Below are positions 1 to 58,252 of a stretch of DNA of 58,252 nt, in pieces. Positions within the stretch are counted from its first letter, which is position 1, and each line of letters begins with the position of its first letter. The notes beneath the pieces are model-generated. The model saw only the letters and a program-made list of their open reading frames with translations. It was not told where the DNA came from and ran no database searches. The DNA comes from a virus. Taxonomy: Duplodnaviria; Caudoviricetes. The translations under genes were made by a program, and so were the position numbers. The stretch lies in the IMG/VR virus record IMGVR_UViG_3300044802_000092, positions 1 through 58,252 of that record; one strand, given 5' to 3'.

Positions 1-9
1 CCCCCGGCG

Positions 10-252
10 TCACGCGTCGGGGGCGGGGGCGGGGGGCTTAGGTGGGGTGTACAGTGGACCGCTTTGAGGACTGGACATACCGTGCATGCCCACATTAGCC
101 GCAGCCACAATGGACGTAATGAGAATTGCCCAGTTGCCCAGTTGATGGGATACCTCAGGGCCAAACACGTTGGTGAATGAAATAGTGCCCGCGCCGATAG
201 CCGCAATTACCACCAGCCCGACGTTTATCCACATACTGAGGGAAGGAGTCAC
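10..252 (-). CDS. Putative holin / small two-TM membrane protein
   Basis: 80 aa, two hydrophobic segments, Pro-rich tail; last gene of late operon; GTGA overlap with upstream ORF. Confidence 0.5.
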   Translation of the reverse strand: MTPSLSMWINVGLVVIAAIGAGTISFTNVFGPEVSHQLGNWAILITSIVAAANVGMHGMSSPQSGPLYTPPKPPAPAPDA

Positions 253-428
253 TGTTGAGCCTCCTTGGTTTCAGCTGCTCGCATGGCTAAGTACACTTCA
301 GCCAGGGTCGAAGTTATCTCATCTTCTGAAATCATATCTAACGCCCAACTGTCGCCTTTGTCTTCGGCTAGTTGTTTAACCTTTGCCATCCCGGCGCCTA
401 ACACATTCTTTGATACTGTTTTCACCAT
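249..428 (-). CDS. Small hypothetical protein (59 aa, MVKTVSKNVLG...KEAQQ), not in ORF track
   Basis: GGAGG RBS upstream of ATG at 428; stop overlaps the start of the next gene. Confidence 0.65.
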   Translation of the reverse strand: MVKTVSKNVLGAGMAKVKQLAEDKGDSWALDMISEDEITSTLAEVYLAMRAAETKEAQQ

Positions 429-450
429 TTATTGCCTCCTTTAAGTTAGT

Positions 451-1668
451 TTAACCCCGGTACTCAGCGAACACCCCGGAATAGGTCTCAGTTCCATATC
501 CCGTGTTACCCGAAGAGTACTCTAGCAAAGTAGCCGCATTTATTCCGAAAGCGGGGGCGGCGTACCGGGCCACGAGCGGGTGTCCGGCACCGTACTGGAC
601 TTGGCTATGATATCCCACCGTACCCGAAGGGGCACTCGTACTGTTCCACCCGATGCCACATTGAGTAGTGCTACCATCGTTACCTGGGGCTATACGCATC
701 TGAGCGGTTACATCCGCCGATTCTTCCGGAAGTCCGGTGAAAAGATAGATGGTATTGTTTGCTGAAGAGTTCTGCGGTTGCCAAGAGGACCCCGTAATGG
801 CCCAACTGACCGCACCATCTCCCCCCTTTAGGAAAATCGGCACGCGGTGATAAGCATTCCATACCCCCCACTTACGGAGCGTCCCGAAGGAAGTATAGCA
901 AGAGGTATGCCCGGCAGAACTATCCCCATAAACAGACCCCAGATATGTGGCTTGGCCCGCAGATATTCCCGAGTACGTAGTAGATCCATTGTACAGCGTA
1001 ATTGAAACGGCGTTAGTCCAAATCCCTCCGGTACGGGCTAACTGAGTAGTGCCTGCCCCCGTGCCGCGCGAACCCGATCCGGGGGTGTAATTCGCCCAGT
1101 TAGGTCCGAACCCCAAAGTAAGAGTTCCGCCGTTAGAGAAACCCCAAACATCCACAATTCCGTTGGAATTGAGGGCAGAAGTCAGGTTAAGAGTTAAATC
1201 TGAGGCGAAAACCAAGTTGATAAACTGGCTGCCGTTCCACACCGGAACGTAGTTCCCGGTATACGCGGTGTAATATACGGCAGAAGACCCTGTTACGGTG
1301 CTGGACAAAACGGGGGTACCCGAGGCCAGCGTTAACCGGCCTTGAGGCGTGATCGGCGGAACCGAGGTAGATGCCGCAGCCGAGATCAGGCCTAAAATCT
1401 GGGCGGTCAACGCGGTGACTGCCGAGGGTCCCCCCGAATCCAGAACGTTTTCGTTCAGAGTGTTAGCGATGGCATTGGCCAACGCCGCAGACATTACCGA
1501 GGACTGCCGCCAAACTTTGTTTAGGTAGGAGGAATTAGCAATGCCTGCCGTAAACCCGACATCCCCCCACAGGCCTGTGGACTGGGCGGCCACATAGCTA
1601 AGCTGGCTAAGAACATTGGGGGAATCCGTACCATTAGCAAACGGTAGAAAGTCAACTTCGATAGTCAT
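451..1668 (-). CDS. Tail fibre / receptor-binding protein
   Basis: N-terminal FLPFA...NKVWRQSSVMSAALA baseplate-anchoring motif typical of myophage fibres; follows baseplate wedge genes. Confidence 0.8.
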   Translation of the reverse strand: MTIEVDFLPFANGTDSPNVLSQLSYVAAQSTGLWGDVGFTAGIANSSYLNKVWRQSSVMSAALANAIANTLNENVLDSGGPSAVTALTAQILGLISAAASTSVPPITPQGRLTLASGTPVLSSTVTGSSAVYYTAYTGNYVPVWNGSQFINLVFASDLTLNLTSALNSNGIVDVWGFSNGGTLTLGFGPNWANYTPGSGSRGTGAGTTQLARTGGIWTNAVSITLYNGSTTYSGISAGQATYLGSVYGDSSAGHTSCYTSFGTLRKWGVWNAYHRVPIFLKGGDGAVSWAITGSSWQPQNSSANNTIYLFTGLPEESADVTAQMRIAPGNDGSTTQCGIGWNSTSAPSGTVGYHSQVQYGAGHPLVARYAAPAFGINAATLLEYSSGNTGYGTETYSGVFAEYRG

Positions 1669-2442
1669 TTAAGCTCCCTCATATACTGTACCCCAAGCGC
1701 CCGTGTCGAAACCTGCCACGGCCGTGTTTTGAGCGTCGAACCCAAAATATGGCGCAGATGGTACAGAGGGCACTAGATAAGCGTCTATTTGAACCCCGGA
1801 GGGCTTCAAGGCCAGATACCCCCCGGTGAACAGCGCCAGCGTGAGGGCGTCAGGCAGGGAACCAAGCAGGGCGTACTGCATGTGCATGCCCCCCAGGTCC
1901 TCAATCAACACCGTGAAAGCCGACGCCGGGAACAGGTCCGCCCACGCGGCATACGCCGAGGGCACTGTGCCGTCCCAATGGTTGGCTGCAATTTTCGCGT
2001 AAAGCAGCAACCGGTAAGTGTTATCATCAAGTTGAGTCACCCCAGTTGAGGGGTTGTAGGGGCCAAACCACGATCCCTGATCGAAACCCACCCCCGAGGT
2101 GTCAAAGGCGAAGTAAACCCCCACTAAAGGCGTTTGGATAAATCGGGTTACCCCAATCCATTCCCCTACCCAGTCCAGCTGTTGCCCAACAGCGGTGTCC
2201 AGATCGAACAATGAAGGAATCTTGGACAACTGCGTGACGAGGTCCGCCAACGGCTGAACGGTTGCAGCCACCATATTCATAAACTTGGGCTTGGTAGCAA
2301 ACTTAGACGTAATCAGCCCCGCCCACGTGGCCACGGTACCCACAGCGGGGCCGACGCCGTTTGCCCAATTAACGGGGACCTGCCATAGGTCGTTTTCGGT
2401 TACGCCGGGTTCTTCCCAGTAACCGATGAAATCGCCGCTCAT
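1669..2442 (-). CDS. Baseplate wedge protein (DUF2612-like)
   Basis: FDLDTAVGQQLDWVGEWIG and LDDxTYRLLLYAKIAANHWDGT motifs; downstream of baseplate J. Confidence 0.85.
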   Translation of the reverse strand: MSGDFIGYWEEPGVTENDLWQVPVNWANGVGPAVGTVATWAGLITSKFATKPKFMNMVAATVQPLADLVTQLSKIPSLFDLDTAVGQQLDWVGEWIGVTRFIQTPLVGVYFAFDTSGVGFDQGSWFGPYNPSTGVTQLDDNTYRLLLYAKIAANHWDGTVPSAYAAWADLFPASAFTVLIEDLGGMHMQYALLGSLPDALTLALFTGGYLALKPSGVQIDAYLVPSVPSAPYFGFDAQNTAVAGFDTGAWGTVYEGA

Positions 2443-3653
2443 GGTGTCAGCACCGTAATATTCGCAATCGGGGACGTGAACACTTCATAATAGCTGGCCG
2501 CCACGTCCGAGGCGGCGGGTGGCCCCGACCGTGATTGTAAGATCGAGTTGATGGAGTAGGTAGACGCAAGCGCGTCAAGCTGCACCTGGGTCAACCCGGT
2601 TCCAACCGTCGCTTCGTCCCCCTTCAACTGCGCGGGACTGTAAAGGCGACTCAGGTAGGAGTTGTCCCCAATGCCGTATTCAGATATGAACTGTGAAACG
2701 GCCTGTTTAATGTAATCCTCAGTGTTGGCGTTAAACCCCAGCAGGGCATTTACGTGCACTACAACGGTGAGGGGAATGATACTGAGGGGGTACCAGTTGA
2801 TGACTTTCGGCAGCCCGTTCTGATCGGTTACCGCCAGAGAAGAAGTGCCGTAGGTACTGCACCCGATTGATTTCGTGTTCTGAATCGTTTGGGCTATCTG
2901 TGAAGAAATGCCCCCCTCAACCACGGCAGAAACGCAGTGTGGGGGAATTCCTAGAGAATTAATGCTGTCAGTGTCGTTTTCATATACCTGTACCCGCCCC
3001 ACACCGGCTAGACGCAAAAGGTTGGCTTTTATCGAACCGACCGGCGTAACTGAGGGGGCAGCCACGCTGGCCTGTTGCCGGGCCAGCAACTGGGGGTCAG
3101 TCTCCACCGGGTTCCCGGATGTTGCAACTGTTGGGTTGGTGGCGGTTTGCCACCCCAATTGTGGGTTTAGTATCTGGGCAATATCACCTATTCCCGCATT
3201 GGTTGCCCCCGCCACGGTACAGGTAGCTGTAACCGTAATGCTTCCCCCGGAGGGTATCGTAACCGAGGGGGGAAGCGCCCATTGAGTACCAAGTCCGAGG
3301 GTGTCACCCACGAGGCCGTTGACGATTGTCGTGTTCACCGTTCCGCCAATGGTTACGGGGACGGTGCTCTGACTGGCTGATTTGCGTCTGATGCCGGATA
3401 ACTTAACGGCCAGGGAGAGCGCCGCGCCTTGGGCCGAACCCGGCGCGTAGGAGCTGTACACCGCCAGGCCCATTTGATTCGCATCGTTGACCGCCTGGGC
3501 GAAAGTGGCTACATGCTGGCCGTCCTGAGATGCGGGGGTGAGATCGGCGTCCGACCCGTACAGGCTATAGTAAGTGTTTTGATAATAGGTGAGAATGTCC
3601 GAGTATGCAGGCACGGAGGCGCCGTTTGGACCTATCGTCAATGCCATTGTCAT
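2439..3653 (-). CDS. Baseplate J-like protein
   Basis: GxPVETDxQLxxR and VYENDT...GIPPHCVSAVVEGG motifs; size and position. Confidence 0.9.
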   Translation of the reverse strand: MTMALTIGPNGASVPAYSDILTYYQNTYYSLYGSDADLTPASQDGQHVATFAQAVNDANQMGLAVYSSYAPGSAQGAALSLAVKLSGIRRKSASQSTVPVTIGGTVNTTIVNGLVGDTLGLGTQWALPPSVTIPSGGSITVTATCTVAGATNAGIGDIAQILNPQLGWQTATNPTVATSGNPVETDPQLLARQQASVAAPSVTPVGSIKANLLRLAGVGRVQVYENDTDSINSLGIPPHCVSAVVEGGISSQIAQTIQNTKSIGCSTYGTSSLAVTDQNGLPKVINWYPLSIIPLTVVVHVNALLGFNANTEDYIKQAVSQFISEYGIGDNSYLSRLYSPAQLKGDEATVGTGLTQVQLDALASTYSINSILQSRSGPPAASDVAASYYEVFTSPIANITVLTP

Positions 3654-3663
3654 TGGGTGTACC

Positions 3664-4014
3664 TCACGGCAGGATGGTAGAAACGGAGGTTTGACCGTAC
3701 GCGGTATCGATGTTAGAAGTTACGGTAAGCTTGCGGGTAGCCGGGTCAACGGTGCTGGAATAGTTGGGAAGCCCGGTGACGCCGGGAACTGCCAATATCG
3801 TGCCTTGAAGGGCTGTGTCGTAATTCCCTCCGTAATCAAGGATTTCCTGCCACCAGGGAGTACCAAAGGTGTTATCCAGGAACCATTCACCCTCACTTAT
3901 GTCCAGGGTGTTTTGCACTAGCTGTCCGACAGCAGCCGGTACGTTCACTAAGAAATCTGCATTTCCGTGTCCGAAGACGTAGTCCCCGTTCGCGTCCTGT
4001 TTCCGTACTCTCAT
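3664..4014 (-). CDS. Baseplate wedge subunit (gp46/W-like)
   Basis: MRVRKQDANGDYVFG...GEWFLDxxxGTPW...IDTAYG. Confidence 0.85.
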   Translation of the reverse strand: MRVRKQDANGDYVFGHGNADFLVNVPAAVGQLVQNTLDISEGEWFLDNTFGTPWWQEILDYGGNYDTALQGTILAVPGVTGLPNYSSTVDPATRKLTVTSNIDTAYGQTSVSTILP

Positions 4015-4667
4015 GTTCCCGCCGTTGGACTTGTGTTATTTCCAGGGTGCTTGTGTGTCTGCAATCCTACTTGATCCGCTCCGCCGTTGCCCGCCGTAAC
4101 CGAACCTGTAACTTGCAAGTTTCCGTTGATGACCACCCCAGCGGGGGCCGTGATGTACACCTGGCCTAAGGGGTTAATGCCAATTACGGCAGTGCCTGCG
4201 ACGTTTCGCAACTGGAAGTCTGTGGTTGAGATGCTGGCGGGGACGCGCGGAACGGAAAACAGACCCGGAATGAACATGCCGTCTGAAAGATCGTGCATGC
4301 GAATTTCAGCTTGCTTTTGCACCCCACCCGACTGCCACCAAGAGTCAATGCACCGCGCCGAAAAGAGCACGCCGCCCTCATCCCCTACTTTGAGGGGAAA
4401 GGTTGCTACGAAACCCCCGCCGCCCGGAAAGAATACTGGGCAGTCCACCAACACCGGCAGCTTTACGTCTACCCATTTCTCGTCAACGTTAGCCCCGTTT
4501 TGCTGGCGGAACTGCGCCATGATCGCGGGCTGCACAGACACGGTGTTGGCCGCCGGATTGTAGGACTGCACAATGCTAGGAAGGGAGGTCCAAATATCCG
4601 CCCGCTCCTGATGCAGCAGCGCCTTTACCGAAACCAGCAGATTTCCAAAACGCTCGCGCCGGTCCAC
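4011..4667 (-). CDS. Baseplate central spike (gp138/gpV-like)
   Basis: LPVLVDCPVxFPGGGG, RMHDLSD, C-terminal THKH metal-binding tip. Confidence 0.88.
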   Translation of the reverse strand: MDRRERFGNLLVSVKALLHQERADIWTSLPSIVQSYNPAANTVSVQPAIMAQFRQQNGANVDEKWVDVKLPVLVDCPVFFPGGGGFVATFPLKVGDEGGVLFSARCIDSWWQSGGVQKQAEIRMHDLSDGMFIPGLFSVPRVPASISTTDFQLRNVAGTAVIGINPLGQVYITAPAGVVINGNLQVTGSVTAGNGGADQVGLQTHKHPGNNTSPTAGT

Positions 4668-5603
4668 CTAATAAGCCCGCGTCGTGTTAGAGGTTTTGTC
4701 CAGAGCTAGGCAAATTACGTGAGATTGCCAGTCATTGCCCCTTATGCTCCCCTGATGCTCCACGACCAGCGTTTGGTAGATTCCGTCGTCGGCGGTTGAG
4801 GCGAAGAAGTTCAAGTCCGTCCATCCCGGATACAGCCCCCCGAACTGCCGCTGGGTGGTCTGGTTAATTGAGGCGTTGTCTAACTTTACTTGAGTGCCCA
4901 CGTTTATTAGTGGGTTGAGCAGACACGTGACCTCGATTCCCTGATTGGTGGCCTCCGGAATCAAGATCATTCCGGTTTTGGCTGTTAATACTACAGCCTG
5001 GCCGGGCAGGTAACCGGTAAGAGGTTTTAGAATCAGCTGCCCGTCTTTGATATACCACGACATGGCCTTCGACGCGGTGAGCTTGTCCAACTGATACTTG
5101 GCTAACCCGAACAACACCTTGCCTCGAGGCAGCACGCCCCCTGTCGCGGCCAGCGCGGTATTATTATTTGGGTGGGGGTTCACCCCCACACCCGAAGCCA
5201 CCTTTTGGATGGCCGCATATTGACTGGCCGCCCCGGTATTGCCCGCAGACAGCGTTGTATTGATGAAGCCAAAATGGTGAAACAAATCCCCATCGCTGGC
5301 CATGATGTCGACGTAACTATCGACGGCGCTCAACCGGCCCCGCTTCACCTGCATAATCTGACCGTTGAAAATCTGCGCGTAGTTGCCGTTCACATACCCG
5401 GCCTGAAGGGATACGGTCTGGAACTCGTTTTGAACGGCCTTGGCAGTAGAATCCTTCAGATTAAAAATTCGAATGTGTGCGGTATTCGGGGCAGTCTGAT
5501 CCGCTTGTTGTGTTGCAAACTGAATCTGCATGTTCGACAAGTCGAGACCCGACTGCCCCGTGGCCACCACCAAACCTATTTTACGGAGGTATTGGTCACT
5601 CAT
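4668..5603 (-). CDS. Baseplate hub protein
   Basis: PNTAxIRIFNL, LQAGY, IFxGQI, TGMIxxPE, CLLNP motifs. Confidence 0.82.
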   Translation of the reverse strand: MSDQYLRKIGLVVATGQSGLDLSNMQIQFATQQADQTAPNTAHIRIFNLKDSTAKAVQNEFQTVSLQAGYVNGNYAQIFNGQIMQVKRGRLSAVDSYVDIMASDGDLFHHFGFINTTLSAGNTGAASQYAAIQKVASGVGVNPHPNNNTALAATGGVLPRGKVLFGLAKYQLDKLTASKAMSWYIKDGQLILKPLTGYLPGQAVVLTAKTGMILIPEATNQGIEVTCLLNPLINVGTQVKLDNASINQTTQRQFGGLYPGWTDLNFFASTADDGIYQTLVVEHQGSIRGNDWQSHVICLALDKTSNTTRAY

Positions 5604-6197
5604 TTAGGCGGCGCGTTGTTCCGGAATCGAAACGCCGGCCAGTCCTAACCTTTGCAGGGTGGACATAAGCACCGCAACACCCAGCTGCTTGTCTACCTCG
5701 TTCGGGTCGAACACCCCGTCTCCGACGTATTTACCGCAGGTATAGATATTGCTGCCTGCCCACACGTAAGGGGAGAGGATGGTCCGATGGTAAAGATGGT
5801 AGCCCTCGCCGTTGTATTCTTCGGCGTGAAACAAAATAGAACCCAAACTCCAATCGGTTACCCGATGGAACCCCTCATGTTCAAGTGCGGCTACTGCCCC
5901 GTCTTCAAAGGTCTTGAACGGTCCCATATGGGCCGGAACGTTGATAGTGGCCCGGCTCAAAGGTTCGCCGTCACCCAGAAACTTGGTAAAGTTCAAAGAG
6001 GCTTCCCGGTAGTGAAGACACCCAATTAAAAACCAGGGCACACCGTTTGTGCGAATAGAAACCGCGCCGTACCGCGCCTCATTTTGAGCAATGTTGTGTG
6101 CGGCTTTCTCAGCCTCGGCGATTCGGGCCGGATGCACTACCATTTCCGCGAAGTTGTGCTCATATTGTTTCCGCCATGTGTCGGTCAACTTAACCAT
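5604..6197 (-). CDS. Lysozyme-family peptidoglycan hydrolase (probable endolysin)
   Basis: GVPWFLIGCLHYRE, ExYNGxGY, SPYVWAGS, GKYVxDGxFD, DKQLG motifs (COG5526-like). Confidence 0.8.
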   Translation of the reverse strand: MVKLTDTWRKQYEHNFAEMVVHPARIAEAEKAAHNIAQNEARYGAVSIRTNGVPWFLIGCLHYREASLNFTKFLGDGEPLSRATINVPAHMGPFKTFEDGAVAALEHEGFHRVTDWSLGSILFHAEEYNGEGYHLYHRTILSPYVWAGSNIYTCGKYVGDGVFDPNEVDKQLGVAVLMSTLQRLGLAGVSIPEQRAA

Positions 6198-6216
6198 TGT
6201 TTCCTCCGTCTAGTGT

Positions 6217-6525
6217 TTATGGGAACACTGCGTACAGGTGTGACGTGTTACCCAGATTTTCATATGTCGGCGCCGCAAATGTGTTAAAGTCGGTTTGAAC
6301 GATCAGTTCAAACCCGAAGCCCAAATAAGAATAGGGGTCTAGCAGGTCCGCCCCTGTGATGAGAGCAACCCCCTGCACAAGAGGGGTGTTGTTTTGATCA
6401 GCAATATCAATGAACCAAACCCCTGCAAAAGTATTCCAGTGTACGTTAAAGTTGTACACAATCGCGCCCAGGGTTATGTTGAACGCCTGGGCTTCAGCTT
6501 TCAGAGGAATTTCGTAGGCCGTCAT
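6217..6525 (-). CDS. Small baseplate protein
   Basis: YEIPL...WN...WFIDI...LITGADLLxxY...PTYENLG; position between tube initiator and hub. Confidence 0.75.
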   Translation of the reverse strand: MTAYEIPLKAEAQAFNITLGAIVYNFNVHWNTFAGVWFIDIADQNNTPLVQGVALITGADLLDPYSYLGFGFELIVQTDFNTFAAPTYENLGNTSHLYAVFP

Positions 6526-7094
6526 GGTTTGGCCGTTGGGTTAAAGCTAGGCGCGGGTCCCGCAGCAACGCTTCCATTCTGGCCGGTGGCCCCGTTCACC
6601 TTGGGATTAGACTGCTGACTTGAAGGAGGAACAGAGACCACCTGGGTAGTGGCCATCAAGATTTCTTGACACTCAAGCACCAGGAACAAGGCGTTTTCAT
6701 ATTTCTCGTCTGTAACCTGCATAAGCGACACGATTAGCATGTTTTTGTATAATCGCTTACCGGTTTGAATGCCAAATGGCTGGCGGGAAGCCTGCAGAGA
6801 CAGGAAGTTTTGGTACTGTGTGTCGATGTATTTGGGGTTGAAGGCCGCTTTGAGTCCGGAATTGGAAAAACCAACGGTCAATGTAAGCCGCGCAGGCATT
6901 TTGTAGGCATGATCTGTAATGTTTGCGCCCATCTCAACCGGGTGTTCGGTGAGACGCATCTGGTCAACGCCCCGTTCCTCAATGGTTACATCCGCAACAA
7001 ACCCCGCAATTTTGCGGGGCCGAATGAAGACGGAGCCGAAGAACAGCGAAAGGCCAAGCTCGACGGCCGAGACGCCCAGGGCCGGAATGCTCAT
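6522..7094 (-). CDS. Tail tube initiator / Dit-like baseplate protein
   Basis: TEHPVExGAxITDHAY, TGKRLYKNMLI motifs. Confidence 0.8.
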   Translation of the reverse strand: MSIPALGVSAVELGLSLFFGSVFIRPRKIAGFVADVTIEERGVDQMRLTEHPVEMGANITDHAYKMPARLTLTVGFSNSGLKAAFNPKYIDTQYQNFLSLQASRQPFGIQTGKRLYKNMLIVSLMQVTDEKYENALFLVLECQEILMATTQVVSVPPSSQQSNPKVNGATGQNGSVAAGPAPSFNPTAKP

Positions 7095-8548
7095 CTTACC
7101 GTGTCACCTCTAATCATCTGGCGCAGCTGTTGGTTTTGTGCGGCTATTCCCTTCGCCACAGCGGAAGCAGCCGCAGCGGGGTCCCCCACTCCGTGTACGG
7201 TGATGTTGTTAGTCTGCGCAATGTTTGATGTCCCGCCCCCTCCGCCCTGCGCCCCCCAATGTGCGGCCAGTTGCCGCCGCTGCTGAGCGATAGCGTCCCC
7301 CGCTATGTCAGGGCGCTCGTAAAAGTGTCCGACCGCGTAACCCGCGTCCCCAGCGGTGCGGGTGTCACGCAACCTGCGGCCCGCCCCCTGTTCTTTTCCC
7401 TGTGTCAATTCGTACTGGACGAAAGCCAGCTGCTCCTGGAGGGACGAACCAACAATTGAATGTCCGGACCATGCCTCAAAGTCCTTGCGCCGCTGCGTAT
7501 CCCATTGCGCGACACCGTACATACCATTACTGTTGCGGGCCGCTGGATTGAAACCGCTTTCAGCCTGAAGGTTGGCAGCAATGCCCACAGCCTGTTCGCG
7601 TGACCAGCCTTGCGCCACAAAATAATCAACTATCCCGGATGCTCCACCCCTACCCCCACCGCCACCGGCGGACCCCGCACCCCCACCGCCACCGGCGGAC
7701 CCCGCACCCCCGCTATTTGCCCGGCCATAAATCTGATCGACAGCAAGGCCGACAGCAATGCCGCCCGGGCCAAGCATGCCGCCCAGGCCAATCCAAGGTG
7801 TGTCTGCCCCTGCGGGGGCTTTGTTTTGACTGAGGCTATCAATGAACTTGGTCCAGATGTCAACGCTTTTCTGTACCGGCTCAACAAAGTTGAGAGCAAT
7901 TTTTGTTCCCAACACCTCGAAGGCCTGCCCCAGGCTGTTCATGGACCGGGCAAAACTCGTAAACTTCTTCGCCGCGTCGTCCGCGTCGACACCCGCCCGG
8001 CGGAACCGGTCCGCACTTTCTTCCTGTCGGGCCTTCAGTTGATCGAGATTCATCCACAACTGGCGGAACGTTTGCTCATCCATTCCGAACATGCCCGCAA
8101 CCTGAGCTGCAGCAAAATACCCCTTTTCGCCAAACTGGCCCTTCAGCTTCTCCACCAGCTGCTGCATGCGGGCAATCGGATCGCCCCCGCCGACGCCCAA
8201 GTTGGTCAGCAACCCTTGCAGGCCAGGATTGAGGCGGAGAGCTTGCGTGAACGCCTCAACTGAGTGGCGGGAGGCCTCCGCAGTGAGGCCGATCTGAGTT
8301 GCGGCAAATGAGTAGTTGAGTAGCGTTCCCGCGCCCGCCCCGGTGCGCTGGGAGGTGTAATAAAGCAGTTCGTACTGGCGGGCTATGACGTCTACGGCAT
8401 GCACAACCCGTTGCGCGGCCTCGGCCGCACGTTGGCCAATGCTGTAAACGGCCAACGCCCCTTTCTTGGTAGCGGCCATGAAATTCTTGAACGAGGTATC
8501 CTCGATCTTGAACCCCAGTTTTACTAGATATTCATCGAGAACTTGCAT
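7091..8548 (-). CDS. Tape measure protein with C-terminal phage lysozyme domain
   Basis: EYLVKLGF N-terminus (start at MQVL, 8548); GWSxxQAxGIxANLQAESGFNP...GVAQW...YERP lysozyme-2-like domain. Confidence 0.85.
   Translation of the reverse strand: MQVLDEYLVKLGFKIEDTSFKNFMAATKKGALAVYSIGQRAAEAAQRVVHAVDVIARQYELLYYTSQRTGAGAGTLLNYSFAATQIGLTAEASRHSVEAFTQALRLNPGLQGLLTNLGVGGGDPIARMQQLVEKLKGQFGEKGYFAAAQVAGMFGMDEQTFRQLWMNLDQLKARQEESADRFRRAGVDADDAAKKFTSFARSMNSLGQAFEVLGTKIALNFVEPVQKSVDIWTKFIDSLSQNKAPAGADTPWIGLGGMLGPGGIAVGLAVDQIYGRANSGGAGSAGGGGGAGSAGGGGGRGGASGIVDYFVAQGWSREQAVGIAANLQAESGFNPAARNSNGMYGVAQWDTQRRKDFEAWSGHSIVGSSLQEQLAFVQYELTQGKEQGAGRRLRDTRTAGDAGYAVGHFYERPDIAGDAIAQQRRQLAAHWGAQGGGGGTSNIAQTNNITVHGVGDPAAAASAVAKGIAAQNQQLRQMIRGDTVR
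7654..7711. repeat. 27-bp tandem duplication encoding GAGSAGGGG linker in tape measure gene
   Basis: CCCCACCGCCACCGGCGGACCCCGCAC occurs twice in tandem. Confidence 0.85.
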
Positions 8549-8759
8549 GGCGTTGCGTCCATTCTTGGTGGCGGCGCTCATTTTCCCGGCTGACAGCTAG
8601 ATGATCGTGCATCAAACACAAATCAAATAGGTCGACCTCTCCGCGCTTCAGCCACAAGTAGTCACACAGTCCTTCAGAACACGGCACCAGCAGCCAGCTG
8701 TATTTGGACGTTGCCCAGTTTACAGCCGGAGGCTCTCCAAACTGCTGAGGCTTCCAGTA
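8532..8759 (-). CDS. Tail assembly chaperone -1 frameshift extension (gpT-like)
   Basis: Open -1 frame after T-TTT-TTT (8765-8759): YWKPQQF...WLLVPCSEGLCDYLWLKRGEVDLFDLCLMHDHLAVSRENERR..., stop at 8532. Confidence 0.75.
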   Translation of the reverse strand, partial: YWKPQQFGEPPAVNWATSKYSWLLVPCSEGLCDYLWLKRGEVDLFDLCLMHDHLAVSRENERRHQEWTQRHASSR

Positions 8760-9160
8760 AAAAAATCCGGCAACCGGTGGGCGTCCAACACCGCCCAGAT
8801 CAACTCCAGCATCCCCTGCATGTCGATGTCGTTGAAGGCCAGCATTCCGCTGACGTAAACGGGAACAAAATGTCCCTGCTGTTCCCTCAATACGGCGCCG
8901 AACACTAGCCGGTTAATCCGCTCAATATCAGCGGGGTCCAGGCCCGCAGTCAACGCGCAGTATGCCTGAGGGAAGTGCTCGGCAAGCTTGTTTTTGTCGG
9001 TCTGCATGGCAAGCATGGCTAATACCGGCGACAGCTTGCGGGCGATTTCAAACTGCTCAAACGTATTGAGGCGTTTGATAAGGTACTTGTTGCCACCGAC
9101 CGTGACTTGACTGTCGGGGTTTGAGGGAACAGGGGGGGTTGCGGTTTTAGGTTGCGCCAT
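8720..9160 (-). CDS. Tail assembly chaperone (gpG-like)
   Basis: Between tube and TMP; LNTFEQFEIARKLSP; ends near slippery site ...DFF. Confidence 0.8.
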   Translation of the reverse strand: MAQPKTATPPVPSNPDSQVTVGGNKYLIKRLNTFEQFEIARKLSPVLAMLAMQTDKNKLAEHFPQAYCALTAGLDPADIERINRLVFGAVLREQQGHFVPVYVSGMLAFNDIDMQGMLELIWAVLDAHRLPDFFTGSLSSLESLRL

Positions 9161-9183
9161 CTTTTCCTCCTATGGTACACTTA

Positions 9184-9639
9184 CTAAACGTTAATGTCCG
9201 GCACGCCGTAGCCAAGAATGGGGATAACGTTTCCGTAAAACAACCACTCATTGTGATTCGCGTCTTCGCTGTACGTAATCGCCGCGTGTTTAGCGAAGGC
9301 AATCGTGTCGCCGGTCAAGATATCCCCCCGATAAACGTCCGAAACTGCCAAAACGTTCACGCCCCATCCGGAAATAGTGAGACGCTGAAGGTTGTACATG
9401 GCGTTCAGCAGAAAATTGGTGGGAGAAATCTTAAGCAGCCGCACATGGATGCGGGAAGCGTTCGAGGCACGCAGGCTGTGCATGAGGGCACCGTCTGCGC
9501 CAACGTCCATCCTGTCCTTCTCGTCAAGGGGTTCGTAACTTATCCCCTCTTTGGCGGAAGCGGCACCATAGCCGAGAGACACGGCCCCGCCCAGCCCGAT
9601 CAGGGTGGCATTCACCGACATGAAAGAATAGGTGGCCAT
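9184..9639 (-). CDS. Tail tube protein (DUF3277-like)
   Basis: MATYSF, MDVGADGxxMHSL, LLKxSPxN motifs; follows sheath. Confidence 0.85.
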   Translation of the reverse strand: MATYSFMSVNATLIGLGGAVSLGYGAASAKEGISYEPLDEKDRMDVGADGALMHSLRASNASRIHVRLLKISPTNFLLNAMYNLQRLTISGWGVNVLAVSDVYRGDILTGDTIAFAKHAAITYSEDANHNEWLFYGNVIPILGYGVPDINV

Positions 9640-9652
9640 GTTTCAGAACTCC

Positions 9653-11137
9653 TTAGAAGCTGATGTTCAGCGTTACGCTAACGTTTTGAACCGCCCCTGC
9701 CATCCGGGCTGCGGCCTGGAACGCCACGGCCTGGCGTTCCTGTCGAACCGCTTCTGTCAGAGAGGAAATTGGCGGAATGTATAGGTAGAACCCCTGATGC
9801 AGGTAATCGCCGGTCTGTATCTGCCCAAAACTGGCCCCGTCCCACGGCCCCGGCGCCAACAGCCCGTTAGTCACCCCAGACTGCAATGCTGAGATGATTG
9901 CAGTTCCGATGGTGTGCATACCCGCGTCGGTTTCGGGTATTTTCGTCGACGTTCCGGTGTATAGATTGAAAACGTTGGTCTGCAGGGTCGCCACCAGCCA
10001 GTCGAGCCCCACAATGGTGTCGATAAACTGACCGGAGGCGCAGACGCCCGGTTCGATTATCGCACTTCCGTTGTTGTATGTGACATATACGTTGCAGTTT
10101 TTCCCCTCAACTGCGTTAGCCTGTGTTGTGGTGAGCGTTTCGGCTGCCACCCCCGGCTCGACCTTACCGAACAGGGTAATTGCCGAGTTTTGACTGCCCC
10201 AGTTCGTAGGCAGAATGCGGCCCAGCATTGAGGCCGCGGCATATTTCGACGAGGACGAGTATTGGGTGGCTGTGCGGTTGTACTTCAGCTGCTGCACCGC
10301 GTAAGGTAGAGAGCTGGTGTCCCCCGGCACGAGCACCGCAGCCTCTTGAGTCGTAACTCCATAGAAATGCGGGTTAGTGGCGGCCTCGACGTAGCCAGCC
10401 ACAGCCTCGTGATCGGCGTCCGAAGCTGAGGGAACGACTAACCCATACCATTGGGAAGAAAACTGGTTATCGAAATTCGCCACCGCACTCACTGCGGTTT
10501 CGGCGGCAACGCCGTTAGCCTCGTACGCGCCGGAGGTAGCTGCCAGTCCCGTCTGCGTCGACATGTCTGTGCCCGAACCCAAAGCCGAGGCAAAGGATAC
10601 GCTGGAATTGACCCCAGTTGAGGCGGAAGTCACAACCAGTCGTTGGAAGCTGGGGTCCCAGGCGCACGACGCGCCGGGTATAGCCGCACCGATGACCGCC
10701 GCCACCCCGGTCATACTAGTAACAGGGGGCGAGGTAAAGTTGAGGGCAATGTTCTGTGCCACACCGCCGTCGATGGTTATTACGAATGTACCGTTTGAAA
10801 TGCTAGACCACGCGCTGGCCACCTGATTGGCCGCAGGTAGAGGGGCGCCAACGAGCTGGCCCGCCGCAGCCGTTTTCGCCCATCGACCAATTAGACATTG
10901 CGAGGGCTGGGGTTTTTGGCTAAACCATAACAGGGCGGCGTAGTATTCCTCTGAGGTTGTGCCGAACTGCGCCGCAACTTCATCAATTGTGGAATAGGAA
11001 CGCATCTGGGAAACGGTGTCGATAACCGCTGAAGTCCCCATAATGAGGAAAGTGTTGAAGTTGGGAACCGAAGAAGGCGGAGCCGCAAGGTTTACGTTTG
11101 TATTAATGACGCGGTTAATTGAAAGGCCAGCGGTCAT
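9653..11137 (-). CDS. Tail sheath protein (DUF3383-like)
   Basis: Start MTAGLSINRVI; FSQxPQP...IGRW; TLFGKVEPGV; FID...DWL; KIPETDAG. Confidence 0.9.
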   Translation of the reverse strand: MTAGLSINRVINTNVNLAAPPSSVPNFNTFLIMGTSAVIDTVSQMRSYSTIDEVAAQFGTTSEEYYAALLWFSQKPQPSQCLIGRWAKTAAAGQLVGAPLPAANQVASAWSSISNGTFVITIDGGVAQNIALNFTSPPVTSMTGVAAVIGAAIPGASCAWDPSFQRLVVTSASTGVNSSVSFASALGSGTDMSTQTGLAATSGAYEANGVAAETAVSAVANFDNQFSSQWYGLVVPSASDADHEAVAGYVEAATNPHFYGVTTQEAAVLVPGDTSSLPYAVQQLKYNRTATQYSSSSKYAAASMLGRILPTNWGSQNSAITLFGKVEPGVAAETLTTTQANAVEGKNCNVYVTYNNGSAIIEPGVCASGQFIDTIVGLDWLVATLQTNVFNLYTGTSTKIPETDAGMHTIGTAIISALQSGVTNGLLAPGPWDGASFGQIQTGDYLHQGFYLYIPPISSLTEAVRQERQAVAFQAAARMAGAVQNVSVTLNISF

Positions 11138-11139
11138 AG

Positions 11140-11739
11140 CTAGTTTCCTTTTGAAACTGTAAACGTTCGGGTGGGGGCTGTGTCCGGAATTATGGTTATC
11201 GGAACCGCCAGAATTGAAGGTATCGGATAGGTGCGCTGTATTTCCCGTCTGAGCACAAACGGGAAGTCTATCCGATACTGCCACCTAGACTTGATAACAA
11301 GCGGAACAGGCTGCAGATCACCAACGCCAGCCATCCCCATACCATAGTCCCGTAGATATTCCACATTTTGGGCGACCGCCATATTATCCCGCATAAGCGT
11401 CACCAACGCTTCCGCCCGGCCGCTTACCCCCAGGTCGTAAAGCGAACAAAGCAGATGGATTTCTTCATGCCGCTGCATTCCCATTGCCCCAATTCCCCCG
11501 TTTCCAGCGGGGTCGAACCCCAGGTACGGGTAAGCATCAGCGGGCCGCATCGAATGGCGGAAGGCCATCCAGGCCTCCCCTGCATCCGGAATATCCGGGG
11601 GTTCTGACTGAAACGCGGGGCGAACGAGCGGGCCGGGAAGGGTGGAAAGGGCCACGAGCCAGGGCTGCAAAATAGCGTTCAGGGCCGCACCTGTCGGCGG
11701 CGGGACGCTGTCTATCGGTTGAATGACAGGCCCTGACAT
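11140..11739 (-). CDS. Tail terminator / neck protein
   Basis: LPGxLVRPxxQxEPPxIP...WMAF; immediately upstream of sheath. Confidence 0.75.
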   Translation of the reverse strand: MSGPVIQPIDSVPPPTGAALNAILQPWLVALSTLPGPLVRPAFQSEPPDIPDAGEAWMAFRHSMRPADAYPYLGFDPAGNGGIGAMGMQRHEEIHLLCSLYDLGVSGRAEALVTLMRDNMAVAQNVEYLRDYGMGMAGVGDLQPVPLVIKSRWQYRIDFPFVLRREIQRTYPIPSILAVPITIIPDTAPTRTFTVSKGN

Positions 11740-11743
11740 TGTT

Positions 11744-12319
11744 TTAGCTGCTCCTAATTACGTACTTGATTGCGTTGCGCAACTGGCCGGTATCGATCAA
11801 AGGCTTGGCATTAGTTATTCCGGCAGTCAATGCCTCAGATGAAACTGGTTGCGGAAGGTCCGCACGCCGCGCTAATTCTACCGCCGCACCTTTTCGCCCC
11901 TTCTTGCCCCGGCGCGCCCGCGCTCTGAGGGTAGCGTCCGACAGGGCAGGAGGAATTCCTGAGTTGATTTTTGCCCTCACCTTGTTTTGGACCATGAGGC
12001 CCAACCGGTGGAACCCCCGATCCACCGCGTCCGTGTCGCCCTTCAATGCGTTCCGGCCAATTCCAAGCAACCGAGTGGTTATGTCGTACTTGGCCTCCTC
12101 AATGGAGGGTTTCAAAAACGGCCGGGGCGGAACATGTGCGGCAGGACAGCCGTTTTCGTGGATATAGGCCAGGAAGGCGTTATTGACAACACCCTTCTCG
12201 CCGGGCTCAGGCTTGCGTAAGGCCTGTTCCGCCGGGACGCCTACAAGAACATGTTGCTTGGTCAGCCGCTCCAGGGTCTGCATCAACTTGGGCAGCCTGG
12301 AATTGCGGGCAACTGTCAC
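11744..12319 (-). CDS. Neck / tail completion protein
   Basis: VLVGVP, NAxLAYIHExG, PPRPFL, KPLIDTGQLRNAI; GTG start overlapping upstream stop. Confidence 0.8.
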   Translation of the reverse strand: MTVARNSRLPKLMQTLERLTKQHVLVGVPAEQALRKPEPGEKGVVNNAFLAYIHENGCPAAHVPPRPFLKPSIEEAKYDITTRLLGIGRNALKGDTDAVDRGFHRLGLMVQNKVRAKINSGIPPALSDATLRARARRGKKGRKGAAVELARRADLPQPVSSEALTAGITNAKPLIDTGQLRNAIKYVIRSS

Positions 12320-12819
12320 GGGCCGGACAATCCAAAGAACGGCGGACCGGGCCAAGCGGGACCAGAGAATGTTGACCAATCGTTGGGTACCATATTACCC
12401 GTAATGGTATATGGCACCGCCCCGAACTGCTTGGCCAGACGAATAAAGCGTATTCCGTAAGTGGTTAAATTCCAATGGGATGCGTCGGCCTCGACACCGG
12501 AAGCGGTGTCATAAGAAATGGAAACCCCGCCCACACTTTTACTGGAGACCACACCTGTCATAATGCCGGGCGCCGCGCCGTTGTTTGATGCTTTAATCTG
12601 CTGCAGCTCTAAAGCGAGGTTGTGGGCAATGAACAACTCAACCCCAATGTCAAACATTGTGGTGGGAGGGTTTGTGGTGGTGAGGGCTGGAGGTCCCCAG
12701 AGGTTTTGGTTAAGTAACAGCCCAGCCATAGCGGCGTAAAGCTGTACGCCCGAATCCGGATATTTCCCCTGATCCCGGAACTCGGGATAGTCAACACGGA
12801 AAGATTCGGGCGTTATCAT
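12316..12819 (-). CDS. Head-tail adaptor (DUF4054-like)
   Basis: FRxDYPEF, LFIAHNL, SSKSVGGVSISYD, WNLTTYG motifs. Confidence 0.88.
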   Translation of the reverse strand: MITPESFRVDYPEFRDQGKYPDSGVQLYAAMAGLLLNQNLWGPPALTTTNPPTTMFDIGVELFIAHNLALELQQIKASNNGAAPGIMTGVVSSKSVGGVSISYDTASGVEADASHWNLTTYGIRFIRLAKQFGAVPYTITGNMVPNDWSTFSGPAWPGPPFFGLSGP

Positions 12820-13169
12820 CAGCTTTGTTCTCCGCCCGCCGATCGCCAAAGCAGGCGATTGGCTTCGTTGATGGAGGCTACACTTACGTTGTCAGGCAAC
12901 ACCTGGATGATTTCCCCCGCAAGCTCGCCCGTCCCTTGGACGAGGTTGTCTTGCATTTGCTCCGGATCAATCAAGTTTTGCCCAGCGCGGGGACTGAACG
13001 GCCCGAAGAGCGCCACCGCGTTCGGGTCGTCCGTGTCATCAGACTTGCCATGCACGTTGGTGATGTTGCCCTTGTTAGCCGAGGCGTAGAACACGGACTC
13101 ACCCTTTTTATGTCCGTATTCCTCTTCCATGTGCTTCTTGATCTTTTCACCTTTTCCTGTCAAGGGCAT
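12819..13169 (-). CDS. Hypothetical head-region protein
   Basis: MPLTxKGEKIxxxMxxEYGxKKGExVFYAS motif recurrent in phage head modules; RBS GAGGTG. Confidence 0.7.
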   Translation of the reverse strand: MPLTGKGEKIKKHMEEEYGHKKGESVFYASANKGNITNVHGKSDDTDDPNAVALFGPFSPRAGQNLIDPEQMQDNLVQGTGELAGEIIQVLPDNVSVASINEANRLLWRSAGGEQS

Positions 13170-13180
13170 GACACCACCTC

Positions 13181-13531
13181 TTACGCTTTGACCAGGAATT
13201 TAGTCGATTTGGGCTTGGCCTCTACCTCAGGCTGCGGGGTTTCCAGGATCGCTACATTTTCGAGGGTTGGTGTCTGCGACTTGGCGTACCGCTGCGCGCC
13301 TGCGGCCTTGAGGTACCAATGGTCCGCCAGGTGGGCAGGAACCTCTTGGACGCCGGGCTTGAACAGAACGCGGGACAGGTCCTGCTGGGTGACAATGACC
13401 ATTTCAGGAATGACCATCGTTTCCGTGGCCTCGTCCAGAGACAGTTTCGCGTCGAGTGGGGACAGCATATTCTGAGGCGCCGGTCCCTGCGTTTGCCACT
13501 GGAGTTTTGCAGCGGCGGTAAGATTCGTCAT
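13181..13531 (-). CDS. Hypothetical virion-associated protein
   Basis: FxPGVQEVPxHLADHWY motif; GGAGG RBS. Confidence 0.7.
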   Translation of the reverse strand: MTNLTAAAKLQWQTQGPAPQNMLSPLDAKLSLDEATETMVIPEMVIVTQQDLSRVLFKPGVQEVPAHLADHWYLKAAGAQRYAKSQTPTLENVAILETPQPEVEAKPKSTKFLVKA

Positions 13532-13542
13532 GTGTTCCTCCG

Positions 13543-14541
13543 TTATTTAGTCGCCGATACGGCGGCAAGAATGGCTTCGAGGTCTACCACGATTTTCTGT
13601 CCGTTTGCCTCAATGTTGGCAAGCATCTTCATTAAGTCGAGCTGAAGCTGCTCAAACAGAGCGGCCGGAACGGGCGGGGTTGGGGTTGGACTTGGAGTTG
13701 GCGCCGGGGTTGGAGGCGTTACAACGCTTCCAAGTGCCTGAAAATCTGCCGTGAGCTGCACCCAGTCGAAACCGTTCGGGGCAAGACCCGAGGCGATGTT
13801 CAACTGGTCCTGGCTGATGGCGGTGTACAGCTCGCCCTGGGCAGAAGCGGCGGCGTATTCGGCGATCGCCGCGTACGTGATCTTACCCAACATGGCCCAG
13901 GTCGAAATGGTGATACCCGTAGCGTCGTACGCCACGCCGGGAAAACAGTGGCCGTTGTACGGATCAGGTGCCCCCGCCACATCCCACACGAAGCCGGAGC
14001 TTGAGGGGAAGGGAGAAATCCAGGCATCAGGCAGCGCAATTCCGAAGATGAGGTTTTCGAACAGCCAGAGTGCTGTTTGCATCTCCGTAGCATCCGCCGG
14101 ATTGACCGCAAGCCAGCCGACAATCTTGTGGTTTGAGGGGTTGGGTACGCCCCCGCTCTGCCAATATCCTAGTGTTTGCTGAATATCGCAGCCGTTGTCC
14201 GTGGCGGGGTACCCCGGAACATAGCCGCAGGCACCGGAATACGTGGCGAGGGTCTGGTCTTGGGTATACTCGAACGGCGTGCCCCCATCAGCGTTACCCG
14301 TAAATACCCCAACGATATGTTCGATCGCGGCCACCACACAATCGCCCAACGTGTCGTTGTTATACATCTGGGCCAGGGAAGCGGCGGCTTCGGTTGTGTA
14401 GTCGCACATGGCAGGCGGCGTGGGCAGTGCCTCCGCCGCCGTGTAGTTTCGCATACTCAGAACAGGCAGCCGGGAAACCGGGGGCTTTCTGCCGAACTTG
14501 AACGTTTGGCCTTGTAGCCCGATTATAGTCTTGACTGCCAT
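13543..14541 (-). CDS. Putative papain-like cysteine peptidase
   Basis: LGDCVVAA (Cys), NGHCFPGVAYD (His), TISTW; Pro-Thr linker and C-terminal helix. Confidence 0.6.
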   Translation of the reverse strand: MAVKTIIGLQGQTFKFGRKPPVSRLPVLSMRNYTAAEALPTPPAMCDYTTEAAASLAQMYNNDTLGDCVVAAIEHIVGVFTGNADGGTPFEYTQDQTLATYSGACGYVPGYPATDNGCDIQQTLGYWQSGGVPNPSNHKIVGWLAVNPADATEMQTALWLFENLIFGIALPDAWISPFPSSSGFVWDVAGAPDPYNGHCFPGVAYDATGITISTWAMLGKITYAAIAEYAAASAQGELYTAISQDQLNIASGLAPNGFDWVQLTADFQALGSVVTPPTPAPTPSPTPTPPVPAALFEQLQLDLMKMLANIEANGQKIVVDLEAILAAVSATK

Positions 14542-14574
14542 ACTCTGTCACCTCAAAGGTTATGGGTCCACCAC

Positions 14575-15015
14575 TTAAAGGGTTGCGGGAGTGCCCTGTG
14601 TGTACCAGAAATGGGCGTGAGTGAGGTTGCTGAAAATGCCAGAGCCTTCAGACGCAATCTGGGAGTGTAGCTCCGACGTGAGGGAACGGACGAGCTGCTG
14701 CTGGGACGCAAGCACTAGGCTCTCCAGACCAGGAGAAACGGCCATGTCCGTGGATTTTGCCGCGGTGCGGGCAGCCGTGTTGAGGGAACTGACGATGTCG
14801 CGTGAAGTTTGGCTGAGGGAAGGGAGCATCTGCAAGTCGTTGGCCAGGACCGAAACCTGCGCCCAGTCGCCCTGAGTGGCGGCGTTGTTAATACTGGCAA
14901 TTAAACCATCCGCCTGGGTAGCGGAGCTGCTCCAGCCCCCGAGCGAAGGGCCAAGTGAGCCGAGCACGTTTCCAATGCTTGTGATGATAGATGCGGTGTT
15001 GGACGAAGAAGCCAT
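14575..15015 (-). CDS. Hypothetical protein (Ser/Ala-rich, helical)
   Basis: GGAGG RBS, in-operon position after capsid. Confidence 0.65.
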   Translation of the reverse strand: MASSSNTASIITSIGNVLGSLGPSLGGWSSSATQADGLIASINNAATQGDWAQVSVLANDLQMLPSLSQTSRDIVSSLNTAARTAAKSTDMAVSPGLESLVLASQQQLVRSLTSELHSQIASEGSGIFSNLTHAHFWYTQGTPATL

Positions 15016-15118
15016 AATATTCCTCCATTGAAGTTTAACTGGCGGGCTCGCACCGCCTCCGCCGCCCGTCAGCGGCTCCCTTAGTTTAACGCCCCTAGGA
15101 TTTATATGGGCGATTTAT

Positions 15119-16279
15119 TCAGAGCCCGTCCGCGTAGGATATGGTCTCTGGGTATACGACTTCCACCACACCCAGACGGCAGAAGTATGTTGTCTTGTGG
15201 TAAATACTATCATACTGGATGGGCGTCCGCTGAAGGAGCGTCATCGGGTAGCGGACGCGGTCTTTCTCTTTCGTATAGGCCACCATCCTGTCGACGGTTC
15301 CGGCGGTTCCCAGCGTGCCGCTGAGGCCTGCGCCAACCAGCCACTTGAGGGGATAGATTTCGAGCTTGCCCCGGCCCGAAGTGGTCAGCAGGTTGTTTTC
15401 CTGAATATACTTCAGGATGGAGACGTTGCCCGCCTGAGACACCTTCGCCGTGCTGATGTAGCCGAACTGGGTGGGCGGCAACAATAGCCGGGACGGAATA
15501 ACCGCATAACCGGAATTGGCCCAGGTCGTTGACAGCGTGTAGTTGACATCCGATAGGATTTCATCTGGAGTTTTCAACGCCCAGGTTGTGGACCCAGATA
15601 CACCTGCCGGAAGATTGAAACGGGACGTCACCAATGAATTGTTAAGGAGTCCCGTATCGCCTGTGACGGTGTCGCCGATGTAAATCTGCTCGTCGATATC
15701 CATCTGGTGCTTGAGCTGGAGGCCCGCATATTTCTGGGCGTCGACTGGCCGCCCGAGTTTCGCTGCGGATTCCAGCTCAAGGATGGTGAACGCAATTTCC
15801 AGACCCCAGGGCCGCAAAGGATGGGGAATCTTCGCAATGTCAACGCCAACGCCCGCGATCTGGTCTGTGGACTTACCGATCCAGGCCTTACCATTGCCAA
15901 TCCCGCTTCCCGTTCCGAGCGAACCCGGCGAGCCGTAGGTACTGAGCGTAAAGCTCGACACCTCGTCGGCGATGGTAACATCATCCCTCAGGTCAATATC
16001 TCGGCCCCAGGTCACAGCCACAAGCGGGTTATGGAGTGTCATGTCCAGGCGTTCGAGTTCGCCCACCAGGAACGCGCCGGTAGAGTCTACCGTGCGGCCG
16101 TCGTGTGTCCTGAAGCTGTTTCCCAGCTTCACACCCATTGCGTTACCTGAGGCGTCATGGGTTCTCTGGTTTGCCCAGCCGTATGTCATAAGCCCGTCGT
16201 GGGTCCGGCTTCGGCCCACGACCCGCCCCGGAAACCTGATAATCGCCGGGGCGGGAAAAGAAGACTGAACGTGTAACAT
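15119..16279 (-). CDS. Major capsid protein (DUF2184-like, HK97 fold)
   Basis: DSTGAFLVGELERLD, TWGRDIDLR, LKHQMDIDEQIYIGD, YPETIxYxDG. Confidence 0.92.
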   Translation of the reverse strand: MLHVQSSFPAPAIIRFPGRVVGRSRTHDGLMTYGWANQRTHDASGNAMGVKLGNSFRTHDGRTVDSTGAFLVGELERLDMTLHNPLVAVTWGRDIDLRDDVTIADEVSSFTLSTYGSPGSLGTGSGIGNGKAWIGKSTDQIAGVGVDIAKIPHPLRPWGLEIAFTILELESAAKLGRPVDAQKYAGLQLKHQMDIDEQIYIGDTVTGDTGLLNNSLVTSRFNLPAGVSGSTTWALKTPDEILSDVNYTLSTTWANSGYAVIPSRLLLPPTQFGYISTAKVSQAGNVSILKYIQENNLLTTSGRGKLEIYPLKWLVGAGLSGTLGTAGTVDRMVAYTKEKDRVRYPMTLLQRTPIQYDSIYHKTTYFCRLGVVEVVYPETISYADGL

Positions 16280-16305
16280 GTTTCGCGGTTATCCTCTAGC
16301 AAATG

Positions 16306-16935
16306 TTAGATGTTGAAGGCCAGCTCGACGAGCCCGGTTGTGGCATCGACCGGCCCCATGTACGTCACGGTCCCCGGATAACCACTCAACGCCATGGTGT
16401 TGGCGCCTGTGGCCCCCTCAAATCCCCCCTGAAGGTGTGCGCCGCTGTTAGTGTTGCAATACACAAACGCCTCACCGCCACTTGTGGGCGAGCCGTAGGT
16501 TGTGCAGAGTGGAACCATGACGTAGCCAGAGCGGAGGATGTCCACCACCTGACCTGCTTGGATGGGGGCTGGAGTGGCAGAGGTGGCGAACGCTGCCCCG
16601 CCGTAGGCTGAATCCCCGGCCGAGGCTTGGAAGGGGTAAGGCCGCACGGCAATGCCGTAAATGAGGGTAGTTCCACTGTCGCCCGCGGCGGGGATGCGCA
16701 CCGTTCCAGTTGAAGCATCCAATATTACTGCCGAGCCGTAAAATACCGGGGGTGTGGTCGCGTGTAGCGGCCGGGGCTCAAGGTTAACAGGGTGAGTGCG
16801 TGTGACTTGACCGGCAAACCCCGCACCCATCCGGTAGTTGAAGGCCACATCGCGGGTGGAAACTCGCCTGTGGATTTTCGGCCGGAGGATCGCTGGGGTT
16901 GCCAGGTCCGACCGATATTTGCAATTAATCGTCAT
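16306..16935 (-). CDS. Capsid decoration / cement protein
   Basis: YRMxAGFAGxVTR, YGIxVRPYP, ILRSGYVMV, GLVELAFNI; between protease and capsid. Confidence 0.8.
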   Translation of the reverse strand: MTINCKYRSDLATPAILRPKIHRRVSTRDVAFNYRMGAGFAGQVTRTHPVNLEPRPLHATTPPVFYGSAVILDASTGTVRIPAAGDSGTTLIYGIAVRPYPFQASAGDSAYGGAAFATSATPAPIQAGQVVDILRSGYVMVPLCTTYGSPTSGGEAFVYCNTNSGAHLQGGFEGATGANTMALSGYPGTVTYMGPVDATTGLVELAFNI

Positions 16936-16956
16936 GTTCGTTGTCTCCTATCGGTC

Positions 16957-18543
16957 TTAACCCTGCGAACTGTAAAACTTGCGGTTCAGCTCATTGAGGT
17001 CCGCAGCGGACCGGACCTTGCCCTTTATTCCCATTCCGCCTCCAGCCACGGTAAGCGCCGGGGCATCCACGGTGCGACGAACCCCGCCGTTATTGACAAG
17101 CCGCTTGGCGTTGGCGACCGCCCGAAATATTGTAGCGATTTGGCTGGCGCGGTAGGCTGAAGTGTCGAAGTTGAACTTTCCAGTAACATCCTCGATGATT
17201 CCACGCGTCCCTACGTCGGCCATGGCCGCGTCCAACACGCGACACCGGAAGTCATGTAGCCGCTGCCTTGGAAGCCGGGATTGAGCCACGCTGTCAAACG
17301 TTGGCATGCGGCAACCGGGAACGATGATCTCGGCCATGGCCACCACATCCTGGTAGGTTTCTGGCAGAGCATCATCCGACCGGTGGCGGCGGTCGCCGTG
17401 GGAGCGATGACCATCCGAGCCAGGAGGGGCCTCAAACTCAAGGTTGCCCAGAATCTTGCGATCCGAATGGTGGCGGCGGTCCGAATGGTGGCGGCGGTCG
17501 CTGTGGTGGCGGCGATGGCGGTCGCCGTGCGTAATCTGCAACGTGCCGTCATCGTCATCATCATCGTCCGACCGGGAGCGAGCACGGCGGCGGTCGCTGT
17601 GGTGGCGGCGGCGGTGCGCATCGTCATCATCGTCGTCATCCGACCGGGAGCGGGCGCGGCGGCGGTCTTCGAGGCCGACCTCTTCCGTCTCCTCGTATTC
17701 CTCTTCCGGGTCCTCCTCCGAATGGTGGCGGCGCCGGTCGTCGCTACGGGCTTTGCGATGGAGGTCACTTACCATGCGGTGCATGTGATGTAAGGAATCT
17801 TCGAGCGCCCCTATGCGCCCCTCAAGCCCTTCCGGCCCTTCTGTCTCTTCCGAGTCACGTCTACGGCGTCTCATTCTGTCTCCTTCAACTGCGTGACCAC
17901 CCGACCCAACATGCACGTGAACGTGGCCTGCTGTGTCCGTTAACCCTTCCTCGGACCCCAATCCCTCAATGTCGATGGTCCTAATGTCAATAGTTCTCAT
18001 GTCCTTTTCCTTCGCGTCCTTGATAGCACATCTCGGCCCGGCTCTTCCTTCATCAACTAGCGCGACGTGGTTGAATGTCACATTGAAATGCCGGGCTATC
18101 CCCGGAGCTAGTTCCTCGTAGTCTACATCATAGCCGCAGGATAGTTCCATTTTACCGCTAAGAATCAGCCTGATGGCCTCTTCGTCGGTTATCACTAAAT
18201 CTGCCACTAAACAGTCATGGTATTCCCCCTCTCCCCGGCGAGGATGTAGCACCGTCCCAACAGCCAAATCCTTCCAATTTGAGGGGTCGACATCGACAGG
18301 AGGATGGTTGTTGGTGACGGGTTTCCCTACCACGCTGGCAACAGCCTCCGCCCGGAACACCTCGTCTTCGTTGCGAAACACTACAACAGTACCATCTGGG
18401 CCAGGAGTTACGGGAACTTCGTCGGCGTTGTATTTGAGGGTACCCGTCCGCGTCAGCGCACACCCAACGCAAACAAGGAAACCCTCGTTGGTGAAGTAGC
18501 GGTTGGCGCTTACTTGTTCGGTAACGAAAAAGGGTTGAACCAT
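16957..18543 (-). CDS. Prohead protease/scaffold (DUF2213-like) with Asp/Arg/His low-complexity insert
   Basis: TxEGFLVC, GKPVTxxHP, ELSCGY, NHVALVDEGRAGxRCAIKD. Confidence 0.88.
   Translation of the reverse strand: MVQPFFVTEQVSANRYFTNEGFLVCVGCALTRTGTLKYNADEVPVTPGPDGTVVVFRNEDEVFRAEAVASVVGKPVTNNHPPVDVDPSNWKDLAVGTVLHPRRGEGEYHDCLVADLVITDEEAIRLILSGKMELSCGYDVDYEELAPGIARHFNVTFNHVALVDEGRAGPRCAIKDAKEKDMRTIDIRTIDIEGLGSEEGLTDTAGHVHVHVGSGGHAVEGDRMRRRRRDSEETEGPEGLEGRIGALEDSLHHMHRMVSDLHRKARSDDRRRHHSEEDPEEEYEETEEVGLEDRRRARSRSDDDDDDDAHRRRHHSDRRRARSRSDDDDDDDGTLQITHGDRHRRHHSDRRHHSDRRHHSDRKILGNLEFEAPPGSDGHRSHGDRRHRSDDALPETYQDVVAMAEIIVPGCRMPTFDSVAQSRLPRQRLHDFRCRVLDAAMADVGTRGIIEDVTGKFNFDTSAYRASQIATIFRAVANAKRLVNNGGVRRTVDAPALTVAGGGMGIKGKVRSAADLNELNRKFYSSQG
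17390..17760. repeat. Imperfect repeats encoding (R)RHHSD / RSRSDDDDD units
   Basis: Near-tandem TGGTGGCGGCGGTC units; protein HHSDRR repeated. Confidence 0.8.
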
Positions 18544-18938
18544 CAGTGTTTTCCGAAGTTACATACCAGAGCGGTTATCGGCGCGCTGCCGCCCGTAGCC
18601 GTGGTTGTGGCCGCCACGGAAATGGCCGTGTCGAACTGAACCCCCTCACCCGCAAAGGACATGCTAAGATGTGAAGCCCCCGCAATGCCGAAACTCAAAA
18701 CCGGCGGGGTCGTCCCCACCGAAACGCCTGTGGATACAACGTCAAACATCTGGATGTAGGCAACTGCAGCGTTCGCGTTATAGCACTCAATCCAACGCAG
18801 AGTGCCCTTCGCCGCCTTGAGGGCCACAGCCCCGTTAGTTAGTGCCGGGGCGGACACCGGCGTATCCCCCCGCACCGCCTGCGCTGCCGCCGGGCCGGAC
18901 AACAGCCCCGCAAGGGCCAAGATGAGCAATCTTTTCAT
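18543..18938 (-). CDS. Small beta-rich protein with signal-peptide-like N-terminus
   Basis: MKRLLILALAGLLSGPAAAQA; CYNxNAAVAYIQMFD...GVQFDTAISVAATT. Confidence 0.7.
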   Translation of the reverse strand: MKRLLILALAGLLSGPAAAQAVRGDTPVSAPALTNGAVALKAAKGTLRWIECYNANAAVAYIQMFDVVSTGVSVGTTPPVLSFGIAGASHLSMSFAGEGVQFDTAISVAATTTATGGSAPITALVCNFGKH

Positions 18939-19060
18939 TTTTAGTGTCCTTTTGAAAGTGGGGCTGGCCGCCCCAGCATAAGGCTAGGCTCGCGGGGAGG
19001 GGGCCGCAAGCACGGCCCGCCCCTATGTTGCGGCGCTCGGCGGGGCGCCGCAACAACTCG

Positions 19061-22000
19061 TTATTCCGGCGAAGCACAGGGAAGTCTTCCCCACAAAGAC
19101 AGACTCTGTCCATCACTAGTTGTGGCCACACATTGCAACTGGTAAAAGATGTCCGCCACGCAGTTCCCTACCATTTGACTGACAGCGGTTCTAGGTTCCC
19201 CCGTGTAAGGCGAAGAAATGAGGGTGGGACCGCCAATTAACCGCAACGCGGGCGTAGCGTCTGTACCTGAACCGGACTCTACCGAAATGGTCACCGCGGC
19301 CGAAACAATAAACACCCCGAGCGCCAGCCGGTTGCTAAAATCGAACTTAACGATTGCCTGTTCAACCCCCGCGTCAATTGGGGGCAATAGGTCTGGACAC
19401 GCAGACAATTCCGTGGCTCCCTTTTGCATTGACATCACCCAGTAGTGGCGCGGACTAAGCATTGTGTATTTCGGAACGGGCTGGCCCAGCTTGAATGTAA
19501 CGGTTAGTCCCCGGCCTTTAGCTGAGTGCCCGGCCCGTCCGGATAAAAAGGACCAGAATCCCCCCGTTCGGCTTTCTAATACTCCGGCAGTCCGCCCCGC
19601 CAGGTTTCTTAGCCGCAGTCCCGGTGCGGCTATTGTCCTCAGCGCCGCGTGGACTTTCGCCCCCACCACTATTTTTCCCGTGACTGCCAGCCCCGCGATT
19701 AGCTTAGTCCGGGTTTTACCGGTTAGCCGGACCAGCACTCGCCAGTAGTTGGACACTTGGACTGTTGACCCGGCCCGGCCCGAAAGGAACACATGTAGTT
19801 TCGGCGTCTCCTTAGTCTTGACCGCAGTAAGAACTATTCCCTTCAAATGTGCCAGCCCTGTAAACCGGGCGCCCCCGAAGGTCTGAGACGTAGCTTTCGC
19901 TTTAGTAATGGTCAGCTGCAACCTTGGACTTCCGGTTTCTGCAACCCGCGTCCTGGCCCCTCCTGACACCCGCAGCGGGTACCTGGACTTGCCCCATAGT
20001 TGCCCCATAAACCCTGCTGTGCCCGACATGAGCCGCAAAGCCGACCATCTACCGCGACTCTGCACCTGTGTGTCGACAGACCCTAGCAATCCTGCTGTTA
20101 GTTCTATTATTGTCCTTCCCGCCGCGAGGACTGCTGTGCGTGCGGCAACAGCTATCGAAAGTTGAGGGACATTGGCCCCCAGAGCAGACTGAAGAACATT
20201 TATTGCTGCTAGTGGGGCTTTGATAAACATATCAGCGGCCCCCTGAAGGTTGGCCGTCGTAGCCGCTGATACTGCGGTCTTTCCGAGATAACTCGTGTGT
20301 ACCCTTAGCGCTGCCAGTGCAGCTCCGCCCAACCGCATGTACCATGCGGGAATTGAGGGGGAAGAAACCGCCAGAGCTGTTTTGCCCGATACCCCCACCC
20401 TCAGATATGGGGTAATTTTCCCCCCTGCCGCGGTCCGAATTGCCGCGTAGATATTAAGCACCTCTGCGGCTAGGTTAGACATAGCACGTACAGCGGCCCT
20501 GGTCATAATCTGGGCGGGCATGTAAACCGGCAACCTGGGTGTGTTCGCTCTCAGGTTGCCGGTTGCCGTGGTTTGTCCTGAACAAAGCACGGCAGGAATA
20601 ACCGTGCTGGGGGCGAATATTGCGGCAAGCGCCCGGCCCAACAAGGGGCCTGACAAAAACGGCGAGGCGTTAAGCCTTCCGCCCGCCGCTGCTCTTCCGG
20701 ACAACCCGGAAACCAACGCCGTTAATCCTTTTCCGGTTCCGGCCGCCGCTGCTCTTCCGGACAACCCGGAAACCAACGCCGTTAATCCTTTTCCGGTTCC
20801 GGCCGTCCCGGCGTTCCCGGTCAGGCCGAGCCCAAGACGGGGAACTTCCTTCAAGAAGCCTGCCGCAAATACCACCGCCGCCGCTCGAATGGGGTAGCTC
20901 TCGTTTGGCCGCACGCTACTTGTACACCCCACAGTCCCATAAATGCTAGCAGGAAGCAAAGAGGTGTACGTAAGAATAATGATGCCCGGCCCCCCAGCCT
21001 GCATATGTGCGGTGTCCGATCCCCCCGACCCCCCACCATATGCCCCGGCGGTGGTAACCAGCCCTGCGGCTGAAAAGCCGATGTCCCCGCCCGCACATCC
21101 CCCGCTGCCCGAACCGGGACCGGCAGTCGCCCCTCCAACCGTAGCCGTCCACAGAGTTTCTGCGCTGTTGGCCCCGCCCGCATTCGTACCATTTGATGCC
21201 CCTGACCCGCCGCCACCGCCACCGCCACCGGCGGACCCCGCACCCCCCGCTGTCCCTGCCCCGCTACCGCTGCCCGCTGTGCCCGCCCCCGCACTAGACC
21301 TATTGGTTCCACCCACCCCGCCAGCCGCCGAGCTATGGTTGCCTCCTGTCCCCCCGCCGTCAGCGCCCCCGCCGCCTCCACCACCAGAATCGAAGCCTCC
21401 AGCGCCCCCGTTTGCGCCTGCCCCATGTGGGCCGCCCGCGCCGCCGCCGCCGCTATTGCAGTTACTACTTGTGTTATATGAGGGGCTATACCCCCCTGAA
21501 TATGCGGTGTCCCCGATACAAGACCCTGATGCCCCTCCGGGGGAGTTTCCTGAACTTGAGACCTGTCCCGCTTTCGCCAACACCCCAACTGAGGTGGATG
21601 CTGGCGGAACGTTGGCCGCTATATTTACCCAGGAATCTTGGCCATTGGAGGGCGCACCCACCCCCCCACCAATTCCCGAAGTTCCGTTCCCGCCTGAACC
21701 TGAACCATTGGTGGTGCCCGCACCCCCGGCACTGGCTGTTCCCCCGTTTGACCCGCCCCCGCCCCCCGCGCTGTACCCAATATTACTGCCGCTTCCGTAA
21801 AACCCCGCCCCGCCATTCTTACCCGCACCCGTTGGTCCAGCCGACCCGCCACCGCCCCCGCCCCCGCCCGCCGCACTTGATCCAGAGCTGCCCGCCCCGC
21901 CGGTGCCGCCCGAATATGTAACATTTCCAATGCAGCTGGCAGCCGCCCCTCCAGCCCCGCCCGTAAGATTTGAACCTGCGGTCCCCGCAACCGCCAAACA

Positions 22001-22783
22001 CCCCGATGCGGTACTGGTGGGGGCAGAATTGGCGTTGAAGTTTATCCAGGTTTGCGTCCCCGCCGCCCCAATCGAATAATAAACTGTTCCTCCGGCAGTT
22101 ACTGGGACAGCGTTGGTCCTAGAATATGCCCCTCCCCCGCCGCCCGCTCCACCGTTTGACTTCGTGCTGGCCAGGGCGCCCGCCGCACCCCCTCCAATAC
22201 ATTCGAACTGAGCCGCCGACACCCCGTTGGGTACCACTATCGACCCCGCCCCGGTAACCGTAAGGTAATTGGCTGTACCCCACGTAATAACCCCAAGACC
22301 TTGCGCCCCCGCACCCGCAGTGCCTCGACCGCCTGCACCATTATTTCCACCTACCCCGCCGCCCCCGCCTCCGTAATTTCCGGCGCTTCCCCCAGACAAA
22401 GTGGAACTACTACTGTAGTCACCCCCCGATCCGCCGCCCCCGCCGCCACACCCGACACTGCTGGACCACGTGGTGTCTGTCCCCCCGGCACCCGACACTA
22501 CTCCTGTTCCTGCGGCGAACCCCCCACCGCCCCCGCCGCCGCCGCCATATAACCCCGCCGCCCCCGCTGACGGCTTGATGCCTGCCCCAACATTCAGATA
22601 GATGGTCTGACCGGGCGTGACGGTAAGGCTGTTGGTTTTGGCATAGGCCCCGCCCCCGCCTCCACCTGTGAGAATGTTGCATCCCCCGCCTGGGCCAATA
22701 GCTTCTGCTTGAATCGCAGTCACACCTGCGGGCACAGTCCAAGTCTGAGGCCCGGCGGTAGTAAAAAGTGTTGTCGTTGACAC
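19061..22783 (-). CDS. Large glycine-rich virion fibre-like protein
   Basis: 1240 aa; TWTVPAGVT...GGGGGAY Gly-rich domains, Ala-rich central repeats, C-terminal Ig-like adaptor domain. Confidence 0.75.
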   Translation of the reverse strand: MSTTTLFTTAGPQTWTVPAGVTAIQAEAIGPGGGCNILTGGGGGGAYAKTNSLTVTPGQTIYLNVGAGIKPSAGAAGLYGGGGGGGGGFAAGTGVVSGAGGTDTTWSSSVGCGGGGGGSGGDYSSSSTLSGGSAGNYGGGGGGVGGNNGAGGRGTAGAGAQGLGVITWGTANYLTVTGAGSIVVPNGVSAAQFECIGGGAAGALASTKSNGGAGGGGGAYSRTNAVPVTAGGTVYYSIGAAGTQTWINFNANSAPTSTASGCLAVAGTAGSNLTGGAGGAAASCIGNVTYSGGTGGAGSSGSSAAGGGGGGGGSAGPTGAGKNGGAGFYGSGSNIGYSAGGGGGSNGGTASAGGAGTTNGSGSGGNGTSGIGGGVGAPSNGQDSWVNIAANVPPASTSVGVLAKAGQVSSSGNSPGGASGSCIGDTAYSGGYSPSYNTSSNCNSGGGGAGGPHGAGANGGAGGFDSGGGGGGGADGGGTGGNHSSAAGGVGGTNRSSAGAGTAGSGSGAGTAGGAGSAGGGGGGGGSGASNGTNAGGANSAETLWTATVGGATAGPGSGSGGCAGGDIGFSAAGLVTTAGAYGGGSGGSDTAHMQAGGPGIIILTYTSLLPASIYGTVGCTSSVRPNESYPIRAAAVVFAAGFLKEVPRLGLGLTGNAGTAGTGKGLTALVSGLSGRAAAAGTGKGLTALVSGLSGRAAAGGRLNASPFLSGPLLGRALAAIFAPSTVIPAVLCSGQTTATGNLRANTPRLPVYMPAQIMTRAAVRAMSNLAAEVLNIYAAIRTAAGGKITPYLRVGVSGKTALAVSSPSIPAWYMRLGGAALAALRVHTSYLGKTAVSAATTANLQGAADMFIKAPLAAINVLQSALGANVPQLSIAVAARTAVLAAGRTIIELTAGLLGSVDTQVQSRGRWSALRLMSGTAGFMGQLWGKSRYPLRVSGGARTRVAETGSPRLQLTITKAKATSQTFGGARFTGLAHLKGIVLTAVKTKETPKLHVFLSGRAGSTVQVSNYWRVLVRLTGKTRTKLIAGLAVTGKIVVGAKVHAALRTIAAPGLRLRNLAGRTAGVLESRTGGFWSFLSGRAGHSAKGRGLTVTFKLGQPVPKYTMLSPRHYWVMSMQKGATELSACPDLLPPIDAGVEQAIVKFDFSNRLALGVFIVSAAVTISVESGSGTDATPALRLIGGPTLISSPYTGEPRTAVSQMVGNCVADIFYQLQCVATTSDGQSLSLWGRLPCASPE
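20685..20805. repeat. 60-bp perfect tandem duplication (AGTGKGLTALVSGLSGRAAA x2)
   Basis: GCCGCTGCTCTTCCGGACAACCCGGAAACCAACGCCGTTAATCCTTTTCCGGTTCCGGCC twice. Confidence 0.9.
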
Positions 22784-22813
22784 GCCAGCTGTGCCCGCGG
22801 GGGGGCTAAAACA

Positions 22814-23803
22814 CTACGCCGATGTAATCACCAGCGCCGAAGCGTTGAACGACGCCTGCGTATTGATTGGAATGGACTGCTGAAGTACCTTCCTCACCAT
22901 ACCCGAACCGGAAGCCGACGTGTTGACATTAGTGCTGGCATTCGACACCGAAAAAGCATCGGTAGCGAGATTAGCGGCTATGACTGCCAACAGCCCAGTA
23001 AAGTTGGACTGCGAGAATGTGGGCGCCGTGCCCCCGTATTCAGTGGAGAACACTACAGTGTCAGCAAGGGAATATCCGTGGGCCTTGACATCAAGAACCG
23101 CAGGGGACGCCGACGTGACGTATGCCGGAAGCCAGGCGTAGTTGCCCAGATAATCCCAGGCCAGCAAGTTGCCCGTAGAGGCCGCGTCATACATGCCAAA
23201 ACCAACCACCGTGCCCCAGCTTGCTGTGGCTTGAGGGAAAGTGACCACAGCAGAAGAGTTGGTGGCGGTTGAGGGGGCTGAACCGGAAGGGGCCGCGAAG
23301 GCTGAAAATATGATGTTATCGCCGTTCCCAACGCCCCCGCCCGTGGCGTTGGCACTCATGACAACCGTGGTGCCCGTGGTGGAAAGAACCGCGGTACCCG
23401 CCGGAATGACAGAGGCGGTTGTATCGTACACCGACATGCCCGCCACGATCCAAGAAGGCGTAGAGGAGAAGTGCAGCGTGGCGTTGCCGTTAGCCGTGGT
23501 GCCATTGGTGGCCGCGTTGCCCGCCACCTGCTGCCGGGCGTACGCCCCGCCGGACACCTCAGTGAAGCCCGTGCCTGCGTCCACGCCCGCTACCGTGAAC
23601 AGGGCCAGGTAAACGCTGGGTATCGCGGGAAACGACACCTGCCCGGTGGTCCAATTCAAAAGCGCCTTGGCGGTATAGTCAGAAAGGCCCGTATCGCGAG
23701 CCTTCGCCCGGCAACGGAAGGGATAAATGGGGCGAGCCGGGCGCGACTGAGGCAGAAGCAGTCCGGAACGGCTGTATTTGAGGTTCTGAAGACCGGTTAA
23801 CAT
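22814..23803 (-). CDS. Virion structural protein (fibre-associated)
   Basis: YLALFT, TEVSGGAYARQ, FPQATASWGTV, YDAASTGNLL motifs common in phage fibre-associated proteins. Confidence 0.75.
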   Translation of the reverse strand: MLTGLQNLKYSRSGLLLPQSRPARPIYPFRCRAKARDTGLSDYTAKALLNWTTGQVSFPAIPSVYLALFTVAGVDAGTGFTEVSGGAYARQQVAGNAATNGTTANGNATLHFSSTPSWIVAGMSVYDTTASVIPAGTAVLSTTGTTVVMSANATGGGVGNGDNIIFSAFAAPSGSAPSTATNSSAVVTFPQATASWGTVVGFGMYDAASTGNLLAWDYLGNYAWLPAYVTSASPAVLDVKAHGYSLADTVVFSTEYGGTAPTFSQSNFTGLLAVIAANLATDAFSVSNASTNVNTSASGSGMVRKVLQQSIPINTQASFNASALVITSA

Positions 23804-23822
23804 TTCGCATTACTCCAGCGAA

Positions 23823-24221
23823 TTAGAGGGGGGCTTGATCAATCAAGTCAGTCGAGGTGCATTCGGCCTGCACAAATCCAGCCCCATAGCGGCTGAAATC
23901 GTCAACAGAACGTACAAGGTAGTAGTTGCCGTTCCAAACTACAATGTCTGGTTGATAATTAGCCCCAGCGGCGTCTTTTGAGGGACCACGGAGCCGGAAC
24001 TCGGTAATGACCAGCATCGTCTTGGCGGAGACCTGATAGGCTTCCTCACGTACCAAAGACTGATCACCTGTGGGGGTAACTGAGCCGATAACTTCAGGAA
24101 ACGTTAGCCATTCCCAAGAGGCAACACCTAGGTCGTTCACCGTCTCTTTGCGGCGAAGAACCGTAAAACGCTCACCGGCAATTGCCGGGTCGAGGAGAAC
24201 ATCGGTAACGTCGACATCCAT
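23823..24221 (-). CDS. Head-tail joining / head closure protein
   Basis: DVTDVLLDP, PDIVVWNG, DFSRYGAGF. Confidence 0.75.
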   Translation of the reverse strand: MDVDVTDVLLDPAIAGERFTVLRRKETVNDLGVASWEWLTFPEVIGSVTPTGDQSLVREEAYQVSAKTMLVITEFRLRGPSKDAAGANYQPDIVVWNGNYYLVRSVDDFSRYGAGFVQAECTSTDLIDQAPL

Positions 24222-24223
24222 GA

Positions 24224-25420
24224 TTACACCTCATACTCATGTATCGCCTCCCATTTCTCATTGGCGGCGGATGTGAACGCCTTTAGCTTTTTCACCGTGT
24301 TCCTATATTCAGCTTTCGCCAAGTTGAGCGCCCTCTTGTCCCCCGACAGATATGCGGCCTTCAACCCCTCCGCACTCAACAACAGCTCTCTCAACACTAT
24401 GCGTCTAGGGTCGAAGTCCCGCCCCTCTTGCCCCGCTGTGACCCCGAACTGCTTGGCCAAGGACGTAGCTCTCTGACTAATGTACGCCGCCGCCTGGTCG
24501 CCCTTCTTACCCCCCTCGCTTAGCCGTTTGAAGAAGCGGGTCGCCTTCACCACATCTTTTGCCAGCGACCATTGACCCCCCCATGCGGGTACGAATTCTT
24601 TTTCCTTGGGCAGTAGCTCGATTCCCATCGAGGCTTGCTTTTTCGCGGGCGCCGCGCGGGGGGGCAACGGCTCATCTCTTTCTTCCGGTACGACCGGCTC
24701 GGCGTAACAACGGCAGTTGTAGATGCAGCCCGCGTGGGCGCGCTCCCCCTTTTCACCCGAGACCGGCGGAGTATCCCATCGGATAAACTTCCCGTTCAGT
24801 TTCCGATGGAGCGGCCGGACATCAAGGTCTCCTGAACTCCGCCAGATATACCCCTCAGACCCAACATATTCCGCTCGGGCCTGCGTCAAATTAGACGACA
24901 CGCGGGCCGTTTCGGTTCGGGCTATGGTGCTAGCCTTGGCCGCCGACACCTTTTCCGACTTCAGTATCTCTCTGGTAATCTCATCTGCCCGGCCCGCAGT
25001 AGTCACCATTCGTTCGGCCGCCAGTTTGTGCACTCTGTCGGCCGCCGCCTCGGGAATTGAGGTGATCAGCTTCACTTGTTCTTGCTGTAGCTCTTGGAGC
25101 CGGTGCCCGATAGGGGCGCCCTTTATTTCCTGGGCCAGCCCCCGGCTCATTGTTTTACTGAGCTTATTCCAGGCTGCCTCGTCCTGGCGGGACGCATCAA
25201 GCAACATTCGGGACGAAACTGCCCGCGCCCAGGGAACCAGCATCCGGGCATAAGACCGGAGCATGTCTTCCAGCTGGTCCGGCTGACCCGCCAACTCTTT
25301 GGTAATTACCCCAATCTGGCGAGCCACGGCCCGTAACCGGCTGGAATAAGACCGTTCAGAACGCTTGACGTGCGCCCAAATCTTCCGCTGTTTGGCTACG
25401 TCGGGCGCAACACGAGGCAT
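24224..25420 (-). CDS. MuF / SPP1 gp7-like minor head protein with C-terminal extension
   Basis: IARTETAR, YIWRSxGDxDVRxxH, GxxYNCRCYAEPV. Confidence 0.88.
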   Translation of the reverse strand: MPRVAPDVAKQRKIWAHVKRSERSYSSRLRAVARQIGVITKELAGQPDQLEDMLRSYARMLVPWARAVSSRMLLDASRQDEAAWNKLSKTMSRGLAQEIKGAPIGHRLQELQQEQVKLITSIPEAAADRVHKLAAERMVTTAGRADEITREILKSEKVSAAKASTIARTETARVSSNLTQARAEYVGSEGYIWRSSGDLDVRPLHRKLNGKFIRWDTPPVSGEKGERAHAGCIYNCRCYAEPVVPEERDEPLPPRAAPAKKQASMGIELLPKEKEFVPAWGGQWSLAKDVVKATRFFKRLSEGGKKGDQAAAYISQRATSLAKQFGVTAGQEGRDFDPRRIVLRELLLSAEGLKAAYLSGDKRALNLAKAEYRNTVKKLKAFTSAANEKWEAIHEYEV

Positions 25421-25899
25421 CCATCATCCCTCCGGGGGTGCTCTTCCTCTTTCCACTCGGAATCGGCCGTGCCGTGCCGCAGATACCACTCCCGCCAAAG
25501 AAGCCCCACAGCCTGTTTGGTGCTCTTCTCTTTCGTACCCGTCACCCGGCGCGCGATCTCAATCACGTCTTCCTTGCGGGCCGTCTCCAATTCAGACAAC
25601 ACCTGACGCAACGTCGCGTGAGTCTTTGCGCCTTTTATGCGGGCAACGACATCATCAAAATTGGCAATGGGAGATTCCGCAAACCGGCTATCTTCCTCAA
25701 CCGGAAAAGTGCTCCTACCCGGCGCAACCTTCTTGGATTGCGGGTCTGGAAACCCGCCCCACTCATCGCGGCGGCGCCGGTCTAAAAGACGAATGCGAAG
25801 AACCTCAGCCATCTTATTCTTCTCGCCAGTAATTGGTGTAGCAACATGTCGAACCTGTCCGGTATCCCGCACCCTGTCAACAAACACGTGTACTGCCAT
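25396..25899 (-). CDS. Hypothetical head-associated protein
   Basis: Abuts neighbours; ends in EWKEEEHPRRDDG, like the WxExxHPRxxxG motif of head-packaged phage proteins. Confidence 0.6.
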   Translation of the reverse strand: MAVHVFVDRVRDTGQVRHVATPITGEKNKMAEVLRIRLLDRRRRDEWGGFPDPQSKKVAPGRSTFPVEEDSRFAESPIANFDDVVARIKGAKTHATLRQVLSELETARKEDVIEIARRVTGTKEKSTKQAVGLLWREWYLRHGTADSEWKEEEHPRRDDGCLVLRPT

Positions 25900-26283
25900 T
25901 TACTTCACCATCGCGCTTCGAATGGTCCAACCTAGTCCTTCAAGCTTTGTTTTGACGTAAGCCAGGTCTTCGTTGTTCGATTTATGCCGTCCGTGGTACA
26001 AGGTAACGGAGCTAAGCCCTCGGCTCCCCTGCCACTCCACCTGGCCGGTCTTCCGCACGCGCACCCACTTCGCCCCCTCATCCCTTGCCTGATCGTCTAT
26101 TACCGCAACGATCTGATCCAAATCCCGTTGGTTATACACTCCCCCGGCCGACTCAAACAACTCAAACCCCGCCGAGCGCGGAATTGAGGGTTGAGTATCA
26201 CCATGGGTAAGGAAGCCCGAAACACCATCGCTAGTGTCGTTGACGTGGATGTGAAGATGGTAAGACCGTGGCTTGCGTGACAT
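25900..26283 (-). CDS. Hypothetical protein with N-terminal HLHIHVND motif
   Basis: ATG at 26283; stop abuts next start. Confidence 0.6.
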   Translation of the reverse strand: MSRKPRSYHLHIHVNDTSDGVSGFLTHGDTQPSIPRSAGFELFESAGGVYNQRDLDQIVAVIDDQARDEGAKWVRVRKTGQVEWQGSRGLSSVTLYHGRHKSNNEDLAYVKTKLEGLGWTIRSAMVK

Positions 26284-26327
26284 TGCTAGTTCTCTAGTAA
26301 GATGAGTTGCATCTTTGCCTGTTAGGT

Positions 26328-26390
26328 GGTACGGGCAGGCCCCGATGTCAAACTGCCCCGCTTCAGTTCTAACCTTCCTGCCCGTACCGA
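26328..26390 (-). ncRNA. Candidate structured RNA/leader B
   Basis: Perfect 12-bp inverted repeat GGTACGGGCAGG/CCTGCCCGTACC enclosing an inner stem, starting at the predicted TSS. Confidence 0.45.
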
Positions 26391-26395
26391 GGACA

Positions 26396-26424
26396 AGTAG
26401 ACCACACCTTGCAAGGCTTGTCAA
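26396..26424 (-). promoter_or_regulatory. Sigma70-like promoter
   Basis: TTGACA-17 nt (ending TGTGG)-TCTACT. Confidence 0.6.
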
Positions 26425-26434
26425 GTATCTTCGT

Positions 26435-26552
26435 TGGGAAAGGGTTGAGCAGGATACAGACCAGCCATATCCTGCCCTACTGTTACGCTACAAACGCAAC
26501 ATCTACTCAAGGACCTCGCGGGTGGCGGTTACTCCTCCCGGCCGTCCTGCCC
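26435..26552 (-). ncRNA. Candidate small RNA A (~115 nt)
   Basis: No ORF; three stems, last a 13-bp hairpin with G-U pairs only on the minus strand. Confidence 0.45.
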
Positions 26553-26556
26553 TCAC

Positions 26557-26585
26557 ACCCTACCACACCCAGGTGTGGCTGTCAA
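26557..26585 (-). promoter_or_regulatory. Sigma70-like promoter
   Basis: TTGACA-gccacacctgggtgtgg-TAGGGT. Confidence 0.65.
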
Positions 26586-26599
26586 GATATAAATATCGG

Positions 26600-28681
26600 T
26601 TATGCCACGGTTTCCAACGAACCTGAGGGGCCGTCCACCGGCCAGGGTTCTAGAGGGTCGACGCTAGCCAGCGCCGCCATGAGCTGCCCGACCTGTAATT
26701 CCGCCGGTTTGAGGGACTTCCTGTTGTACGCCGCTTCATATTCCGCCTGTGCCTGCTTCGCCGTGTTGTACCCCAGCATCACCTTGTGTTCTTCGAAGCG
26801 TCCATCAGTGAAATGATTAATTATGAAAACCTTTTCGGACTGCCGGACTGGTCCAATAAAACAATCAACCGGCTCGTCCTTTCCCTCTGCGCTATGTGTA
26901 CCGCGAATGTACCCGTAATCCGCAGGCCACGCCGGGCCTCCCGCCCAGCGAGCTATCCCCGCCGGACACTCGATTACCACAGGTATCCCTAGGTACTCGG
27001 AAATCGGCAGATGCTGGTCTGAAACGCCCCGCTGTCTCTTCCGCGTGTCCTCCGCCCCCAGACGTCCCTCCCAATGCTCGTCACCCCGGCGGTCGCCCGT
27101 CCGCGCCCCTCCGGCCCCCGGCCGCTCCTCCCCGTCCTCCTCTGGCTCCTCGCCGTCCGGACTCGACCCGCCGGAGCCGCCGCCCTCCATCAACTCTTCG
27201 GCCTGCGGAGGCTCAATTGACTCATCCGCCGCCTCGATGTCTTCCTCACTAATATTAGTGAACCGGCCGGTAACAATAGATGACTGCTTCAACTCCAGCA
27301 TTGCCGTTCTTTGTGACACAAGCTTGCGTTCTTCAGCAGCATTCACGGTCTGCACGTCAGTTAAAGCAATCTTGGACTTCTCTTCTTCAGTCATCTGCCA
27401 AAGGGGCACAAACTCGAACCCCCAACTTTTCGGAAGATTGACCCCCAACGAACGGGCCAGCACCCTTATGATCTTAGTCAGCGGCACGCGCAGCTTCTGG
27501 TTTTGTTGAAGCCGAATGCCGTCGTAGTACATCCGCAAGTCAGACTCGCCAGTAGAATTAAGACCCCCCGGCGACATACCAAACAGTCGCACCGCAGGAA
27601 TCTGTAACGCGCCGCAAAGCTGTTCACCTAATCGGGCCAGGGTGTCCGATATTCCCGAATTCACCGTCTGTTGATGCGGAACATAATCGTCCTCCGCATC
27701 AATCATCGTGATTCCCTCATTTGACTGCGCCCGGCGCATAATCTGAAGATAGGCAAGCAGCCCCTTCAGCGCGGGGGAGTTACTGGAGGCTATTTCACGA
27801 AGACCCTTAATCTTGAAAATTCGCAGAAACATCTTATGAACAAGCTGCGCCGCCCCCTGAGTGGCCGCATCAAACGCAATCATCCGGTCGTAAAGCCGTT
27901 CAAGGACCGAAATGCCCCATAAATTTTCCATCACCCTTTGCCAGTAAGGCAACTTGATGCCGTCCACCCTCAGGCATCGGGAATAATGGAGAACCTTAAG
28001 ATTGAGAGCCGGGGCATCCGAAGTTACTCGGTAGTATTTCGGCATCCCAATTGAGGGGCCATAATCGGTAACAAGATTAATCAGGTCCGGCTCAACCATC
28101 CACCGGTCGAGCGACAACATCCCCCTAAACTGACCTTCCCGAATGGTGTCAATGCGCAACGGGGTGGACAAATCCTGACCGTCAATGAGCATGCATCCCA
28201 GAGCCCCGCCGTACAGCCTGCCCCATTTCACGGTATCGCAGATCGCGTCCCATACCCCGTGTTCGATTAGCCCTTTTTGCAACGTCTGGATATCATCCGG
28301 AGGAATTTCTCCCGTGAACTGGATACCCATTTTGACCATGTCTTCCGCAACAAGATCAATCGCTACACCCCCCAACCATGACCCTCGATGTATCCACTCA
28401 AGAAGCGTGCGGATACGGGTAATCGGGTTAAAGCCGTAAGTAGATGCGGCAAGCGCGTTATCAGTGTCATTCCCAAGCTGAAGAATGTAGTTATTAAAGG
28501 AATCCAACGTGCGTTGGTCAAGCGCCTTCGCTGGGTCTCCGTCCAGAAAGGCCTTGACCTCTGGAGGCATTTCTGGCTCAGCAGCGCCCGCCGCCCTCAA
28601 CAGGTTGCGGGCGCGCGTTTCGTCCCGCTTAGCGCGGGTTGCCGCCTTCTTTACTGGGGAAGATGGGGGGGATTTGGCCAC
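26600..28681 (-). CDS. Portal protein (DUF1073-like) with C-terminal inorganic pyrophosphatase-like domain
   Basis: WGRLYGGA, WGxSVLERLYD, IPxxRLFGxSPxGLNSTGESD; C-terminal DYGYIRGT...DxxDCFIGP...EEHKVMLGY. Confidence 0.9.
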   Translation of the reverse strand: MAKSPPSSPVKKAATRAKRDETRARNLLRAAGAAEPEMPPEVKAFLDGDPAKALDQRTLDSFNNYILQLGNDTDNALAASTYGFNPITRIRTLLEWIHRGSWLGGVAIDLVAEDMVKMGIQFTGEIPPDDIQTLQKGLIEHGVWDAICDTVKWGRLYGGALGCMLIDGQDLSTPLRIDTIREGQFRGMLSLDRWMVEPDLINLVTDYGPSIGMPKYYRVTSDAPALNLKVLHYSRCLRVDGIKLPYWQRVMENLWGISVLERLYDRMIAFDAATQGAAQLVHKMFLRIFKIKGLREIASSNSPALKGLLAYLQIMRRAQSNEGITMIDAEDDYVPHQQTVNSGISDTLARLGEQLCGALQIPAVRLFGMSPGGLNSTGESDLRMYYDGIRLQQNQKLRVPLTKIIRVLARSLGVNLPKSWGFEFVPLWQMTEEEKSKIALTDVQTVNAAEERKLVSQRTAMLELKQSSIVTGRFTNISEEDIEAADESIEPPQAEELMEGGGSGGSSPDGEEPEEDGEERPGAGGARTGDRRGDEHWEGRLGAEDTRKRQRGVSDQHLPISEYLGIPVVIECPAGIARWAGGPAWPADYGYIRGTHSAEGKDEPVDCFIGPVRQSEKVFIINHFTDGRFEEHKVMLGYNTAKQAQAEYEAAYNRKSLKPAELQVGQLMAALASVDPLEPWPVDGPSGSLETVA

Positions 28682-28920
28682 TATTTAACTGGATCGGGAA
28701 CTGGACTAAAATCGACGTAATATTGCTGGCCGATTACCATTTGTGCTATGGCCTCCGGGTTATCGACTTGCATTTCGATGACACCAGCCGGGGTAGCTTT
28801 CGCAAAGCTGACATCCTCCGGGGATTTATCAGGGTCATAGGTACAGCGATAAATCGCCTTACACCCCCCGTAAATCTGAGGGATCACCGACTCCAGTTGC
28901 ATCTTAGCTCGAATGGCCAT
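28681..28920 (-). CDS. Conserved phage hypothetical protein
   Basis: MAIRAKM...FAKATPAGxIxMxVDNPxA...YYVDF. Confidence 0.75.
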   Translation of the reverse strand: MAIRAKMQLESVIPQIYGGCKAIYRCTYDPDKSPEDVSFAKATPAGVIEMQVDNPEAIAQMVIGQQYYVDFSPVPDPVK

Positions 28921-28921
28921 T

Positions 28922-29215
28922 TTAACCTTCAACCGGTCCGGTTTTAGCGTAACCAATAACCTCGTAGGGCATCCACTCGCAGTGCCCGCCGGGGTGTTCA
29001 GGGGGCAACGCATCCTTTGGCTGGCGCAACGTGACGCTGTTTCGGCTCCAATGCCCGCCACTGTGATCATGTATCGCAAGATTTACACAACGGTCACCCC
29101 AAACATGCACCACCGTAGCCGCAAACGGCAAAGGTGAGTGTTGAGCCATTAGCCTATCGTACTCTGGGTGCGGCCAATACCAAACAATGTGGCCGATAGT
29201 AGGTTCAATCATCAT
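28922..29215 (-). CDS. Conserved phage hypothetical protein
   Basis: PTIGHIVWYWP...AATVVHVW...VNLAI; GGAGG RBS. Confidence 0.75.
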   Translation of the reverse strand: MMIEPTIGHIVWYWPHPEYDRLMAQHSPLPFAATVVHVWGDRCVNLAIHDHSGGHWSRNSVTLRQPKDALPPEHPGGHCEWMPYEVIGYAKTGPVEG

Positions 29216-29229
29216 ATTTTTCCTCCAGT

Positions 29230-30855
29230 TTAGTTAGCTGCACCTAGAGCTTCCCACATCTCCAAGTTTGAAGTCTCGGCATACGTCAATATCAAGGCGT
29301 CCGCGTAATCCGGTGACGCGATGCCCCGCAGCGCTAAATGGGCCTTGGACTCAATCTGAATCTTGCCTTTTTCATCCCGCCCCCACTTCACCAGAGATAG
29401 CTGCCCGGAAAGCGCCATTGCTTCAGGTCCCTCATTATCTGAGGGAAGAGATATCAGGGTGGAAGGTTCGTGCTCTTCGCCCCCCGGCTCTTTCCTGATA
29501 AACAACAACATCTCGTGGGTGCGCTTGAAGGCATCCCGTGTTTTCCACCACGCCTCAGCCTTCAGGTTTGAAAACTTCTTATCTGAAGTATCCCCATCAG
29601 ACCACAGGGTTTTGGTTGGGGGCTGTCCAACATTGACACCCTTACAAAACAGTTTGTCCTGCCGAGTCAGTGCGTCCCCCGTCCCCCGGCCAACCCCGAC
29701 ATTGTCGTAAAGCAGCCTAGTAATCTCGCAATGCCACCCGTCGTCCCGAATAAACTTCTGTAGCAGAGCATACTCAACCATGCGGTGCGCCGTGTTTATC
29801 GTGTCCGGATCGCCCCAGGAACTGGGCATCTTCACAATTGGTCCAAATCGAGGTACGATCACCGACCGCGCCCTGCCTGCCCCAACGTCCCCTCCGGCAA
29901 TTCCCTTAATTGAGGGGACAAGGTCTAGGTGGTTTTTTATTTCCTTAGCCGCCTCCACCCACTTGGCCAGGATGCAGATGCCCTCAACCGAGGCCGAGTA
30001 ATCCAGCTCATATTCCGAGGCCCAGACGTGGGGTTCTAGCGCCCGTTTCTTCTTCGCGACCCATTCCGGCGTTTTGCGGGGATCATCAGAATAGTGATAC
30101 CGGAATATCTGCCGGGGGAGCAGGCTGCCCCCAAATCGCTTCCGGGCAAACAGATTGCCCATACCATTTACCGAACTTCCCCAGATACGAATGTCGGTAT
30201 TTGCTGACGTAGAAGCCTCAACCCTGTCCGCCCGCTCGATAAACGCCGCCTCGTCAACCACATAAAGTGTCGAGCGACCCCCCCGCCCCATCTGGTCTCC
30301 CGCTTCCCCGCGAATAAGGTTGTCGTTATCCGGGTTGAACAACCGCATGAAGTTATCATGCTTTGCTGGGTCCCAAGCGCGAGGCAGCATCCAGCGGGGC
30401 AGCCCCCGCATTAACATGCGAATTTTTTCCAATATTGAGTCGGGGTCGCCGATCTTGTCGACGTACTCTTCTTTACGTGATCCGAAGGTGGTCTTGAACC
30501 CCGAAACGAACAACCACTTGTGTAAAGCAACACCCCCTGCAACCCAAGTAAACCCGATGTCCCGGCTTTTCTCGCAAAGCCCGTCCTCGGCAAGAGATAT
30601 CCGCTCTTCCAACCAGGCCACTAACTCTCGCTGACGGGCAAACAAGTCGAGCGGGATATGGGCAATGCCCTTTTCAGTAACTAACCCCTGACCGGCCACC
30701 CGGCGAGGGTCGTAGGTCCAACACCAATTGGCGAACCAATGAAAAACATCTCTACGGCACTGTTCAAGCTCTACCGCAATTGCGGTGGGGTTTGCACCAA
30801 CGGCCTGCAACAGTTGAAACCGGCGGATAATGGAGGCATGAAGTGGCGCTGACAT
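29230..30855 (-). CDS. terL: Terminase large subunit
   Basis: KSRDIGFTW Walker A, GRGGR, VVDEAAF Walker B, C-terminal SPDYADAL nuclease motif. Confidence 0.93.
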   Translation of the reverse strand: MSAPLHASIIRRFQLLQAVGANPTAIAVELEQCRRDVFHWFANWCWTYDPRRVAGQGLVTEKGIAHIPLDLFARQRELVAWLEERISLAEDGLCEKSRDIGFTWVAGGVALHKWLFVSGFKTTFGSRKEEYVDKIGDPDSILEKIRMLMRGLPRWMLPRAWDPAKHDNFMRLFNPDNDNLIRGEAGDQMGRGGRSTLYVVDEAAFIERADRVEASTSANTDIRIWGSSVNGMGNLFARKRFGGSLLPRQIFRYHYSDDPRKTPEWVAKKKRALEPHVWASEYELDYSASVEGICILAKWVEAAKEIKNHLDLVPSIKGIAGGDVGAGRARSVIVPRFGPIVKMPSSWGDPDTINTAHRMVEYALLQKFIRDDGWHCEITRLLYDNVGVGRGTGDALTRQDKLFCKGVNVGQPPTKTLWSDGDTSDKKFSNLKAEAWWKTRDAFKRTHEMLLFIRKEPGGEEHEPSTLISLPSDNEGPEAMALSGQLSLVKWGRDEKGKIQIESKAHLALRGIASPDYADALILTYAETSNLEMWEALGAAN

Positions 30856-30861
30856 CTAGGA

Positions 30862-31023
30862 TAGAAAAAACGCCCACTCGTTACCTAACAGACGGCGGCA
30901 AACCCATGACCACAGTCCTACCATGTCTCGACTCCCTGAAATCAGGCCCGGCGAACAGAGAACTCTACGTCCTATTCGCCGGGCCTCACACCCTGCTTGG
31001 TTTACCTCAAGGGTTCAAGCAGG
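30862..31023 (-). other. Structured intergenic region (two long hairpins and a U-tract) upstream of terL
   Basis: AGGCCCGGCGAA/TTCGCCGGGCCT (30944-30986), CCTGCTTG/CAAGCAGG (30992-31023), T6 tract at 30870-30865. Confidence 0.5.
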
Positions 31024-31027
31024 AGAA

Positions 31028-32623
31028 TTACTGCTGAACGTAAGTCACAAGCACCTGCGTGGCGCCAGTGTTAGATGTCACCGCGCACAATCCCGTCGTC
31101 GAAGGGGTAGTGATAATAGTTCCCCCGCCAAACCCGGCATTGAACGAAGTTATCGGAGCCGTATAAGTCGGCGTCAATGCGGTTCCCGCTCCGCTGCATG
31201 CCGCAGAGGCCCCACTATTTGACAAGTAAATCGTCTGGGTGGCCGCAGCAACGACCGAAATGCCGCACACATAGACGGCCTTCGTGCCTGAATATGCTAC
31301 CAGCGACGTGGTAGTTGCCGAGTTGATGTTGGCCAACACCGATGATTTCGCAACGTTGCGGCTTTGACAGGGGTCGAGAGCCACAACCGTGTCGTCACGA
31401 AGATTGATGGCAAGTGAGCCGTCACTGTCTAACTGCAACGCAACGCTCTGACCGTTAGTCAGCGAAACGCCGCCCGAGTTGTAAACACCGCCGCCCAGCT
31501 GCATCTTGGTTGGGGCAGTGGCTGCCGTAATTACGCCTTCGGTAGACGAATCCGAAACAATAAGTTGACCAGTCGACGTGCCCTGCAGCGCAACGCTCTG
31601 GCCTGTCGTCAGCGAAACGCCGCCCGAGTTGTAGACCAAACCCCCAACCTGCATGCTGGTAGGAGCAGTTGCCGCCGTGATTACGCCCTGTGACGCGGCA
31701 TCTATCGTAATGAGCTGGCCTGTGGAGTTAACCTGCAAAGCCACGGTCTGACCAGTAGTCAAACTCACGCCGCCCGAATTGTACTGTGCCCCCGTAATTG
31801 CCATTTTTGAAGGGGCGGTGCCTGCTGTCAATCCGGCCTCAAGATTCGGAAGCGTAACGATCTGTTGCCCAGTAGAGTTTACCTGCAGCGCAACCGACTG
31901 ACCCGTTGAAAGCGAAACGCCCGCCGCCGTGTACACCGCACCCGCCACTTGCATCTTGGTTGGCGAGGTTGCCGCTGTAATCACGCCTTCTGTGCTGGCG
32001 TCGGAAACAATAAGCTGGCCCGCAGAAGTGAGCTGGAGTGCCCCAGCCTGGGTGTTGGTAAACGTCGGCGCGGCACTGTTGTAAACACCGCCAGCCAACA
32101 GAGAATTAGCTGGCGCCGTGCCGGGGGCAACAGGGGCCTCGACATCGGTAAGAACTACAGACCCGGCGGAGTAAGTTACCGCCCCGCCGTTGGTTCCCGC
32201 CATATTGATGGTGACATACCCGGATCCGGAAAGCGCCGAGAGATTAACGCGAAGCCGCGTAAGACCGCTGGCATTGACCGTCCAGGTGCTGGCCGTGGAG
32301 ACCGAATTCACCGTAGATCCGCCGTTGATCGGCGTCATTTTGAGGGTGGTCCAGGTGGCGCTGGCGTTTGCAACTGAGGGGGCTTCGTTAGTGCCCTGAA
32401 CGGATGCCGTAAATGTGCCTGACAGGCCGGTAAACTGGACAGAAACCGTGTTTTCGCCCTGCACCGTGAAATACAGATATCCGGTGGAGGTCAGCGTAAC
32501 CGGCTGCAACACTGCGGTGGGAATGTACACGGGGGTCTGAGTGGGGTAGGTCTGGGCATGCAACGGTGCTGGAATAAACAGCGCCAGCGCAACTGCGGCC
32601 ATCAACCGGCCTAGAAGTCTCAT
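31028..32623 (-). CDS. Signal-peptide-bearing repeat protein (five ~51-aa repeats)
   Basis: MRLLGRLMAAVALALFIPAPLHA; repeats of YNSGGVSLTxGQxVALQxxSxGQLI; GAGGAG RBS. Confidence 0.75.
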   Translation of the reverse strand: MRLLGRLMAAVALALFIPAPLHAQTYPTQTPVYIPTAVLQPVTLTSTGYLYFTVQGENTVSVQFTGLSGTFTASVQGTNEAPSVANASATWTTLKMTPINGGSTVNSVSTASTWTVNASGLTRLRVNLSALSGSGYVTINMAGTNGGAVTYSAGSVVLTDVEAPVAPGTAPANSLLAGGVYNSAAPTFTNTQAGALQLTSAGQLIVSDASTEGVITAATSPTKMQVAGAVYTAAGVSLSTGQSVALQVNSTGQQIVTLPNLEAGLTAGTAPSKMAITGAQYNSGGVSLTTGQTVALQVNSTGQLITIDAASQGVITAATAPTSMQVGGLVYNSGGVSLTTGQSVALQGTSTGQLIVSDSSTEGVITAATAPTKMQLGGGVYNSGGVSLTNGQSVALQLDSDGSLAINLRDDTVVALDPCQSRNVAKSSVLANINSATTTSLVAYSGTKAVYVCGISVVAAATQTIYLSNSGASAACSGAGTALTPTYTAPITSFNAGFGGGTIITTPSTTGLCAVTSNTGATQVLVTYVQQ

Positions 32624-32654
32624 TGTGGTATTCTCCTCAGCGATGTGAAGCAAG

Positions 32655-33392
32655 TTATGTGGCGTTTATTGTTCCCAGCGTCTCGCGGTAAAGTAGGGCC
32701 AATTCCTCGGCCGACAGTTTTGACAAATCAACCGTAACATTGAGGGGGGTTGAAGAAGTTGCAGGGTTGTTATCCTGGAACCTCTTAAACTTCCAGGGGC
32801 GCCGGGCTTGAAGCAAGGTGGTCAACAACCCGTCACTGTATTCTCTAGTCTCGTCTATTTTCTCACCCTTGTAGTAGACAGGCTTGGCCACCCCGTCAAC
32901 CGCCCGGCGGCGGGCTTCGTCTTCCAGGCCATCAGTTCCCTCATCGACGGCGTCATCCCACAACACGGCGAAATCCGGATCTGTCTGTCTCCACCGTTTG
33001 ACCGCAGGGTACGTCACGCCAGAACCCCTAGCCGCAGCTGAAGGGGACCGCCCTTCCCTCAACAGTGATAAAAACATATCTCGCACTTCCGGCGTGTCTT
33101 TACGCTCGAAGGGATTCGAAAAATCCCGGCGGCGGGCGGCCCAAGCCTTGTCAAAATCTGGATCGGTCACACGGAAATTGGCCACTGTGGCCGCGTCGAA
33201 CCGAGGGTTGCGGTACACCGCAGCGGCGCAACCATCGCAGTGCTCCAGTTCCTCCAGCAGCGCCCGTTTGAGGGAGGCCAGCACCAGCGGGTCAAACACC
33301 TCCCGAATGATAATCCGGCGCCCGCCAACTATTTCAGTACGGACGCGTTTACCATTGGGGCTGAACGTCCCGTATTTGCGAACCTTCTTCAC
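32655..33392 (-). CDS. terS: Terminase small subunit
   Basis: HTH then DPDFAxxWDDA...LEDEARRRAVDGVxKPVYYKG...YSDGLL. Confidence 0.75.
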   Translation of the reverse strand: MKKVRKYGTFSPNGKRVRTEIVGGRRIIIREVFDPLVLASLKRALLEELEHCDGCAAAVYRNPRFDAATVANFRVTDPDFDKAWAARRRDFSNPFERKDTPEVRDMFLSLLREGRSPSAAARGSGVTYPAVKRWRQTDPDFAVLWDDAVDEGTDGLEDEARRRAVDGVAKPVYYKGEKIDETREYSDGLLTTLLQARRPWKFKRFQDNNPATSSTPLNVTVDLSKLSAEELALLYRETLGTINAT

Positions 33393-33895
33393 GCCAACAC
33401 CAAACTACTCAAACCTATCTCTGCCCTGGTTGTCCGGCCAAACCATCGCAAAAACAACAGTGCTCGTTGCTCTCCAGATCGACGATAAAACACCCCGCCA
33501 ATCCCTTGATATGCCCCCTCGGTTATCTTTACCCGCTGTCCCGGCCTGAACAAACAAGGCGTCTGGGCGGGTTCTTCAAGTTTAATGTATCCGGCTATTT
33601 CGCGACTTCGGATTTCATCAATAACTTCTCCCGCAATCAATGCGGGTATTTCACCAATTCGAACAACAGCAGTGATACTAGAATGACGCCGGATGCCGCT
33701 GATGCTGCCAACCCCAGCATTCTCCAGAAAAATATACCGGGCCAAGAACGCCCTTTCGACCATCGTAACTTTACGGCCATGGGTTCTCTTGATTCGCACC
33801 TTAGGACAGTAGGTGGTAGCCCCGGCAGCGGTAAGAACATCAGACGCCAACCCCTCTTGGTTCGGTTTCGTTTGTATGATCAACCATTCTGACAC
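33389..33895 (-). CDS. NusG/RfaH-family transcription antiterminator
   Basis: WxIIQTKPNQE, FLxRYIF NGN domain; GQRVKITEGAYxG KOW motif; first gene of late operon. Confidence 0.85.
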   Translation of the reverse strand: MSEWLIIQTKPNQEGLASDVLTAAGATTYCPKVRIKRTHGRKVTMVERAFLARYIFLENAGVGSISGIRRHSSITAVVRIGEIPALIAGEVIDEIRSREIAGYIKLEEPAQTPCLFRPGQRVKITEGAYQGIGGVFYRRSGEQRALLFLRWFGRTTRAEIGLSSLVLA

Positions 33896-33935
33896 CTGTC
33901 TCCCTCAAGGCATTTTCCAGTCAGAAACACTATGC

Positions 33936-34026
33936 GCCGCAGCCTGGGTGAATTTGCCAGGGTATAACGGGCTGCCCAACTCAGCTGGAATTCACCCTTG
34001 CGGCCAGCTGTGCTCTGTAAAAGAGC
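33936..34026 (-). promoter_or_regulatory. Structured 5' leader of late operon
   Basis: Nested stems GCCGCA/TGCGGC, GGGTGAATT/AATTCACCC, CCAG/CTGG plus GCTCT/AGAGC hairpin. Confidence 0.55.
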
Positions 34027-34090
34027 CTGTCAAACAACTCAAACGAAAACAAGACACACTAAGTGGTGCAACCTATCCGATCCGAGAGAC

Positions 34091-34119
34091 ACTATAGCAC
34101 ACCCCGAGGCCGCTGTCTA
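34091..34119 (-). promoter_or_regulatory. Promoter for NusG-paralog/late operon
   Basis: TAGACA-17 nt (ending TGTGC)-TATAGT. Confidence 0.6.
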
Positions 34120-34128
34120 GTATGAACC

Positions 34129-34235
34129 CGCGAAATACTAGAATGCGGGAATGCGGCGAAACCCAGAAACACGAGAATGTGGCGAAACACGACGAAACAC
34201 GACGAAACGAGAATAGAGACGGAATACTGAATAAC
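34129..34235. repeat. Degenerate GACGAAACAC/GAATA repeat cluster (left)
   Basis: CGAAACACGACGAAACACGACGAAAC; reverse complement of the right cluster core. Confidence 0.65.
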
Positions 34236-34789
34236 GCAAGGGCCTTGCTGAGGTACTTTCTTTGACGGCACGGGGGTTGGAATACTGGCGCCCGCCTCCC
34301 CCAGGAGGGACTATGAATGCCCGCCGGACGGGGCTCGAGAGGGGGTCGAGACTAGCAAGTACTTGCCAGCAGCTAGAAGCAACACCTTGCGTTGATTAAC
34401 TGAAATATCGCGATTAACTTGAGGCCCGTCCGACGGGGGCTGAAATACTCGTTTTCGGAAACATGAGGGGCACTGGCACGGGTAGTAGGTCCCTCCGCCC
34501 CCCGGGGGCGATAAAAACTTAACTTTGGTAAACATGCAGCCAAGGGGTGTCATGGAACATGCGTCTTGCTTCGGTCGAGGGCCTCTCGATGCCCGTCCCG
34601 CCGAAGTCTGTCTCGCCCCGGGGATCGCCCCGTGGCGCCTTGTCAACGTACCCCGAGTCTGCTAACCGTGGGCCTACTTTAGGGGGCCTCTTGGGGTGCA
34701 AGTTGGGGTCTCAGCAATAAATCGTTGGTTGTAATGGTGGCCCTCTACATCATCGCCTGGGGCCTGAAAATATGCTCGTATTCTGCTCT

Positions 34790-34997
34790 GTTTCGTCTAG
34801 TTCCCGGCGACTGTTCCGGGGGTGTTTCGTCTATTTCCCGCTGCGGGTTTCGTCGATTTCCCTCCGTCTATTCCGGAGGTGTTTCGTCTAGTTCCCTCCG
34901 TCTATTCCGGAGGTGTTTCGTCTAGTTCCCTCCGTCTATTCCGGAGGTGTTTCGTCTAGTTCCCGTCTCGGGTCTCGTCTGTTTCATCCAGTTCCCG
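34790..34997. repeat. Iteron-like cluster: three perfect 34-bp units plus degenerate copies
   Basis: CCTCCGTCTATTCCGGAGGTGTTTCGTCTAGTTC x3 (34861-34962); core GTTTCGTCTAGTTCCC about seven times. Confidence 0.9.
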
Positions 34998-35047
34998 GCT
35001 CCAGTGCCTTTTCGGCCCTCCCGCCCCTCATTTCGGGCGGTTCGGCC

Positions 35048-35077
35048 TTGACAGCACTAGAGCCGGTGTGGTAGACT
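35048..35077 (+). promoter_or_regulatory. Sigma70-like promoter for primase
   Basis: TTGACA-18 nt (ending TGTGG)-TAGACT. Confidence 0.6.
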
Positions 35078-35145
35078 GAGCGATGGTGGCGCCCCGGTCC
35101 AATGTTAACGGCGACATCAGTGATCAACTATACGCCGTCCGGCCT

Positions 35146-35174
35146 AGTGTACCACATCTCCGGCCCCGGCGCAA
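35146..35174 (-). promoter_or_regulatory. Convergent promoter facing the primase promoter
   Basis: TTGCGC-17 nt (ending TGTGG)-TACACT. Confidence 0.45.
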
Positions 35175-35195
35175 TCCCCCTCAGGAGGCGGCCGT

Positions 35196-37448
35196 ATGTC
35201 CAACTCTTCTTCGCCTGACGTATTGGAAACCGTGCAGTGGGCACACCATAATGCTTTTACAATGGTCCCCCTTCTCCCTCGCACCAAGACCCCAATCTCT
35301 GGCGAGTACGCAAAACCCGGATACCTCTCTCCTCCCCCTTCTTATTGGTCCACTCACGACTGCGGCGTGGGGCTCGTCACCGGTCCGCAGTGTTCCTCTC
35401 CCGTGGACATCGACATAGACGGGGGGGATGCCGCCCGGCACTTTGCACGGCTGTTTCTTCCCTCAACTACGGCCGTGTTCGGCCGCAAGTCCAACCCGGC
35501 GTCCCATTGCCTCTACCTCGTGAAAGAACCGGCCTTCTCCAAGTTTGCTTTGTCTGACCCGGTCGACCGCTCTTGCATCATTGAGGCCCGAGGCGATGGC
35601 GGGCACCAAACCGCGCTCCCAGGCTCTATCCACCCCTCAGGTGAACAGATAGCGTGGGCGGCTTCTCCCCCTTCCTCTTTATCTCTTGTCGCCTCAGAGG
35701 CCCTCATCCGCGCTGTGCGCAAGGTGGCTCTCGCGGTCATCGTTTGCCGCCATATCTGGCAGCCGGGCTACCACAATGAGCCCTGTAAACACCTGTCCGG
35801 CATGTTCTACTACTCCGATTGGCCTGAGGCGGAGGCCGTGTCGTTCGTTCAAGCCGTTACCGAGTACCTCGGCGATACGGACTCTTCCCGCCTCCCCACC
35901 GTCCACCTCGCGTATGCGCGGGCAGAAAAAGGTCGCAAGATTACGGCGGGAGGAAAACTGCGCGAGCAGGTGGGCGAGCAGCTAGTGTCGGCCATTTTTT
36001 CCCTGATGGCCAGCCCCGGCCAGGAAGCTTTCACCAACAAACTGGCCGCGTACAACGAGCGTTTTGCTATTGTGAACTATGATGGCAACTTTCTCGTTGC
36101 TCAAACCGACACCCGGCCCGGCACTTTGCCTCAATTCATCCGCCGGAGCGACTTTCTTGCGTTCAACGCCCGCGACACGGTGTCCGGTCCGGACGGCAAG
36201 CTCCGGCGCTTCCCGGAGCTGTGGCTGGCTTCCCCTCGCGCCTGCAGATACCCGGTCGTCGACATGTTGCCGGGCGACGACGGGGCTTCCGGGGTGTTCA
36301 ACCTGTGGACAGGGTTCGCCATTCCCCCCGGCGAAGGTGAGTGTACGGCCTGGTTACAACTATGCCGTGTGGTGTGCGGAACGTCTGAGGGAATGGAGTG
36401 GCTGTTGGCCTGGCTGGCGGACATCGTGAACTCCCCTCAAGTAAAGCCGGGCACGGCGCCCGTGATAGTCGGCGAGCCGGGAGCAGGAAAGACCTCGCTG
36501 GTGGAGTATTTCGGTGAAATACTGGGAGAATATTACGTCCCGGTCACCCAGGACACCCATCTGGTAGGCAACTTCAACGCCCATCGGGCTACGGCCCTCC
36601 TCATTCACTCTGAAGAGGCCCTGTACGGCGGCGAGAAGAAACACCGGGGCATCATTAAGTCTCTCATCACCGACCGGTACCAGATGCTTGAGCGCAAGGG
36701 GGTAGACGCCAAGCGCATCAACAGCTTCTCGCGCCTCATTCTGTCATCTAACAACGCCAACCCCGCCCCAATTGAGCCGGGGGACAGGCGCTTTACCATT
36801 TTCGACATGGGTAAACTCAAGGCTTCCGAGGCGCTTCTTGCCGCTGTGCGGGACGAGCGGGCCAATAAAAACGGGCAGGCCGCACTACACCAGTTCCTAT
36901 CCCGGCTGTCCGCCCTTCCCGATTTATCCAGGGTTTCCCTCAAGACCGAAGCGGGGTTGGGCATAGCCGCCCGCAACTTAGAACCGCTTGATGTATTATG
37001 GTTGAACCTTCTCAACCAGGGCGAAGTGTTCCCAATGGAACTTAAGTGGTGCCAGCGCCCGGCGCCCACCGACGCCTCCGGGGACGAAGAAGAATTTCGC
37101 TGGCCTGAAGTTATCTCTACCGTTGCGCTGTACCGAATGTTTGAGATAAAACTAAAGAATCGGTGCCCCCCCGCTTGGGTGGCCATCGACATAGTCAAAA
37201 AACATTACTTCGGCGGGGGGGCCAAAGAAAAACACGCCCGTTTCGCGGTCCCTCCCTATGATGACATTACCATCGACAAGGCATGGCGGCAGGGACTGGG
37301 CGTCCGCCAGCGGGCGGTGGAGATCCCTCCGCTAGTGGCGTGCCGCCGCATGTTTGAAGAGTACGTCGGACAACCCGTCAATTGGGGTTCGGACGAACTA
37401 ATGCCAGACCTTCCACCTGCGAAAACCAACTACAAGCCGTCGTACTGA
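35196..37448 (+). CDS. Bifunctional primase-polymerase fused to SF3-like helicase
   Basis: VDIDID, SHxxY, QTxxPGSIHPSGE primase motifs; GEPGAGKT Walker A; AGGAGG RBS. Confidence 0.88.
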   Translation: MSNSSSPDVLETVQWAHHNAFTMVPLLPRTKTPISGEYAKPGYLSPPPSYWSTHDCGVGLVTGPQCSSPVDIDIDGGDAARHFARLFLPSTTAVFGRKSNPASHCLYLVKEPAFSKFALSDPVDRSCIIEARGDGGHQTALPGSIHPSGEQIAWAASPPSSLSLVASEALIRAVRKVALAVIVCRHIWQPGYHNEPCKHLSGMFYYSDWPEAEAVSFVQAVTEYLGDTDSSRLPTVHLAYARAEKGRKITAGGKLREQVGEQLVSAIFSLMASPGQEAFTNKLAAYNERFAIVNYDGNFLVAQTDTRPGTLPQFIRRSDFLAFNARDTVSGPDGKLRRFPELWLASPRACRYPVVDMLPGDDGASGVFNLWTGFAIPPGEGECTAWLQLCRVVCGTSEGMEWLLAWLADIVNSPQVKPGTAPVIVGEPGAGKTSLVEYFGEILGEYYVPVTQDTHLVGNFNAHRATALLIHSEEALYGGEKKHRGIIKSLITDRYQMLERKGVDAKRINSFSRLILSSNNANPAPIEPGDRRFTIFDMGKLKASEALLAAVRDERANKNGQAALHQFLSRLSALPDLSRVSLKTEAGLGIAARNLEPLDVLWLNLLNQGEVFPMELKWCQRPAPTDASGDEEEFRWPEVISTVALYRMFEIKLKNRCPPAWVAIDIVKKHYFGGGAKEKHARFAVPPYDDITIDKAWRQGLGVRQRAVEIPPLVACRRMFEEYVGQPVNWGSDELMPDLPPAKTNYKPSY

Positions 37449-37462
37449 ACAGGGGTAAACAA

Positions 37463-37684
37463 ATGGAAGAACACAACTTTATTACAACAACACTTGACAT
37501 GAATAAACGCGGTGTGACCATAATGATGTCAGATTTTTTGAGGCGAATAGCCGTACTTTTATGTGTCCTGGTGGCCGTAGCAGGAGGGCAGGTGCTAGAA
37601 ACCGGGAACGCGATGTTTTTAGCTGTGGTGTGTGTGATAGTCATTGTGTGGTTGATCGGCATGCCAACGAACGAGGACACTTGA
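37463..37684 (+). CDS. Small membrane protein
   Basis: Two hydrophobic segments; start could instead be 37523. Confidence 0.5.
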   Translation: MEEHNFITTTLDMNKRGVTIMMSDFLRRIAVLLCVLVAVAGGQVLETGNAMFLAVVCVIVIVWLIGMPTNEDT

Positions 37685-37732
37685 CAAACCCCCGCTTCGT
37701 GTGTTAGGTTGTTGATTGTCAATAACTGTCAA
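37681..37732 (+). promoter_or_regulatory. Sigma70-like promoter plus AACTGTCAA box
   Basis: TTGACA-18-TAGGTT; box at 37724-37732 before RBS. Confidence 0.6.
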
Positions 37733-37746
37733 CACGGGAAAACGAC

Positions 37747-38265
37747 ATGGCAATCAAGATACACCACACACAGCGTGCACGGGCAAAGAAGTTCGGCATC
37801 GAGTTGAAGATCGAAGAAAATGAGGTGGTTGCTTACCGCAGAAGCAGGCCGCAGGCTTCGGGCGTCAATGCAAAGGCCGTACTGGAGGAAGCTATTAGTA
37901 TGATACCTTCTGCCGCCGTGGCTAAGCTCATCCGGCCCGCCCCAAAGAAAGAGGGAGAGGCCGAAGAAAACGAAAGCGACGGCGACAGCGGCAAGTCTAT
38001 CATTTCGAACCGGTATAAGGAGAAATACCGGTCCCACGAGATGAGCTGCGGAGACGACCTGTCAAATGCGATGGCGGAGCGGTTCACGGTTTTGGACTCT
38101 GAAGCCGGAGAAAGGCGGGTCGACCGGGCGGCGCTGCAGAGGTTTGCAGAAGCCAACGACATCTGGAAACCAGGCTATGTCCGCCTCAATTCCGGCCAGC
38201 TGAGGATGACGATTGGAAATCGGGTGCGCGGTTTGATGCGTAAAGACCTTGAAGTCAAGTGGTAG
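37747..38265 (+). CDS. Hypothetical protein (paralogous C-terminal motif with 40346-40693)
   Basis: YxxLNSGQLRMTIGNRVRG motif. Confidence 0.75.
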   Translation: MAIKIHHTQRARAKKFGIELKIEENEVVAYRRSRPQASGVNAKAVLEEAISMIPSAAVAKLIRPAPKKEGEAEENESDGDSGKSIISNRYKEKYRSHEMSCGDDLSNAMAERFTVLDSEAGERRVDRAALQRFAEANDIWKPGYVRLNSGQLRMTIGNRVRGLMRKDLEVKW

Positions 38266-38346
38266 TGGCTTGGGGCACGTTGCACCAAGCTTTGAGGGGG
38301 AGGGGACAGGACGTTCCTTCCCCCTCAGTTTTAAGGGAAGGTTGGC

Positions 38347-39444
38347 ATGCAGTACGCAGCAGGCAAGGTTATTCAGGGCAAAAAGTGGCGAAAGACCATG
38401 TCCGGCATGGGCGATAGGTGGGTGGAACCCTTCGCCGGGGGACTGGGGGCATATCAACAAATAGCGCCGTCGTACGGGCGCGCTTTGATTTCCGACCTTT
38501 CGCCCGTTATACTAATGTGGGAGGCGGTGAGGAACGGGTGGCGGCCGGATGTAAGCACTCCTTTGACCAAAGAGTCCCACGCCGTTTACAAGCAGATCGC
38601 ATTCGGGGATGACCCGACACCTCAAGCGGTTTATGCTGTACACACTGGAAGTTTTAGGGGCAGCGCTACTGGAAGCTGGAGCCCGTCCGGCCCCCGGAGG
38701 GGAAGCAATTCCGGGTTGGCTAGACTGGAGGCGGTTGCGGATGTATTGCGCTCCGTGCCCACCGAAATCCGCCAGTGTGACTACAAAGATACACTATCTG
38801 ACTGTGGGCAGGGGGATGTAGTCTATTTGGACCCCCCATATTCTGCTTTAAATTATTGGATTAGGCCGCCGCTCTGTTCAGGCTTTGACGTTAACGAGAT
38901 GTTAAATATGGCTGAGGCCGCTGTGCTCCGGGGGGCGGTTGTGTTCATCAGCCACTACAACAATGAACTGGATACCAATAAGTGGCGGGCGGTTGAGTTA
39001 CACCTAGACCAGAGCCCCATGTTTGACGGGCAGAACCTTTCGGCCAAGCGCATTAACGAGTATTTGTACGTGGACATCCGCACCTTTTACCGGTTTGATT
39101 TTCGAGGCGACGATTCCCGCGTGAAAACGAACCGCCGGGCGGCGCAAACCTCTGTTAGACAAGATTTGTTGGCCCTCACCGGCGGGCGGTGTGAGGCCAC
39201 GGGGGAACTGTATCCCAAGTACCAGTTGGATTTGGTACACGGGCCGGGGTTTGAGTTTGTTAAAATGGGGGATTCCGATCCGGACTACTGTTATCTTGTA
39301 AACAAACTATTCCACGCAGCGCTGGACGCCCCGGAATCAGGAGTCACAATGTTGGACGGGATGTGGGTTGTACCAGAATGTTTTCGAGATCAAGAATGGG
39401 CGAAGAATACTCACGGAATGCGGGCGAAACGGTGCCGGAAATAG
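38347..39444 (+). CDS. DNA adenine methyltransferase (Dam/D12-like) fused to HNH-like domain
   Basis: YxxGK, VEPFAGG motif I, VYLDPPY motif IV; C-terminal RCEATG...LDLVH...LFHAALD. Confidence 0.75.
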   Translation: MQYAAGKVIQGKKWRKTMSGMGDRWVEPFAGGLGAYQQIAPSYGRALISDLSPVILMWEAVRNGWRPDVSTPLTKESHAVYKQIAFGDDPTPQAVYAVHTGSFRGSATGSWSPSGPRRGSNSGLARLEAVADVLRSVPTEIRQCDYKDTLSDCGQGDVVYLDPPYSALNYWIRPPLCSGFDVNEMLNMAEAAVLRGAVVFISHYNNELDTNKWRAVELHLDQSPMFDGQNLSAKRINEYLYVDIRTFYRFDFRGDDSRVKTNRRAAQTSVRQDLLALTGGRCEATGELYPKYQLDLVHGPGFEFVKMGDSDPDYCYLVNKLFHAALDAPESGVTMLDGMWVVPECFRDQEWAKNTHGMRAKRCRK

Positions 39445-39566
39445 CTGAAACATTCGAGTAATACCCAGAGAATATTCGGGGAACGTAATTGTGTTTCCCG
39501 TTTTCCTTTCGGTTTCAGGCGGAGAAATCAAAAGGTCCTTCAACCCTCCGTCAACTGAGGTTCCAA

Positions 39567-40268
39567 ATGCGTTCTTGGGCAGTGGCGATTTTCCTGTCGG
39601 TCTTGGGCGGAACTAGTTTCCCCGCTCGCGCCGACTACAGACCGAGCTGGACAGAACCCGCACCGAAAACTCATAAAAAGCACCGCACACACAAGGTTGC
39701 CCGGCACAGCCGCAAAAAGCACCGCACACATAAGGCCACCCGGCACAGCCATAAAAAGCACCGCAGGTCTCGCGGGCGGCACGTTTCCTCTGCCCCCTAC
39801 TCCCACGTTCGTTCCCCTCAAGTTCCGCCCCCCTCCGGCGGCATGGTGACTATACCGACCGTGGCGGGGCGAATTACCGTTGCGCGCAGCCAGGCTCCCC
39901 ATTGGCAGGCCCTGATTGCGGACCTTGCCGCCGCAGGCTATCGCCCGCACCGTCTTGGCTGCTATGCTTCGGGTGGCCATGTGACCTATTCCCGCCATTA
40001 TGTGGGTGCGGCATGCGATTTTGATGGTTCTCTTTCTCGCAGCGCCTTCATGCGGAGCCAGACCGCCCATCGCATTATCGTCGCCCACGGTTTTCGCAAC
40101 GGTTGCAGCTTTGCCGTTCACGGGGTGCGCGATTGTGGCCACGTCGACGACGGGCGCGCCGGGCACCGGCACAACTGGTACACTCTCGGAATAAGAATGC
40201 CTCGCTTTGGCCACCGGCGGCGCGGCGTGCCTGATACCGGAATGGGGCTGGGAATGTGGCCCTTTTAG
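39567..40268 (+). CDS. Secreted peptidase M15-like protein with His/Lys-rich linker
   Basis: Signal peptide MRSWAVAIFLSVLGGTSFPARA; SRHYVGAACDF and DCGHV Zn-ligand motifs. Confidence 0.7.
   Translation: MRSWAVAIFLSVLGGTSFPARADYRPSWTEPAPKTHKKHRTHKVARHSRKKHRTHKATRHSHKKHRRSRGRHVSSAPYSHVRSPQVPPPSGGMVTIPTVAGRITVARSQAPHWQALIADLAAAGYRPHRLGCYASGGHVTYSRHYVGAACDFDGSLSRSAFMRSQTAHRIIVAHGFRNGCSFAVHGVRDCGHVDDGRAGHRHNWYTLGIRMPRFGHRRRGVPDTGMGLGMWPF
39672..39765. repeat. 39-bp imperfect tandem repeat (HKKHRTHKxxRHS)
   Basis: AAAAAGCACCGCAC recurs at 39-bp spacing. Confidence 0.8.
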
Positions 40269-40280
40269 GTTGTGTATTCC

Positions 40281-40320
40281 AGCCCGTGCCCTTGACGCCG
40301 GGCACGGGCTGTGTTTTTTT
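40281..40320 (+). terminator. Intrinsic terminator
   Basis: AGCCCGTGCCC/GGGCACGGGCT stem followed by T7. Confidence 0.75.
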
Positions 40321-40345
40321 GTATTAACACTCACAGGAGGTCCCC

Positions 40346-40693
40346 ATGACCAGCGAAGATTCTACATCCAGCACCATCATCGCCGATAAATATAGAGGCA
40401 ACTACCAGGCAGTCAAGTTCGCAAAGGGCGGCAAAAACTACACTTCCCGTATCTCTAGCGATTCCGTTGCCTACGGCCTGCTTGGGGCCGACGACGGGGA
40501 ATTGAGGGATGTGCTGGAAGAGAACGGTGCCATCGGGCAAATCGAAGGCAAGACATATCCGAATCAGGGCATGTTTCGCATGGCCGCCGGGGCAATTCTG
40601 CGCGGAAAACTTCGGCGTGGCGAGTCCATTAAGATCAAGGGCAAGATCGTCAAGACCCTCGACCAGCAAGTGAAGTCCCCGTTCATCGACTAA
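40346..40693 (+). CDS. Hypothetical protein (paralog-like of 37747-38265)
   Basis: AGGAGG RBS; YPNQGMFRMAAGAILRG. Confidence 0.75.
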   Translation: MTSEDSTSSTIIADKYRGNYQAVKFAKGGKNYTSRISSDSVAYGLLGADDGELRDVLEENGAIGQIEGKTYPNQGMFRMAAGAILRGKLRRGESIKIKGKIVKTLDQQVKSPFID

Positions 40694-40725
40694 GTTTCGT
40701 TCGATCTGCCGGTTGAATGAAATTA

Positions 40726-40775
40726 GGGCCGCTGGAATATACAGGTTTCGCCTGTTCCAGCGGCCTCTATATATT
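40726..40775 (+). terminator. Terminator-like hairpin
   Basis: GGCCGCTGGAA/TTCCAGCGGCC with inner ACAGG/CCTGT, then AT-rich tail. Confidence 0.55.
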
Positions 40776-40780
40776 TGGGC

Positions 40781-40809
40781 TTGACGGCCGGACGCCGGTG
40801 TGGTAGAGT
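40781..40809 (+). promoter_or_regulatory. Sigma70-like promoter
   Basis: TTGACG-17 nt (ending TGTGG)-TAGAGT. Confidence 0.6.
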
Positions 40810-40815
40810 GTCCTT

Positions 40816-41127
40816 AAGGTCAGGGAGGCACGGATAGAGCCCCAGTCCAAGAAGCCGACCCTGACCGGCATATCGATTTTCGTGTTAGGGATTTCCTTGA
40901 ACACGAAAAGGTGTGGACCTGAGCTTCCTTGTTCCCTCAGGTCCACACTTCCCGTTTTCCGGTGCGGTGTTTTGACAGTTGACACCGCACAAACCGCCGG
41001 GCCAAGTATAGGCGCAGGCCCGGCGGCACTTATAGTTTGGCTGGCCCCGTATTCGGTCCCCCCGCTCGGAGCCAGTCTCAGGGCAGCTAGGTCTCTCGCG
41101 CCCCCGTGCCTCGGCCTAGCTGCCCGC
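40816..41127 (+). ncRNA. Candidate seven-hairpin structured RNA / long leader
   Basis: Seven consecutive 8-13 bp stems starting at the predicted TSS; no credible ORF. Confidence 0.65.
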
Positions 41128-41148
41128 CCCCTTGATAGGACAGTTTGC

Positions 41149-41478
41149 GTGCCCATCGTGTATGTCCCCCACCCTGTAAAAAACGACATCAGCGCGGCCA
41201 AGCTGTGGGGCTCTCTAGTTTTCATAAATAAGGGGTACGTTTACCCGGATGCAATAGATGATATAACCGATTCCATAGCCAGCGAGGTTTTTGACAACCT
41301 CGCAAAAGCCGCAAATTCTTTTACCCCCTCAGATTACCTGCTCATTGCGGGCGACCACCTCCAGATCGTTCAGTTTAGCGCCTTGTTGGGTGCCCGGTTT
41401 CCCTCCTTTTGGGCACTTCGGTACTTGCCCCACGTATCCGCGTACATGTCAGTTAGGATTCACACCGTTTCCAGATAA
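41149..41478 (+). CDS. Conserved phage hypothetical protein
   Basis: GTG start, VYVP...DISAAKLWG...DYLLIAGD. Confidence 0.7.
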   Translation: MPIVYVPHPVKNDISAAKLWGSLVFINKGYVYPDAIDDITDSIASEVFDNLAKAANSFTPSDYLLIAGDHLQIVQFSALLGARFPSFWALRYLPHVSAYMSVRIHTVSR

Positions 41479-41494
41479 ACAACAGGGTTGCGTC

Positions 41495-41523
41495 TTGACA
41501 GCCCTGTCGGGCTGTGCTACGGT
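41495..41523 (+). promoter_or_regulatory. Sigma70-like promoter
   Basis: TTGACA-17 nt (ending TGTGC)-TACGGT. Confidence 0.55.
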
Positions 41524-41567
41524 AAGGGTTAAGAGAGTCTTAACGGCGGCAAGTAAGGAGTACGGCG

Positions 41568-42125
41568 ATGGCAAAAAAACCCTCTACTCTGATAGATTTC
41601 AACACTTTACCCCAAAGTTTATTCGAGCGAAATAATCCCACCAAAAACATAGCGGCCGAACTCCTAGAACTGTCTAGACACCTTCAAGTTCTGCGCGCTC
41701 ACATGTTTGAGGCTGCCCGGTCAGGCTCCAACTCGTTAGCCCGGTCTTTCGTGACGCTCCATCAACTTAACGAAAACATGCAACTTCTTGTTAAGCAATT
41801 CAACAAGTTGATGGAACACTACAAAACCGTAGCCGTTCCGGACGTGCTTGACATGGCGGGGGTGACAAACGTGCCGTTGGCCGAGGGCTTCCGGGTGGGA
41901 ACTTCCAGCCGGTTGTGGGCTTCATTTCAGGTCGAAAATCAAGATGAAGGCTTTGAGTGGCTACGGCGCAATGGGATGGGAGACCTTATCAAGTTAACCG
42001 TAAACACTCAAACCTTATCCAGTGCAATCTCGCAACACCTAGACGAATATAGTGAGGAGCCGCCCCCTGAACTAATAAAAGTAACAGTCACGCAAAACAC
42101 TTCAGTAACTCGTACAAAGAAATAG
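41568..42125 (+). CDS. Conserved phage replication-module protein
   Basis: FEWLRxNGMGDLIKxTVNxQTLS motif; AAGGAG RBS. Confidence 0.75.
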   Translation: MAKKPSTLIDFNTLPQSLFERNNPTKNIAAELLELSRHLQVLRAHMFEAARSGSNSLARSFVTLHQLNENMQLLVKQFNKLMEHYKTVAVPDVLDMAGVTNVPLAEGFRVGTSSRLWASFQVENQDEGFEWLRRNGMGDLIKLTVNTQTLSSAISQHLDEYSEEPPPELIKVTVTQNTSVTRTKK

Positions 42126-42134
42126 GCAAACCCC

Positions 42135-43016
42135 ATGGCAAAGTCCCCCACAGCAGCTGCCCGCAGCACTCCAAACCTTCCCGCCACAACGGCCCCCTCA
42201 CACCTGGCACTGACCGACGAGGTGCCCGAGTTCATGTCAGGTGATGCGGGAAAAGGCCTGGAATCGGTCGGGGCTGAAGACGTTTCAGTTCCTCGTATCA
42301 AACTGATGCAAGGAACCTCCCCAGAACTGACGACGTTTGATGACTTACGGCAGGGCGATTTCTGGCATACGGCTAACGAAGTGAACCTGGGCCAAAAGTT
42401 CCTTGCCGTGCCCGTATACCGCGACAAGCGTTACATCCTGTGGCGGCCTCAAGATTCCGGCGGGGGCATCCTGGCCCGCGCGGACGACGGCAAAACTTGG
42501 ATTCCGGCCAACACTTCATTTGAAGTAAAGTTGGATGCAAAACAGGGAGGAAAAACTGTTACTTGGACCACCGGGGACACCGTGGAAAACTCCGGGCTAG
42601 CCCTGTGGGGAACCTCCGACCCTGAAGACTCTTCGTCCCCGCCCGCCGCCACTCTCATGTACAACTTCGTTCTGGTCTTTCCAGAGCACCCTGAGCTGGC
42701 CCCGGCAATTCTGACATTTCAGCGCTCAACCGTGGGGGTTGCTCGAAAGTTCTTAGGTACCCTCAAAACCCGCAACCGCCCGATCTTTGGTCAGGTTTAC
42801 GAGTTTTGCTCAGTAGGAGCGACCAACAAAGACGGGAAGCCGTTTAGGTCGATCGTTCCGCGCGCTGCGGGCCTGATTGCGGATAAGGCCCTTTACGACA
42901 GGTATAAGGGGATGTACGAAACCTTCGCAAAATCGGCACTTCAAATCCGTGACGTCGAAAGCTTGCAGGTGGAAGCCGAAGAAGAAACCGCAACCGTTGG
43001 CCGGCCGGAGTATTGA
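42135..43016 (+). CDS. Putative ssDNA-binding / replication accessory protein
   Basis: GLExVxxEDVxVPRIKLMQxxSPE; acidic C-terminal tail; position upstream of DNA polymerase. Confidence 0.6.
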   Translation: MAKSPTAAARSTPNLPATTAPSHLALTDEVPEFMSGDAGKGLESVGAEDVSVPRIKLMQGTSPELTTFDDLRQGDFWHTANEVNLGQKFLAVPVYRDKRYILWRPQDSGGGILARADDGKTWIPANTSFEVKLDAKQGGKTVTWTTGDTVENSGLALWGTSDPEDSSSPPAATLMYNFVLVFPEHPELAPAILTFQRSTVGVARKFLGTLKTRNRPIFGQVYEFCSVGATNKDGKPFRSIVPRAAGLIADKALYDRYKGMYETFAKSALQIRDVESLQVEAEEETATVGRPEY

Positions 43017-43366
43017 GCATGACAAACGAACCCGTTCCAACGCAAGGCGCGGCGCTGGCCGCACTAGAAGAACTGAAGCAAGTGGTGTTGGACCCGTTAA
43101 ACACCCTTACTTCAGCGCAGAAAGAACCGGGTTCCCGCCCGCCTTTGAAACTGCGGGTAGGGCCGGGGGTCCACCCTCTCTTTGCCAATACTTTTTCCGT
43201 CTGGAAAAGGGATGGAGTGCTGCGGTTGCTCGCTTGCGATAGCGCAAGCGAGGGATTAACCTCACCGGTCCACACCTTTTTGGTAATGACAGAGGCTGAC
43301 GCCGTGGCCCTATGCCGGTTAATCCTGAACCTGCCAGAGGAAAAGACAGATGGCTCTGAAAGATGA
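43013..43366 (+). CDS. Hypothetical protein
   Basis: Overlapping in-operon ORF. Confidence 0.6.
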   Translation: MSMTNEPVPTQGAALAALEELKQVVLDPLNTLTSAQKEPGSRPPLKLRVGPGVHPLFANTFSVWKRDGVLRLLACDSASEGLTSPVHTFLVMTEADAVALCRLILNLPEEKTDGSER

Positions 43367-43559
43367 TGAAATAAAAAAGCTAGAAGCAGTGCTGCTGGCG
43401 TTGGACGGCGTGGAACTCAAAGGCCGGTCCGAACAATTCGTGACAGACCAGCGCGCGCGCTACGGGCAATACGGGACAAATATGCTTCTTTCGCTGAAAC
43501 AGTGGGAGTGGCTGAAGAACCTCTACGAAGAACACGTAGGGAAGTGGGACGAAATCTAA
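43350..43559 (+). CDS. Hypothetical protein
   Basis: FVxDQxxR...LSxKQWxWL; in-operon. Confidence 0.7.
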   Translation: MALKDDEIKKLEAVLLALDGVELKGRSEQFVTDQRARYGQYGTNMLLSLKQWEWLKNLYEEHVGKWDEI

Positions 43560-43574
43560 CTAAACAGGTGAAAA

Positions 43575-43817
43575 ATGGTTGAAAAGGTTGATCTAGAGAA
43601 GTTCTCCACGTATGCCGGGTTTCTCGGATATCTTCGCCTTGCGCGGGTAAACTTGGTTGTGGCGGGTGAACGGGCAGTACGGCTGAAAACGGTGGATGTG
43701 CCGGAGCCTTACCGGCACATCACAGCTGGCCGCGACATCGAAGAACTGATCACTGAGCTTGACGATTTACTGAGGGAAATAGACCCTCTGATTGAGCTTA
43801 TGCAAGAAAGAAGGTAG
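43575..43817 (+). CDS. Hypothetical protein
   Basis: AGGTG RBS; in-operon. Confidence 0.6.
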   Translation: MVEKVDLEKFSTYAGFLGYLRLARVNLVVAGERAVRLKTVDVPEPYRHITAGRDIEELITELDDLLREIDPLIELMQERR

Positions 43818-43819
43818 CA

Positions 43820-45670
43820 ATGTCAAGCCGGTTTGACTACAGTGATGTGTTAGTTGAGGTGTTTAACCGGCTTGACCGGGCGTCTGAGGTGGTGGTTGAC
43901 GTTGAGACTTCTGGGTTAAGCCCATTGCGCAATCACATCGTGGGGTATGCGCTGTGTTTCGGCCCCGCCCCTCAAGATTCCTACTACTTGCCCGTGCGGC
44001 ATGCGCCGGGCGGCAACTTTACCGATATCCCCGCCCCCCAAACCGCAGATGGGTGGGATGGTACAACCCCGCTGTGGGAAAGACAGCTGCTGGACAGACT
44101 AAACCGGCAAAACCTCAGGGTTGTGGGCCACAACTTGAATTTCGACTTGAAGATGATGTGGCGGGCTGGATACCAGTGTCTGCGCTCTAGATATGAAGAC
44201 ACACAGCTCAACGCGGCTCTGCTCAACGAATGGCAGGGCAAGTTTTCCCTAAAGGCCTGCGCTGGCATAGCGGGGGTACAGGCAAAACTATCAGACGAAA
44301 TCTCGGCCCACATCCAAGCCCAGTTCCCCGACGAAAATCTCCCTGAGAAGGGAATAATGGCCCACTACTGGCGGCTAAACGGGGCGGACCCCGTGGCGGT
44401 CGACTACGCAAGGGGAGACGGTACGACCACGTGGCAGCTAGCTCAGTGGCAACGGGAAAGACTCGAAAAAGAGCAGCTATTAAAGGTTTGGGATATTGAG
44501 TGCCGGTTGATTCCCGTGCTAGTTCGACAAACCATGTTCGGGGTGCGGATCGACGAGGAGCGGCTGCACGGGCTGCAGACGGAGATAACTGCCAAGATCG
44601 ACGGGTTGATGTCAAAGTTTCCGGAAGGGTTCAACGTGCGGTCCCCCGGATGTGTCCGGGCCTGGTGTGAAGCCCACGGCAACACGGATTGGCCCCTTAC
44701 CCCCAAGAAACAACAGCCTTCGTTTCCGGAGAGCTGGCTAGAAACCCATGATGCGGGCCGGGCGATAGTAGAACTCCGGCAGATGCAGACTTTAATGAGC
44801 AGTTTCATCCGGCCGATGATGGAAACCCACCTGTTTAAAGGTAGAGTCCACACAACGTTCAATCAACTGAGAGGGGACGACTACGGCACTATTACAGGAA
44901 GGTTGTCGTCCAGTGACCCCAACCTTCAACAAATTCCGCACCATTCCAACCCGGCTTTGGGAGCGCTTTTCCGTTCCATATTCGTCCCCGACGAGGGGAA
45001 GATGTGGGCGGAGCGGGACTACAGCCAGGCTGAGCCCAGGCTACTTGCTTATTATTCCCGGTGTGCCGTTTTGTTAGACGATTATCGAAACAACCCGAAG
45101 GCCGACGCTCACGCCGCTGTAGCGCGGGCCACGGGCCTGGACAGGCAAACCGGTAAGCGCGTCAATCAAACGCTGCTCACCGGGGGAGGAAAGGGCGTTC
45201 TAACAACCAAATACAAGATAACCCCGGAAGACGCAAAAAAGGTGTGGAACGACTATTTCGAACGGCTCCCCGAAATTAAAACGCTCCAAACCGAATCCCG
45301 GCTAAAAATGCGTCGGCGGGGTTACGTGCGCACCCTGCTCGGCCGGAAGTGCCGGTTGCTTGACTTCAACAAAGCTTACGTGTCCATGAACCGGTTGTTA
45401 CAGGGGGGCAACGCGGACATAACCAAGTACAAGATGGTTCAGGTTGACGAGTATCTGGCCAGCGAGGGGCGGCCAATCGAGGTACTGCTCAGCATTCATG
45501 ACTCCCTCAACTTCCAGTTTTCTGAAGAATATAGACACATTTACGAGCGGTGCGGCGAGATCATGGCCGACTTCTCCTCCGGCCAGTTGATCGAGCTGGA
45601 TGTACCGATGAAAACCGATGCGGGTGAGGGGAAGAACTGGGCGGAAGCCACCTACGGAGAAAAGAAGTAA
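43820..45670 (+). CDS. Family A DNA polymerase (3'-5' exonuclease plus polymerase)
   Basis: VDVETSG, HNLNFD, TGRLSSSDPNLQQIP, DYSQAEPR, QGGNADI, SIHDS. Confidence 0.93.
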   Translation: MSSRFDYSDVLVEVFNRLDRASEVVVDVETSGLSPLRNHIVGYALCFGPAPQDSYYLPVRHAPGGNFTDIPAPQTADGWDGTTPLWERQLLDRLNRQNLRVVGHNLNFDLKMMWRAGYQCLRSRYEDTQLNAALLNEWQGKFSLKACAGIAGVQAKLSDEISAHIQAQFPDENLPEKGIMAHYWRLNGADPVAVDYARGDGTTTWQLAQWQRERLEKEQLLKVWDIECRLIPVLVRQTMFGVRIDEERLHGLQTEITAKIDGLMSKFPEGFNVRSPGCVRAWCEAHGNTDWPLTPKKQQPSFPESWLETHDAGRAIVELRQMQTLMSSFIRPMMETHLFKGRVHTTFNQLRGDDYGTITGRLSSSDPNLQQIPHHSNPALGALFRSIFVPDEGKMWAERDYSQAEPRLLAYYSRCAVLLDDYRNNPKADAHAAVARATGLDRQTGKRVNQTLLTGGGKGVLTTKYKITPEDAKKVWNDYFERLPEIKTLQTESRLKMRRRGYVRTLLGRKCRLLDFNKAYVSMNRLLQGGNADITKYKMVQVDEYLASEGRPIEVLLSIHDSLNFQFSEEYRHIYERCGEIMADFSSGQLIELDVPMKTDAGEGKNWAEATYGEKK

Positions 45671-45674
45671 TCCC

Positions 45675-46172
45675 ATGCTCGAAACAGACCTGCAGTCGGC
45701 CGTTGTAAAGTCCGTAATAACCGCAGGCGGGTCCGCACACAAGTTGAGCAACCGGTTTATTACCGGAGTGGCGGACCTGTTAATCAAGATTCCGGAGTTT
45801 GAGGCCTTCTGCCTGGAGGTGAAGTTTGGGCGGTACACCCCACCCCTCAGGGTTAAGGACGTGTCTGTGCCCCTCAAGACCCCCCAGTGGCGGTTCTTGA
45901 GGAATTACTGGCGGGCGGGCATGCCTACGGGGGTGTTGAGCTTTGCGGGACATAACTGTCAAAGCATGTGGGTTACGGTCCTGTGGGCCAACGACTTCCG
46001 CCGTTTTCGGACGGCGGACACGGAACCAGATTGGCTGTTTAAGATTCCGGCAGAGCGGTACGTCAAACTAGACCCCCGAACCCCGGAGTTCGTCGCTCTT
46101 CTCAAACAATCCCTCACCGCCCTTAATCAAACAACAGGAGGCCTGCACAATGTCCGTGATGGAGCTGATTGA
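45675..46172 (+). CDS. PD-(D/E)xK nuclease (VRR-NUC / Holliday junction resolvase-like)
   Basis: ETDLQ...GVADLL...LEVK...Q. Confidence 0.7.
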   Translation: MLETDLQSAVVKSVITAGGSAHKLSNRFITGVADLLIKIPEFEAFCLEVKFGRYTPPLRVKDVSVPLKTPQWRFLRNYWRAGMPTGVLSFAGHNCQSMWVTVLWANDFRRFRTADTEPDWLFKIPAERYVKLDPRTPEFVALLKQSLTALNQTTGGLHNVRDGAD

Positions 46173-46494
46173 AGAAAAAGCTAAAACACACGGGGACTTC
46201 ACCGACCAAGCTCAAATGGCGCAGGGCCTGAAGTCTGTCTTACATGCCTCCCGCCGTTGGGACGGCATGACCGCTGTCCAGCGGGAGGCGGCAGAAATGA
46301 TTTTACACAAGCTGGCGCGGGCATGCAGTGGGGACCCCTGGGCGCGGGACCATTGGCAGGACATCGCGGGGTACGCTACGATGGTGGCCGACCGCAGTCC
46401 ATGCGCGCACGCCGCAGAGATATACGGCGGCAGCGGCGGCGGCACAGCGGTGTGTCAGGGATGCGCCTCTCAGGGTGATGGAGTAAAGTTATGA
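46150..46494 (+). CDS. DUF6378-like all-alpha protein (possible dNTP pyrophosphohydrolase)
   Basis: THGDF, EAxEMIxHKLAR, GDP...DHWxDIAGYA. Confidence 0.75.
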   Translation: MSVMELIEEKAKTHGDFTDQAQMAQGLKSVLHASRRWDGMTAVQREAAEMILHKLARACSGDPWARDHWQDIAGYATMVADRSPCAHAAEIYGGSGGGTAVCQGCASQGDGVKL

Positions 46495-47564
46495 GTGTGT
46501 TAACTGACCTGTGTATCCCCGGTCGAGCATCGTTTATCGTCGGCGGGCAGTTTGGCAGTGAAGGAAAAGGGGCGGCGGCGGCGTTTTTGGCAACACGCCT
46601 AGCCACAGCCGGGATGAAATTCAACCTGCACACCACTAACGCCGGAGCGCAGGCTGGACATACTAGCATTCATATGGGGAAAACCCGAGTCACCAACTTC
46701 TTGCCTACCGCAGCAATTGTTGCGGCGGATCACGGTCCAGAGTTCCTGTCAACAATCTATCTCAACGCCGGGGCAATCATCAACCCAGACGCGTTGCTGG
46801 CAGAAGCGAGGGAGTTTATACCTCAATTTATGGATGGGAAGTTTTTTATTCACCCCAACGCCGCCGTTATTACCGAGGATTGTGTTGCGGTCGAAAGGAG
46901 TTCTACGTCTCCTGCAACAGCCATTTCTTCAACCCGCAAGGGGGTGGGTGAGGCCCTGGTCCGCAAGGTTTCCCGATGTGGGAATATTGCCAGCAATGTC
47001 GAAAGTTTGAAGCCGTTCATAGCAAACATAGACCTTAATCGGCAGCTGCGGGCCTGGACCTCCGTTTTAATTGAGGTCCCCCAGGGTCTGGGTTTGAGCC
47101 TAGATTCCCAGTTCTACCCCTACTGCACCAGCAGAAACTGTACGGTAGAAAAGGGGATGGACGACGCCCACATTCACCCCCACTTTTACGGGAACACCAT
47201 GCTCGTTCTTCGAACTTACCCCATCCGAGTTGGTAGTTTGGAAGGGCACTCTTCGGGAGGTTGTTACCCAGATCAGCGCGAAATATCCTGGGAGGAACTC
47301 GGTAGAAAGCCGGAATTGACTACAGTGACAAAGCGACAGCGGCGGGTCTTCACGTTTTCTATGACACAGGCCCGCGAGGCGATACGGCGGCTGCGCCCCA
47401 CCGTGATTTTTCTGACTTTTTGCGACTATCTGAAGGACAAGGTGGAGGCATATCGAATGGCTAAATCCTTGGCCCTTATGATTCAAACCGAGGGGCTGCC
47501 CGAGGCGGAAATCTATGGGGCATGGGGGCCAACAACCACGGACGTAACTGGGCTTGCTGTGTAA
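46491..47564 (+). CDS. purZ: Adenylosuccinate-synthetase homolog, PurZ0-like (2-aminoadenine biosynthesis)
   Basis: GGQFGSEGKG (Ser in place of the PurA catalytic Asp), QAGHT, YPYCTSR, TYPIRVG, ELTTVTKRxRR, LTFCD. Confidence 0.8.
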   Translation: MSVLTDLCIPGRASFIVGGQFGSEGKGAAAAFLATRLATAGMKFNLHTTNAGAQAGHTSIHMGKTRVTNFLPTAAIVAADHGPEFLSTIYLNAGAIINPDALLAEAREFIPQFMDGKFFIHPNAAVITEDCVAVERSSTSPATAISSTRKGVGEALVRKVSRCGNIASNVESLKPFIANIDLNRQLRAWTSVLIEVPQGLGLSLDSQFYPYCTSRNCTVEKGMDDAHIHPHFYGNTMLVLRTYPIRVGSLEGHSSGGCYPDQREISWEELGRKPELTTVTKRQRRVFTFSMTQAREAIRRLRPTVIFLTFCDYLKDKVEAYRMAKSLALMIQTEGLPEAEIYGAWGPTTTDVTGLAV

Positions 47565-47567
47565 GAC

Positions 47568-47617
47568 TTGACAAGAACGGGCTTGCGTGGTAGGGTGGAC
47601 GCTGTCTAAACTGTCAA
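47568..47617 (+). promoter_or_regulatory. Sigma70-like promoter plus AACTGTCAA box
   Basis: TTGACA-17-TAGGGT; box at 47609-47617. Confidence 0.65.
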
Positions 47618-47629
47618 CATAGGTGAACC

Positions 47630-47956
47630 ATGTCAGACATAGGGTACAATGTTCCCACCTTTACCATAACGACCGAAGTTCCCGAAAGTGTTATACATTA
47701 TCGGGAAGGACTACAAAAGTTCTTTGCCGGGATGGCCTTCAAGTTGCACGTAAATGCACACAAGCCTCCGCCGAAGATCGAAGAGCTTCCCACCCTGATG
47801 CTGCGCCTAATGGGCGAGGTGGGGGAGTTGATCGAACAGCTGATGAAAGACGACCGGAGCCCGAACGCCGCACATGAGGCGTTCGACACCGCCAATTTCG
47901 CGTTCTTGGTCTATTTGGCCCTGTTGACGCGGGATAACCCAGTCAAACTTCCATAA
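47630..47956 (+). CDS. MazG-like dNTP pyrophosphohydrolase, copy 1
   Basis: KLxVNxHK, LMGEVGEL, EAFDTANFA (ExxE...ExxD). Confidence 0.7.
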   Translation: MSDIGYNVPTFTITTEVPESVIHYREGLQKFFAGMAFKLHVNAHKPPPKIEELPTLMLRLMGEVGELIEQLMKDDRSPNAAHEAFDTANFAFLVYLALLTRDNPVKLP

Positions 47957-48024
47957 CTCTTTGGTGGGGGCGACGTTTCGCCCCTTCCCCTTTGTGTCGC
48001 TGATTTAACCAACGGAGTAGTTCT

Positions 48025-48381
48025 GTGTTGAATAAGACCCTCTCCCGGCCCTTAGCCGTCAACCTGCCTGTTTCAATCGAACACTACCGGCCCGAATTGG
48101 AGTCGTTTATAGCAGGCATGTTTCACAAACTTGCCGTGAACAGCCATAAGGATGCCCCCGCAAAACCCCAAATTCCAGAGTTGATGTTTCGAATGATGGG
48201 GGAAATCGGTGAACTGGTACAGCAAATACTTGCTGACAAATTTGATCCTAACTCCCTTCAAGAAGCCTTCGACGTTTCAAACTTCGCTTTCCTCACATAT
48301 TTGGCCCTGTTGAGGGACGGCGTAAAAGACCTCCGGACAACAGACCTCTTGCCAAACCTCCAAGCCAAGACGAGCACCTGA
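48025..48381 (+). CDS. MazG-like dNTP pyrophosphohydrolase, copy 2
   Basis: KLAVNSHK, MMGEIGEL, EAFDVSNFAFLTYLALL; clear paralog of previous gene. Confidence 0.7.
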   Translation: MLNKTLSRPLAVNLPVSIEHYRPELESFIAGMFHKLAVNSHKDAPAKPQIPELMFRMMGEIGELVQQILADKFDPNSLQEAFDVSNFAFLTYLALLRDGVKDLRTTDLLPNLQAKTST

Positions 48382-48445
48382 TGGCTGACCTTTTCGACAG
48401 CCACTAACCCTTTCATTCTTTCCCCTCACCCCGTAGGTTCCAACC

Positions 48446-50116
48446 ATGCCTTCTCTCAAACTTTCTGAACAACTCCATGCAGACAAATATAGGCAAACCG
48501 GCGAGACCTTTCGCAGCGCCTGTAGCCGGGTAGCCGATGCTCTCAAAGACGATGAGGGACACTATTTTGCGTTTCGGGAAATATTGAGGGAAGGCAGGTT
48601 TTCACCTCCCGGCCGAGTGTGGTCCGCCATCGGGGCGGCTAGAACTGCGACGGCCTACAACTGTTTTGTATCAAGGACCATCCCAGACAGCATAGCGGGA
48701 ATTATGGGGGCAGCCGTGGAGGCGGCCGAGACCCTCAGACTCGGTGGAGGCATTGGTTACGACTTTTCTACGCTGCGCCCTGCGGGGGAACGCATTGCCA
48801 GCCTGGATAGCAAGGCCAGCGGCCCAGTTTCGTTTATGGGTGTGTTCCATGCAGTGAATTCCACCATTCTCGGGGCAGGAAACCGCTCGGCTGCCCAAAT
48901 GGGGGTCTTGAGGGTGGGCCATCCAGACATTCTGGAGTTTGTACGGGCCAAACAGAACACCTCCGCTCTGTCCACCTTTAATCTGTCGGTAGCTGTAACA
49001 GATGCATTTATGGTGGCGGTAAAAGAAGACTTGCCGTTTCAGCTGACGTGGGGGGGCCGCACCTTCGGCACCGTTTCCGCCCGTAATCTGTGGGTGGAAA
49101 TCATGAGAGCCACTTGGGATTATGGGGAACCGGGAGTTTTGTTTATTGATACCATAAACAAAATGAACAACCTGTGGTACTGCGAGACGATCGATGCGAC
49201 TAATCCTTGCGGTGAACAGCCCTTGCCCTCGCACGGTGCGTGCCTCTTGGGAAGCTTCAACCTACCTGCCTACCTAGGATGGGCCAACAACACGTGGGTG
49301 TTCGATTTTACGCAGTTTAAAGCCGACATTCCCGTTGTAGTGCGCGCCATGGATAACGTGGTTGACCGTTCCCGATACCCCCTTCCTGAGCAGGAGAAAG
49401 AAGCTAAATCCAAGCGCCGAATGGGCCTCGGCGTGATGGGTTTAGCCAATGCGGTTGAAGCGTTGGGTCACCCTTACGGCTCTGAACTGTTCAAGGTTAT
49501 GACAGCTAGCATATTGACGGTTCTCCGGGATGGTTGCTATGACACCAGTACAGCCTTGGCTAAAGAAAAAGGTCCGTTCGAACTGTGGGATAAAGACAAC
49601 TATTGTAAGGGAGAGTTCATCCGGACACTTCCTCCGGAAATTCTTGAAAAGATGCGGGATTGCGGAATGAGGAACTCACATCTCCTTTCAATTGCCCCCA
49701 CCGGCTCAATCAGCCTAGTGAGCGATAATATATCTAGCGGCATCGAGCCGGTGTATGCGCTGGTCCAACGCCGAAAGGTGCGCATGGTAGAAGGCACAGT
49801 CTCGGCAGAGGTGGTGGACTATGGTAAGGCTCGGCTGGGAGTTGAGGGCAAGACGGCCGATCAATGTACTCTCGACGACCACTTGGGGGTGCTATTATTA
49901 GCACAAAAGTACACCGACAGCGCCATATCCAAGACAATAAATGTGGGGGACGACATAGGTTGGGAGGAATTCCAAAATGTGTACATGCGGGCTTGGGAAG
50001 GTGGCGCGAAGGGATGCACCACGTTCAGGGCCGCTGGAAAACGTGAAGGCATTATCAAAGACGCCGGAACGCCTGAACCCAAGAGTTGTGCAATAGATGG
50101 AAGTTGTGCGGACTGA
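48446..50116 (+). CDS. nrdJ: Ribonucleotide reductase, class II (B12-dependent) type
   Basis: NCFV, TNPCGEQPL, CLLGS, SIAPTG, AISKT; no small subunit gene nearby. Confidence 0.85.
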   Translation: MPSLKLSEQLHADKYRQTGETFRSACSRVADALKDDEGHYFAFREILREGRFSPPGRVWSAIGAARTATAYNCFVSRTIPDSIAGIMGAAVEAAETLRLGGGIGYDFSTLRPAGERIASLDSKASGPVSFMGVFHAVNSTILGAGNRSAAQMGVLRVGHPDILEFVRAKQNTSALSTFNLSVAVTDAFMVAVKEDLPFQLTWGGRTFGTVSARNLWVEIMRATWDYGEPGVLFIDTINKMNNLWYCETIDATNPCGEQPLPSHGACLLGSFNLPAYLGWANNTWVFDFTQFKADIPVVVRAMDNVVDRSRYPLPEQEKEAKSKRRMGLGVMGLANAVEALGHPYGSELFKVMTASILTVLRDGCYDTSTALAKEKGPFELWDKDNYCKGEFIRTLPPEILEKMRDCGMRNSHLLSIAPTGSISLVSDNISSGIEPVYALVQRRKVRMVEGTVSAEVVDYGKARLGVEGKTADQCTLDDHLGVLLLAQKYTDSAISKTINVGDDIGWEEFQNVYMRAWEGGAKGCTTFRAAGKREGIIKDAGTPEPKSCAIDGSCAD

Positions 50117-51527
50117 CATGGCCGACTGGCAGAAGTGGAACCTGAGACACCGAAAGTACGGCCCGCTTCCGTGGGCCGTACAAGCCGAAGCCATGCGGCA
50201 AGCCAACGGCCGGAAAAAATATGGGTTCTGGCTGGAACAGGGCCTAGGGAAAACCCCCCTCGCTCTCAACGAATGGATAAACTCTGGGGTGGACACCCTG
50301 GTGGTGGTCGCCCCTCAATCCTTCAAGATTGACTGGACACAGGCGCCCGCCGAGTGGGGGTTGGAAGGTGTACATACCGGGTATTGGCCGAAGCACCCAT
50401 TACCGAAGCCGGGCCAGCGCAGCGTCTATGCTATCAACTATGAGGCTATCCGATCCAGCGGATTTGAGGCGATATCCGCGCTGATGTCCCGGCAATCCTG
50501 TTTCCTGGTGTTCGACGAAACGAGCAGTATTTCCAATTTCCTATCTCAAACTTCCAATGCAGCTATCCGGCTGGCTCAATATGCGAAGTTCGTGAGGGGG
50601 TTGAACGGGACGCCGATTACCCGCAATGCCTCAGACTTATGGGCACAGCTGCGTGTTCTGGGGGCGCTGAATGGGTATAACGCCTATGCGTTTAAGACCA
50701 AATATTGTAAAATGGGCGGATTCATGGGGCGCCAGGTAGTCGGCATTCAATATGAAGACCAACTATCCGAAATAGTCAATAAGTACGCATTTAGGGCACT
50801 TAAAACCGACTGGCGGGCCGACCTTCCCCTTCAAATATTCCACGCCCCTGTAATGATTGAAATGACTAAACATCAAAAACAGTTATATAACCGAATGTTG
50901 GAGGAGTTTGGAATTGAGGTAAACGGCCGTGAAATCAGTGTTAGTCTAATCCTAAACCGGGCGGCGAAACTTCAGCAGCTGGCTTCGGGAATTATTACAG
51001 ACGGCAGTGTTACCGAGGTTGTCGTCCCATACAAACAAAACCCGAAAATCCATGCGGTGCGGACCATCCACGATTCTGGTCCTAATAAAACCCTTGTCAC
51101 ATATACCTATCGGGAGTCTGGGAGCCAGCTTTTTGCTGCGGCAACGGAATGGGGCTTAAACCCTGCGTGGTTTAAGGGGGGACTAACCAGCGAAGAACAG
51201 TCCAAAGAGAAGCGCCGGTTCAATGAAGACCCCGAGTGCCGGATGTTAATCGGGCAACAGTCAGCGTGCTGCATGGGTCACACACTGTTGGGTGGTGAGG
51301 GGGATGACCGCTGTTGCCGCACGATTTTCTATGAAAACAGCTATAGCCTGCGTGACCGGCTCCAAATGCAGGATAGAATACATCGGGGCGAGGCGGACTT
51401 GCCCTGCAGCTACTTCGACCTTTGCGCCGCACCCATCGATTTGATCCCGATATCGGCACTGAGGGCGAAGAAACAGGTAGCTGATCTTGTCGATGAAATG
51501 GTAGTAGCTTTACAACAGCGCGTATGA
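50097..51527 (+). CDS. SNF2-family helicase
   Basis: EQGLGKT, INYE, FDETS, LNGTP, DLWAQL, QMQDRIHR. Confidence 0.85.
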   Translation: MEVVRTDMADWQKWNLRHRKYGPLPWAVQAEAMRQANGRKKYGFWLEQGLGKTPLALNEWINSGVDTLVVVAPQSFKIDWTQAPAEWGLEGVHTGYWPKHPLPKPGQRSVYAINYEAIRSSGFEAISALMSRQSCFLVFDETSSISNFLSQTSNAAIRLAQYAKFVRGLNGTPITRNASDLWAQLRVLGALNGYNAYAFKTKYCKMGGFMGRQVVGIQYEDQLSEIVNKYAFRALKTDWRADLPLQIFHAPVMIEMTKHQKQLYNRMLEEFGIEVNGREISVSLILNRAAKLQQLASGIITDGSVTEVVVPYKQNPKIHAVRTIHDSGPNKTLVTYTYRESGSQLFAAATEWGLNPAWFKGGLTSEEQSKEKRRFNEDPECRMLIGQQSACCMGHTLLGGEGDDRCCRTIFYENSYSLRDRLQMQDRIHRGEADLPCSYFDLCAAPIDLIPISALRAKKQVADLVDEMVVALQQRV

Positions 51528-52102
51528 AAGAGGGGAAACCGATGACAGATTTTATTGACAGTGAAGGGACAGTAAGGACATACCCAGTCCCGGCCCGTAA
51601 TTATCTCAAGTTTGACGAGGCTCTAGAAATACTTCGTATTGCCGCGTTGAAAAGGGACAACGAACTGCAAAGTCTTAAACAGCCTTACACCGAAGTAGCA
51701 AAATATCTGGAGGAGCAGAATTTCCCACATGAAGTGCGGTTGTCAATATCTCCTAAACGCATTTATGCCGTAATAACAGGCATGCCTTCGGATGTTATGG
51801 GTTTCTACGAAGGCCTAGCTACAGGGTTGGGTAGAAGGTTACTAGAAAAAGCCATACATAGAGACGGGGTGCCTAGCGTGGCGCGGGGGGGTTACTCCGA
51901 GTCACTGAGCTGGACATGGGAGAGGTGTGGGGCGAATTCACATACAACGATAGGTCTAATTGTTACTTTTCCAAGAAATGGTATATCCGACGCCTTAATG
52001 TTGCCCGTGCCCCGAGTACATACAGACTATGAGTATAAGTTCATGTTGCGAGAGCAATATAACACCCTGACAGACAAAGACGAAGGGGGCGTGACAGCCT
52101 GA
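51524..52102 (+). CDS. Hypothetical protein
   Basis: 192-aa in-operon ORF. Confidence 0.65.
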   Translation: MKEGKPMTDFIDSEGTVRTYPVPARNYLKFDEALEILRIAALKRDNELQSLKQPYTEVAKYLEEQNFPHEVRLSISPKRIYAVITGMPSDVMGFYEGLATGLGRRLLEKAIHRDGVPSVARGGYSESLSWTWERCGANSHTTIGLIVTFPRNGISDALMLPVPRVHTDYEYKFMLREQYNTLTDKDEGGVTA

Positions 52103-52103
52103 C

Positions 52104-52132
52104 TTGACAAGTGCCTTCGCCTGTGCTAAGGT
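52104..52132 (+). promoter_or_regulatory. Sigma70-like promoter
   Basis: TTGACA-17 nt (ending TGTGC)-TAAGGT. Confidence 0.6.
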
Positions 52133-52169
52133 GGGCTACAGATCAGCGTGCGACCAAAGGAGAATTACC

Positions 52170-52424
52170 ATGCTGAAGACCTTGATAGACTGGGGCCGGA
52201 CATGGTTTGACCGGTCATACACCCACACCGAAGAAGAACATCTAGTGGAGTTATGGCTAGGGCGGGGGTGGATAATTGCGGGCGTTTACTCCTCTATCCT
52301 TGAGGCAACGGCGGCGTTTAAGCGGCTGGCGGCGAAAAATCCTGGGGACAGACTTAGAATAAGCAGCACCAAAGTGGTATACCGGGTGCTGCATGTGGAA
52401 AAACATGAATATAGGATGGCGTAA
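52170..52424 (+). CDS. Hypothetical protein
   Basis: AAGGAG RBS, ATG 52170; stop overlaps next start. Confidence 0.65.
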   Translation: MLKTLIDWGRTWFDRSYTHTEEEHLVELWLGRGWIIAGVYSSILEATAAFKRLAAKNPGDRLRISSTKVVYRVLHVEKHEYRMA

Positions 52425-53962
52425 TGTCACGGCCCGTGTGGAGTCCCCAGCAGCTAGCAATCTTTGACTGGGTAAAGAAAGGTAGGGGCAACGCCTTTGT
52501 GGAGGCGGTGGCGGGGGCGGGAAAGACCACCACGTTGGTAGAGGTGTGTGCGTTGTTGCAAGGGCAAAGCGCGGCTTTTGCGGCGTTCAACAAAAACATT
52601 GCTGACGAAATCGGTGAACGCGTGCGGGCGCGGGGATGTTCAAGGGTGTTCACTGGCACTTTTCATAAGTTTGGGTTGGCCATTTGGCGCGGCACCTATC
52701 CGAAAGTCCAAGCCGGACCGGAAGCGGCCAAAGAAAAATCAAAGCTAGTCAACACCAAACTAAACACCCCCAAAAATCTTGTGTCCGTACTTGACAACCT
52801 AGTGGGCCAGGCCAAGCAGCGCGGCATAGGGACTCCGGGGCTGCCAATTGAGGATGCCGCATTGTGGCTGGCCATAATCGAGCATTTCGGGATAGATGAG
52901 GACCTTCCCGCATCTGTAAACGTAGACACCGTAATAGAAAGGGCCATGGCCGCCCTCAGACTGCACGTTGAAATGAAAGAATTGTTAGATTTCAACGATA
53001 TGGTATATATGCCCGTGCATGACGATATGCGGGGATTTCAAAACGATTGGCTGATGGTCGACGAGTGTCAAGACCTTAACGGATCGCGGCGCATGCTAGC
53101 TCGTCAGATGTTGCGTCCGGGGGGCCGGGCGATATTCGTTGGAGATAGATTTCAGGCGATTTTTGGGTTCAACGGAGCCGACGCCGACGCGGTCAACCAG
53201 CTTACTGCAGATTTTAATTGCGCCCGGCTGCCTCTCACCATTACTTACCGCTGCCCGAAAAAGGTCGTGGAGCAGGCCCAGGCGTACGTCCCTCACATTG
53301 AGGCCGCCAAATCCGCCCCTGAGGGAAAGGTGTCAGTTATCTCTCAGGCTGAACTATATAAGACTCAATTCGTCCCTGGGGAAGACGCCGTTCTTTGCCG
53401 CAATACGCGGCCCCTGGTGCGATTGGCTTATATTCTCATCGGGCGAGGGGTGCCCGCTTATGTTGAGGGAAGGGACATTGGTAAAGGTCTGCTAAAACTT
53501 GTCGCTAGGTTCGACCAGCCCTCATCCCTCAACGCAATGCTGGTCCGTCTAAGTGCATATTTAAGCCAGGAAACGGTAAAATTGCGGGCCGCAAATAAAG
53601 AAATGCAGGCCGCAGCGTTGGAAGACCGCGTGGAAACCCTTGAGGCAATCGCAGAAGAGTGTACCACAGTCGGGGGCCTCAAGGATCGCATTACCTCTTT
53701 GTTTGAGGATGGAGACCGGGCTTTGGGCCAGCGGCCGGTGCTTTCGACCGTACACAAGGCAAAGGGCCGCGAATGGTCGCGGGTGTTCGTGTTAGGTTAC
53801 GATCTATATATGCCGAGTTGTTACGCAACTAAAGACTGGGAAAAAGAGCAGGAAAACAACCTCGTATATGTAGCGTACACACGAGCTAAACGGGAACTGG
53901 TACTGGTAGAGGGGGAGAGGAAAAATGGTCACGGGGAAAATCTACGGAAAGTCAACCATTAA
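52424..53962 (+). CDS. UvrD/Rep-family SF1 helicase
   Basis: AVAGAGKTT, VDECQD, VGDxxQAIFGFxGA, STVHKAKGRE, YVAYTRA. Confidence 0.9.
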   Translation: MSRPVWSPQQLAIFDWVKKGRGNAFVEAVAGAGKTTTLVEVCALLQGQSAAFAAFNKNIADEIGERVRARGCSRVFTGTFHKFGLAIWRGTYPKVQAGPEAAKEKSKLVNTKLNTPKNLVSVLDNLVGQAKQRGIGTPGLPIEDAALWLAIIEHFGIDEDLPASVNVDTVIERAMAALRLHVEMKELLDFNDMVYMPVHDDMRGFQNDWLMVDECQDLNGSRRMLARQMLRPGGRAIFVGDRFQAIFGFNGADADAVNQLTADFNCARLPLTITYRCPKKVVEQAQAYVPHIEAAKSAPEGKVSVISQAELYKTQFVPGEDAVLCRNTRPLVRLAYILIGRGVPAYVEGRDIGKGLLKLVARFDQPSSLNAMLVRLSAYLSQETVKLRAANKEMQAAALEDRVETLEAIAEECTTVGGLKDRITSLFEDGDRALGQRPVLSTVHKAKGREWSRVFVLGYDLYMPSCYATKDWEKEQENNLVYVAYTRAKRELVLVEGERKNGHGENLRKVNH

Positions 53963-54140
53963 ATTGGTGCAGCGATGGAGGCGAAACGACGAAATATACG
54001 GTGAGTATCTGAGGGGCCGCACCCATAGGCAGTTGGCGGCGAAGTTTCGACTTTCGCGAAGCCGCATCGTCCAAATCATACAGGGGGAAGAATTAAATGG
54101 AAGAGGCACCCAAACTGAGCCTGGACGGGTACCTGACTGA
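53925..54140 (+). CDS. Small HTH protein (Mor-like)
   Basis: RNDEI...GRTHRQLAAKFRLSRSRIVQII. Confidence 0.65.
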   Translation: MVTGKIYGKSTIKLVQRWRRNDEIYGEYLRGRTHRQLAAKFRLSRSRIVQIIQGEELNGRGTQTEPGRVPD

Positions 54141-54354
54141 AGCCGAGCTATATCACATTTTAAAGCGGCGGCTAAAACCCCGCGAGGTATATTTAGCCGC
54201 CCGTGAACTGGGAATCAGCAGCTGCGTGTTGCATAGGATGTACAAACGTCAAATGGGAATATCGGTACGGGTGGCATGGTGGCTTGGGTACCGGTGTTTT
54301 AGGCCCATACCCAAGTTGAAAATCTACGTGCCTGTGCCGAAGGACGAGCTATGA
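54097..54354 (+). CDS. Small putative DNA-binding protein
   Basis: AARELGISS HTH-like segment. Confidence 0.55.
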   Translation: MEEAPKLSLDGYLTEAELYHILKRRLKPREVYLAARELGISSCVLHRMYKRQMGISVRVAWWLGYRCFRPIPKLKIYVPVPKDEL

Positions 54355-54652
54355 CCTATGAGTGCTATTGTGATGGGGACCTCCCGGGTGTTTCCAAACC
54401 TACTGCACCTGCCGCCGATGTCTGGATCTGAGGAATTGGGCGAAAATTTCCGCGCCTTGTTTCTGTTGGGCCTACGGTGATCTGCATGACGCGGTACGGG
54501 AACTGGTGGCGCAGGTTGCGCCGGACGTGCCAGGGGTCGCGCAAGAATGGGAGGCACTAATGATGGAAATCCGAAGGGCTAAAAACGTACCCAAAGCAAT
54601 ATGCGACACCGTGTCACATCAAGCGGTGTTTCCGAACAAAGCAAATACTTGA
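54351..54652 (+). pseudogene. Frameshifted Cys-rich (zinc-binding) phage gene
   Basis: MTYECYCDGDLPG continues in another frame as FQTYCTCRRCLDLRNW...CFCWAYG. Confidence 0.5.
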
Positions 54653-54677
54653 CAAACCCGGTCAAGTATGATAAAAT
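54647..54677 (+). promoter_or_regulatory. Strong early promoter with overlapping inverted repeat
   Basis: TTGACA-17-TAAAAT; TACTTGAC-N7-GTCAAGTA palindrome over the -35. Confidence 0.75.
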
Positions 54678-54781
54678 TAAAACATAGATAGGGCGGCGAG
54701 GGGAGCGGGGCAGGAGCCCACAAACCAGACCGGGAAGCCCAGGGTGAAACAGTCGAGCTGACCTCACCAGAAAACAACCAA

Positions 54782-54828
54782 TGTCGTGGGATGGGCGTCC
54801 CACCTGATGAGCCGAAAACGGCGAAACA
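54782..54828 (+). ncRNA. Hammerhead ribozyme (type III topology)
   Basis: GUC, stem I GUGGGAU/GUCCCAC, CUGAUGA, stem II GCCG-AAAA-CGGC, GAAA, 3-bp stem III. Confidence 0.75.
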
Positions 54829-54852
54829 AACTGTCAAACATAGGAAACTAAC

Positions 54853-55041
54853 ATGACTAACTACATCGTCACAATGCGCTTCCAGTTCCCCGCGTGGGAC
54901 GAAAAAGACGGTATCGAATTCGAGGTGTCGGCTGCCAATAAGCGTGAGGCTAATGCAAAAGGCCGCCGCCAAGCGAAAGATGCCGGCCATGCGAGAGCAA
55001 ACCGCGGCCTCTACTGGTTCAAAGCAACTGAGGCGCGCTAA
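54853..55041 (+). CDS. Small early protein
   Basis: ATAGGA RBS; MTNYIVTMRFQFPAWDE. Confidence 0.7.
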   Translation: MTNYIVTMRFQFPAWDEKDGIEFEVSAANKREANAKGRRQAKDAGHARANRGLYWFKATEAR

Positions 55042-55219
55042 GCGCCTCACCCCAAGAAAGGCAATGCGAGAGCAAACCGCGGCCTCTACTGGTTCAAAGC
55101 AACTGAGGCGCGCTAAGCGCCTCACCCCAAGAAAGGCAATGCGAGAGCAAACCGCGGCCTCTACTGGTTCAAAGCAACCGAGGCGCGCTAAGCGCCTCAC
55201 CCCAAGAAAGGCAATGCGA
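54989..55219. repeat. 75-bp tandem triplication
   Basis: Units start at 54989, 55064, 55139; one SNP in unit 3; bounded by ATGCGA. Confidence 0.92.
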
Positions 55220-55253
55220 ATGTACAAATGGATTGGATCTCACCGAAAAACAC

Positions 55254-55298
55254 TGTAGTAGGATGTATGTCCTACCTGATGAGCTGAAAATAGAAAGT
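55254..55298 (+). ncRNA. Degenerate hammerhead ribozyme copy
   Basis: GUA, stem I GUAGGAU/GUCCUAC, CUGAUGA; stem II and stem III damaged. Confidence 0.5.
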
Positions 55299-55320
55299 AA
55301 ACTGTCAAAAGGAACTGAAC

Positions 55321-55692
55321 GTGAAAAAGTGCCTCACCCAAACAACTGCCGATACGGCTCCCGTCCACCTGGCGATTTGGTACTTCGAGCGCGGCGTCAA
55401 GATCTATAAAATTTCGCCCTGCGTGTGTGGCGACCTTTCCGGCGTGCGCGGCGATCTTACCGGCGTGAGCGGCTATCTTTCCGGCGTGCGCGGCGACCTT
55501 ACCGGCGTGCGCGGCGACCTTACCGGCGTGTATGGCGATCTTACCGGCGTGAGCGGCGACCTTACCGGCGTGTATGGCGATCTTACCGGCGTGAGCGGCT
55601 ATCTTTCCGGCGTGCGCGGCGATTTGGATGACGCCGAAATAACCAACGCCGATCGCGAACTTGGTGTTAACATTGCTGACCTAATTCAGTAA
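55321..55692 (+). CDS. Heptapeptide-repeat protein (GDLTGVx)
   Basis: About nine 21-bp repeats GGCGA(C/T)CTTACCGGCGTG-NNN. Confidence 0.75.
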   Translation: MKKCLTQTTADTAPVHLAIWYFERGVKIYKISPCVCGDLSGVRGDLTGVSGYLSGVRGDLTGVRGDLTGVYGDLTGVSGDLTGVYGDLTGVSGYLSGVRGDLDDAEITNADRELGVNIADLIQ

Positions 55693-55761
55693 TAAATTTG
55701 AGGGGCTTCGGCCCCTCATTAGTCCATTTTTAGGACAAACCGTTAAACATAGGAGAATAAC

Positions 55762-56043
55762 ATGACTAAGACTATCGTTACTGCGGTTATCGTCACTGAA
55801 GACAGCACTGTTGGCTTCTCCACCTGCGTTGCGGAAGACGGATCGCTGGAATAGGTAATCGACGGTGCAATTGAAACGGCCATTGAGCAATACGAAGAGG
55901 GAACGAATTGCTCCGTTCCCTCCTTGCATCGGGTGATTGTTCACGTCGATACGGTACCCCCGTTAAAGCACCGTATCACTAGTGTCCACCATGTTTTACC
56001 TGAGCAGGACAACGACGAAGTAATTACAACGACCTTGTCATAG
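55762..56043 (+). pseudogene. ORF interrupted by in-frame TAG
   Basis: AGGAG RBS, ATG 55762, TAG at 55852 (codon 31), frame open to 56043. Confidence 0.6.
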
Positions 56044-56129
56044 CACATTAGGGGATTCGGGGCAAATCCCGAATCCCCCCCTTAGTCCCTTTGTAAAAAT
56101 GGACATTTAGTAAAACATAGGGGAATAAC

Positions 56130-56381
56130 ATGCGGAAGTACCTAACCCTCAACGTTCAGCTTACGGCTTCGGTTAATGATTCGGTCACCAGTCTGGATGC
56201 TGTCAACGCGTTCGTTAATTGGCTCAAATACTCGCTTGTTCAGGGTCAACCGCTGTCCCGGGACGACCGCATTGATCTTATATTCGAGAAGCTGGGTCAG
56301 ATTAAGCTGGAGGACCTGACATTTTATCCTTGGCCCGAAGCCTCGCTCCCGCCTAAACCGGAAGATCTCACCGGAGTCTAA
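56130..56381 (+). CDS. Hypothetical early protein
   Basis: AGGGG RBS after cassette element. Confidence 0.7.
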   Translation: MRKYLTLNVQLTASVNDSVTSLDAVNAFVNWLKYSLVQGQPLSRDDRIDLIFEKLGQIKLEDLTFYPWPEASLPPKPEDLTGV

Positions 56382-56458
56382 ATATTGCAAGGGAGGATGG
56401 GTCGCCCCATCCTCCTGTTAGTCCCTTTTCGGACAGACTGTCAACAAAGGAGAACGTG

Positions 56459-56620
56459 ATGTTCAGATGTTGCGTAGCCACGTTACTAATACTGGTTTTC
56501 ACGCTTTCGGCCCGGGCCAACTATGGCAGCCGGTGCGGATACTGGCGGGCCACTTCTTCGCAGGTGTGGCACCCGCTGTGTGGGGGAAAACCGGTCTGGT
56601 CTCCCGCAGGTCTCAAATAA
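56459..56620 (+). CDS. Small secreted Cys-containing peptide (53 aa), not in ORF track
   Basis: AAGGAG RBS; MFRCCVATLLILVFTLSARA-NYGSRCGYWRATSSQVWHPLCGGKPVWSPAGLK. Confidence 0.6.
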   Translation: MFRCCVATLLILVFTLSARANYGSRCGYWRATSSQVWHPLCGGKPVWSPAGLK

Positions 56621-56668
56621 ATTTGAGGGGCCGAAGCCCCTCGTTTGCTTAAACTAAAGGAGGTAATA

Positions 56669-56872
56669 ATGTTTAAGCTTGGTTGTGCAATATTGACACT
56701 AGGACTGCTATTGGGGGCGGCCCCAGCGGTGGCACAGTACCCGGACGTTTGTCCTAACCACTGTGCCCGTAAGTGCCTGCAGTGGGTGCAGACAGAGGCT
56801 TACGGCGCCCGGTGTGTGCGAGTTGCCTGTATCTGCTCGCCCCGCCCCTGGCGGCAGAATCCCCCATATTGA
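56669..56872 (+). CDS. Secreted six-cysteine defensin-like peptide
   Basis: AAGGAGGT RBS; signal peptide ending AVA; C-x3-CxxxC-x12-C-x4-CxC. Confidence 0.7.
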   Translation: MFKLGCAILTLGLLLGAAPAVAQYPDVCPNHCARKCLQWVQTEAYGARCVRVACICSPRPWRQNPPY

Positions 56873-56943
56873 GGTCTAATTTGAGGGGGTTTCGACCCCC
56901 TCGCTTGGTCCATTTTTGGACAAACTGTCAAAAGGAGATATCA

Positions 56944-57138
56944 ATGAAACTTACCATTGAAATGCAAATGGACACCCCGGCTTTTACTCGGGCAAGTAAT
57001 AATCTGGAAGTGGCCCGCATTTTGATCAATCTTGCCCAGATATTCATGATGGGGCAGCCCCTTGTCGAGGGAGACCACGACATTTTGAAGGACATTCAAG
57101 ACTTAAGAATCGGATATTACGAAGTGGAAGACATCTAA
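56944..57138 (+). CDS. Conserved small phage protein
   Basis: MKLTIEMxMDxxAF...EVARIL...D; AAGGAG RBS. Confidence 0.75.
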   Translation: MKLTIEMQMDTPAFTRASNNLEVARILINLAQIFMMGQPLVEGDHDILKDIQDLRIGYYEVEDI

Positions 57139-57206
57139 GCGTTCTGGGCGGGGGCTGTAGCCCTCGCCCTCTAATCTGTGTCTAACTTTACCCTTGAGGA
57201 GACAAA

Positions 57207-57563
57207 ATGTCCGACGAAACCACCCCTCCCGTTTCCGAGCCCGTAAATGGCAACCTGGCCAGCCCCAACGCTCTTTTTATGGGGCTTGTCAAACATTGCC
57301 ACGACCATCTGGGTGTATTGGTGAATGGTCTCAGCGTTGCAATGGCCACATACCCTAAGGAAGTGCAAGTGGCAGCGTTGGCTGCGGCGTGCGGTGAGGT
57401 GTTGAGTCAGGCTTCGCTTTTGTCCAACATTCAGCACACACTGGCCCTGCGGGCAAAAATACGGGGGATGTTCAAGCAGGCCCTAGCCCAGTATGCCCCC
57501 GCCATTCAGCCCGGCGGTCCCTTGGCGACCATGCCTCCCGTTCCTCCGGCCAACCGCAATTAG
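57207..57563 (+). CDS. Hypothetical protein
   Basis: GAGGAG RBS. Confidence 0.7.
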   Translation: MSDETTPPVSEPVNGNLASPNALFMGLVKHCHDHLGVLVNGLSVAMATYPKEVQVAALAAACGEVLSQASLLSNIQHTLALRAKIRGMFKQALAQYAPAIQPGGPLATMPPVPPANRN

Positions 57564-57895
57564 TGGGGTTTATTACTAAACGTCCACGTGGCCTGATCCA
57601 GGCGGGATGTGAGTTTGGTGAGTTCCTGATTTATTGTGGAATGTAGCCGGTCATTCGCCTGGATGTTTTCCCTCAGCTCTCGATTAAGGTTTCCTAACTG
57701 TTGTTCGAGCCCTTCTACCCGCCGGACAATGTCGGCGGTTTTCAACTCGCACGCACTAATTCGGCCGCCAAAGCCAAACACCCCCATTTGACTCAGCAAC
57801 ATCAAGAGCACCACGGCGAAGTTTATGAGGCCGATAGTGGCCGCAATTTCCCCCCGAAGTTTGTAAACCCATTCTTTCATTTCGGTGCTTGACAT
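57560..57895 (-). CDS. Membrane-anchored coiled-coil protein (possible lysis accessory)
   Basis: One TM helix then heptad coiled coil; late-strand orientation. Confidence 0.6.
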   Translation of the reverse strand: MSSTEMKEWVYKLRGEIAATIGLINFAVVLLMLLSQMGVFGFGGRISACELKTADIVRRVEGLEQQLGNLNRELRENIQANDRLHSTINQELTKLTSRLDQATWTFSNKPH

Positions 57896-57931
57896 GGTCC
57901 CCGGCCTCTTAACTTAAGGAAGAATCTTAAC

Positions 57932-58225
57932 ATGGTAGACGTGTTGTTAGTTCGAAGAGCCGATGCCGGCCGCAGGGGATACATCTATGACATATATTTA
58001 GGCCCTGAAGTTTTGGCAAGCGGAGTCAGCCCCGAATACAAAACATGCCGGGGGCTGTTAGCCAGGGGTTATAACGGAAAAGTCAGATTTTGGAGGGCGG
58101 GCAGGAGGAGTCACGATTTTGAAATGGACATATCAAAATGTGCGGGTCGAACCCTTAGTGAGGGACAACACGGATTCAGCCTCGGCCGGTGGGCACCCTT
58201 CGAAGGGGTCTCAGGGGTTGGTTAA
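57932..58225 (+). CDS. Hypothetical protein
   Basis: AAGGAG RBS; CRxLLARGYxG...TLSEG...RWAPF. Confidence 0.7.
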   Translation: MVDVLLVRRADAGRRGYIYDIYLGPEVLASGVSPEYKTCRGLLARGYNGKVRFWRAGRRSHDFEMDISKCAGRTLSEGQHGFSLGRWAPFEGVSGVG

Positions 58226-58252
58226 CGCGCGCCGCCCCGCGATATCGGTCGA

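What the first reader, a model, noticed from the sequence alone, without database searches (positions are those of the whole stretch)
37724..56931. Candidate antisense regulon: hairpin-4 loop pairs with an AACTGTCAA box beside many RBSs
Seen: AACTGTCAA lies immediately 5' of the SD region at 37724, 47609, 54829, 55300 and 56923, with variants GACTGTCAA (56436, G-U compatible) and AACCGTTAA (55738), always in the same orientation. The loop of hairpin 4 in the seven-hairpin RNA is TTGACAGTT (40972-40980), its exact reverse complement; pairing extends to 11 nt at 55300 and 56923. Inference: one phage RNA shuts off translation of a set of early genes, including the MazG-like pair, through a shared seed box, acting as an RNA-based early-to-middle switch. 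Caveats: one copy lies inside a CDS (45954), and the box could instead be a protein operator (GACA-N3-TGTC) or a reverse-facing -35 hexamer.
Basis: partly seen in the sequence, partly recalled or inferred. Interest (0 to 1): 0.85.

Follow-up and report, generated by a model that had tools for sequence, protein, structure and literature searches.

The report
Repeated leader box matching a hairpin loop
An uncultivated peat phage carries the same nine-letter box just ahead of the ribosome-binding sites of several genes, and its exact complement fills the loop of a strong hairpin in a long leader RNA, so one phage RNA may control translation of several phage genes, though this is still untested.

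Summary
AACTGTCAA occurs 7 times against 0.28 expected. Five of the six plus-strand copies, plus two variants, end 12-15 nt before a start codon. The seventh copy, on the other strand, is exactly the 9-nt loop of hairpin 4 in a very stable multi-hairpin leader (z -6.8). That leader is driven by a promoter of the phage's own sigma70/extended -10 class.

New here:
- A second anti-box, GACAGTTTG, lies at 41139-41147 in the same 337-nt leader. Two such sites arise in 0.14% of shuffles.
- H4 is the only one of 162 hairpins whose loop complement recurs at many translation starts: 6 of 35.
- The neighbouring H3 loop looks like an anti-SD.
- The box at 54829 abuts a type III hammerhead.

No covariation test was possible. 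The nearest fetchable relative (about 45-70% aa identity) lacks both box and hairpin array. No RNA data exist. Distant relatives carry other conserved leader boxes with no complementary loop, so a purely cis translation module remains a serious rival.

Verdict: trans antisense control, like phage P1 c4 RNA, is the best single reading (about 0.4). The "early-to-middle switch" idea has no support.

The parts
37724..37732 (+). Box copy 1 (AACTGTCAA). It lies about +5..+13 of the transcript from promoter P37681 and ends 14 nt before ATG 37747 (172-aa protein of unknown function).
47609..47617 (+). Box copy 2. It lies about +6..+14 of the transcript from P47568 and ends 12 nt before ATG 47630, the first of two paralogous small genes next to the PurZ-like gene.
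54829..54837 (+). Box copy 3. It directly follows the 3' end of the hammerhead and ends 15 nt before ATG 54853.
55300..55308 (+). Box copy 4. It directly follows a degenerate hammerhead-like paralog and ends 12 nt before GTG 55321. Complementarity to H4 reaches 11 nt.
56923..56931 (+). Box copy 5. It follows a GC hairpin and a GTCC/GGAC mini-hairpin and ends 12 nt before ATG 56944. Complementarity is 11 nt to H4 and 9 nt to anti-box 2.
56436..56444 (+). Variant box GACTGTCAA. The changed base is G-U compatible with both anti-boxes. It ends 14 nt before ATG 56459, the start of a small protein with a hydrophobic, signal-peptide-like N-terminus (read by eye, not tested).
55738..55746 (+). Variant box AACCGTTAA. 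One change is a mismatch and one is a wobble against the H4 loop; predicted duplex only -3.0 kcal/mol. It ends 15 nt before ATG 55762.
45954..45962 (+). Exact copy inside CDS 45618-46172, encoding N-C-Q. Probably coding-driven or a chance copy.
40781..40809 (+). Promoter P40781 (TTGACG-N17-TAGAGT with TG before the -10). It belongs to the phage's promoter class.
40816..41148 (+). Highly structured leader of about 335 nt with seven hairpins and no T-run terminator. It runs into the GTG start of the Pam3 gp32-like gene (41149-41478).
40962..40990 (+). Hairpin 4: 10-bp stem, with a loop at 40972-40980 (UUGACAGUU) that is the exact complement of the box.
40909..40951 (+). Hairpin 3: about 15-bp stem and a 12-nt CU-rich loop, CUUCCUUGUUCC (anti-SD-like). 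It lies 5' of H4, so the loop order mirrors the box-then-SD order in the targets.
41139..41147 (+). Second anti-box, GACAGTTTG, complementary to CAAACTGTC. It sits between the SD-like AGGA and the GTG of gene 41149.
54782..54828 (+). Type III hammerhead ribozyme candidate in the leader made from P54649. The predicted cut is after GUC at 54785.
   Evidence: 34.2 bits, E 6.5e-5, below the gathering score of 48.5
55254..55299 (+). Degenerate paralog of the hammerhead. Stem I is kept through a compensatory G-C to A-T change, but the core GAAA and stem II are disrupted. Rfam does not call it.
   Evidence: read from the sequence
37681..37710 (+). Promoter P37681 (TTGACA-N18-TAGGTT).
47568..47596 (+). 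Promoter P47568 (TTGACA-N17-TAGGGT).
54649..54677 (+). Promoter P54649 (TTGACA-N17-TAAAAT).

Best explanation
AACUGUCAA, usually preceded by an A, is an RNA-level element at about -24 to -13 of the start codon of five to seven phage mRNAs. These mRNAs start at host-type promoters, lie after intergenic hairpins, or lie after a hammerhead.

The long structured leader transcribed from P40781 presents the exact complement as the whole 9-nt loop of hairpin 4. It also carries a second, overlapping complement (GACAGUUUG) near its 3' end. The adjacent hairpin 3 offers a CU-rich, anti-SD-like loop.

The most likely mechanism is loop-to-single-strand base pairing in trans. Pairing would cover the 5' edge of the ribosome-binding region and lower translation of the box-bearing genes. 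This works like the c4 antisense RNA of phages P1 and P7.

Shown here: the motif, its positions, the complementarity, the predicted structure and the promoter class.
Inferred: that the leader accumulates, that pairing occurs, and that its sign is repression.
For: - Box enrichment: 7 copies against 0.28 expected.
- Strict 12-15 nt spacing to start codons, with conservation bounded to the 9-10-mer. The conserved block is the same length as the loop.
- The loop is exactly the complement, in a 10-bp hairpin inside a region with fold z -6.77. Loop opening energy is 0.05 kcal/mol and target opening energies are 1.0-3.3 kcal/mol. The duplex is -9.9 kcal/mol for 9 nt and -11.7 for 11 nt.
- Of 162 plus-strand hairpins in 34700-58252, only H4 has a loop 7-mer whose complement lies in 6 of 35 start-codon windows. 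The next best has 3, 27 have 1 and 133 have 0.
- Two of the four minus-strand AACTGTC cores in the 58-kb window fall within the 337-nt leader. Shuffled leaders carry at least one anti-box 8-mer in 2.8% of 20,000 trials and at least two sites in 0.135%.
- Anti-box 2 pairs with the conserved C-A-A that precedes the box, which H4 pairing alone does not explain.
- P40781 belongs to a promoter class seen 9 times against 0.1 expected.
- Two of the three substitutions in the variant boxes are wobble-compatible.
- The nearest relative, G001, lacks both the box and the hairpin array. This is a single case of co-absence.
Against: - There is no expression evidence and no relative close enough to test covariation.
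- No terminator follows the hairpins, so a discrete small RNA is not evident.
- Net predicted pairing energy is modest, about -6.6 to -8.8 kcal/mol. Anti-box 2 is partly paired, with an opening energy of 4.3 kcal/mol.
- TTGAC recurs in other hairpin loops: 4 of 62 perfect-stem hairpins. TTGACA is also the phage's -35 hexamer, which lowers the surprise of finding TTGACA in a loop.
- The right-end copies sit in paralogous intergenic cassettes, so part of the repetition is inherited.
- Distant relatives (L183, L184, L185, L246) have another conserved pre-SD box, AAAACGCAAACGGAGA, before 3-4 genes with no complementary loop.
- The significance estimates are post hoc.
Confidence: 0.4

Rival explanations
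1. The box is a purely cis-acting part of the translation initiation region. It would be an unstructured, A/C-rich standby or enhancer segment just 5' of the SD, spread with duplicated intergenic cassettes. The loop match would then be coincidental or unrelated.
For: - Fixed 12-15 nt spacing to start codons.
- The box merges with the family-wide extended SD (A)CATAGGAG, which is also used throughout relative G001.
- The right-end copies share flanking modules: a GC hairpin, TTAGTCC, and a GTCC/GGAC mini-hairpin.
- An unrelated conserved pre-SD box, AAAACGCAAACGGAGA, precedes 3-4 consecutive genes in distant relatives without any complementary hairpin loop.
Against: - It does not explain the exact complement filling the H4 loop, nor the second anti-box in the same leader.
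- Exact 9-mer identity is kept at 37724 and 47609, where the flanks are unrelated to the cassettes. That is tighter than a generic enhancer needs.
Confidence: 0.22
2. The box is an RNA operator for a protein, such as a translational repressor or activator acting like T4 RegA (recalled, not tested here). The protein would bind next to the SD of a set of phage mRNAs.
For: Same positional evidence as above. The sharply bounded 9-10 nt conservation fits a sequence-specific binder. Several phage proteins have no assigned function.
Against: No candidate RNA-binding protein was identified. It does not explain the anti-box copies.
Confidence: 0.13
3. The box is a double-stranded DNA operator for a phage DNA-binding protein. 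It would be usable in either orientation, which would also account for the inverted copies at 40972 and 41139.
For: - At P37681 and P47568 the box lies at about +5..+14, a classic operator position.
- Four of seven leader copies form GACA-N3-TGTC dyads, and 56436 forms a perfect GACAG-A-CTGTC dyad.
- Inverted copies exist.
- A small HTH protein is encoded at 53925-54140.
Against: - Four or five copies have no promoter nearby. They lie after hairpins or 150-600 nt downstream of P54649.
- The constant distance to start codons is unexplained.
- The dyad is absent from 3 of 7 copies.
- The 9-mer is a mirror repeat, not a dyad.
- The HTH has a syntenic weak homolog in G001, which lacks the box.
- Placement exactly in a hairpin loop would be a coincidence.
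Confidence: 0.1
4. The box marks or follows an RNA 5'-end or processing site: promoter-proximal, after the hammerhead, or after intergenic hairpins. Its role would be in mRNA processing or stability rather than in pairing.
For: Every leader copy lies just downstream of something that could define a mature 5' end. These are a transcription start, a hammerhead or its degenerate copy, or a GC hairpin plus mini-hairpin. Hammerheads that flank phage genes have been proposed to cut long transcripts into gene-length mRNAs (PMC3088659, passages read).
Against: No nuclease motif is known to me for this sequence. It does not explain the anti-boxes. It cannot be tested without RNA ends.
Confidence: 0.07

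Closest known systems
c4 antisense RNA of phages P1 and P7 (immI operon)
   Same: It is phage-encoded and trans-acting. According to the review PMC12197685, section 7 (read), short complementary sequences are probably positioned in RNA loops, and the target sites lie around a ribosome-binding site so that translation is blocked. From recall: c4 is cut out of the leader of the operon it controls. That resembles an anti-box RNA embedded in a 5' leader.
   Different: c4 acts on one operon (icd/ant) in a temperate phage. Here there would be five to seven dispersed targets, in a phage for which no prophage relative was found. There is no sequence or structural homology to c4. Processing and expression were not tested here.
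Bacterial trans-encoded seed sRNAs with multi-gene regulons, including 5'-UTR-derived ones
   Same: One short accessible seed matches several mRNAs at or near the SD.
   Different: The seed is a closed hairpin loop in a 335-nt multi-hairpin leader, not a single-stranded 5' seed. No terminator or chaperone-binding module is evident. All targets are phage genes.
Hammerhead ribozymes in phage intergenic regions and 5' leaders (Rfam RF00008; Perreault et al. 2011, PMC3088659)
   Same: CUGAUGA, GAAA, the GUC cleavage triplet and stems I and II match the model. It lies in a phage leader close to a start codon. The paper describes a similar case in haloviruses HF1/HF2, 13 nt upstream of a start codon (passages read).
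   Different: The score is below the Rfam gathering cut-off and stem III is only 3 bp and open. It is an accessory to the box, adjacent to one copy, not the box itself.
T4 RegA-type translational operators (recalled, not searched)
   Same: A loosely shared element at the translation start region of many phage mRNAs.
   Different: In that system the binder is a protein. No RegA homolog was seen here, and the complementary loop has no counterpart there.

Membership tests
Trans-acting antisense / seed sRNA (c4-like) | Complementary sequence exposed in an accessible loop or single strand of the regulator | tested here: met
   The loop is exactly the 9-mer complement, with an opening energy of 0.05 kcal/mol.
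Trans-acting antisense / seed sRNA (c4-like) | Target sites overlap or abut the ribosome-binding region | tested here: met
   The box ends 12-15 nt before the start codon and 2-6 nt before the SD in 7 of 7 leader copies.
Trans-acting antisense / seed sRNA (c4-like) | The regulator is transcribed and accumulates as an RNA | not testable with these tools
   A promoter of the phage class is present. No RNA run is listed. There is no terminator.
Trans-acting antisense / seed sRNA (c4-like) | Compensatory change of seed and targets in relatives | tested here: inconclusive
   The nearest fetchable relative, G001, lacks both elements. More distant relatives have no copy of the box on the gene strand. 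The 75%-identity relative could not be fetched.
Hammerhead ribozyme type III (RF00008) | Conserved core CUGAUGA...GAAA and an NUH cleavage triplet | tested here: met
   The cmscan alignment shows all core positions and GUC.
Hammerhead ribozyme type III (RF00008) | Score at or above the curated gathering threshold, with three stems | tested here: not met
   34.2 bits against 48.5. Stems I (6 bp) and II (4 bp) are present. Stem III is only 3 bp.
Hammerhead ribozyme type III (RF00008) | Self-cleavage | not testable with these tools
   Needs in vitro transcription or 5'-OH end mapping.
Dyad-symmetric protein operator (GACA-N3-TGTC) | Inverted half-sites present at all copies | tested here: not met
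   The left half-site is present in 4 of 7 leader copies only.
Reverse-facing sigma70 promoter (box = -35 on the minus strand) | A -10 hexamer (TAnnnT) 16-18 nt downstream on the minus strand | tested here: not met
   The minus-strand scan for TTGAC[AG]-N16-18-TAnnnT found only the site at 26585 and none at any box.
Sigma70-type promoter with extended -10 (for P40781) | TTGAC[AG], 14-16 nt, TGnTAnnnT | tested here: met
   9 matches in the window against a mean of 0.1 (maximum 1) in 200 shuffles. P40781 is one of them. Activity was not tested.

The most novel reading that the evidence does not exclude
The 5' leader of the conserved gp32-33-34-like operon doubles as a multi-loop master riboregulator. 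Two adjacent hairpin loops, H3 (anti-SD) and H4 (anti-box), would clamp the box-plus-SD segment of five to seven phage mRNAs. A second anti-box lies inside the leader's own translation start region and would couple translation of the gp32-like gene to the abundance of box-bearing mRNAs, giving mRNA-mRNA cross-talk. A hammerhead would trim one target leader so that its box sits near a defined 5' end. This would be a self-contained RNA-only translational regulon in a likely virulent phage carrying a PurZ-like gene.
Probability: 0.2. Interest if true: 0.75.

Novelty: new variant of a known kind. Interest (0 to 1): 0.55.

Why it matters
Known phage antisense RNAs mostly act on one neighbouring gene or on host genes. 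A leader-embedded hairpin loop that addresses a shared box in front of many phage genes would be a compact RNA-only translational regulon. It would be directly testable with seed-swap reporters. It would also give a rule for finding similar regulons in uncultivated phages: an over-represented pre-SD box plus its complement in a loop. If the rival is right, the box is still useful as a defined, portable translation-initiation module of this phage family, whose members carry a PurZ-like gene.

Tried and rejected
Relatives and covariation
- blastn of 40001-48000 against the phage collection found no match.
- Single-protein scans of viral contigs with the gp34-like protein and the DNA polymerase found nothing.
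- The RNR scan gave 44 loci, none closely related. The best shares 5 window proteins at 24-56% identity. Three loci hold one stray box copy each: L150, L158, and L155 on the reverse strand.
- The metagenome scan with polymerase alignment A1 gave 70 loci of a syntenic family with PurZ-like genes, at up to about 58% polymerase identity. I printed the 30 loci sharing most genes. They contain no plus-strand box and one minus-strand copy, in L203.
- The viral scan with A1 gave G001, the only closer relative. A primase-alignment scan returned G001 again.
- The genome scan for prophage relatives gave one 27% hit.
- The homologous intergenic spots in L174, L172 and L222 show no comparable hairpin array.

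Expression
- No RNA holder is listed; only two peat-metagenome DNA runs hold the sequence.
- Laying their contigs showed no variants at the boxes. Run X2 has no cover over most boxes.

Known RNA families
- No Rfam gathering-level match in the window or in six relative loci.
- Nothing credible over the hairpin leader in E-value mode.
- No tRNAs.

Other attempts
- RNA.duplexfold of the whole leader against start-codon windows gave unphysical long-loop structures. I dropped it in favour of opening-energy plus short-duplex estimates.
- The generic promoter scan was not enriched over shuffles (9 against 11.2). It flagged only P40781 and P54649 among my promoters.
- A literature search for the 9-mer returned only unrelated primer-type hits. 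I read the listing of 15 of 266 papers.
- Rejected ideas: a reverse-facing promoter (no -10); a forward promoter using TTAGTC as -35 (spacing of 15-16 nt, and the start site would fall inside the SD; read from the sequence); a boxA/nut-like antitermination element (recalled consensus does not match).

Full report
CONTEXT
The window is a whole IMG/VR virus record: 58,252 bp, classed linear, CheckV completeness 98%.
- Bases 1 to about 34,650 carry minus-strand structural genes of a contractile-tailed phage. These include sheath, baseplate, tape measure, Mu-like portal and head proteins, and terminase.
- Bases 34,725-58,252 carry plus-strand replication and accessory genes. These are PrimPol-helicase, a D12-type methylase, Pam3 gp32/33/34-like proteins, family A DNA polymerase, a PurZ-like adenylosuccinate synthetase, RNR, SNF2 and UvrD helicases, a Mor-like HTH, and then a run of small ORFs.
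- The only sequencing runs that hold the sequence are two peat-metagenome DNA runs.

- AACTGTCAA occurs 7 times against 0.28 expected. None of 100 shuffles reached 7.
- Six copies are on the plus strand, all within 37,724-56,931.
- Five of them, plus the variants GACTGTCAA (56436) and AACCGTTAA (55738), end 12-15 nt before a start codon with a purine-rich SD in between.
- Across these seven sites the 9-mer is conserved 6-7 of 7 and the preceding A 6 of 7. Most flanking columns drop to 3-4 of 7.
- The sixth plus-strand copy (45954) lies in a CDS and encodes N-C-Q. N-C is conserved in a relative, so it needs no special explanation.
- The 9-mer reads the same backwards, that is, it is a mirror repeat. 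This is why the backwards-read control gave identical counts.

WHERE THE COPIES SIT
I defined the phage's promoter class as TTGAC[AG], 14-16 nt, TGnTAnnnT. It occurs 9 times against a mean of 0.1 (maximum 1) in 200 shuffles. Seven copies lie on the plus strand, each in front of a gene block.
- The boxes at 37724 and 47609 lie about 12-13 nt after the -10 of P37681 and P47568, so roughly +5..+14 of those mRNAs.
- The box at 54829 lies about 150 nt into the P54649 transcript, immediately after a type III hammerhead match (54782-54828; 34.2 bits, E 6.5e-5). The match is below the gathering score of 48.5 because stem III has only 3 bp.
- The box at 55300 follows a paralogous but degenerate copy of that element. 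Stem I is kept through a compensatory change, but the core GAAA and stem II are disrupted (read). Rfam did not call it at E up to 10.
- The boxes at 55738, 56436 and 56923, and a decayed cassette at about 56100, follow a GC-rich hairpin, then TTAGTCC, then a GTCC/GGAC mini-hairpin whose loop varies.

The one feature common to all leader copies is the fixed distance to the start codon. That points to an RNA or translation role rather than a promoter role. No -10 follows the TTGACA that the box forms on the minus strand, so a reverse-facing promoter is excluded.

THE COMPLEMENTARY LOOP
- The minus-strand copy (40972-40980) reads UUGACAGUU on the plus-strand RNA.
- It is the entire loop of a 10-bp hairpin, the fourth of seven, in the 455-nt gap between genes 40346-40693 and 41149-41478.
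- The region folds at -169.7 kcal/mol, z -6.77, with none of 100 shuffles as stable.
- It matches no Rfam family.
- It is preceded by P40781, a member of the promoter class.
- No T-run terminator follows the hairpins. The array therefore looks like the 5' leader of the Pam3 gp32-like gene, not a discrete small RNA.

NEW EVIDENCE ON THE COMPLEMENTARITY
1. A second anti-box, GACAGTTTG (41139-41147), lies just before the GTG of gene 41149.
   - It complements CAAACTGTC at 54827 and 56921 (9 nt), 8 nt at 47608 and 55299, and 9 nt with one G-U at 56434.
   - It pairs with the conserved C-A-A in front of the box, which H4 pairing does not explain.
   - Two of the four minus-strand AACTGTC cores in the whole window fall in this 337-nt leader.
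   - In 20,000 dinucleotide shuffles of the leader, 2.8% had at least one anti-box 8-mer and 0.135% had at least two sites.
2. Among 162 plus-strand hairpins (stem of at least 6 bp, loop 5-14 nt) in 34,700-58,252, only H4 has a loop 7-mer whose complement occurs in many start-codon windows: 6 of 35. The next best has 3 (an anti-SD-like loop inside a CDS), 27 have 1 and 133 have 0.
3. The loop is free, with an opening energy of 0.05 kcal/mol. The boxes cost 1.0-3.3 kcal/mol to open. The 9-nt duplex is -9.9 kcal/mol and the 11-nt duplex -11.7. The interaction is feasible but modest.
4. The neighbouring H3 loop, CUUCCUUGUUCC, is CU-rich and anti-SD-like. It lies 5' of H4, which matches the box-then-SD order of the targets in antiparallel pairing. 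This point is inference.

WHAT WEAKENS THE ANTISENSE READING
- These significance figures are post hoc.
- TTGACA is the phage's -35 hexamer, and TTGAC occurs in 4 of 62 perfect-stem hairpin loops. Part of the loop sequence may therefore be there for another reason.
- Anti-box 2 is partly paired, with an opening energy of 4.3 kcal/mol.
- The right-end copies are paralogous cassettes, so some of the repetition is inherited.
- Distant relatives of the family (L183, L184, L185, L246) carry a different conserved box, AAAACGCAAACGGAGA, in front of 3-4 consecutive small genes. Its reverse complements lie only inside coding sequence, not in loops. Conserved pre-SD modules can therefore exist in this family with no antisense partner.
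- The 3' part of the box also merges with the family-wide extended SD (A)CATAGGAG, which is used throughout the relative G001.

COMPARATIVE TEST
- The phage has few relatives. Polymerase homologs reach 75% identity (P0002), but that one exists only in a collection I could not fetch DNA from.
- The closest fetchable genome is G001 (60,481 bp; polymerase 68% identical; syntenic over the replication module at 30-70%, mostly 45-70%).
- G001 has no exact box. Its three AACTGTTAA copies lie inside ORFs.
- G001 has no TTGACAGTT and no hairpin array. The homologous spot holds one hairpin and a repeat-rich ORF.
- The promoter in front of its homolog of gene 37747 is kept, but without a box.
- So box and loop are absent together. 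That is compatible with the hypothesis, but it is a single data point and not covariation.
- The 30 most syntenic of 70 metagenome loci have no box on the gene strand.

MECHANISM AND ODDS
- Best reading (about 0.4): the box is an RNA element at the 5' edge of the ribosome-binding region. The P40781 leader, mainly through the H4 loop, pairs with it in trans and lowers translation. This works like the c4 RNA of P1/P7, whose complementary sequences are thought to sit in loops and whose targets surround a ribosome-binding site (review PMC12197685, section 7 read).
- Rivals: a purely cis translation module (0.22); an RNA operator for a protein (0.13); a dsDNA operator (0.10); a processing or 5'-end determinant (0.07).
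The leader's promoter is of the same class as those of its putative targets.
- Only the first gene of the paralogous pair (52% identity) has the box. MazG likeness was not recovered.

SIDE FINDING: THE HAMMERHEAD
Hammerheads in phage intergenic regions and close to start codons are known. They have been proposed to cut long phage transcripts into gene-length mRNAs (PMC3088659, passages read). That element is therefore a new member of a known kind.

NOVELTY
If the antisense reading is right, this is a new variant of a known kind. It would be a loop-seed antisense RNA, embedded in an mRNA leader, that addresses several dispersed phage translation starts. Supplementary files of the cited papers were not consulted, and no claim here depends on them.

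Noticed in passing
window 54782-54828 and 55254-55299: A type III hammerhead candidate with all core nucleotides and a GUC cleavage site (34.2 bits, E 6.5e-5, below the gathering score). About 470 nt downstream lies a degenerate paralog that keeps stem I through a compensatory G-C to A-T change but has lost the GAAA core. Each ends exactly where a box begins.
   Followed up: partly
window 46491-47564 with 43820-45670, 47630-47956 and 48025-48381; loci L171-L276: A PurZ-like adenylosuccinate synthetase lies next to a family A polymerase and a duplicated small helical protein. This gene set recalls 2-aminoadenine (Z-genome) phages; that link is recalled, not tested here. The same syntenic block (gp33/gp34-like, polymerase, PurZ-like, SNF2) is widespread in metagenome and IMG/VR contigs at 40-57% identity.
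   Followed up: partly
window 34847-34964 (repeats begin near 34789): A 34-bp unit, GTTTCGTCTAGTTCCCTCCGTCTATTCCGGAGGT, is repeated 3.5 times at 97% match, at the point where the late (minus) and early (plus) gene blocks diverge. It could be a set of iterons (origin) or operators.
   Followed up: no
window 35048, 37681, 40781, 41495, 47568, 52104, 54649 (+) and 26585 (-): A clear promoter class, TTGAC[AG]-N14-16-TGnTAnnnT (extended -10): 9 matches against 0.1 expected in shuffles. The -35 is often extended to ACTTGACAA, which occurs 5 times.
   Followed up: yes
window 54985-55219 and 55421-55623: A 75-bp unit occurs 3.1 times at 98% match; it duplicates the 3' end of ORF 54853 together with its hairpin. 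A 21-bp in-frame coding repeat occurs 9.7 times in ORF 55321-55692. The right-end accessory region is evolving by duplication.
   Followed up: no
window 47612-47652: The translation start region of gene 47630 is itself tandemly duplicated (19-nt unit TGTCAACATAGGTGAAC.., 2.2 copies). This places a second CATAGGG-type SD and an out-of-frame ATG just inside the gene.
   Followed up: no
G001 (L288-L291), record ends: The two ends of the 60,481-bp relative overlap within a repeat-rich ORF (units like KLWAEGDKL) that differs in repeat number. The record is probably circularly permuted. Its break falls exactly at the spot homologous to the window's hairpin leader.
   Followed up: partly
L184 5476-7221 (also L183, L185, L246): A distant relative carries its own conserved leader, (CC)AAAACGCAAACGGAGA, directly in front of 3-4 consecutive small genes. 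No complementary hairpin loop was found.
   Followed up: partly
window 55719-55725, 56082-56088, 56418-56424, 56905-56911; G001rc, in the leaders of the ORFs starting at 15474 and 16991: TTAGTC(C/T) (TTGGTC at 56905-56911) follows GC-rich intergenic hairpins in both the window and G001. In the window it opens a GTCC/GGAC mini-hairpin with a variable loop of 6-12 nt. Its function is unknown.
   Followed up: no
window 41282-41303 and 40280-40311: Two further hairpins present UUGAC in their loops. One has loop UUUGAC and lies inside gene 41149. The other is the terminator-like hairpin with loop UUGACGCC. With its flanks, the first is complementary to UGUCAAAA of the boxes at 55303 and 56926.
   Followed up: partly

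Follow-up and report, generated by a model that had tools for sequence, protein, structure and literature searches.

A seven-hairpin array behind a putative early-type promoter in an uncultivated soil phage, and its possible role as a messenger leader

This analysis revealed that the longest non-coding gap listed in the genome of an uncultivated phage (Duplodnaviria; Caudoviricetes), 455 nt at 40694-41148, contains an array of seven hairpins (40816-41127), which is a real, statistically extreme and orphan structured element behind a credible promoter. The reading that we favour, with about even confidence, is that the array is the structured untranslated 5' leader of the mRNA of a gp32-like gene and the replication block behind it, an RNA for which we infer transcription, start site and role. 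The IMG/VR record, IMGVR_UViG_3300044802_000092, is linear and approximately 98% complete, and its entire 58,252 bp are referred to here as the window. Near-identical DNA was present in two peat metagenome runs, with no RNA run among those matched, and the contigs of these two DNA runs showed no variants in the array. The contigs of the probable source run break at 40827-40838; given local contigs of 3-7 kb at a depth of 7-10, this break was set aside as ordinary low-coverage fragmentation.

The genes of the record lie on the - strand at 451-34646 and on the + strand from 34725 onwards. Among the products of the + strand block are a Prim-Pol/DUF5906 primase-helicase, a D12 methyltransferase and a gp32/gp33/gp34-like trio with matches to the Pfam families Pam3_gp32 (weak), DUF7307 (gp33-like) and Pam3_Gp34, after which comes a family A DNA polymerase. 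The gene downstream of the gap is the first of this conserved block and scored 26.0 bits against Pam3_gp32, under the 27-bit cut-off. Neither the gp34-like profile nor the gp32-like protein gave a significant match in sequence searches of the PDB. In bacterial genomes, the gp34-like protein has relatives at approximately 40% identity, which lie in prophage-like stretches and belong almost exclusively to Alphaproteobacteria (Xanthobacteraceae, Nitrobacter, Bradyrhizobium). The features discussed below are collected in Table 1.

Table 1. Coordinates of the array, of its surroundings and of related elements in the window
Feature	Position	Strand	Description
Upstream gene	40346-40693	+	Gap starts after its stop
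Hairpin 0	40727-40765	+	11-bp perfect stem, 17-nt loop, 34 nt past the stop of the upstream gene
Promoter P2	40781-40809	+	Sigma-70-type, extended -10; scan: 9/12 matches, TG before -10
Hairpin 1	40818-40866	+	Perfect inverted repeat 40818-40825 / 40859-40866, 8 bp
Hairpin 2	40877-40909	+	Perfect 40877-40886 / 40900-40909, 10 bp, 13-nt loop
Hairpin 3	40909-40950	+	Perfect core 40911-40923 / 40936-40948, 13 bp
Hairpin 4	40962-40990	+	Perfect 40962-40970 / 40982-40990, stem 9-10 bp
Hairpin 5	40994-41026	+	Perfect 40994-41003 / 41017-41026, 10 bp, G+C-rich, 13-nt loop
Hairpin 6	41039-41077	+	Imperfect three-segment stem of 7+3+3 bp, one G-U, C-rich interior
Hairpin 7	41081-41125	+	Perfect 41081-41091 / 41115-41125, 11 bp
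Downstream gp32-like gene	41149-41478	+	109 aa, GTG start, Shine-Dalgarno 41137-41141
Primase promoter	35048-35077		Same family as P2, shares 15-nt block with it
P2 look-alike	~26571-26599	-	Before structural genes; by eye in intergenic listing
P2 look-alikes (two)	~37.5-37.7 kb		By eye in intergenic listing
P2 look-alike	41495-41523		By eye; short hairpin directly after
P2 look-alike	47567-47596		By eye in intergenic listing
ACTGTCAA copy	37725-37732	+	14 nt before start 37747; candidate loop 4 target
ACTGTCAA copy	47610-47617	+	12 nt before start 47630; candidate loop 4 target
ACTGTCAA copy	54830-54837	+	15 nt before start 54853; candidate loop 4 target
ACTGTCAA copy	55301-55308	+	12 nt before start 55321; candidate loop 4 target
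ACTGTCAA copy	56437-56444	+	~11-14 nt before start 56456/56459; candidate loop 4 target
ACTGTCAA copy	56924-56931	+	12 nt before start 56944; candidate loop 4 target

All seven stems described in the initial annotation were recovered by an inverted-repeat search, six of them perfect and that of hairpin 6 imperfect. Folded from 40816, the seven hairpins form independently, with mean pair probabilities of 0.84-1.0. The + strand at 40810-41148 reached -168.9 kcal/mol, compared with -119.9 +/- 5.8 kcal/mol for 100 dinucleotide shuffles (z -8.5), and none of the 100 was as good, so that shuffled controls do not fold equally well, as the initial annotation had considered they might. The window contains 30 perfect hairpins of at least 9 bp with loops of 3-30 nt, and six of these 30 lie inside 40727-41125; at the density of the window about 0.2 would be expected per 400 nt, which places this stretch at approximately 30 times that density. 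The 97 loci of relatives, some of which are duplicates of one contig, contain 153 hairpins of this kind in 513,839 nt (0.30 per kb), with a maximum of three per 400 nt.

With regard to the loops, which had earlier been described as large, that of hairpin 2 is predicted to narrow from 13 nt to a 4-nt loop. Hairpin 1 exhibits a 33-nt loop containing small inner helices. Hairpin 3 extends to 15 bp on the + strand when its A-U and G-U extension is counted, and its loop of 12 nt is pyrimidine-rich, with an unpaired probability of 0.94 (0.73 for the loop of hairpin 5). Hairpin 7 reaches 13 bp including a U-G extension and carries a C-rich loop of 23 nt with a 4-bp inner helix. The pyrimidine-rich character attributed to several loops was thus seen in loops 3 and 7 and in part of loop 6, the others not being clearly so. 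A kissing contact had also been proposed between hairpin 1 and loop 7. The underlying 9-nt complementarity (40825-40833 with 41104-41112) does exist, but it is at chance level, since 160 of 2000 dinucleotide shuffles contained a perfect long-range 9-mer, and in the predicted fold some bases of each partner are taken up by local pairing.

The - strand of the array region folds nearly as well (z -7.0), because any set of inverted repeats must do so. When the hairpins were folded one by one, G-U pairs numbered 9 on the + strand (-157.1 kcal/mol) and 4 on the - strand (-150.8 kcal/mol), an asymmetry which would suggest a small preference for RNA of the + strand. Folding of both strands, together with the purely Watson-Crick stem cores, is also what would be expected if the element acted as DNA. 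Its hairpins could then be extruded in single-stranded DNA and signal to the primase-polymerase where to prime or start replication, or they could be palindromes beside the replication genes to which a protein binds. Genes for a Prim-Pol/DUF5906 protein and for a family A polymerase do lie nearby, and a promoter beside structured DNA recalls transcription-activated origins. Nevertheless, we consider a function at the DNA level highly improbable: stems of unrelated sequence cannot serve one protein, the G-U extensions favour RNA of the + strand, and a better candidate for an origin or operator lies at 33896-35195, with iteron-like repeats, three 34-bp tandem hairpin repeats and the GC-skew minimum.

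The array could not be assigned to any RNA family, in agreement with the earlier remark that it resembled none. No match to Rfam 15 was found in the whole window at gathering thresholds, and at E values up to 10 the region 40600-41300 gave just three matches, all at chance level (17-18.5 bits) and all to models of eukaryotic miRNAs and lncRNAs. ARAGORN found no tRNA or tmRNA gene in the window. The array was also found to be non-coding. Translation of the + strand reading frame 40882-41148 as an N-terminal extension of the downstream gene, which had been raised as an objection, was rejected: the homologues begin at 41149, the product of the 41149 gene and its homologue in the nearest relative align from their first residues, and the extension matched neither Pfam nor PHROGs. 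The - strand reading frame 40767-41225 was likewise rejected as a gene, with no Pfam or PHROG match. A sponge of the CsrB/RsmZ type was rejected on the criterion of GGA in most loops, as the loops have no common motif; the sole 7-mer common to loops 2 and 3 (40893-40899 and 40925-40931) was matched by 442 of 2000 loop shuffles and is at chance level. The repeat search reported no direct repeats beyond three of 10-12 nt, each in two copies, and a CRISPR or ToxI-like array, for which regular spacing of such repeats would be needed, was rejected. Repeated palindromes of the REP/BIME kind were rejected too, the hairpins including no direct-repeat family, in a test which covered the window. The array shares 27 11-mer positions with the rest of the window (mean 12 and maximum 25 in mononucleotide shuffles), as scattered matches of 11-14 nt only.

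The promoter assigned to the array in the initial annotation, here termed P2, was found again by the scan. It comprises a -35 hexamer at 40781, a 17-nt spacer and a -10 hexamer ending at 40809. Promoter-like matches are not enriched in the region (11 compared with 9.4 expected), and a scan match alone is weak. P2 was taken as real because its last 15 nt recur at 35063-35077 before the primase gene (exactly, with one degenerate position allowed) and because look-alikes stand before genes elsewhere. The family is characterized by a sigma-70-type promoter with an extended -10 and a preceding G-rich block, and its members make it credible that P2 belongs to a genuine set of phage promoters of the early type. 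The first stem starts 9 nt past the -10 hexamer, that is, 2 nt after the expected start near 40816, and hairpin 1 would thus form the extreme 5' end of the transcript.

The hairpins resemble intrinsic terminators in having G+C-rich perfect stems between genes. However, terminators have loops of 3-8 nt and a T run, whereas the loops of the array are of 11-33 nt and no T run is present; a scan of 39500-42500 listed no terminator within 40816-41127, and this function was rejected. Two high-ranking terminator-like sites, each with an 8-nt loop and a T-rich tail, were found just upstream, at 40280-40311 and 38296-38323. Hairpin 0, upstream of P2, is terminator-like without a clean T run. Between hairpin 7 and the gp32-like gene nothing terminator-like was found, and therefore the array, if not processed, would form a 5' leader. 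Sequestration of the gp32-like start by this leader was rejected: with the native leader the initiation region had a mean unpaired probability of 0.52, compared with 0.35 +/- 0.10 for shuffled leaders, none of which (0 of 60) was as high.

In the mechanism that we propose for the leader, an RNA would start at the early-type sigma-70 promoter, the array would constitute its untranslated 5' part of approximately 330 nt, and transcription would continue into the gp32-like gene and the replication block, with no terminator between. The seven hairpins would be independent and self-contained modules, arranged like beads on a string. Hairpin 1 would cap the 5' end, while the remaining hairpins may keep the leader folded against 5'-end-dependent and exonucleolytic decay. 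The folded leader may also deny Rho the unstructured C-rich RNA that it needs for loading, and the hairpins would leave the ribosome-binding site of the next gene unmasked. Hairpin 4 may additionally act in trans. Of these elements, the analysis establishes the fold, the family to which the promoter belongs, that the array is non-coding and that terminator features are absent. Several points speak against the leader reading. One 5' hairpin would suffice for protection, and the presence of seven is unexplained; the array is missing in relatives, so that the stems lack covariation support; the - strand folds nearly as well, and the G-U asymmetry is small; and perfect stems would be equally expected of recently formed DNA palindromes.

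Relatives were found only through the gp34-like protein. In 50,697 phage records, blastn found nothing matching 40700-41480, and no relatives emerged from IMG/VR when the gp33-like protein and the polymerase were each used as a single query. The scans with the gp34-like profile yielded 17 viral, 80 metagenome and 28 genome loci, and the array is absent from all of them. A search of IMG/VR for the exact stem pattern of hairpin 3 gave no match, and that for hairpin 4 gave nine, all of them unrelated hairpins with other loops and contexts. The nearest relative (G001) has a gp34-like protein 70% identical to that of the present phage and a collinear genome. Its corresponding region opens with the homologue of the upstream gene. 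The counterpart of hairpin 0 comes next at the same place, with a stem of 9 bp and a loop of 17 nt, and is followed, in order, by a promoter-like sequence, a single leader hairpin of 11 bp with a 24-nt C-rich loop, a gene for a tandem-repeat protein and the gp32-like gene. The succession of gene, hairpin, promoter, C-rich hairpin with a big loop and ribosome-binding site is therefore kept in this relative, a point in line with the leader reading. The leader hairpin is similar to hairpin 7 as regards its position, the lengths of its stem and loop and the C-rich loop; no covariation can be derived from two sequences. The repeat protein, which occupies the place of the array (locus L002, 23-475), is of 150 aa and consists of tandem repeats of approximately 9 residues. 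The record of this relative is probably circularly permuted, because its two contig ends overlap inside the repeat gene, and the repeat number is uncertain.

A gp32-like match was present in 36 of the 97 loci, of which seven were too near the locus end and seven were duplicates; the seven-hairpin array is absent from the 22 distinct relatives left with usable upstream sequence, as it is from the nearest relative. Seven of these 22 carry at least one perfect hairpin of at least 9 bp within 120 nt upstream of the gp32-like gene, against a background of 0.30 per kb; in two of the seven it is a tandem pair of hairpins without T runs, and a few others look like plain terminators. The site thus often bears hairpins, and the sevenfold array is unique to the present genome among the loci searched.

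An alternative is that the array is a functionless or nearly neutral accumulation of palindromes in an indel-prone gap, left as boundary hairpins of lost inserted genes or as products of template switching. The gap between the flanking genes varies in relatives from approximately 90 to more than 800 nt, with differing ORFs, and in the nearest relative it holds the repeat-protein gene; the stems are unrelated in sequence and conserved nowhere searched, and their perfection fits a recent origin. Nevertheless, we regard this explanation as improbable, given that a density of six perfect hairpins in 400 nt is unequalled in 514 kb of relatives, that no hairpin has terminator features, that the tightly packed array begins exactly at the start site of the promoter and that its folds leave the ribosome-binding site behind it freer than did any of 60 shuffles.

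The initial annotation had further suggested that each loop has a different target. This was not the case for loops 1, 2, 3, 5, 6 and 7, which, when paired with 65 initiation regions, showed no excess over 400 coding controls; the pairing of loop 2 with the start of the upstream gene (-16.3) is inside the control range (minimum -16.5). A candidate set of targets was found for loop 4 only. This loop (40971-40981) has an unpaired probability of 0.81 and contains, at 40972-40979, the reverse complement of ACTGTCAA, which occurs in nine copies in the window compared with 1.24 expected, a number reached by none of 100 shuffles. Seven of the nine copies are on the + strand, and six of these seven abut the Shine-Dalgarno sequence (0-5 nt upstream of it) of small genes. 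When loop 4 was compared by RNAduplex with 65 initiation regions, six reached -11.4 to -12.6 kcal/mol, the best of 400 coding controls being -10.4; a seventh, on the - strand and without ACTGTCAA, also passed the best control (-11.3 kcal/mol). Only three of the 81 8-mers of the loops, which overlap and all belong to loop 4, have as their reverse complement an 8-mer with at least seven + strand copies. Such 8-mers number 193 of 65,536, and only nine of them are A+T-rich. The motif was found through the loop, so that the test is post hoc, and the probability of the match by chance is estimated at approximately 0.002 to 0.2, depending on the null. As judged from these sequences, pairing of loop 4 with the ACTGTCAA boxes is suggestive, and the complementarity expected of an antisense regulator at the ribosome footprint is predicted between the loop and six leaders. 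A role of ACTGTCAA as a promoter element was rejected by reasoning: the RNA must start upstream of the box, because a well-spaced Shine-Dalgarno sequence follows 0-5 nt later.

These observations could be explained by a trans-acting multi-arm regulatory RNA, acting alone or after processing at its A+U-rich linkers, in which loop 4 pairs with ACTGTCAA of six genes. An early transcript of this kind would jointly modulate the translation or decay of the 37747, 47630, 54853, 55321, 56459 and 56944 genes. The enrichment of the box, with six copies directly before a Shine-Dalgarno sequence and a start codon, the exposure of its complement, the six duplexes stronger than any control and the restriction of the antisense match to loop 4 all point in this direction. 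Apart from the post hoc character of the test, the difficulties are that the core of ACTGTCAA includes the -35 hexamer of the phage, so that the shared letters could have their cause at the DNA level, that the six other loops have no target signal and that a loop pairing of 10-11 bp is modest. Moreover, ACTGTCAA is not enriched in five relatives (2, 2, 0, 0 and 2 copies), whose leaders match no repeated A+T-rich motif in antisense; a search of the whole genomes of three relatives for a leader antisense to a repeated box returned only common G+C-rich 8-mers. Overall, we consider a trans-acting RNA unlikely. A combined form, to which we attach a still rather low probability, is an orphan seven-arm RNA that is both messenger leader and regulator, loop 4 pairing with a box of 8-11 nt before the Shine-Dalgarno sequences of six genes spread over 20 kb. 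If true, this would be a one-RNA, many-leader switch that times the phage's own regulon, the other arms being decay-resistant scaffolding or having targets in the host.

Several known systems share features with the array. RNAIII of Staphylococcus aureus is a multi-hairpin regulatory RNA which is simultaneously an mRNA. Like RNAIII, the array comprises many independent hairpins behind their own promoter in an RNA joined to a coding region, and some of its exposed pyrimidine-rich loops could pair beside ribosome-binding sites. In contrast to RNAIII, to which it has no relation of sequence or family, it has one loop with candidate targets, and its C-rich loops show no excess pairing to initiation regions. 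The c4 antisense RNA of phages P1 and P7 (Rfam C4) is cut from an operon leader, and its loops pair with boxes upstream of a ribosome-binding site. The array is similarly a putative phage leader RNA with complementarity to short boxes in this position, but the Rfam scans, which included C4, were negative, the candidate targets would be carried by transcripts other than its own, and it is a far larger structure. REP/BIME clusters and 5' stem-loop stabilizers of mRNA resemble the array as tandem stable hairpins without terminator tails between genes, at a site that is transcribed (putatively so for the array), mRNA stability being what they likely affect. REP elements form one repeated family per genome, whereas the seven stems are mutually unrelated and are found nowhere else in the window. 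Finally, primer transcripts of the ColE1 RNA II type are structured RNAs adjoining replication functions, and as in RNA II a promoter is followed by a multi-hairpin untranslated RNA of several hundred nt near replication genes. Unlike RNA II, the array shows no origin features, the 3' end of its RNA would be C-rich rather than G-rich, and iteron-like repeats are 6 kb away.

To our knowledge, few phage regulatory RNAs are known, and almost all of them come from model phages. A promoter-proximal seven-hairpin orphan RNA from an uncultivated soil phage would, if true, add a new type to these. The pairing of loop 4 with the leader boxes provides a concrete hypothesis for coordinate translational control of phage accessory genes. 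Should the array be no more than a stabilizing leader, or consist of neutral palindromes, it would be a curiosity of a single genome.

Several other elements of the window were also observed. In the divergent control region, iteron-like short direct repeats are present at 33896-34310, and three identical units of a hairpin plus tail, with a period of 34 bp, lie at 34861-34947, just upstream of the primase promoter; both are at the minimum of the cumulative GC skew and form a candidate origin or operator region. The heptamer TTGAGGG occurs in 55 copies (34 on the + strand and 21 on the - strand) compared with 9.4 expected and with a maximum of 19 in 100 shuffles, and it is spread across coding regions of both gene orientations. 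The small + strand ORFs 54944-55258 and 55321-55692 consist largely of tandem peptide repeats (units of approximately 25 residues and short heptad-like units). The - strand ORF 54619-55227, which overlaps the first of these, is probably not a gene, because the + strand ORF 54853-55041 matches PHROG 13774 (E 3e-15). We also identified a candidate type III hammerhead ribozyme on the + strand at 54782-54828, ending 24 nt upstream of the start codon at 54853. It scored 34.2 bits (E 2.8e-05) with Rfam Hammerhead_3, under the gathering score of 48.5; its core fits the family consensus at the conserved positions and stems I and II pair, stem III being of only 3 bp. In prophages, Perreault et al. 2011 (PMC3088659) describe hammerheads as flanking single genes or short gene blocks and propose that they process long phage transcripts. 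Approximately 470 nt further downstream, before the gene 55321, a look-alike at ~55255-55300 exhibits the first half of the core but has no paired stem II; the scan did not list it.

Follow-up and report, generated by a model that had tools for sequence, protein, structure and literature searches.

The stretch of viral DNA analysed here (the window, 58,252 nt) carries a gene module at 43820–50116 that most likely serves nucleotide metabolism and replication in a phage replacing adenine with 2-aminoadenine (Z), with the HD-domain dATPase DatZ being dispensable and dATP being removed by MazZ-2-type pyrophosphohydrolases and/or by the preference of the polymerase. We put the probability of this reading at roughly 55%. 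The window comprises the whole record, which is linear and has a CheckV completeness estimate of 98%. The genes of the module, namely those for a family A DNA polymerase (PolA), a PD-(D/E)xK-like nuclease, a DUF6378 protein, a PurA homolog of the Ser type, two MazG-like proteins and a class II ribonucleotide reductase (RNR), had been listed in a preliminary description and were all recovered where it had placed them, all on the plus strand. The same description called the phage contractile-tailed, which agrees with a tail sheath gene on the minus strand (9653–11284; PF11863, E 2e-110; phrog_205), the product of which shares 46% identity with sheaths of Burkholderia myophages, and with genes for baseplate J, hub, tape measure and tube proteins. 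The described PurZ sets, in contrast, are reported from Siphoviridae and Podoviridae in the account of PMC8342488. The remaining replication genes lie on the plus strand as well. Upstream there are a fusion of a primase-polymerase with a D5-like helicase domain (35196–37448; PF09250, PF19263; phrog_1156) and the Pam3 gp33-like and gp34-like genes (41568–43016; PF23984, E 3e-23; PF23977, E 6e-38), which form the conserved upstream portion of the replication module and are found in most relatives. The conserved downstream edge is a SNF2-family helicase gene (50097–51527; phrog_62, E 3e-69), which in the relatives comes after datZ or the MazZ-2 gene.

The central gene (46491–47564, plus strand; PF00709, E 1e-28; phrog_1211, E 6e-55) encodes a predicted succinoaminodeoxyadenylate synthase homolog which, judged by its sequence, firmly belongs to the PurZ clade. 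In a PDB search its best match was PurZ of phiVC8 (151 bits), while the PurZ0 structure 7vf6 scored 73 bits. In two maximum likelihood trees the enzyme lies within the clade that contains all six PurZ references (support 96 and 100, respectively), apart from the PurZ0 references, which form their own clade (support 100). Its sister is the enzyme of L003, a 60-kb uncultured relative that also carries a tail sheath gene (support 99 in both trees), and next to the two stands PurZ of Ochrobactrum phage vB_OspP_OH, the closest cultured homolog with 40% identity. The catalytic Asp of PurA is replaced by Ser (Ser23), and Ser23, Phe21 and Thr277 correspond to S14, F12 and T262 of VpPurZ, the roles of which are described in bioRxiv 10.1101/2025.10.22.683976. 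Like the enzymes of phiVC8, SH-Ab 15497 and S-2L, it has the YPDQ loop and a Phe/Tyr pair (Phe310/Tyr313; VpPurZ 295/298), whereas PurZ0 lacks this loop and has Met/Gln in place of the pair. The preliminary label “PurZ0-like” therefore holds only in part: the GSEGKG motif (residues 22–27) and the TxxD motif (T-F-C-D, 309–312) are real PurA/PurZ0-like states, but the family is PurZ, and the PurZ0 partners DutZ (dUTPase), DmtZ (NDT) and DUF5664 are absent. The two states concerned are Glu24 in the P-loop, where the described PurZ enzymes have Thr (VpPurZ 15), and Asp312, where they have Asn or Gln (VpPurZ 297); both are missing from all six ATP-using PurZ references. Since Glu24 and Asp312 are shared with PurA and PurZ0, a preference for GTP is possible, and Asp312 in particular suggests GTP instead of ATP or dATP as donor. 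PurZ of S-2L reportedly has a dATP-consuming side activity, and this kind of activity would be lost with GTP as the donor, a point against our preferred reading.

These retained states also bear on whether the cluster makes Z-DNA at all. The PurA homolog might act in ordinary or altered purine salvage in a phage with adenine in its genome, and besides Glu24 and Asp312 the missing DatZ and the score of 200 bits against the NCBIfam PurZ model NF038379 (curated cut-off 300) speak for this. However, Ser takes the place of the catalytic Asp, a trait shared by each of the 147 phage PurZ/PurZ0 sequences that PMC12884076 reports on, the position within the PurZ clade is firm in two trees, and the gene order matches that of the Z-cluster of Ochrobactrum phage vB_OspP_OH throughout, with the exception of DatZ. 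We therefore consider an adenine-containing genome distinctly improbable.

Ochrobactrum phage vB_OspP_OH (NC_070933) has the same gene order as the window, with PrimPol, the Pam3 gp33/gp34-like genes, PolA, nuclease, DUF6378, PurZ, MazZ-2 and, further downstream, SNF2, and its PolA belongs to the same lineage, with insertions 2 and 3 of phiVC8 missing. Unlike the window, its 41-kb genome has kept DatZ (gp35), contains a single MazZ-2 gene and no RNR, and is not among the top sheath matches for DUF3383, while its PurZ has GSTGKG and an Asn at the position of Asp312. The clusters of phiVC8, SH-Ab 15497 and S-2L consist of PurZ, MazZ-1 or MazZ-2, and DatZ, together with DpoZ or PrimPol. They share with the window a MazG-like gene directly 3′ of purZ and a PolA gene adjoining the cluster, whereas the window has neither DatZ nor DUF550 or DUF5664, and its PolA lacks insertions 2 and 3 of DpoZ. 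The PurZ0 actinophages (Gordonia phages Ghobes and Archimedes, Arthrobacter phage Wayne) combine PurZ0 with DutZ, in part also with DmtZ and DUF5664-1. Like the window they have no DatZ, a GSE(G/A)KG P-loop and an Asp at the guanine-contacting position, but the window has a MazG-like enzyme instead of a dUTPase or NDT and a PolA of a different lineage (22% identity). PMC12884076 attributes the hydrolysis of both dATP and dGTP in these DatZ-less phages to DutZ and DUF5664. Removal of dATP would proceed by pyrophosphohydrolysis and not by triphosphohydrolysis; by analogy only, the same may apply to the window.

That the phage has no recognisable HD-domain dATPase, as described earlier, was confirmed by five independent searches, in all of which the positive controls were matched. 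A search of the six frames of the window with PF01966 gave no candidate at E≤1, the profiles PF13023 and PF12917 gave none each, a blastp search with DatZ of S-2L and of the Ochrobactrum phage gave a best E of 0.038 that was off-frame noise, and an HMM built from DatZ of 26 relatives had no match at E≤1. DatZ is thus truly absent from the window. The L003 record (100% complete) likewise has no DatZ by the PF13023 and PF12917 searches, and in both records dUTPase, NDT, DUF5664, YfbR-like and DUF550 proteins were searched for with matching positive controls, with zero hits each.

Among the related loci L003–L029, the order PurZ, MazZ-2, DatZ, SNF2 is found in 23 of the 25 with enough downstream sequence. 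In the window and in L003 the DatZ slot is occupied by the class II (adenosylcobalamin) RNR NrdJ (48446–50116, plus strand; TIGR02504, 484 bits, cut-off 400; PF02867, E 7e-104). A further 14 loci that carry the window-type MazZ-2 include 10 without DatZ, in which PurZ, MazZ-2 and SNF2 follow in direct succession. On the PurZ tree at least four changes in the state of DatZ are required, with several independent losses among related phages; the window-type MazZ-2 subtype is present in 12 of the 13 DatZ-less PurZ-clade loci seen, and PolA adjoins purZ in every one of them. The best reading is that DatZ is dispensable in Z-DNA modules of this kind. As NrdJ lies exactly in the DatZ slot, the loss of DatZ could also be tied to the RNR, which either reshapes the dNTP supply towards little dATP (for example by low ADP reduction once MazZ-2 drains dGTP) or is incompatible with DatZ. 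The DatZ-less records with an RNR (window, L003 and L026) represent two independent DatZ losses, no RNR was found in 20 records of DatZ-positive relatives (10 of them at least 90% complete), and four more RNR-bearing PurZ-family records have no HD_3 domain. However, these four are only 26–67% complete, which leaves two independent co-occurrences in near-complete genomes, and three of the 10 DatZ-less records, each 100% complete and about 44 kb in size, contain no HD_3, dUTPase or RNR, showing that DatZ can be lost without an RNR. A causal role of the RNR is thus quite unlikely. If anything, a phage RNR would raise the dADP supply, which counts against our preferred reading.

According to this preferred reading, with Z-DNA made and DatZ dispensable, MazZ-2 would convert dGTP to dGMP, PurZ would join dGMP with aspartate, PurB and kinases of the host would complete dZTP, and the phage PolA would copy the genome. 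dATP would be kept out by its hydrolysis to dAMP by MazZ-2, by a preference of PolA for dZTP, or by both. These two are considered because no DatZ, Dut, NDT, DUF550 or DUF5664 gene is present, and exclusion by all-alpha hydrolases or the polymerase, as proposed earlier, is plausible and in keeping with the comparative data. DUF550 of SH-Ab 15497 is said to be a precedent for dATP hydrolysis of this kind, and DutZ of the PurZ0 phages is another. The window encodes two MazZ-2-type MazG-like NTP pyrophosphohydrolases on the plus strand, assigned by profile, fold and residues: the more diverged paralog 1 (47630–47956) and paralog 2 (48025–48381, GTG start), which match each other with an E of 2e-27. 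Paralog 2 is the ortholog of the single L003 copy (E 1e-42) and groups with it at 93/86 in the MazZ-2 tree, with paralog 1 outside at 95/90; paralog 1 matches gp33 of the Ochrobactrum phage with an E of 7e-10. The tandem copies may divide the dGTP and dATP tasks, but the duplication is not required, since DatZ-less relatives have a single copy. A Pfam search with each paralog alone gave no family above threshold. The family profile, however, matches phiVC8 p26 (hhalign probability 97.4, E 1e-11) and PDB 2p06 (AF_0060; E 6e-12), placing both proteins in the MazG-like superfamily and bearing out their earlier designation as all-alpha hydrolases. The AF2 model of paralog 1 (pLDDT 88.7) also has 2p06 as top Foldseek match, with weak statistics (E 0.05, TM 0.59/0.70). 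E63, E66, E83, D86 and N89 are invariant and both paralogs keep the catalytic and metal-binding acidic residues intact, with fold and E-x-x-E ... E-x-x-D pattern as in AF_0060 and other all-alpha NTP pyrophosphohydrolases (MazG-related 2yxh, DCTPP1/RS21-C6). MazZ-2 is defined in PMC8342488 with four conserved acidic residues. MazZ-type enzymes are described there and in PMC12884076 as dGTP hydrolases, and the papers found to name MazZ-2 report no dATP activity for it.

It is therefore possible, though doubtful, that no dATP is removed, with MazZ-2 being dGTP-specific and adenine being excluded by the polymerase alone, or the genome being a mixture of Z and A. Against a dGTP-only MazZ-2, the occurrence of the window-type subtype in nearly all DatZ-less PurZ-clade loci hints at a change of the enzyme. 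For the polymerase, its constant place beside purZ in these loci and the strong Z preference of DpoZ alone are in favor: PMC8599892 gives the preference of phiVC8 DpoZ for dZTP as one to two orders of magnitude and states that DatZ “may act in complement” with this polymerase. Furthermore, transplants into E. coli described in PMC8342488 contained some Z even with partial clusters. The window PolA (43820–45670, plus strand; PF00476, E 3e-56), which has a 3′-5′ exonuclease domain (PF01612), contains insertion 1 but not the other two of the three phiVC8 DpoZ insertions, which weakens the case for a Z-selective polymerase. It scores 292 bits with NCBIfam DpoZ_1 (cut-off 500) versus 251 bits with Pol I, and shares 28% identity with phiVC8 DpoZ, 30% with Klenow, 33% with PolA of the Ochrobactrum phage and 68% with that of L003. 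Being no closer to DpoZ than to Klenow and without insertions 2 and 3, it was rejected as a strict phiVC8-type DpoZ; these comparisons assign it to a PurZ-linked lineage.

Finally, DatZ might be substituted by a non-homologous dATP-removing enzyme, for which the DUF6378 protein, a 192-aa protein without known family (51524–52102, plus strand) or another family-less ORF come into question. DUF6378 (46150–46494, plus strand; PF19905, 28.4 bits, cut-off 27.1; also DUF6378 in the Atlas) always adjoins purZ, here directly at its 5′ side, and its AF2 model (helical, pLDDT 82.5) has no known fold match, with no hit in the PDB by sequence, Foldseek or VIA. The 192-aa protein, which has no family match in PDB or PHROG, is common only to the window and the DatZ-less L003 among the fetched loci. 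However, DUF6378 occurs equally in DatZ-positive and DatZ-less clusters, and its invariant residues include no acidic metal-binding pairs. In the DatZ-less phages of about 44 kb, no member of the 192-aa family turned up at a distance of up to about 7 kb from purZ, and the profile of this family has 128 representatives in a large library. Such a substitution thus appears unlikely. An iterated DUF6378 HMM detected 23 ORFs, one each in 21 viral loci and the loci of the Ochrobactrum phage and S-2L, and a protein of Burkholderia phage Bm1 matches PF19905 as well; no relationship to DUF5664 was found (hhalign probability 0.2). The 184-aa ORF between PolA and DUF6378 (45618–46172, plus strand) had no match in Pfam, PHROG or NCBIfam, and Atlas structure matches to Hjc and VRR_NUC point to a putative PD-(D/E)xK-like (Hjc/VRR-NUC-like) nuclease. 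Of the 27 loci L003–L029, 18 have a homolog in the same place, and as the Atlas record begins at residue 20, the true start is probably at 45675.

The window contains a Z-cluster of the PurZ clade that shows synteny with the Z-cluster of a cultured phage, but from which DatZ, the HD-domain dATP triphosphohydrolase, is missing; MazZ-2 is duplicated, and the class II ribonucleotide reductase NrdJ stands in the DatZ slot, that is between MazZ-2 and the SNF2 helicase gene. The record is linear with 58,252 b and has a CheckV completeness estimate of 98%. Its minus-strand half carries the virion genes, which comprise a DUF3383-type tail sheath, tube, tape measure, baseplate J, hub, portal, capsid and terminase, so that the contractile tail proposed in the preliminary description is borne out; Burkholderia myophages have sheaths with 46% identity to that of the window. 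The plus-strand half harbors the replication and nucleotide-metabolism block, with genes for a PrimPol-helicase (35196-37448, +), Pam3 gp33/gp34-like proteins (41568-43016, +), PolA (43820-45670, +), a nuclease-like ORF of 184 aa (45618-46172, +), a DUF6378 protein (46150-46494, +), the PurA homologue, here called PurZ (46491-47564, +), MazZ-2 paralogues 1 (47630-47956, +) and 2 (48025-48381, +), NrdJ (48446-50116, +), an SNF2 helicase (50097-51527, +) and a UvrD-like helicase (52424-53962, +). All genes that the preliminary description had listed were recovered where it had placed them. No tRNA genes were found in the whole window. The two sequencing runs listed with the window sequence, both of which exist as assembled contigs, are labelled as peat metagenome, and therefore the host need not be a cyanobacterium despite the Pam3-like genes. 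Pam3 was also considered as a Z-phage relative and dismissed: the term "adenylosuccinate" does not occur in the paper on Pam1-5, and sharing with Pam3 is thus limited to structural and replication genes.

In the PDB, the window PurZ matches phiVC8 PurZ with 151 bits, S-2L PurZ with 115 bits, Pyrococcus PurA with 87 bits and PurZ0 of phage Archimedes (7vf6) with 73 bits, and the designation "PurZ0-like" is therefore not supported by similarity. Among the NCBIfam models, the PurZ model NF038379 scores best with 200.1 bits, yet under its curated cut-off of 300, followed by the archaeal PurA model PRK04293 with 153.5 bits. Among cultured phages, Ochrobactrum phage vB_OspP_OH (OH) has the closest homologue, a PurZ with 40% identity, and all 119 other homologues listed from a collection of 5.8 billion proteins are 48-61% identical to the window PurZ, about 20 of them located on contigs of 50-69 kb. 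The two closest relatives from outside IMG/VR, P0002 and P0004, show 61% and 57% identity, respectively. In a first maximum-likelihood tree, which comprised 80 rows after removal of 12 near-duplicate rows and one 241-aa fragment and had E. coli PurA for its outgroup, the window enzyme pairs with L003, an uncultured relative of about 60 kb (support 99). Both lie within a 14-row clade (99), which belongs to a 25-row clade with phage OH (96) nested in a 37-row clade containing all six PurZ references (SH-aLRT 96), whereas the four PurZ0 references form a separate clade together with Streptomyces phage Hiyaa (100). A second tree of 48 rows is concordant (100/100 against the PurZ0 outgroup; 14-row subclade 100/99). 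As both trees place the window enzyme inside the PurZ clade, the phylogeny suggested in the preliminary description as a check speaks against "PurZ0-like" as a family label. The gene content differs from that of PurZ0 phages as well: a passage of PMC12884076 names DutZ and DmtZ as PurZ0 partners and reports DutZ in all 98 PurZ0 genomes. Neither a dUTPase/DutZ nor an NDT/DmtZ was detected in six frames of the window or in L003, with phage Archimedes positive as control for both, and six-frame searches for DUF5664 (PF18909) and DUF550/MazZ-1 (PF04447) showed that these are also absent from the window and L003; all four families are known for dATP removal in Z-phages.

The residues of the window PurZ give a more mixed picture. 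In the GSEGKG P-loop, Ser23 stands at the position of the catalytic Asp13 of PurA and aligns with S14 of VpPurZ and with the E. coli Asp. Together with Phe21 and Thr277 it makes up the PurZ-defining set corresponding to S14, F12 and T262 of VpPurZ, the roles of which are described in section 8 of bioRxiv 10.1101/2025.10.22.683976. Moreover, a YPDQ loop, which is missing from PurZ0, is present, and Phe310 and Tyr313 correspond to the VpPurZ stacking pair F295 and Y298, at which PurZ0 has Met and Gln. All these features are PurZ-type. The PurZ0-like traits are real PurA/PurZ0 states at two positions, namely Glu24, where the PurZ references have Thr, and Asp312, which lies at the position of E. 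coli D333 (VpPurZ 297) and corresponds to a PurA/PurZ0-type guanine pocket, the six PurZ references having Asn or Gln. Of the ATP-type base pocket, the stacking pair is thus there and the Asn/Gln state is replaced by Asp312. In the window's own set of 27 rows (the window and the fetched relatives L003-L029), 12 have Asp at this position and 15 have Asn, and none of the six PurZ references has Asp. In the 48-row tree the Asp/Asn state switches again within the OH-related clade. Tong and colleagues reportedly tied, in 2023, the Asp at the E. coli D333 position in PurZ0 to GTP use. A position that is regarded as dividing GTP-using from ATP-using enzymes switches inside one clade. Judged by trees and residues, the window enzyme is a PurZ by descent with a predicted mosaic nucleotide pocket.

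DatZ is counted among the three "Z-cluster" genes and is regarded as the main adenine-exclusion factor in S-2L. The absence of a recognisable HD-domain dATPase noted in the preliminary description was confirmed, as five separate searches of the window remained empty while the positive control matched in each. Searches with PF01966 (HD; six frames, E<=1), PF13023 (HD_3) and PF12917 (YfbR-like) gave 0 candidates, blastp searches of all stop-to-stop ORFs with DatZ of S-2L and of the Ochrobactrum phage gave a best E of 0.038, which is off-frame noise, and an HMM built from the DatZ of 26 relatives found nothing at E<=1. Since the intergenic gaps within the cluster measure 64-68 b, there is no space for a DatZ remnant. 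HD_3 and YfbR-like searches were also empty for the L003 record (60,481 b, 100% complete).

Uncultured PurZ phages have lost DatZ repeatedly. An iterated HMM detects a MazZ-2 gene immediately 3' of purZ in most of the clade, and 25 of the 27 loci L003-L029 had sufficient downstream sequence for comparison. The order PurZ-MazZ-2-DatZ-SNF2 is present in 23 of these 25, the exceptions being L003, with PurZ-MazZ-2-NrdJ-109 aa-SNF2, and L026, in which the DatZ slot is occupied by a 161-aa ORF (11418-11900, +) with weak endonuclease VII/HNH matches. The L026 record (G004; complete, 64 kb) contains no HD_3, and a dUTPase and an RNR are located side by side elsewhere in it. A search of viral contigs with the window-type MazZ-2 yielded 14 further loci, out of which ten have PurZ-MazZ-2-SNF2 without DatZ and four retain DatZ; three DatZ-less records are 100% complete with about 44 kb, and HD_3, dUTPase, RNR and the DUF3383 sheath are all absent from them. 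When DatZ was scored for 41 rows of the 48-row PurZ tree (29 with, 12 without), its state changed at least four times, and four to five times across bootstrap trees. Outside the PurZ clade, HD_3 occurs in one of 50 further Ser-type PurA-family records and is absent from all 18 with a completeness of at least 90%, which fits published PurZ0 biology. As a passage of PMC12884076 states that purZ phages "mostly" encode DatZ, DatZ-less exceptions may already be tabulated in its supplements.

The window NrdJ scores 484.5 bits against TIGR02504 and is thus over the cut-off of 399.95. An RNR large subunit is encoded in the window, L003 and L026, and is missing from all 20 records of DatZ-positive relatives, including all ten that are at least 90% complete. 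Four further PurZ-family records with an RNR (L036, L048, L049 and L067), whose completeness is 26-67%, also lack HD_3, so that none of the seven RNR-bearing records has HD_3 and the RNR large subunit and DatZ/HD_3 never occur together among the PurZ-family viral records examined; in near-complete genomes this co-occurrence with DatZ loss amounts to two independent events. NrdJ, lying in the DatZ slot, might be taken as the DatZ replacement, but this is weakened by the three complete DatZ-less genomes without any RNR, and these 44-kb phages show that DatZ can be lost in the absence of an RNR. The presence of an RNR where DatZ is absent is therefore regarded here as an unexplained association and not as the mechanism.

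Neither MazZ-2 paralogue of the window passes any Pfam family on its own. However, both match gp33 of the Ochrobactrum phage by blastp (E 7e-10 and 1e-8), which is named a MazZ-2 in a passage of PMC8342488, and an alignment of 21 family sequences matches phiVC8 p26, the MazZ-2 prototype, with an hhalign probability of 97.4 (E 1.2e-11). The same profile matches PDB 2p06 (AF_0060) with an E of 5.8e-12 and a MazG-related protein with 0.0018. An AF2 model (pLDDT 88.7) has three long helices, for which Foldseek ranks 2p06 first, ahead of other all-alpha NTP-PPases, the E-values being weak. The four acidic residues E63, E66, E83 and D86 as well as N89 are invariant in all 21 sequences, both window copies included. 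By position, a MazZ-2 lies between purZ and datZ; in the window, the gene lies directly 3' of purZ and is followed by NrdJ, with no datZ. In the MazZ-2 tree, a single clade (95/90) unites both window copies with the one copy of L003; within it, copy 2 pairs with L003 (93/86), and L027 is sister to the clade (100/99), indicating that either the duplication is old or copy 1 is fast-evolving. The PurZ subclade of the window otherwise carries a MazZ-2 subtype different from this window-type one. That tandem duplication is required for DatZ loss is ruled out, as L003 and the DatZ-less phages of about 44 kb have one MazZ-2 copy. L027 has a 291-aa ORF (11182-12054, +), followed by DatZ, in which about 180 aa are fused C-terminally to the MazZ-2 domain. 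A limited literature search found no published account of MazZ-2 biochemistry.

The window PolA shares 28% identity with phiVC8 DpoZ, 30% with Klenow and 33% with OH PolA, and reaches 292 bits with NCBIfam DpoZ_1, under the cut-off of 500. Unlike phiVC8-like DpoZ, which has insertions 1-3 as defined for the polymerase domain in a passage of PMC8599892, it contains insertion 1 only, insertions 2 (helix O) and 3 (fingers tip) being absent. The window PolA is a member of a PurZ-linked PolA lineage. Two other proteins were tried as dATP-removing enzymes and set aside. For DUF6378 as a DUF5664-like dATP/dGTP hydrolase, hhalign gave a probability of 0.2 against the N-terminal domain of SH-Ab 15497, a single-sequence target with which distant kinship is possible; moreover, DUF6378 had no PDB sequence match, no Foldseek match at E<=0.001 and, in a VIA-wide search, a best Z of 6.9, which is the background level for helical bundles. 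The 192-aa protein encoded at 51524-52102 (+) is, among the fetched loci, common only to L003. A word-based search matched it solely to itself, and a HMMER profile revealed that its family comprises at least 128 representative proteins, each about 160-200 aa long. This family is without any Pfam, PHROG or PDB relative; a hidden dATPase was the role considered for the protein. A clear DUF6378-family ORF (HMM E 4e-36) is also present in cyanophage S-2L (MW334946) at 17664-17966 on the minus strand of the locus, opposite the annotated hypothetical gene S2L_16 (17376-17975, +), the annotation of which may thus have the wrong strand.

Of the preliminary interpretation, the Z-cluster without DatZ is retained and the PurZ0 label is corrected to PurZ. 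We infer that the phage still makes Z-DNA, in which case dATP would be kept out by MazZ-2 acting on dATP and dGTP, by polymerase preference, or by both. A passage of PMC12884076 describes precedents for dATP removal by pyrophosphohydrolases, namely the DUF550 protein in SH-Ab 15497 and DutZ/DUF5664 in PurZ0 phages. A bolder reading, to which we give a chance of roughly one in four, is that the window-type MazZ-2 might be a bifunctional dATP/dGTP pyrophosphohydrolase making DatZ redundant and that, in addition, the window PurZ might be a GTP user inside the PurZ clade, because the guanine-binding Asp and the P-loop Glu are retained. If so, the bifunctional MazZ-2 would account for the loss of DatZ on at least four independent occasions in PurZ phages with a PolA, and the ATP/GTP donor switch would be labile and not the clean PurZ0-to-PurZ step that is now assumed. 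With the RNR confined to DatZ-less genomes of the clade, it would furthermore amount to a minimal Z pathway of two enzymes, PurZ and MazZ-2, in which purine dNTPs are controlled from the supply side. Such a pathway would belong to a large uncultured phage group with genomes of about 55-68 kb, in which the tail sheath is confirmed in the window and L003 only. For synthetic biology, a pathway with purZ and a single hydrolase gene would be a simpler alternative to the present triad.

The window is thus a natural experiment on the dispensability of DatZ and, with two MazZ-2 copies and an RNR where relatives carry DatZ, the richest DatZ-less case seen here. Repeated DatZ loss in natural PurZ-clade genomes offers a direct test of what keeps A out of DNA, and the DatZ-less genomes point to MazZ-2 as the enzyme of interest. 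PurZ clusters are also extended to sheath-bearing soil or peat phages, for which a limited literature search found no published description.

Some further genes lie outside the cluster. No PHROG or Pfam match was obtained for an ORF of 1240 aa within the head-gene block (19061-22783, -) or for one of 541 aa that lies between the terminase genes (31028-32653, -). The portal protein (26600-28681, -; PF06381) has a C-terminal domain (residues 565-656) that matches PF18823 "InPase" with an E of 3e-18 and PHROGs including minor head, DNA-pilot and DarB-like families, and may be an ejected or packaged enzymatic domain. Finally, a D12-class N6-adenine DNA methyltransferase-like gene (38347-39444, +; PF02086 E 4e-8, phrog_56) is present in this genome, which is predicted to bear 2-aminoadenine for adenine.

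Follow-up and report, generated by a model that had tools for sequence, protein, structure and literature searches.

The hammerhead ribozymes of viroids and plant satellite RNAs process the intermediates of rolling-circle RNA replication, and those viroid hammerheads whose stem III is short reportedly work as dimers. In bacteria, hundreds of hammerheads have been described, many of them encoded near prophage integrases (Perreault et al. 2011, PMC3088659). According to that survey, multiple hammerheads flank genes or short gene blocks in prophages, such arrays cleave in vitro (one array also in E. coli), and their suggested function is the processing of long phage transcripts into gene-length mRNAs. 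The survey also describes a hammerhead variant of the haloviruses HF1/HF2, located 13 nt upstream of the ORF that opens an early transcript; the 5′ end mapped there is at most 3 nt from the cleavage site. A 2019 review (PMC6765202) still calls the purpose of phage and bacterial hammerheads undefined. Here, we describe an element of this widespread phage-associated group, and thus of an already known type (Perreault 2011), that is encoded in the leader of a small phage gene. We will compare it with its relatives, weigh whether it is likely to be active, and discuss how it may contribute to the organization of phage transcripts.

The window (the whole stretch of DNA analysed) comprises 58,252 bases and is a complete or nearly complete viral record, with a linear topology assigned and a completeness rating of 98%. 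Its minus strand carries tail sheath, baseplate, tape measure, portal, major head protein and terminase genes between 451 and 33895 (PHROG matches), a structural set that, at the level of these matches, shows a myovirus. On the plus strand, PHROG matches between 35196 and 53962 comprise primase, a PolA-type polymerase, ribonucleotide reductase, two helicases and a PurZ-like adenylosuccinate synthetase homologue. The latter homologue lies near the PolA-type polymerase (46491-47564, and 43820-45670), resembles a PHROG labelled '2-aminooxy adenylosuccinate synthetase' (E=6e-55) and matches Pfam Adenylsucc_synt. A PurZ-like synthetase together with a PolA-type polymerase is a combination typical of phages with 2-aminoadenine (Z) genomes. 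The small ORFs from 54.6 kb to the right end are without Pfam match, and no phage RNA polymerase was found among the 39 ORFs scanned. BLAST searches of the INPHARED phage collection with 54000-56500 and 30000-50000 returned no match.

The small genes at the right end are preceded by a sigma-70-type promoter (Table 1), the sole 11/12 match in the whole window that combines a 17-nt spacing with the TG of an extended -10 element. The other 11/12 site is on the minus strand (14551-14522) and has an 18-nt spacing without TG, and a promoter scan of 53800-58252 returned the right-end promoter as its single promoter-like site. Its -35 hexamer and spacer are spanned by a 9-bp inverted repeat, ATACTTGAC-N7-GTCAAGTAT (54645-54669), a palindrome that looks like an operator. 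Placing the transcription start about 7 nt past the -10 hexamer gives a predicted leader in which the cleavage site of the hammerhead would fall about 100 nt downstream of the start, which bears out the initial annotation in placing the ribozyme about 100 nt after the strongest promoter. The part of this predicted fragment at 54691-54743 is G-rich, with GGG/GGGG runs (GGGCGGCGAGGGGAGCGGGGCAGGAG...GGG...GGG). On the other side of the ribozyme, its last nucleotide (54828) is followed after 14 nt by the AGGA of the Shine-Dalgarno (SD) sequence and after 24 nt by the ATG of a 62-aa ORF, in line with the close proximity to a start codon that had been claimed. This ORF has no Pfam match, and its designation in the initial annotation as the 'first early gene' is an assumption.

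Several repeats are found in the same region. In a tandem repeat at 54985-55219 (75-bp unit, 3.1 copies, 98% matches), the 3′-terminal part of the 62-aa ORF is duplicated along with a GAGGCGC-GCUAA-GCGCCUC hairpin that holds the stop codon in its loop. The last part of the repeat unit (CCUCACC..AAA..CAAUG) is similar to the sequence immediately upstream of both hammerhead copies described below. The next ORF (55321-55692), which matches neither Pfam nor PHROG, contains a 21-bp repeat (9.7 copies, 55421-55623) encoding heptapeptides of the G-D/Y-L-T/S-G-V-R/S/Y type. On the opposite strand, an open frame of 202 aa (54619-55227) runs across the ribozyme, the 62-aa ORF and the tandem repeats, and is probably an artefact of the repeats.

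The hammerhead consists of three helices around a consensus core, and every structural element that had been reported at this position (complete core, GUC, 7-bp stem I, CUGAUGA, 4-bp stem II and 3-bp stem III) is found in the letters at 54782-54828. Stem III is formed by U54782-G54783-U54784 with A54828-C54827-A54826, resulting in 3 bp, and is followed by the cleavage-site base (position 17), C54785; cleavage would fall between C54785 and G54786. Stem I (GUGGGAU-GGGC-GUCCCAC) pairs 54786-54792 with 54797-54803, giving 7 bp including a closing U.G around the loop GGGC. Core positions C3 U4 G5 A6 N7 G8 A9 read CUGAUGA (54804-54810), stem II pairs GCCG with CGGC (54811-54814 with 54819-54822; 4 bp) around the loop AAAA, and G12 A13 A14 read GAA (54823-54825). 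The A15.1-U16.1 pair is A54826-U54784, and position 17 is not G. Both further core-adjacent pairs, G54811-C54822 (10.1-11.1) and G54786-C54803 (1.1-2.1), are Watson-Crick; the absence of a mispair at these positions is a criterion used in PMC3088659. No plus-strand ORF of at least 30 aa overlaps the hammerhead. The sequencing runs listed for this stretch include no RNA run; DNA contigs from three of the runs show zero differences from the window across the hammerhead. Short contigs identical to the window also occur in two further runs of other studies, both labelled peat metagenome (X3 over the hammerhead, X2 over the decayed copy; positions 54781-54931, 55160-55310 and 55368-55518), and the module is thus not confined to one data set.

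Table 1. Coordinates of the leader elements in the 58,252-base window.
Feature	Position	Strand	Support or remark
Sigma-70-type promoter TTGACA-17-TAAAAT, extended -10 TG	54649..54677	+	best consensus match in window
Predicted 5′ cleavage fragment, G-rich, ~100 nt, ending at C54785	54685..54785	+	start inferred from promoter
Type III hammerhead ribozyme	54782..54828	+	sequence, RF00008, models R1 and R2
AACUGUCAA box, repeated leader element, outside the ribozyme	54829..54837	+	
62-aa ORF behind the ribozyme	54853..55041	+	SD AGGA 54842-54845; PHROG 13774 (function-unknown family)
Decayed paralogous hammerhead, before the next ORF (GTG 55321)	55250..55301	+	R1 38.1 bits, R2 37.1 bits
AACTGTCAA copies	37724, 45954, 47609, 54829, 55300, 56923 (+); 40972 (-)		

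In the Rfam database, the element corresponds to RF00008 (Hammerhead_3, clan CL00010), which it matches at model positions 5-50 of 54. Its 34.2 bits lie below the gathering score of 48.5, an operational cut-off rather than a structural feature, so a default (gathering) Rfam scan of the window is blank and the match shows only under E-value thresholds. This blank scan is what would be expected if the letters resembled the hammerhead consensus by chance, with no evolutionary relation to ribozymes. However, RF00008 is the best match in the window when both strands of its full length are searched with all 4227 families (E=0.0014; E=8.2e-6 in a 351-nt search). Models built from the relatives described below score the element far higher, with 66 bits for model R1 and 59.5 bits (E=1.3e-14) for the leave-one-out model R2, from which the window was excluded; the best match of R2 in the window other than the hammerhead copies reaches 14 bits. 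Together with a paralogous copy in the same genome that carries a compensatory change in stem I, this leaves a coincidental resemblance with next to no probability, and the leave-one-out result effectively refutes it.

The paralogous copy was found by comparing the window with itself, where 54760-54838 is repeated at 55236-55309 with 73% identity. It retains GUA at the cleavage site, stem I (GUAGGAU-GUAU-GUCCUAC), CUGAUGA and GAAA, and its stem I differs by one compensatory change from G-C to A-U. Two deletions of 2 nt each have left the 3′ strands of stems II and III 2 nt short. We considered and rejected the possibility that this copy acts as a non-canonical ribozyme, as G10.1 is without partner and stem III cannot form. 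The decayed copy also has the box described below at its 3′ side (box copy at 55300). As ribozyme and box are repeated together, the whole module was duplicated, with one copy no longer being a canonical ribozyme.

Relatives of the hammerhead were collected from viral contigs at two levels of stringency. A scan for the exact core and stem II resulted in a single locus, L009, whose stem I differs from that of the window by three compensatory pairs. A degenerate pattern, in which only the tip of stem I and the core were fixed, resulted in 33 loci and 27 distinct sequences including the window. In these 27 sequences, stems I and II are 100% paired at the pattern-free positions, with all four Watson-Crick types represented; overall, 96.1% of the cells of the alignment are paired, as compared to 29-44% in controls where the partners were slid by 1-3 columns. 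R1, built from this pattern-found set, gives 70 matches in 37 loci, some of which do not fit the pattern. The R2 alignment, without the window and without loci of duplicate sequence, comprises 48 matches, of which 46 differ in sequence, drawn from 25 of the 33 viral loci that carry hammerheads. Among the 46 distinct relatives, 96.5% of cells are paired (31-46% in slid controls) and 13 of 16 pairs have changes on both sides, in an alignment that was fitted to the model and is therefore biased towards its structure; their covariation score was reached by 0 of 500 shuffles. The cleavage-site base is C, A or U, and never G, in every aligned member of the three alignments. A cleavage-site base other than G is the rule expected of catalytically competent hammerheads.

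These relatives share a stem I tip of the form GGAU-GNGU-GUCC with a closing U.G (44 of 46 relatives), a 4-bp stem II and an A-rich loop II. These loop features are conserved in the family, and a tertiary contact between loops I and II would permit activity at low Mg2+. Stem III usually has 4-6 bp and is exactly 3 bp long in 4/46 viral relatives and 13/95 relatives from genome assemblies. In the 16 related viral loci tested, no hammerhead reached the Rfam gathering score. Every viral record (33/33) has at least one copy; the 100%-complete records (56-64 kb) have 1-4, and the maximum in any record is 5. Where loci of the fetched set contain multiple copies, these are on one strand and clustered within a few kb. 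In the 51 distinct contexts inspected beyond the window, the usual position of the ribozyme is 17-35 nt past a stop codon and directly behind a strong hairpin, and an SD sequence and start codon follow 11-28 nt after it in 13 of these contexts. The hairpin on its 5′ side is in very many cases of the GUGUCUUCAAAGACAC type, which additional G/C pairs often bring to between -12 and -22 kcal/mol, and it abuts stem III in most viral relatives (L010, L011, L021-L024, L026-L028, L031-L034, L036, L037 and others). The GUGUCUUCAAAGACAC-type hairpin and the hammerhead look like a single cassette. Upon cleavage, the upstream mRNA of such a locus would end in the hairpin plus a few nucleotides, and the RNA on the other side of the cut would have the stem I hairpin at its start.

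Besides viral contigs, the pattern also matches prokaryotic assemblies. Searching one genome per species resulted in 67 stretches (L042-L108), in which R2 finds 96 copies, often several per locus. According to the record titles, 54 of the stretches have names of Patescibacteria type and 9 have names of other kinds, with 4 unnamed. Most of the 35 flanking ORFs inspected at 10 of these loci have no Pfam match, and the few matches obtained are to domains typical of phages or mobile elements (phage zinc finger, Bro-N, STIV B116-like, PcfJ, helicase). The subgroup as defined by the U.G-closed stem I tip, the abutting hairpin, the sub-threshold Rfam scores and its frequency in Patescibacteria assemblies may be new, although the supplementary alignments of PMC3088659 may list it.

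The copy in the window deviates from this arrangement: instead of directly following a stop codon and a strong hairpin that abuts it, as is usual in the family, it is part of a promoter-proximal leader. It is separated by 125 nt from the nearest upstream long open frame, and 13 nt intervene between the end of the nearest hairpin (-8.9 kcal/mol) and stem III. L009 is likewise located in a long leader. Comparing the flanks of the hammerhead-bearing viral loci with the window (blastn, and tblastx at E<1e-8) revealed no similarity beyond the ribozyme. Four viral loci with relatives of the upstream helicase have no hammerhead detectable with RF00008 or R1, and none of 26 metagenome loci with such relatives has a convincing one (at most 42% identity for these helicase relatives). 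A single 21.9-bit match, in L116, is located inside the helicase match and was taken as chance. Seven viral loci with homologues of the 62-aa protein (41-59% identity) gave no hammerhead at E<=1 with filters off. With no hammerhead beside relatives of either neighbour, the ribozyme is not tied to either neighbouring gene. This agrees with PMC3088659, where the flanked genes are not constant either.

Taken together, we tentatively propose, as one possible reading that we hold with less than even confidence, that the subgroup forms a mobile 'hairpin plus hammerhead' punctuation cassette that is missed at the Rfam cut-off and spreads between phages and prophages with no other relationship, chiefly those of Patescibacteria. 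Such a cassette would set the 3′ ends of mRNAs (hairpin plus cyclic phosphate) as well as 5′-OH ends, without the need for terminators or host RNases. In the window, it would have been recruited behind a promoter, where cleavage would also free a discrete G-rich RNA of ~100 nt. We base this proposal on the predominance of Patescibacteria-type names among the genome stretches (54/67), the absence of any flank similarity between the viral loci and the window beyond the ribozyme, the presence of the abutting hairpin in most relatives, and the fact that, among the papers listed in our literature searches, we found none linking hammerheads with Patescibacteria.

The ribozyme is directly followed by the box listed in Table 1 (AACTGTCAA), which occurs in seven copies in the window as compared to 0.28 expected, six of these on the plus strand. 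Of the plus-strand copies, four have a start codon 9-16 nt downstream, and another has an ATG within 3 nt that is not a called ORF start. The copies at 37724 and 47609 are located just downstream of TTGACA-type promoters, and the copy at 56923 is behind a small terminator-like hairpin (GUCC...GGAC). Looser leader versions (AACATAGG plus AATAACATG) are present at 55746 and 56114. The box is a leader element of the phage in its own right, and it may be a shared translation-initiation or regulator-binding element. In the leader of the 62-aa ORF, GUCA of the box (54833-54836) is predicted to pair with UGAC (54854-54857), which overlaps the ATG, with a probability of ~0.9, thereby enclosing the SD sequence in a small hairpin.

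This predicted pairing bears on a regulatory role that the initial annotation had assigned to the box. Here, the ACA strand of stem III would alternatively pair with UGU of the adjacent AACUGUCAA box, and binding of a hairpin loop (hairpin 4) to the box would decide whether the ribozyme folds. ACA (54826-54828) and UGU (54832-54834) are indeed complementary in their letters, and the over-representation of the box would fit a regulatory element. However, the resulting hairpin (3 bp, 3-nt loop) has a predicted free energy of +1.4 kcal/mol and a probability below 0.01 in the full leader, where GUCA of the box is instead predicted to be engaged with the start codon. The loop binding fares no better, as no plus-strand complement of the box (with at most 2 mismatches) is present within 54027-56099. 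Moreover, the five other plus-strand copies of the box are without an intact ribozyme, and the box follows stem III in 0/26 aligned relatives. A switch through the box is thus not supported, and we consider it highly improbable.

Setting the switch aside, the reading that we favour and consider likely is that the element is a functional type III hammerhead in the 5′ UTR of the first gene of the right-end cluster of small genes of this ~58-kb myovirus. Transcripts would originate at the right-end promoter or reach the leader by read-through from the replication genes upstream. The RNA would then fold into a three-helix junction and self-cleave after C54785. The upstream piece would end in a 2′,3′-cyclic phosphate and be about 100 nt long if promoter-derived, while the downstream mRNA would carry a 5′-OH followed by the stem I hairpin, its first nucleotide lying 67 nt ahead of the ATG. 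This would probably produce an mRNA that is uncoupled from the upstream RNA and has a defined, hairpin-capped 5′-OH end, which would alter mRNA stability or translation. Homology and covariation make such self-cleavage of the leader a well-founded expectation, and we judge that the copy in the window probably cleaves in vivo.

Secondary-structure prediction calls for some caution. For the 56-nt element, nearest-neighbour folding puts the active fold 2.0 kcal/mol above the minimum; in leader contexts, the difference is 2-4.7 kcal/mol. Stem III, with only 3 bp, has a pairing probability below 0.01, and the probability of stem I drops to 0.37-0.68 in the full leader because the G-rich leader competes. 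A pairing that would mask the SD sequence (CC.AAUGU with ACAU.GG of the ribosome-binding site) was seen in a 71-nt fold and dropped at longer contexts, as its probability was 0.06-0.07 in 54685-54845 and 0.001 in the full 54685-54870 leader. Nearest-neighbour models ignore the tertiary contacts that stabilize natural hammerheads, so the unfavourable fold is a caution and not a refutation.

These folding results would also fit an inactive or barely active relic, in which a short stem III and a competing G-rich leader are taking the element towards the state of the decayed copy. Consistent with this, the scores of the window copy (59.5-66 bits) are towards the bottom of the family's range, typical members reaching 70-80 bits, parts of stems II and III are missing from the paralogue located 470 nt downstream, and there is no conservation beside homologues of either neighbouring gene. 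Nevertheless, the window copy retains what the decayed copy has lost: all bases of the catalytic core and the three core-adjacent pairs are intact, and stems I and II are perfect. The 3-bp stem III recurs in the family (4/46 and 13/95), and the tertiary stabilization of natural hammerheads escapes the thermodynamic models that disfavour the active fold. We therefore regard a relic as unlikely and retain the functional hammerhead as our preferred interpretation.

The locus offers a clean, testable example of a consensus hammerhead placed after a strong promoter and ahead of a ribosome-binding site, in a phage genome of lytic type. The intact and naturally decayed copies, located before two consecutive genes, provide a built-in comparison for effects on mRNA stability and translation. 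At a wider scale, a covarying hammerhead subgroup is missed at the Rfam threshold although it occurs frequently in Patescibacteria assemblies, in regions that are phage-like. This matters for annotation and for understanding the transcript organization of these phages.

Compared with the type III hammerheads of viroids and plant satellite RNAs (RF00008), the ribozyme in the window has an identical core and the same topology, with stems I and II capped and stem III open, whereas it is located in a predicted DNA-phage mRNA, has different loops and scores below the family cut-off. Its position in a 5′ leader shortly before an ORF resembles that of the HF1/HF2 variant described in PMC3088659. The latter, however, is a core variant in an archaeal virus that precedes a helicase gene in a polycistronic early transcript, while the hammerhead in the window has a consensus core and precedes a 62-aa ORF by 24 nt. 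With the prophage and phage hammerheads of the same survey, it shares the catalytic core and a proposed role in cutting transcripts, and it differs from them in lying ~100 nt behind a promoter instead of directly behind a gene and hairpin. The subgroup is set apart from that collection by its GGAU-GNGU-GUCC tip, its 4-bp stem II and scores below the Rfam cut-off in 16/16 loci tested. Its members nonetheless resemble the arrays reported there, as they too occur in several copies on one strand, between small phage genes of varying identity.
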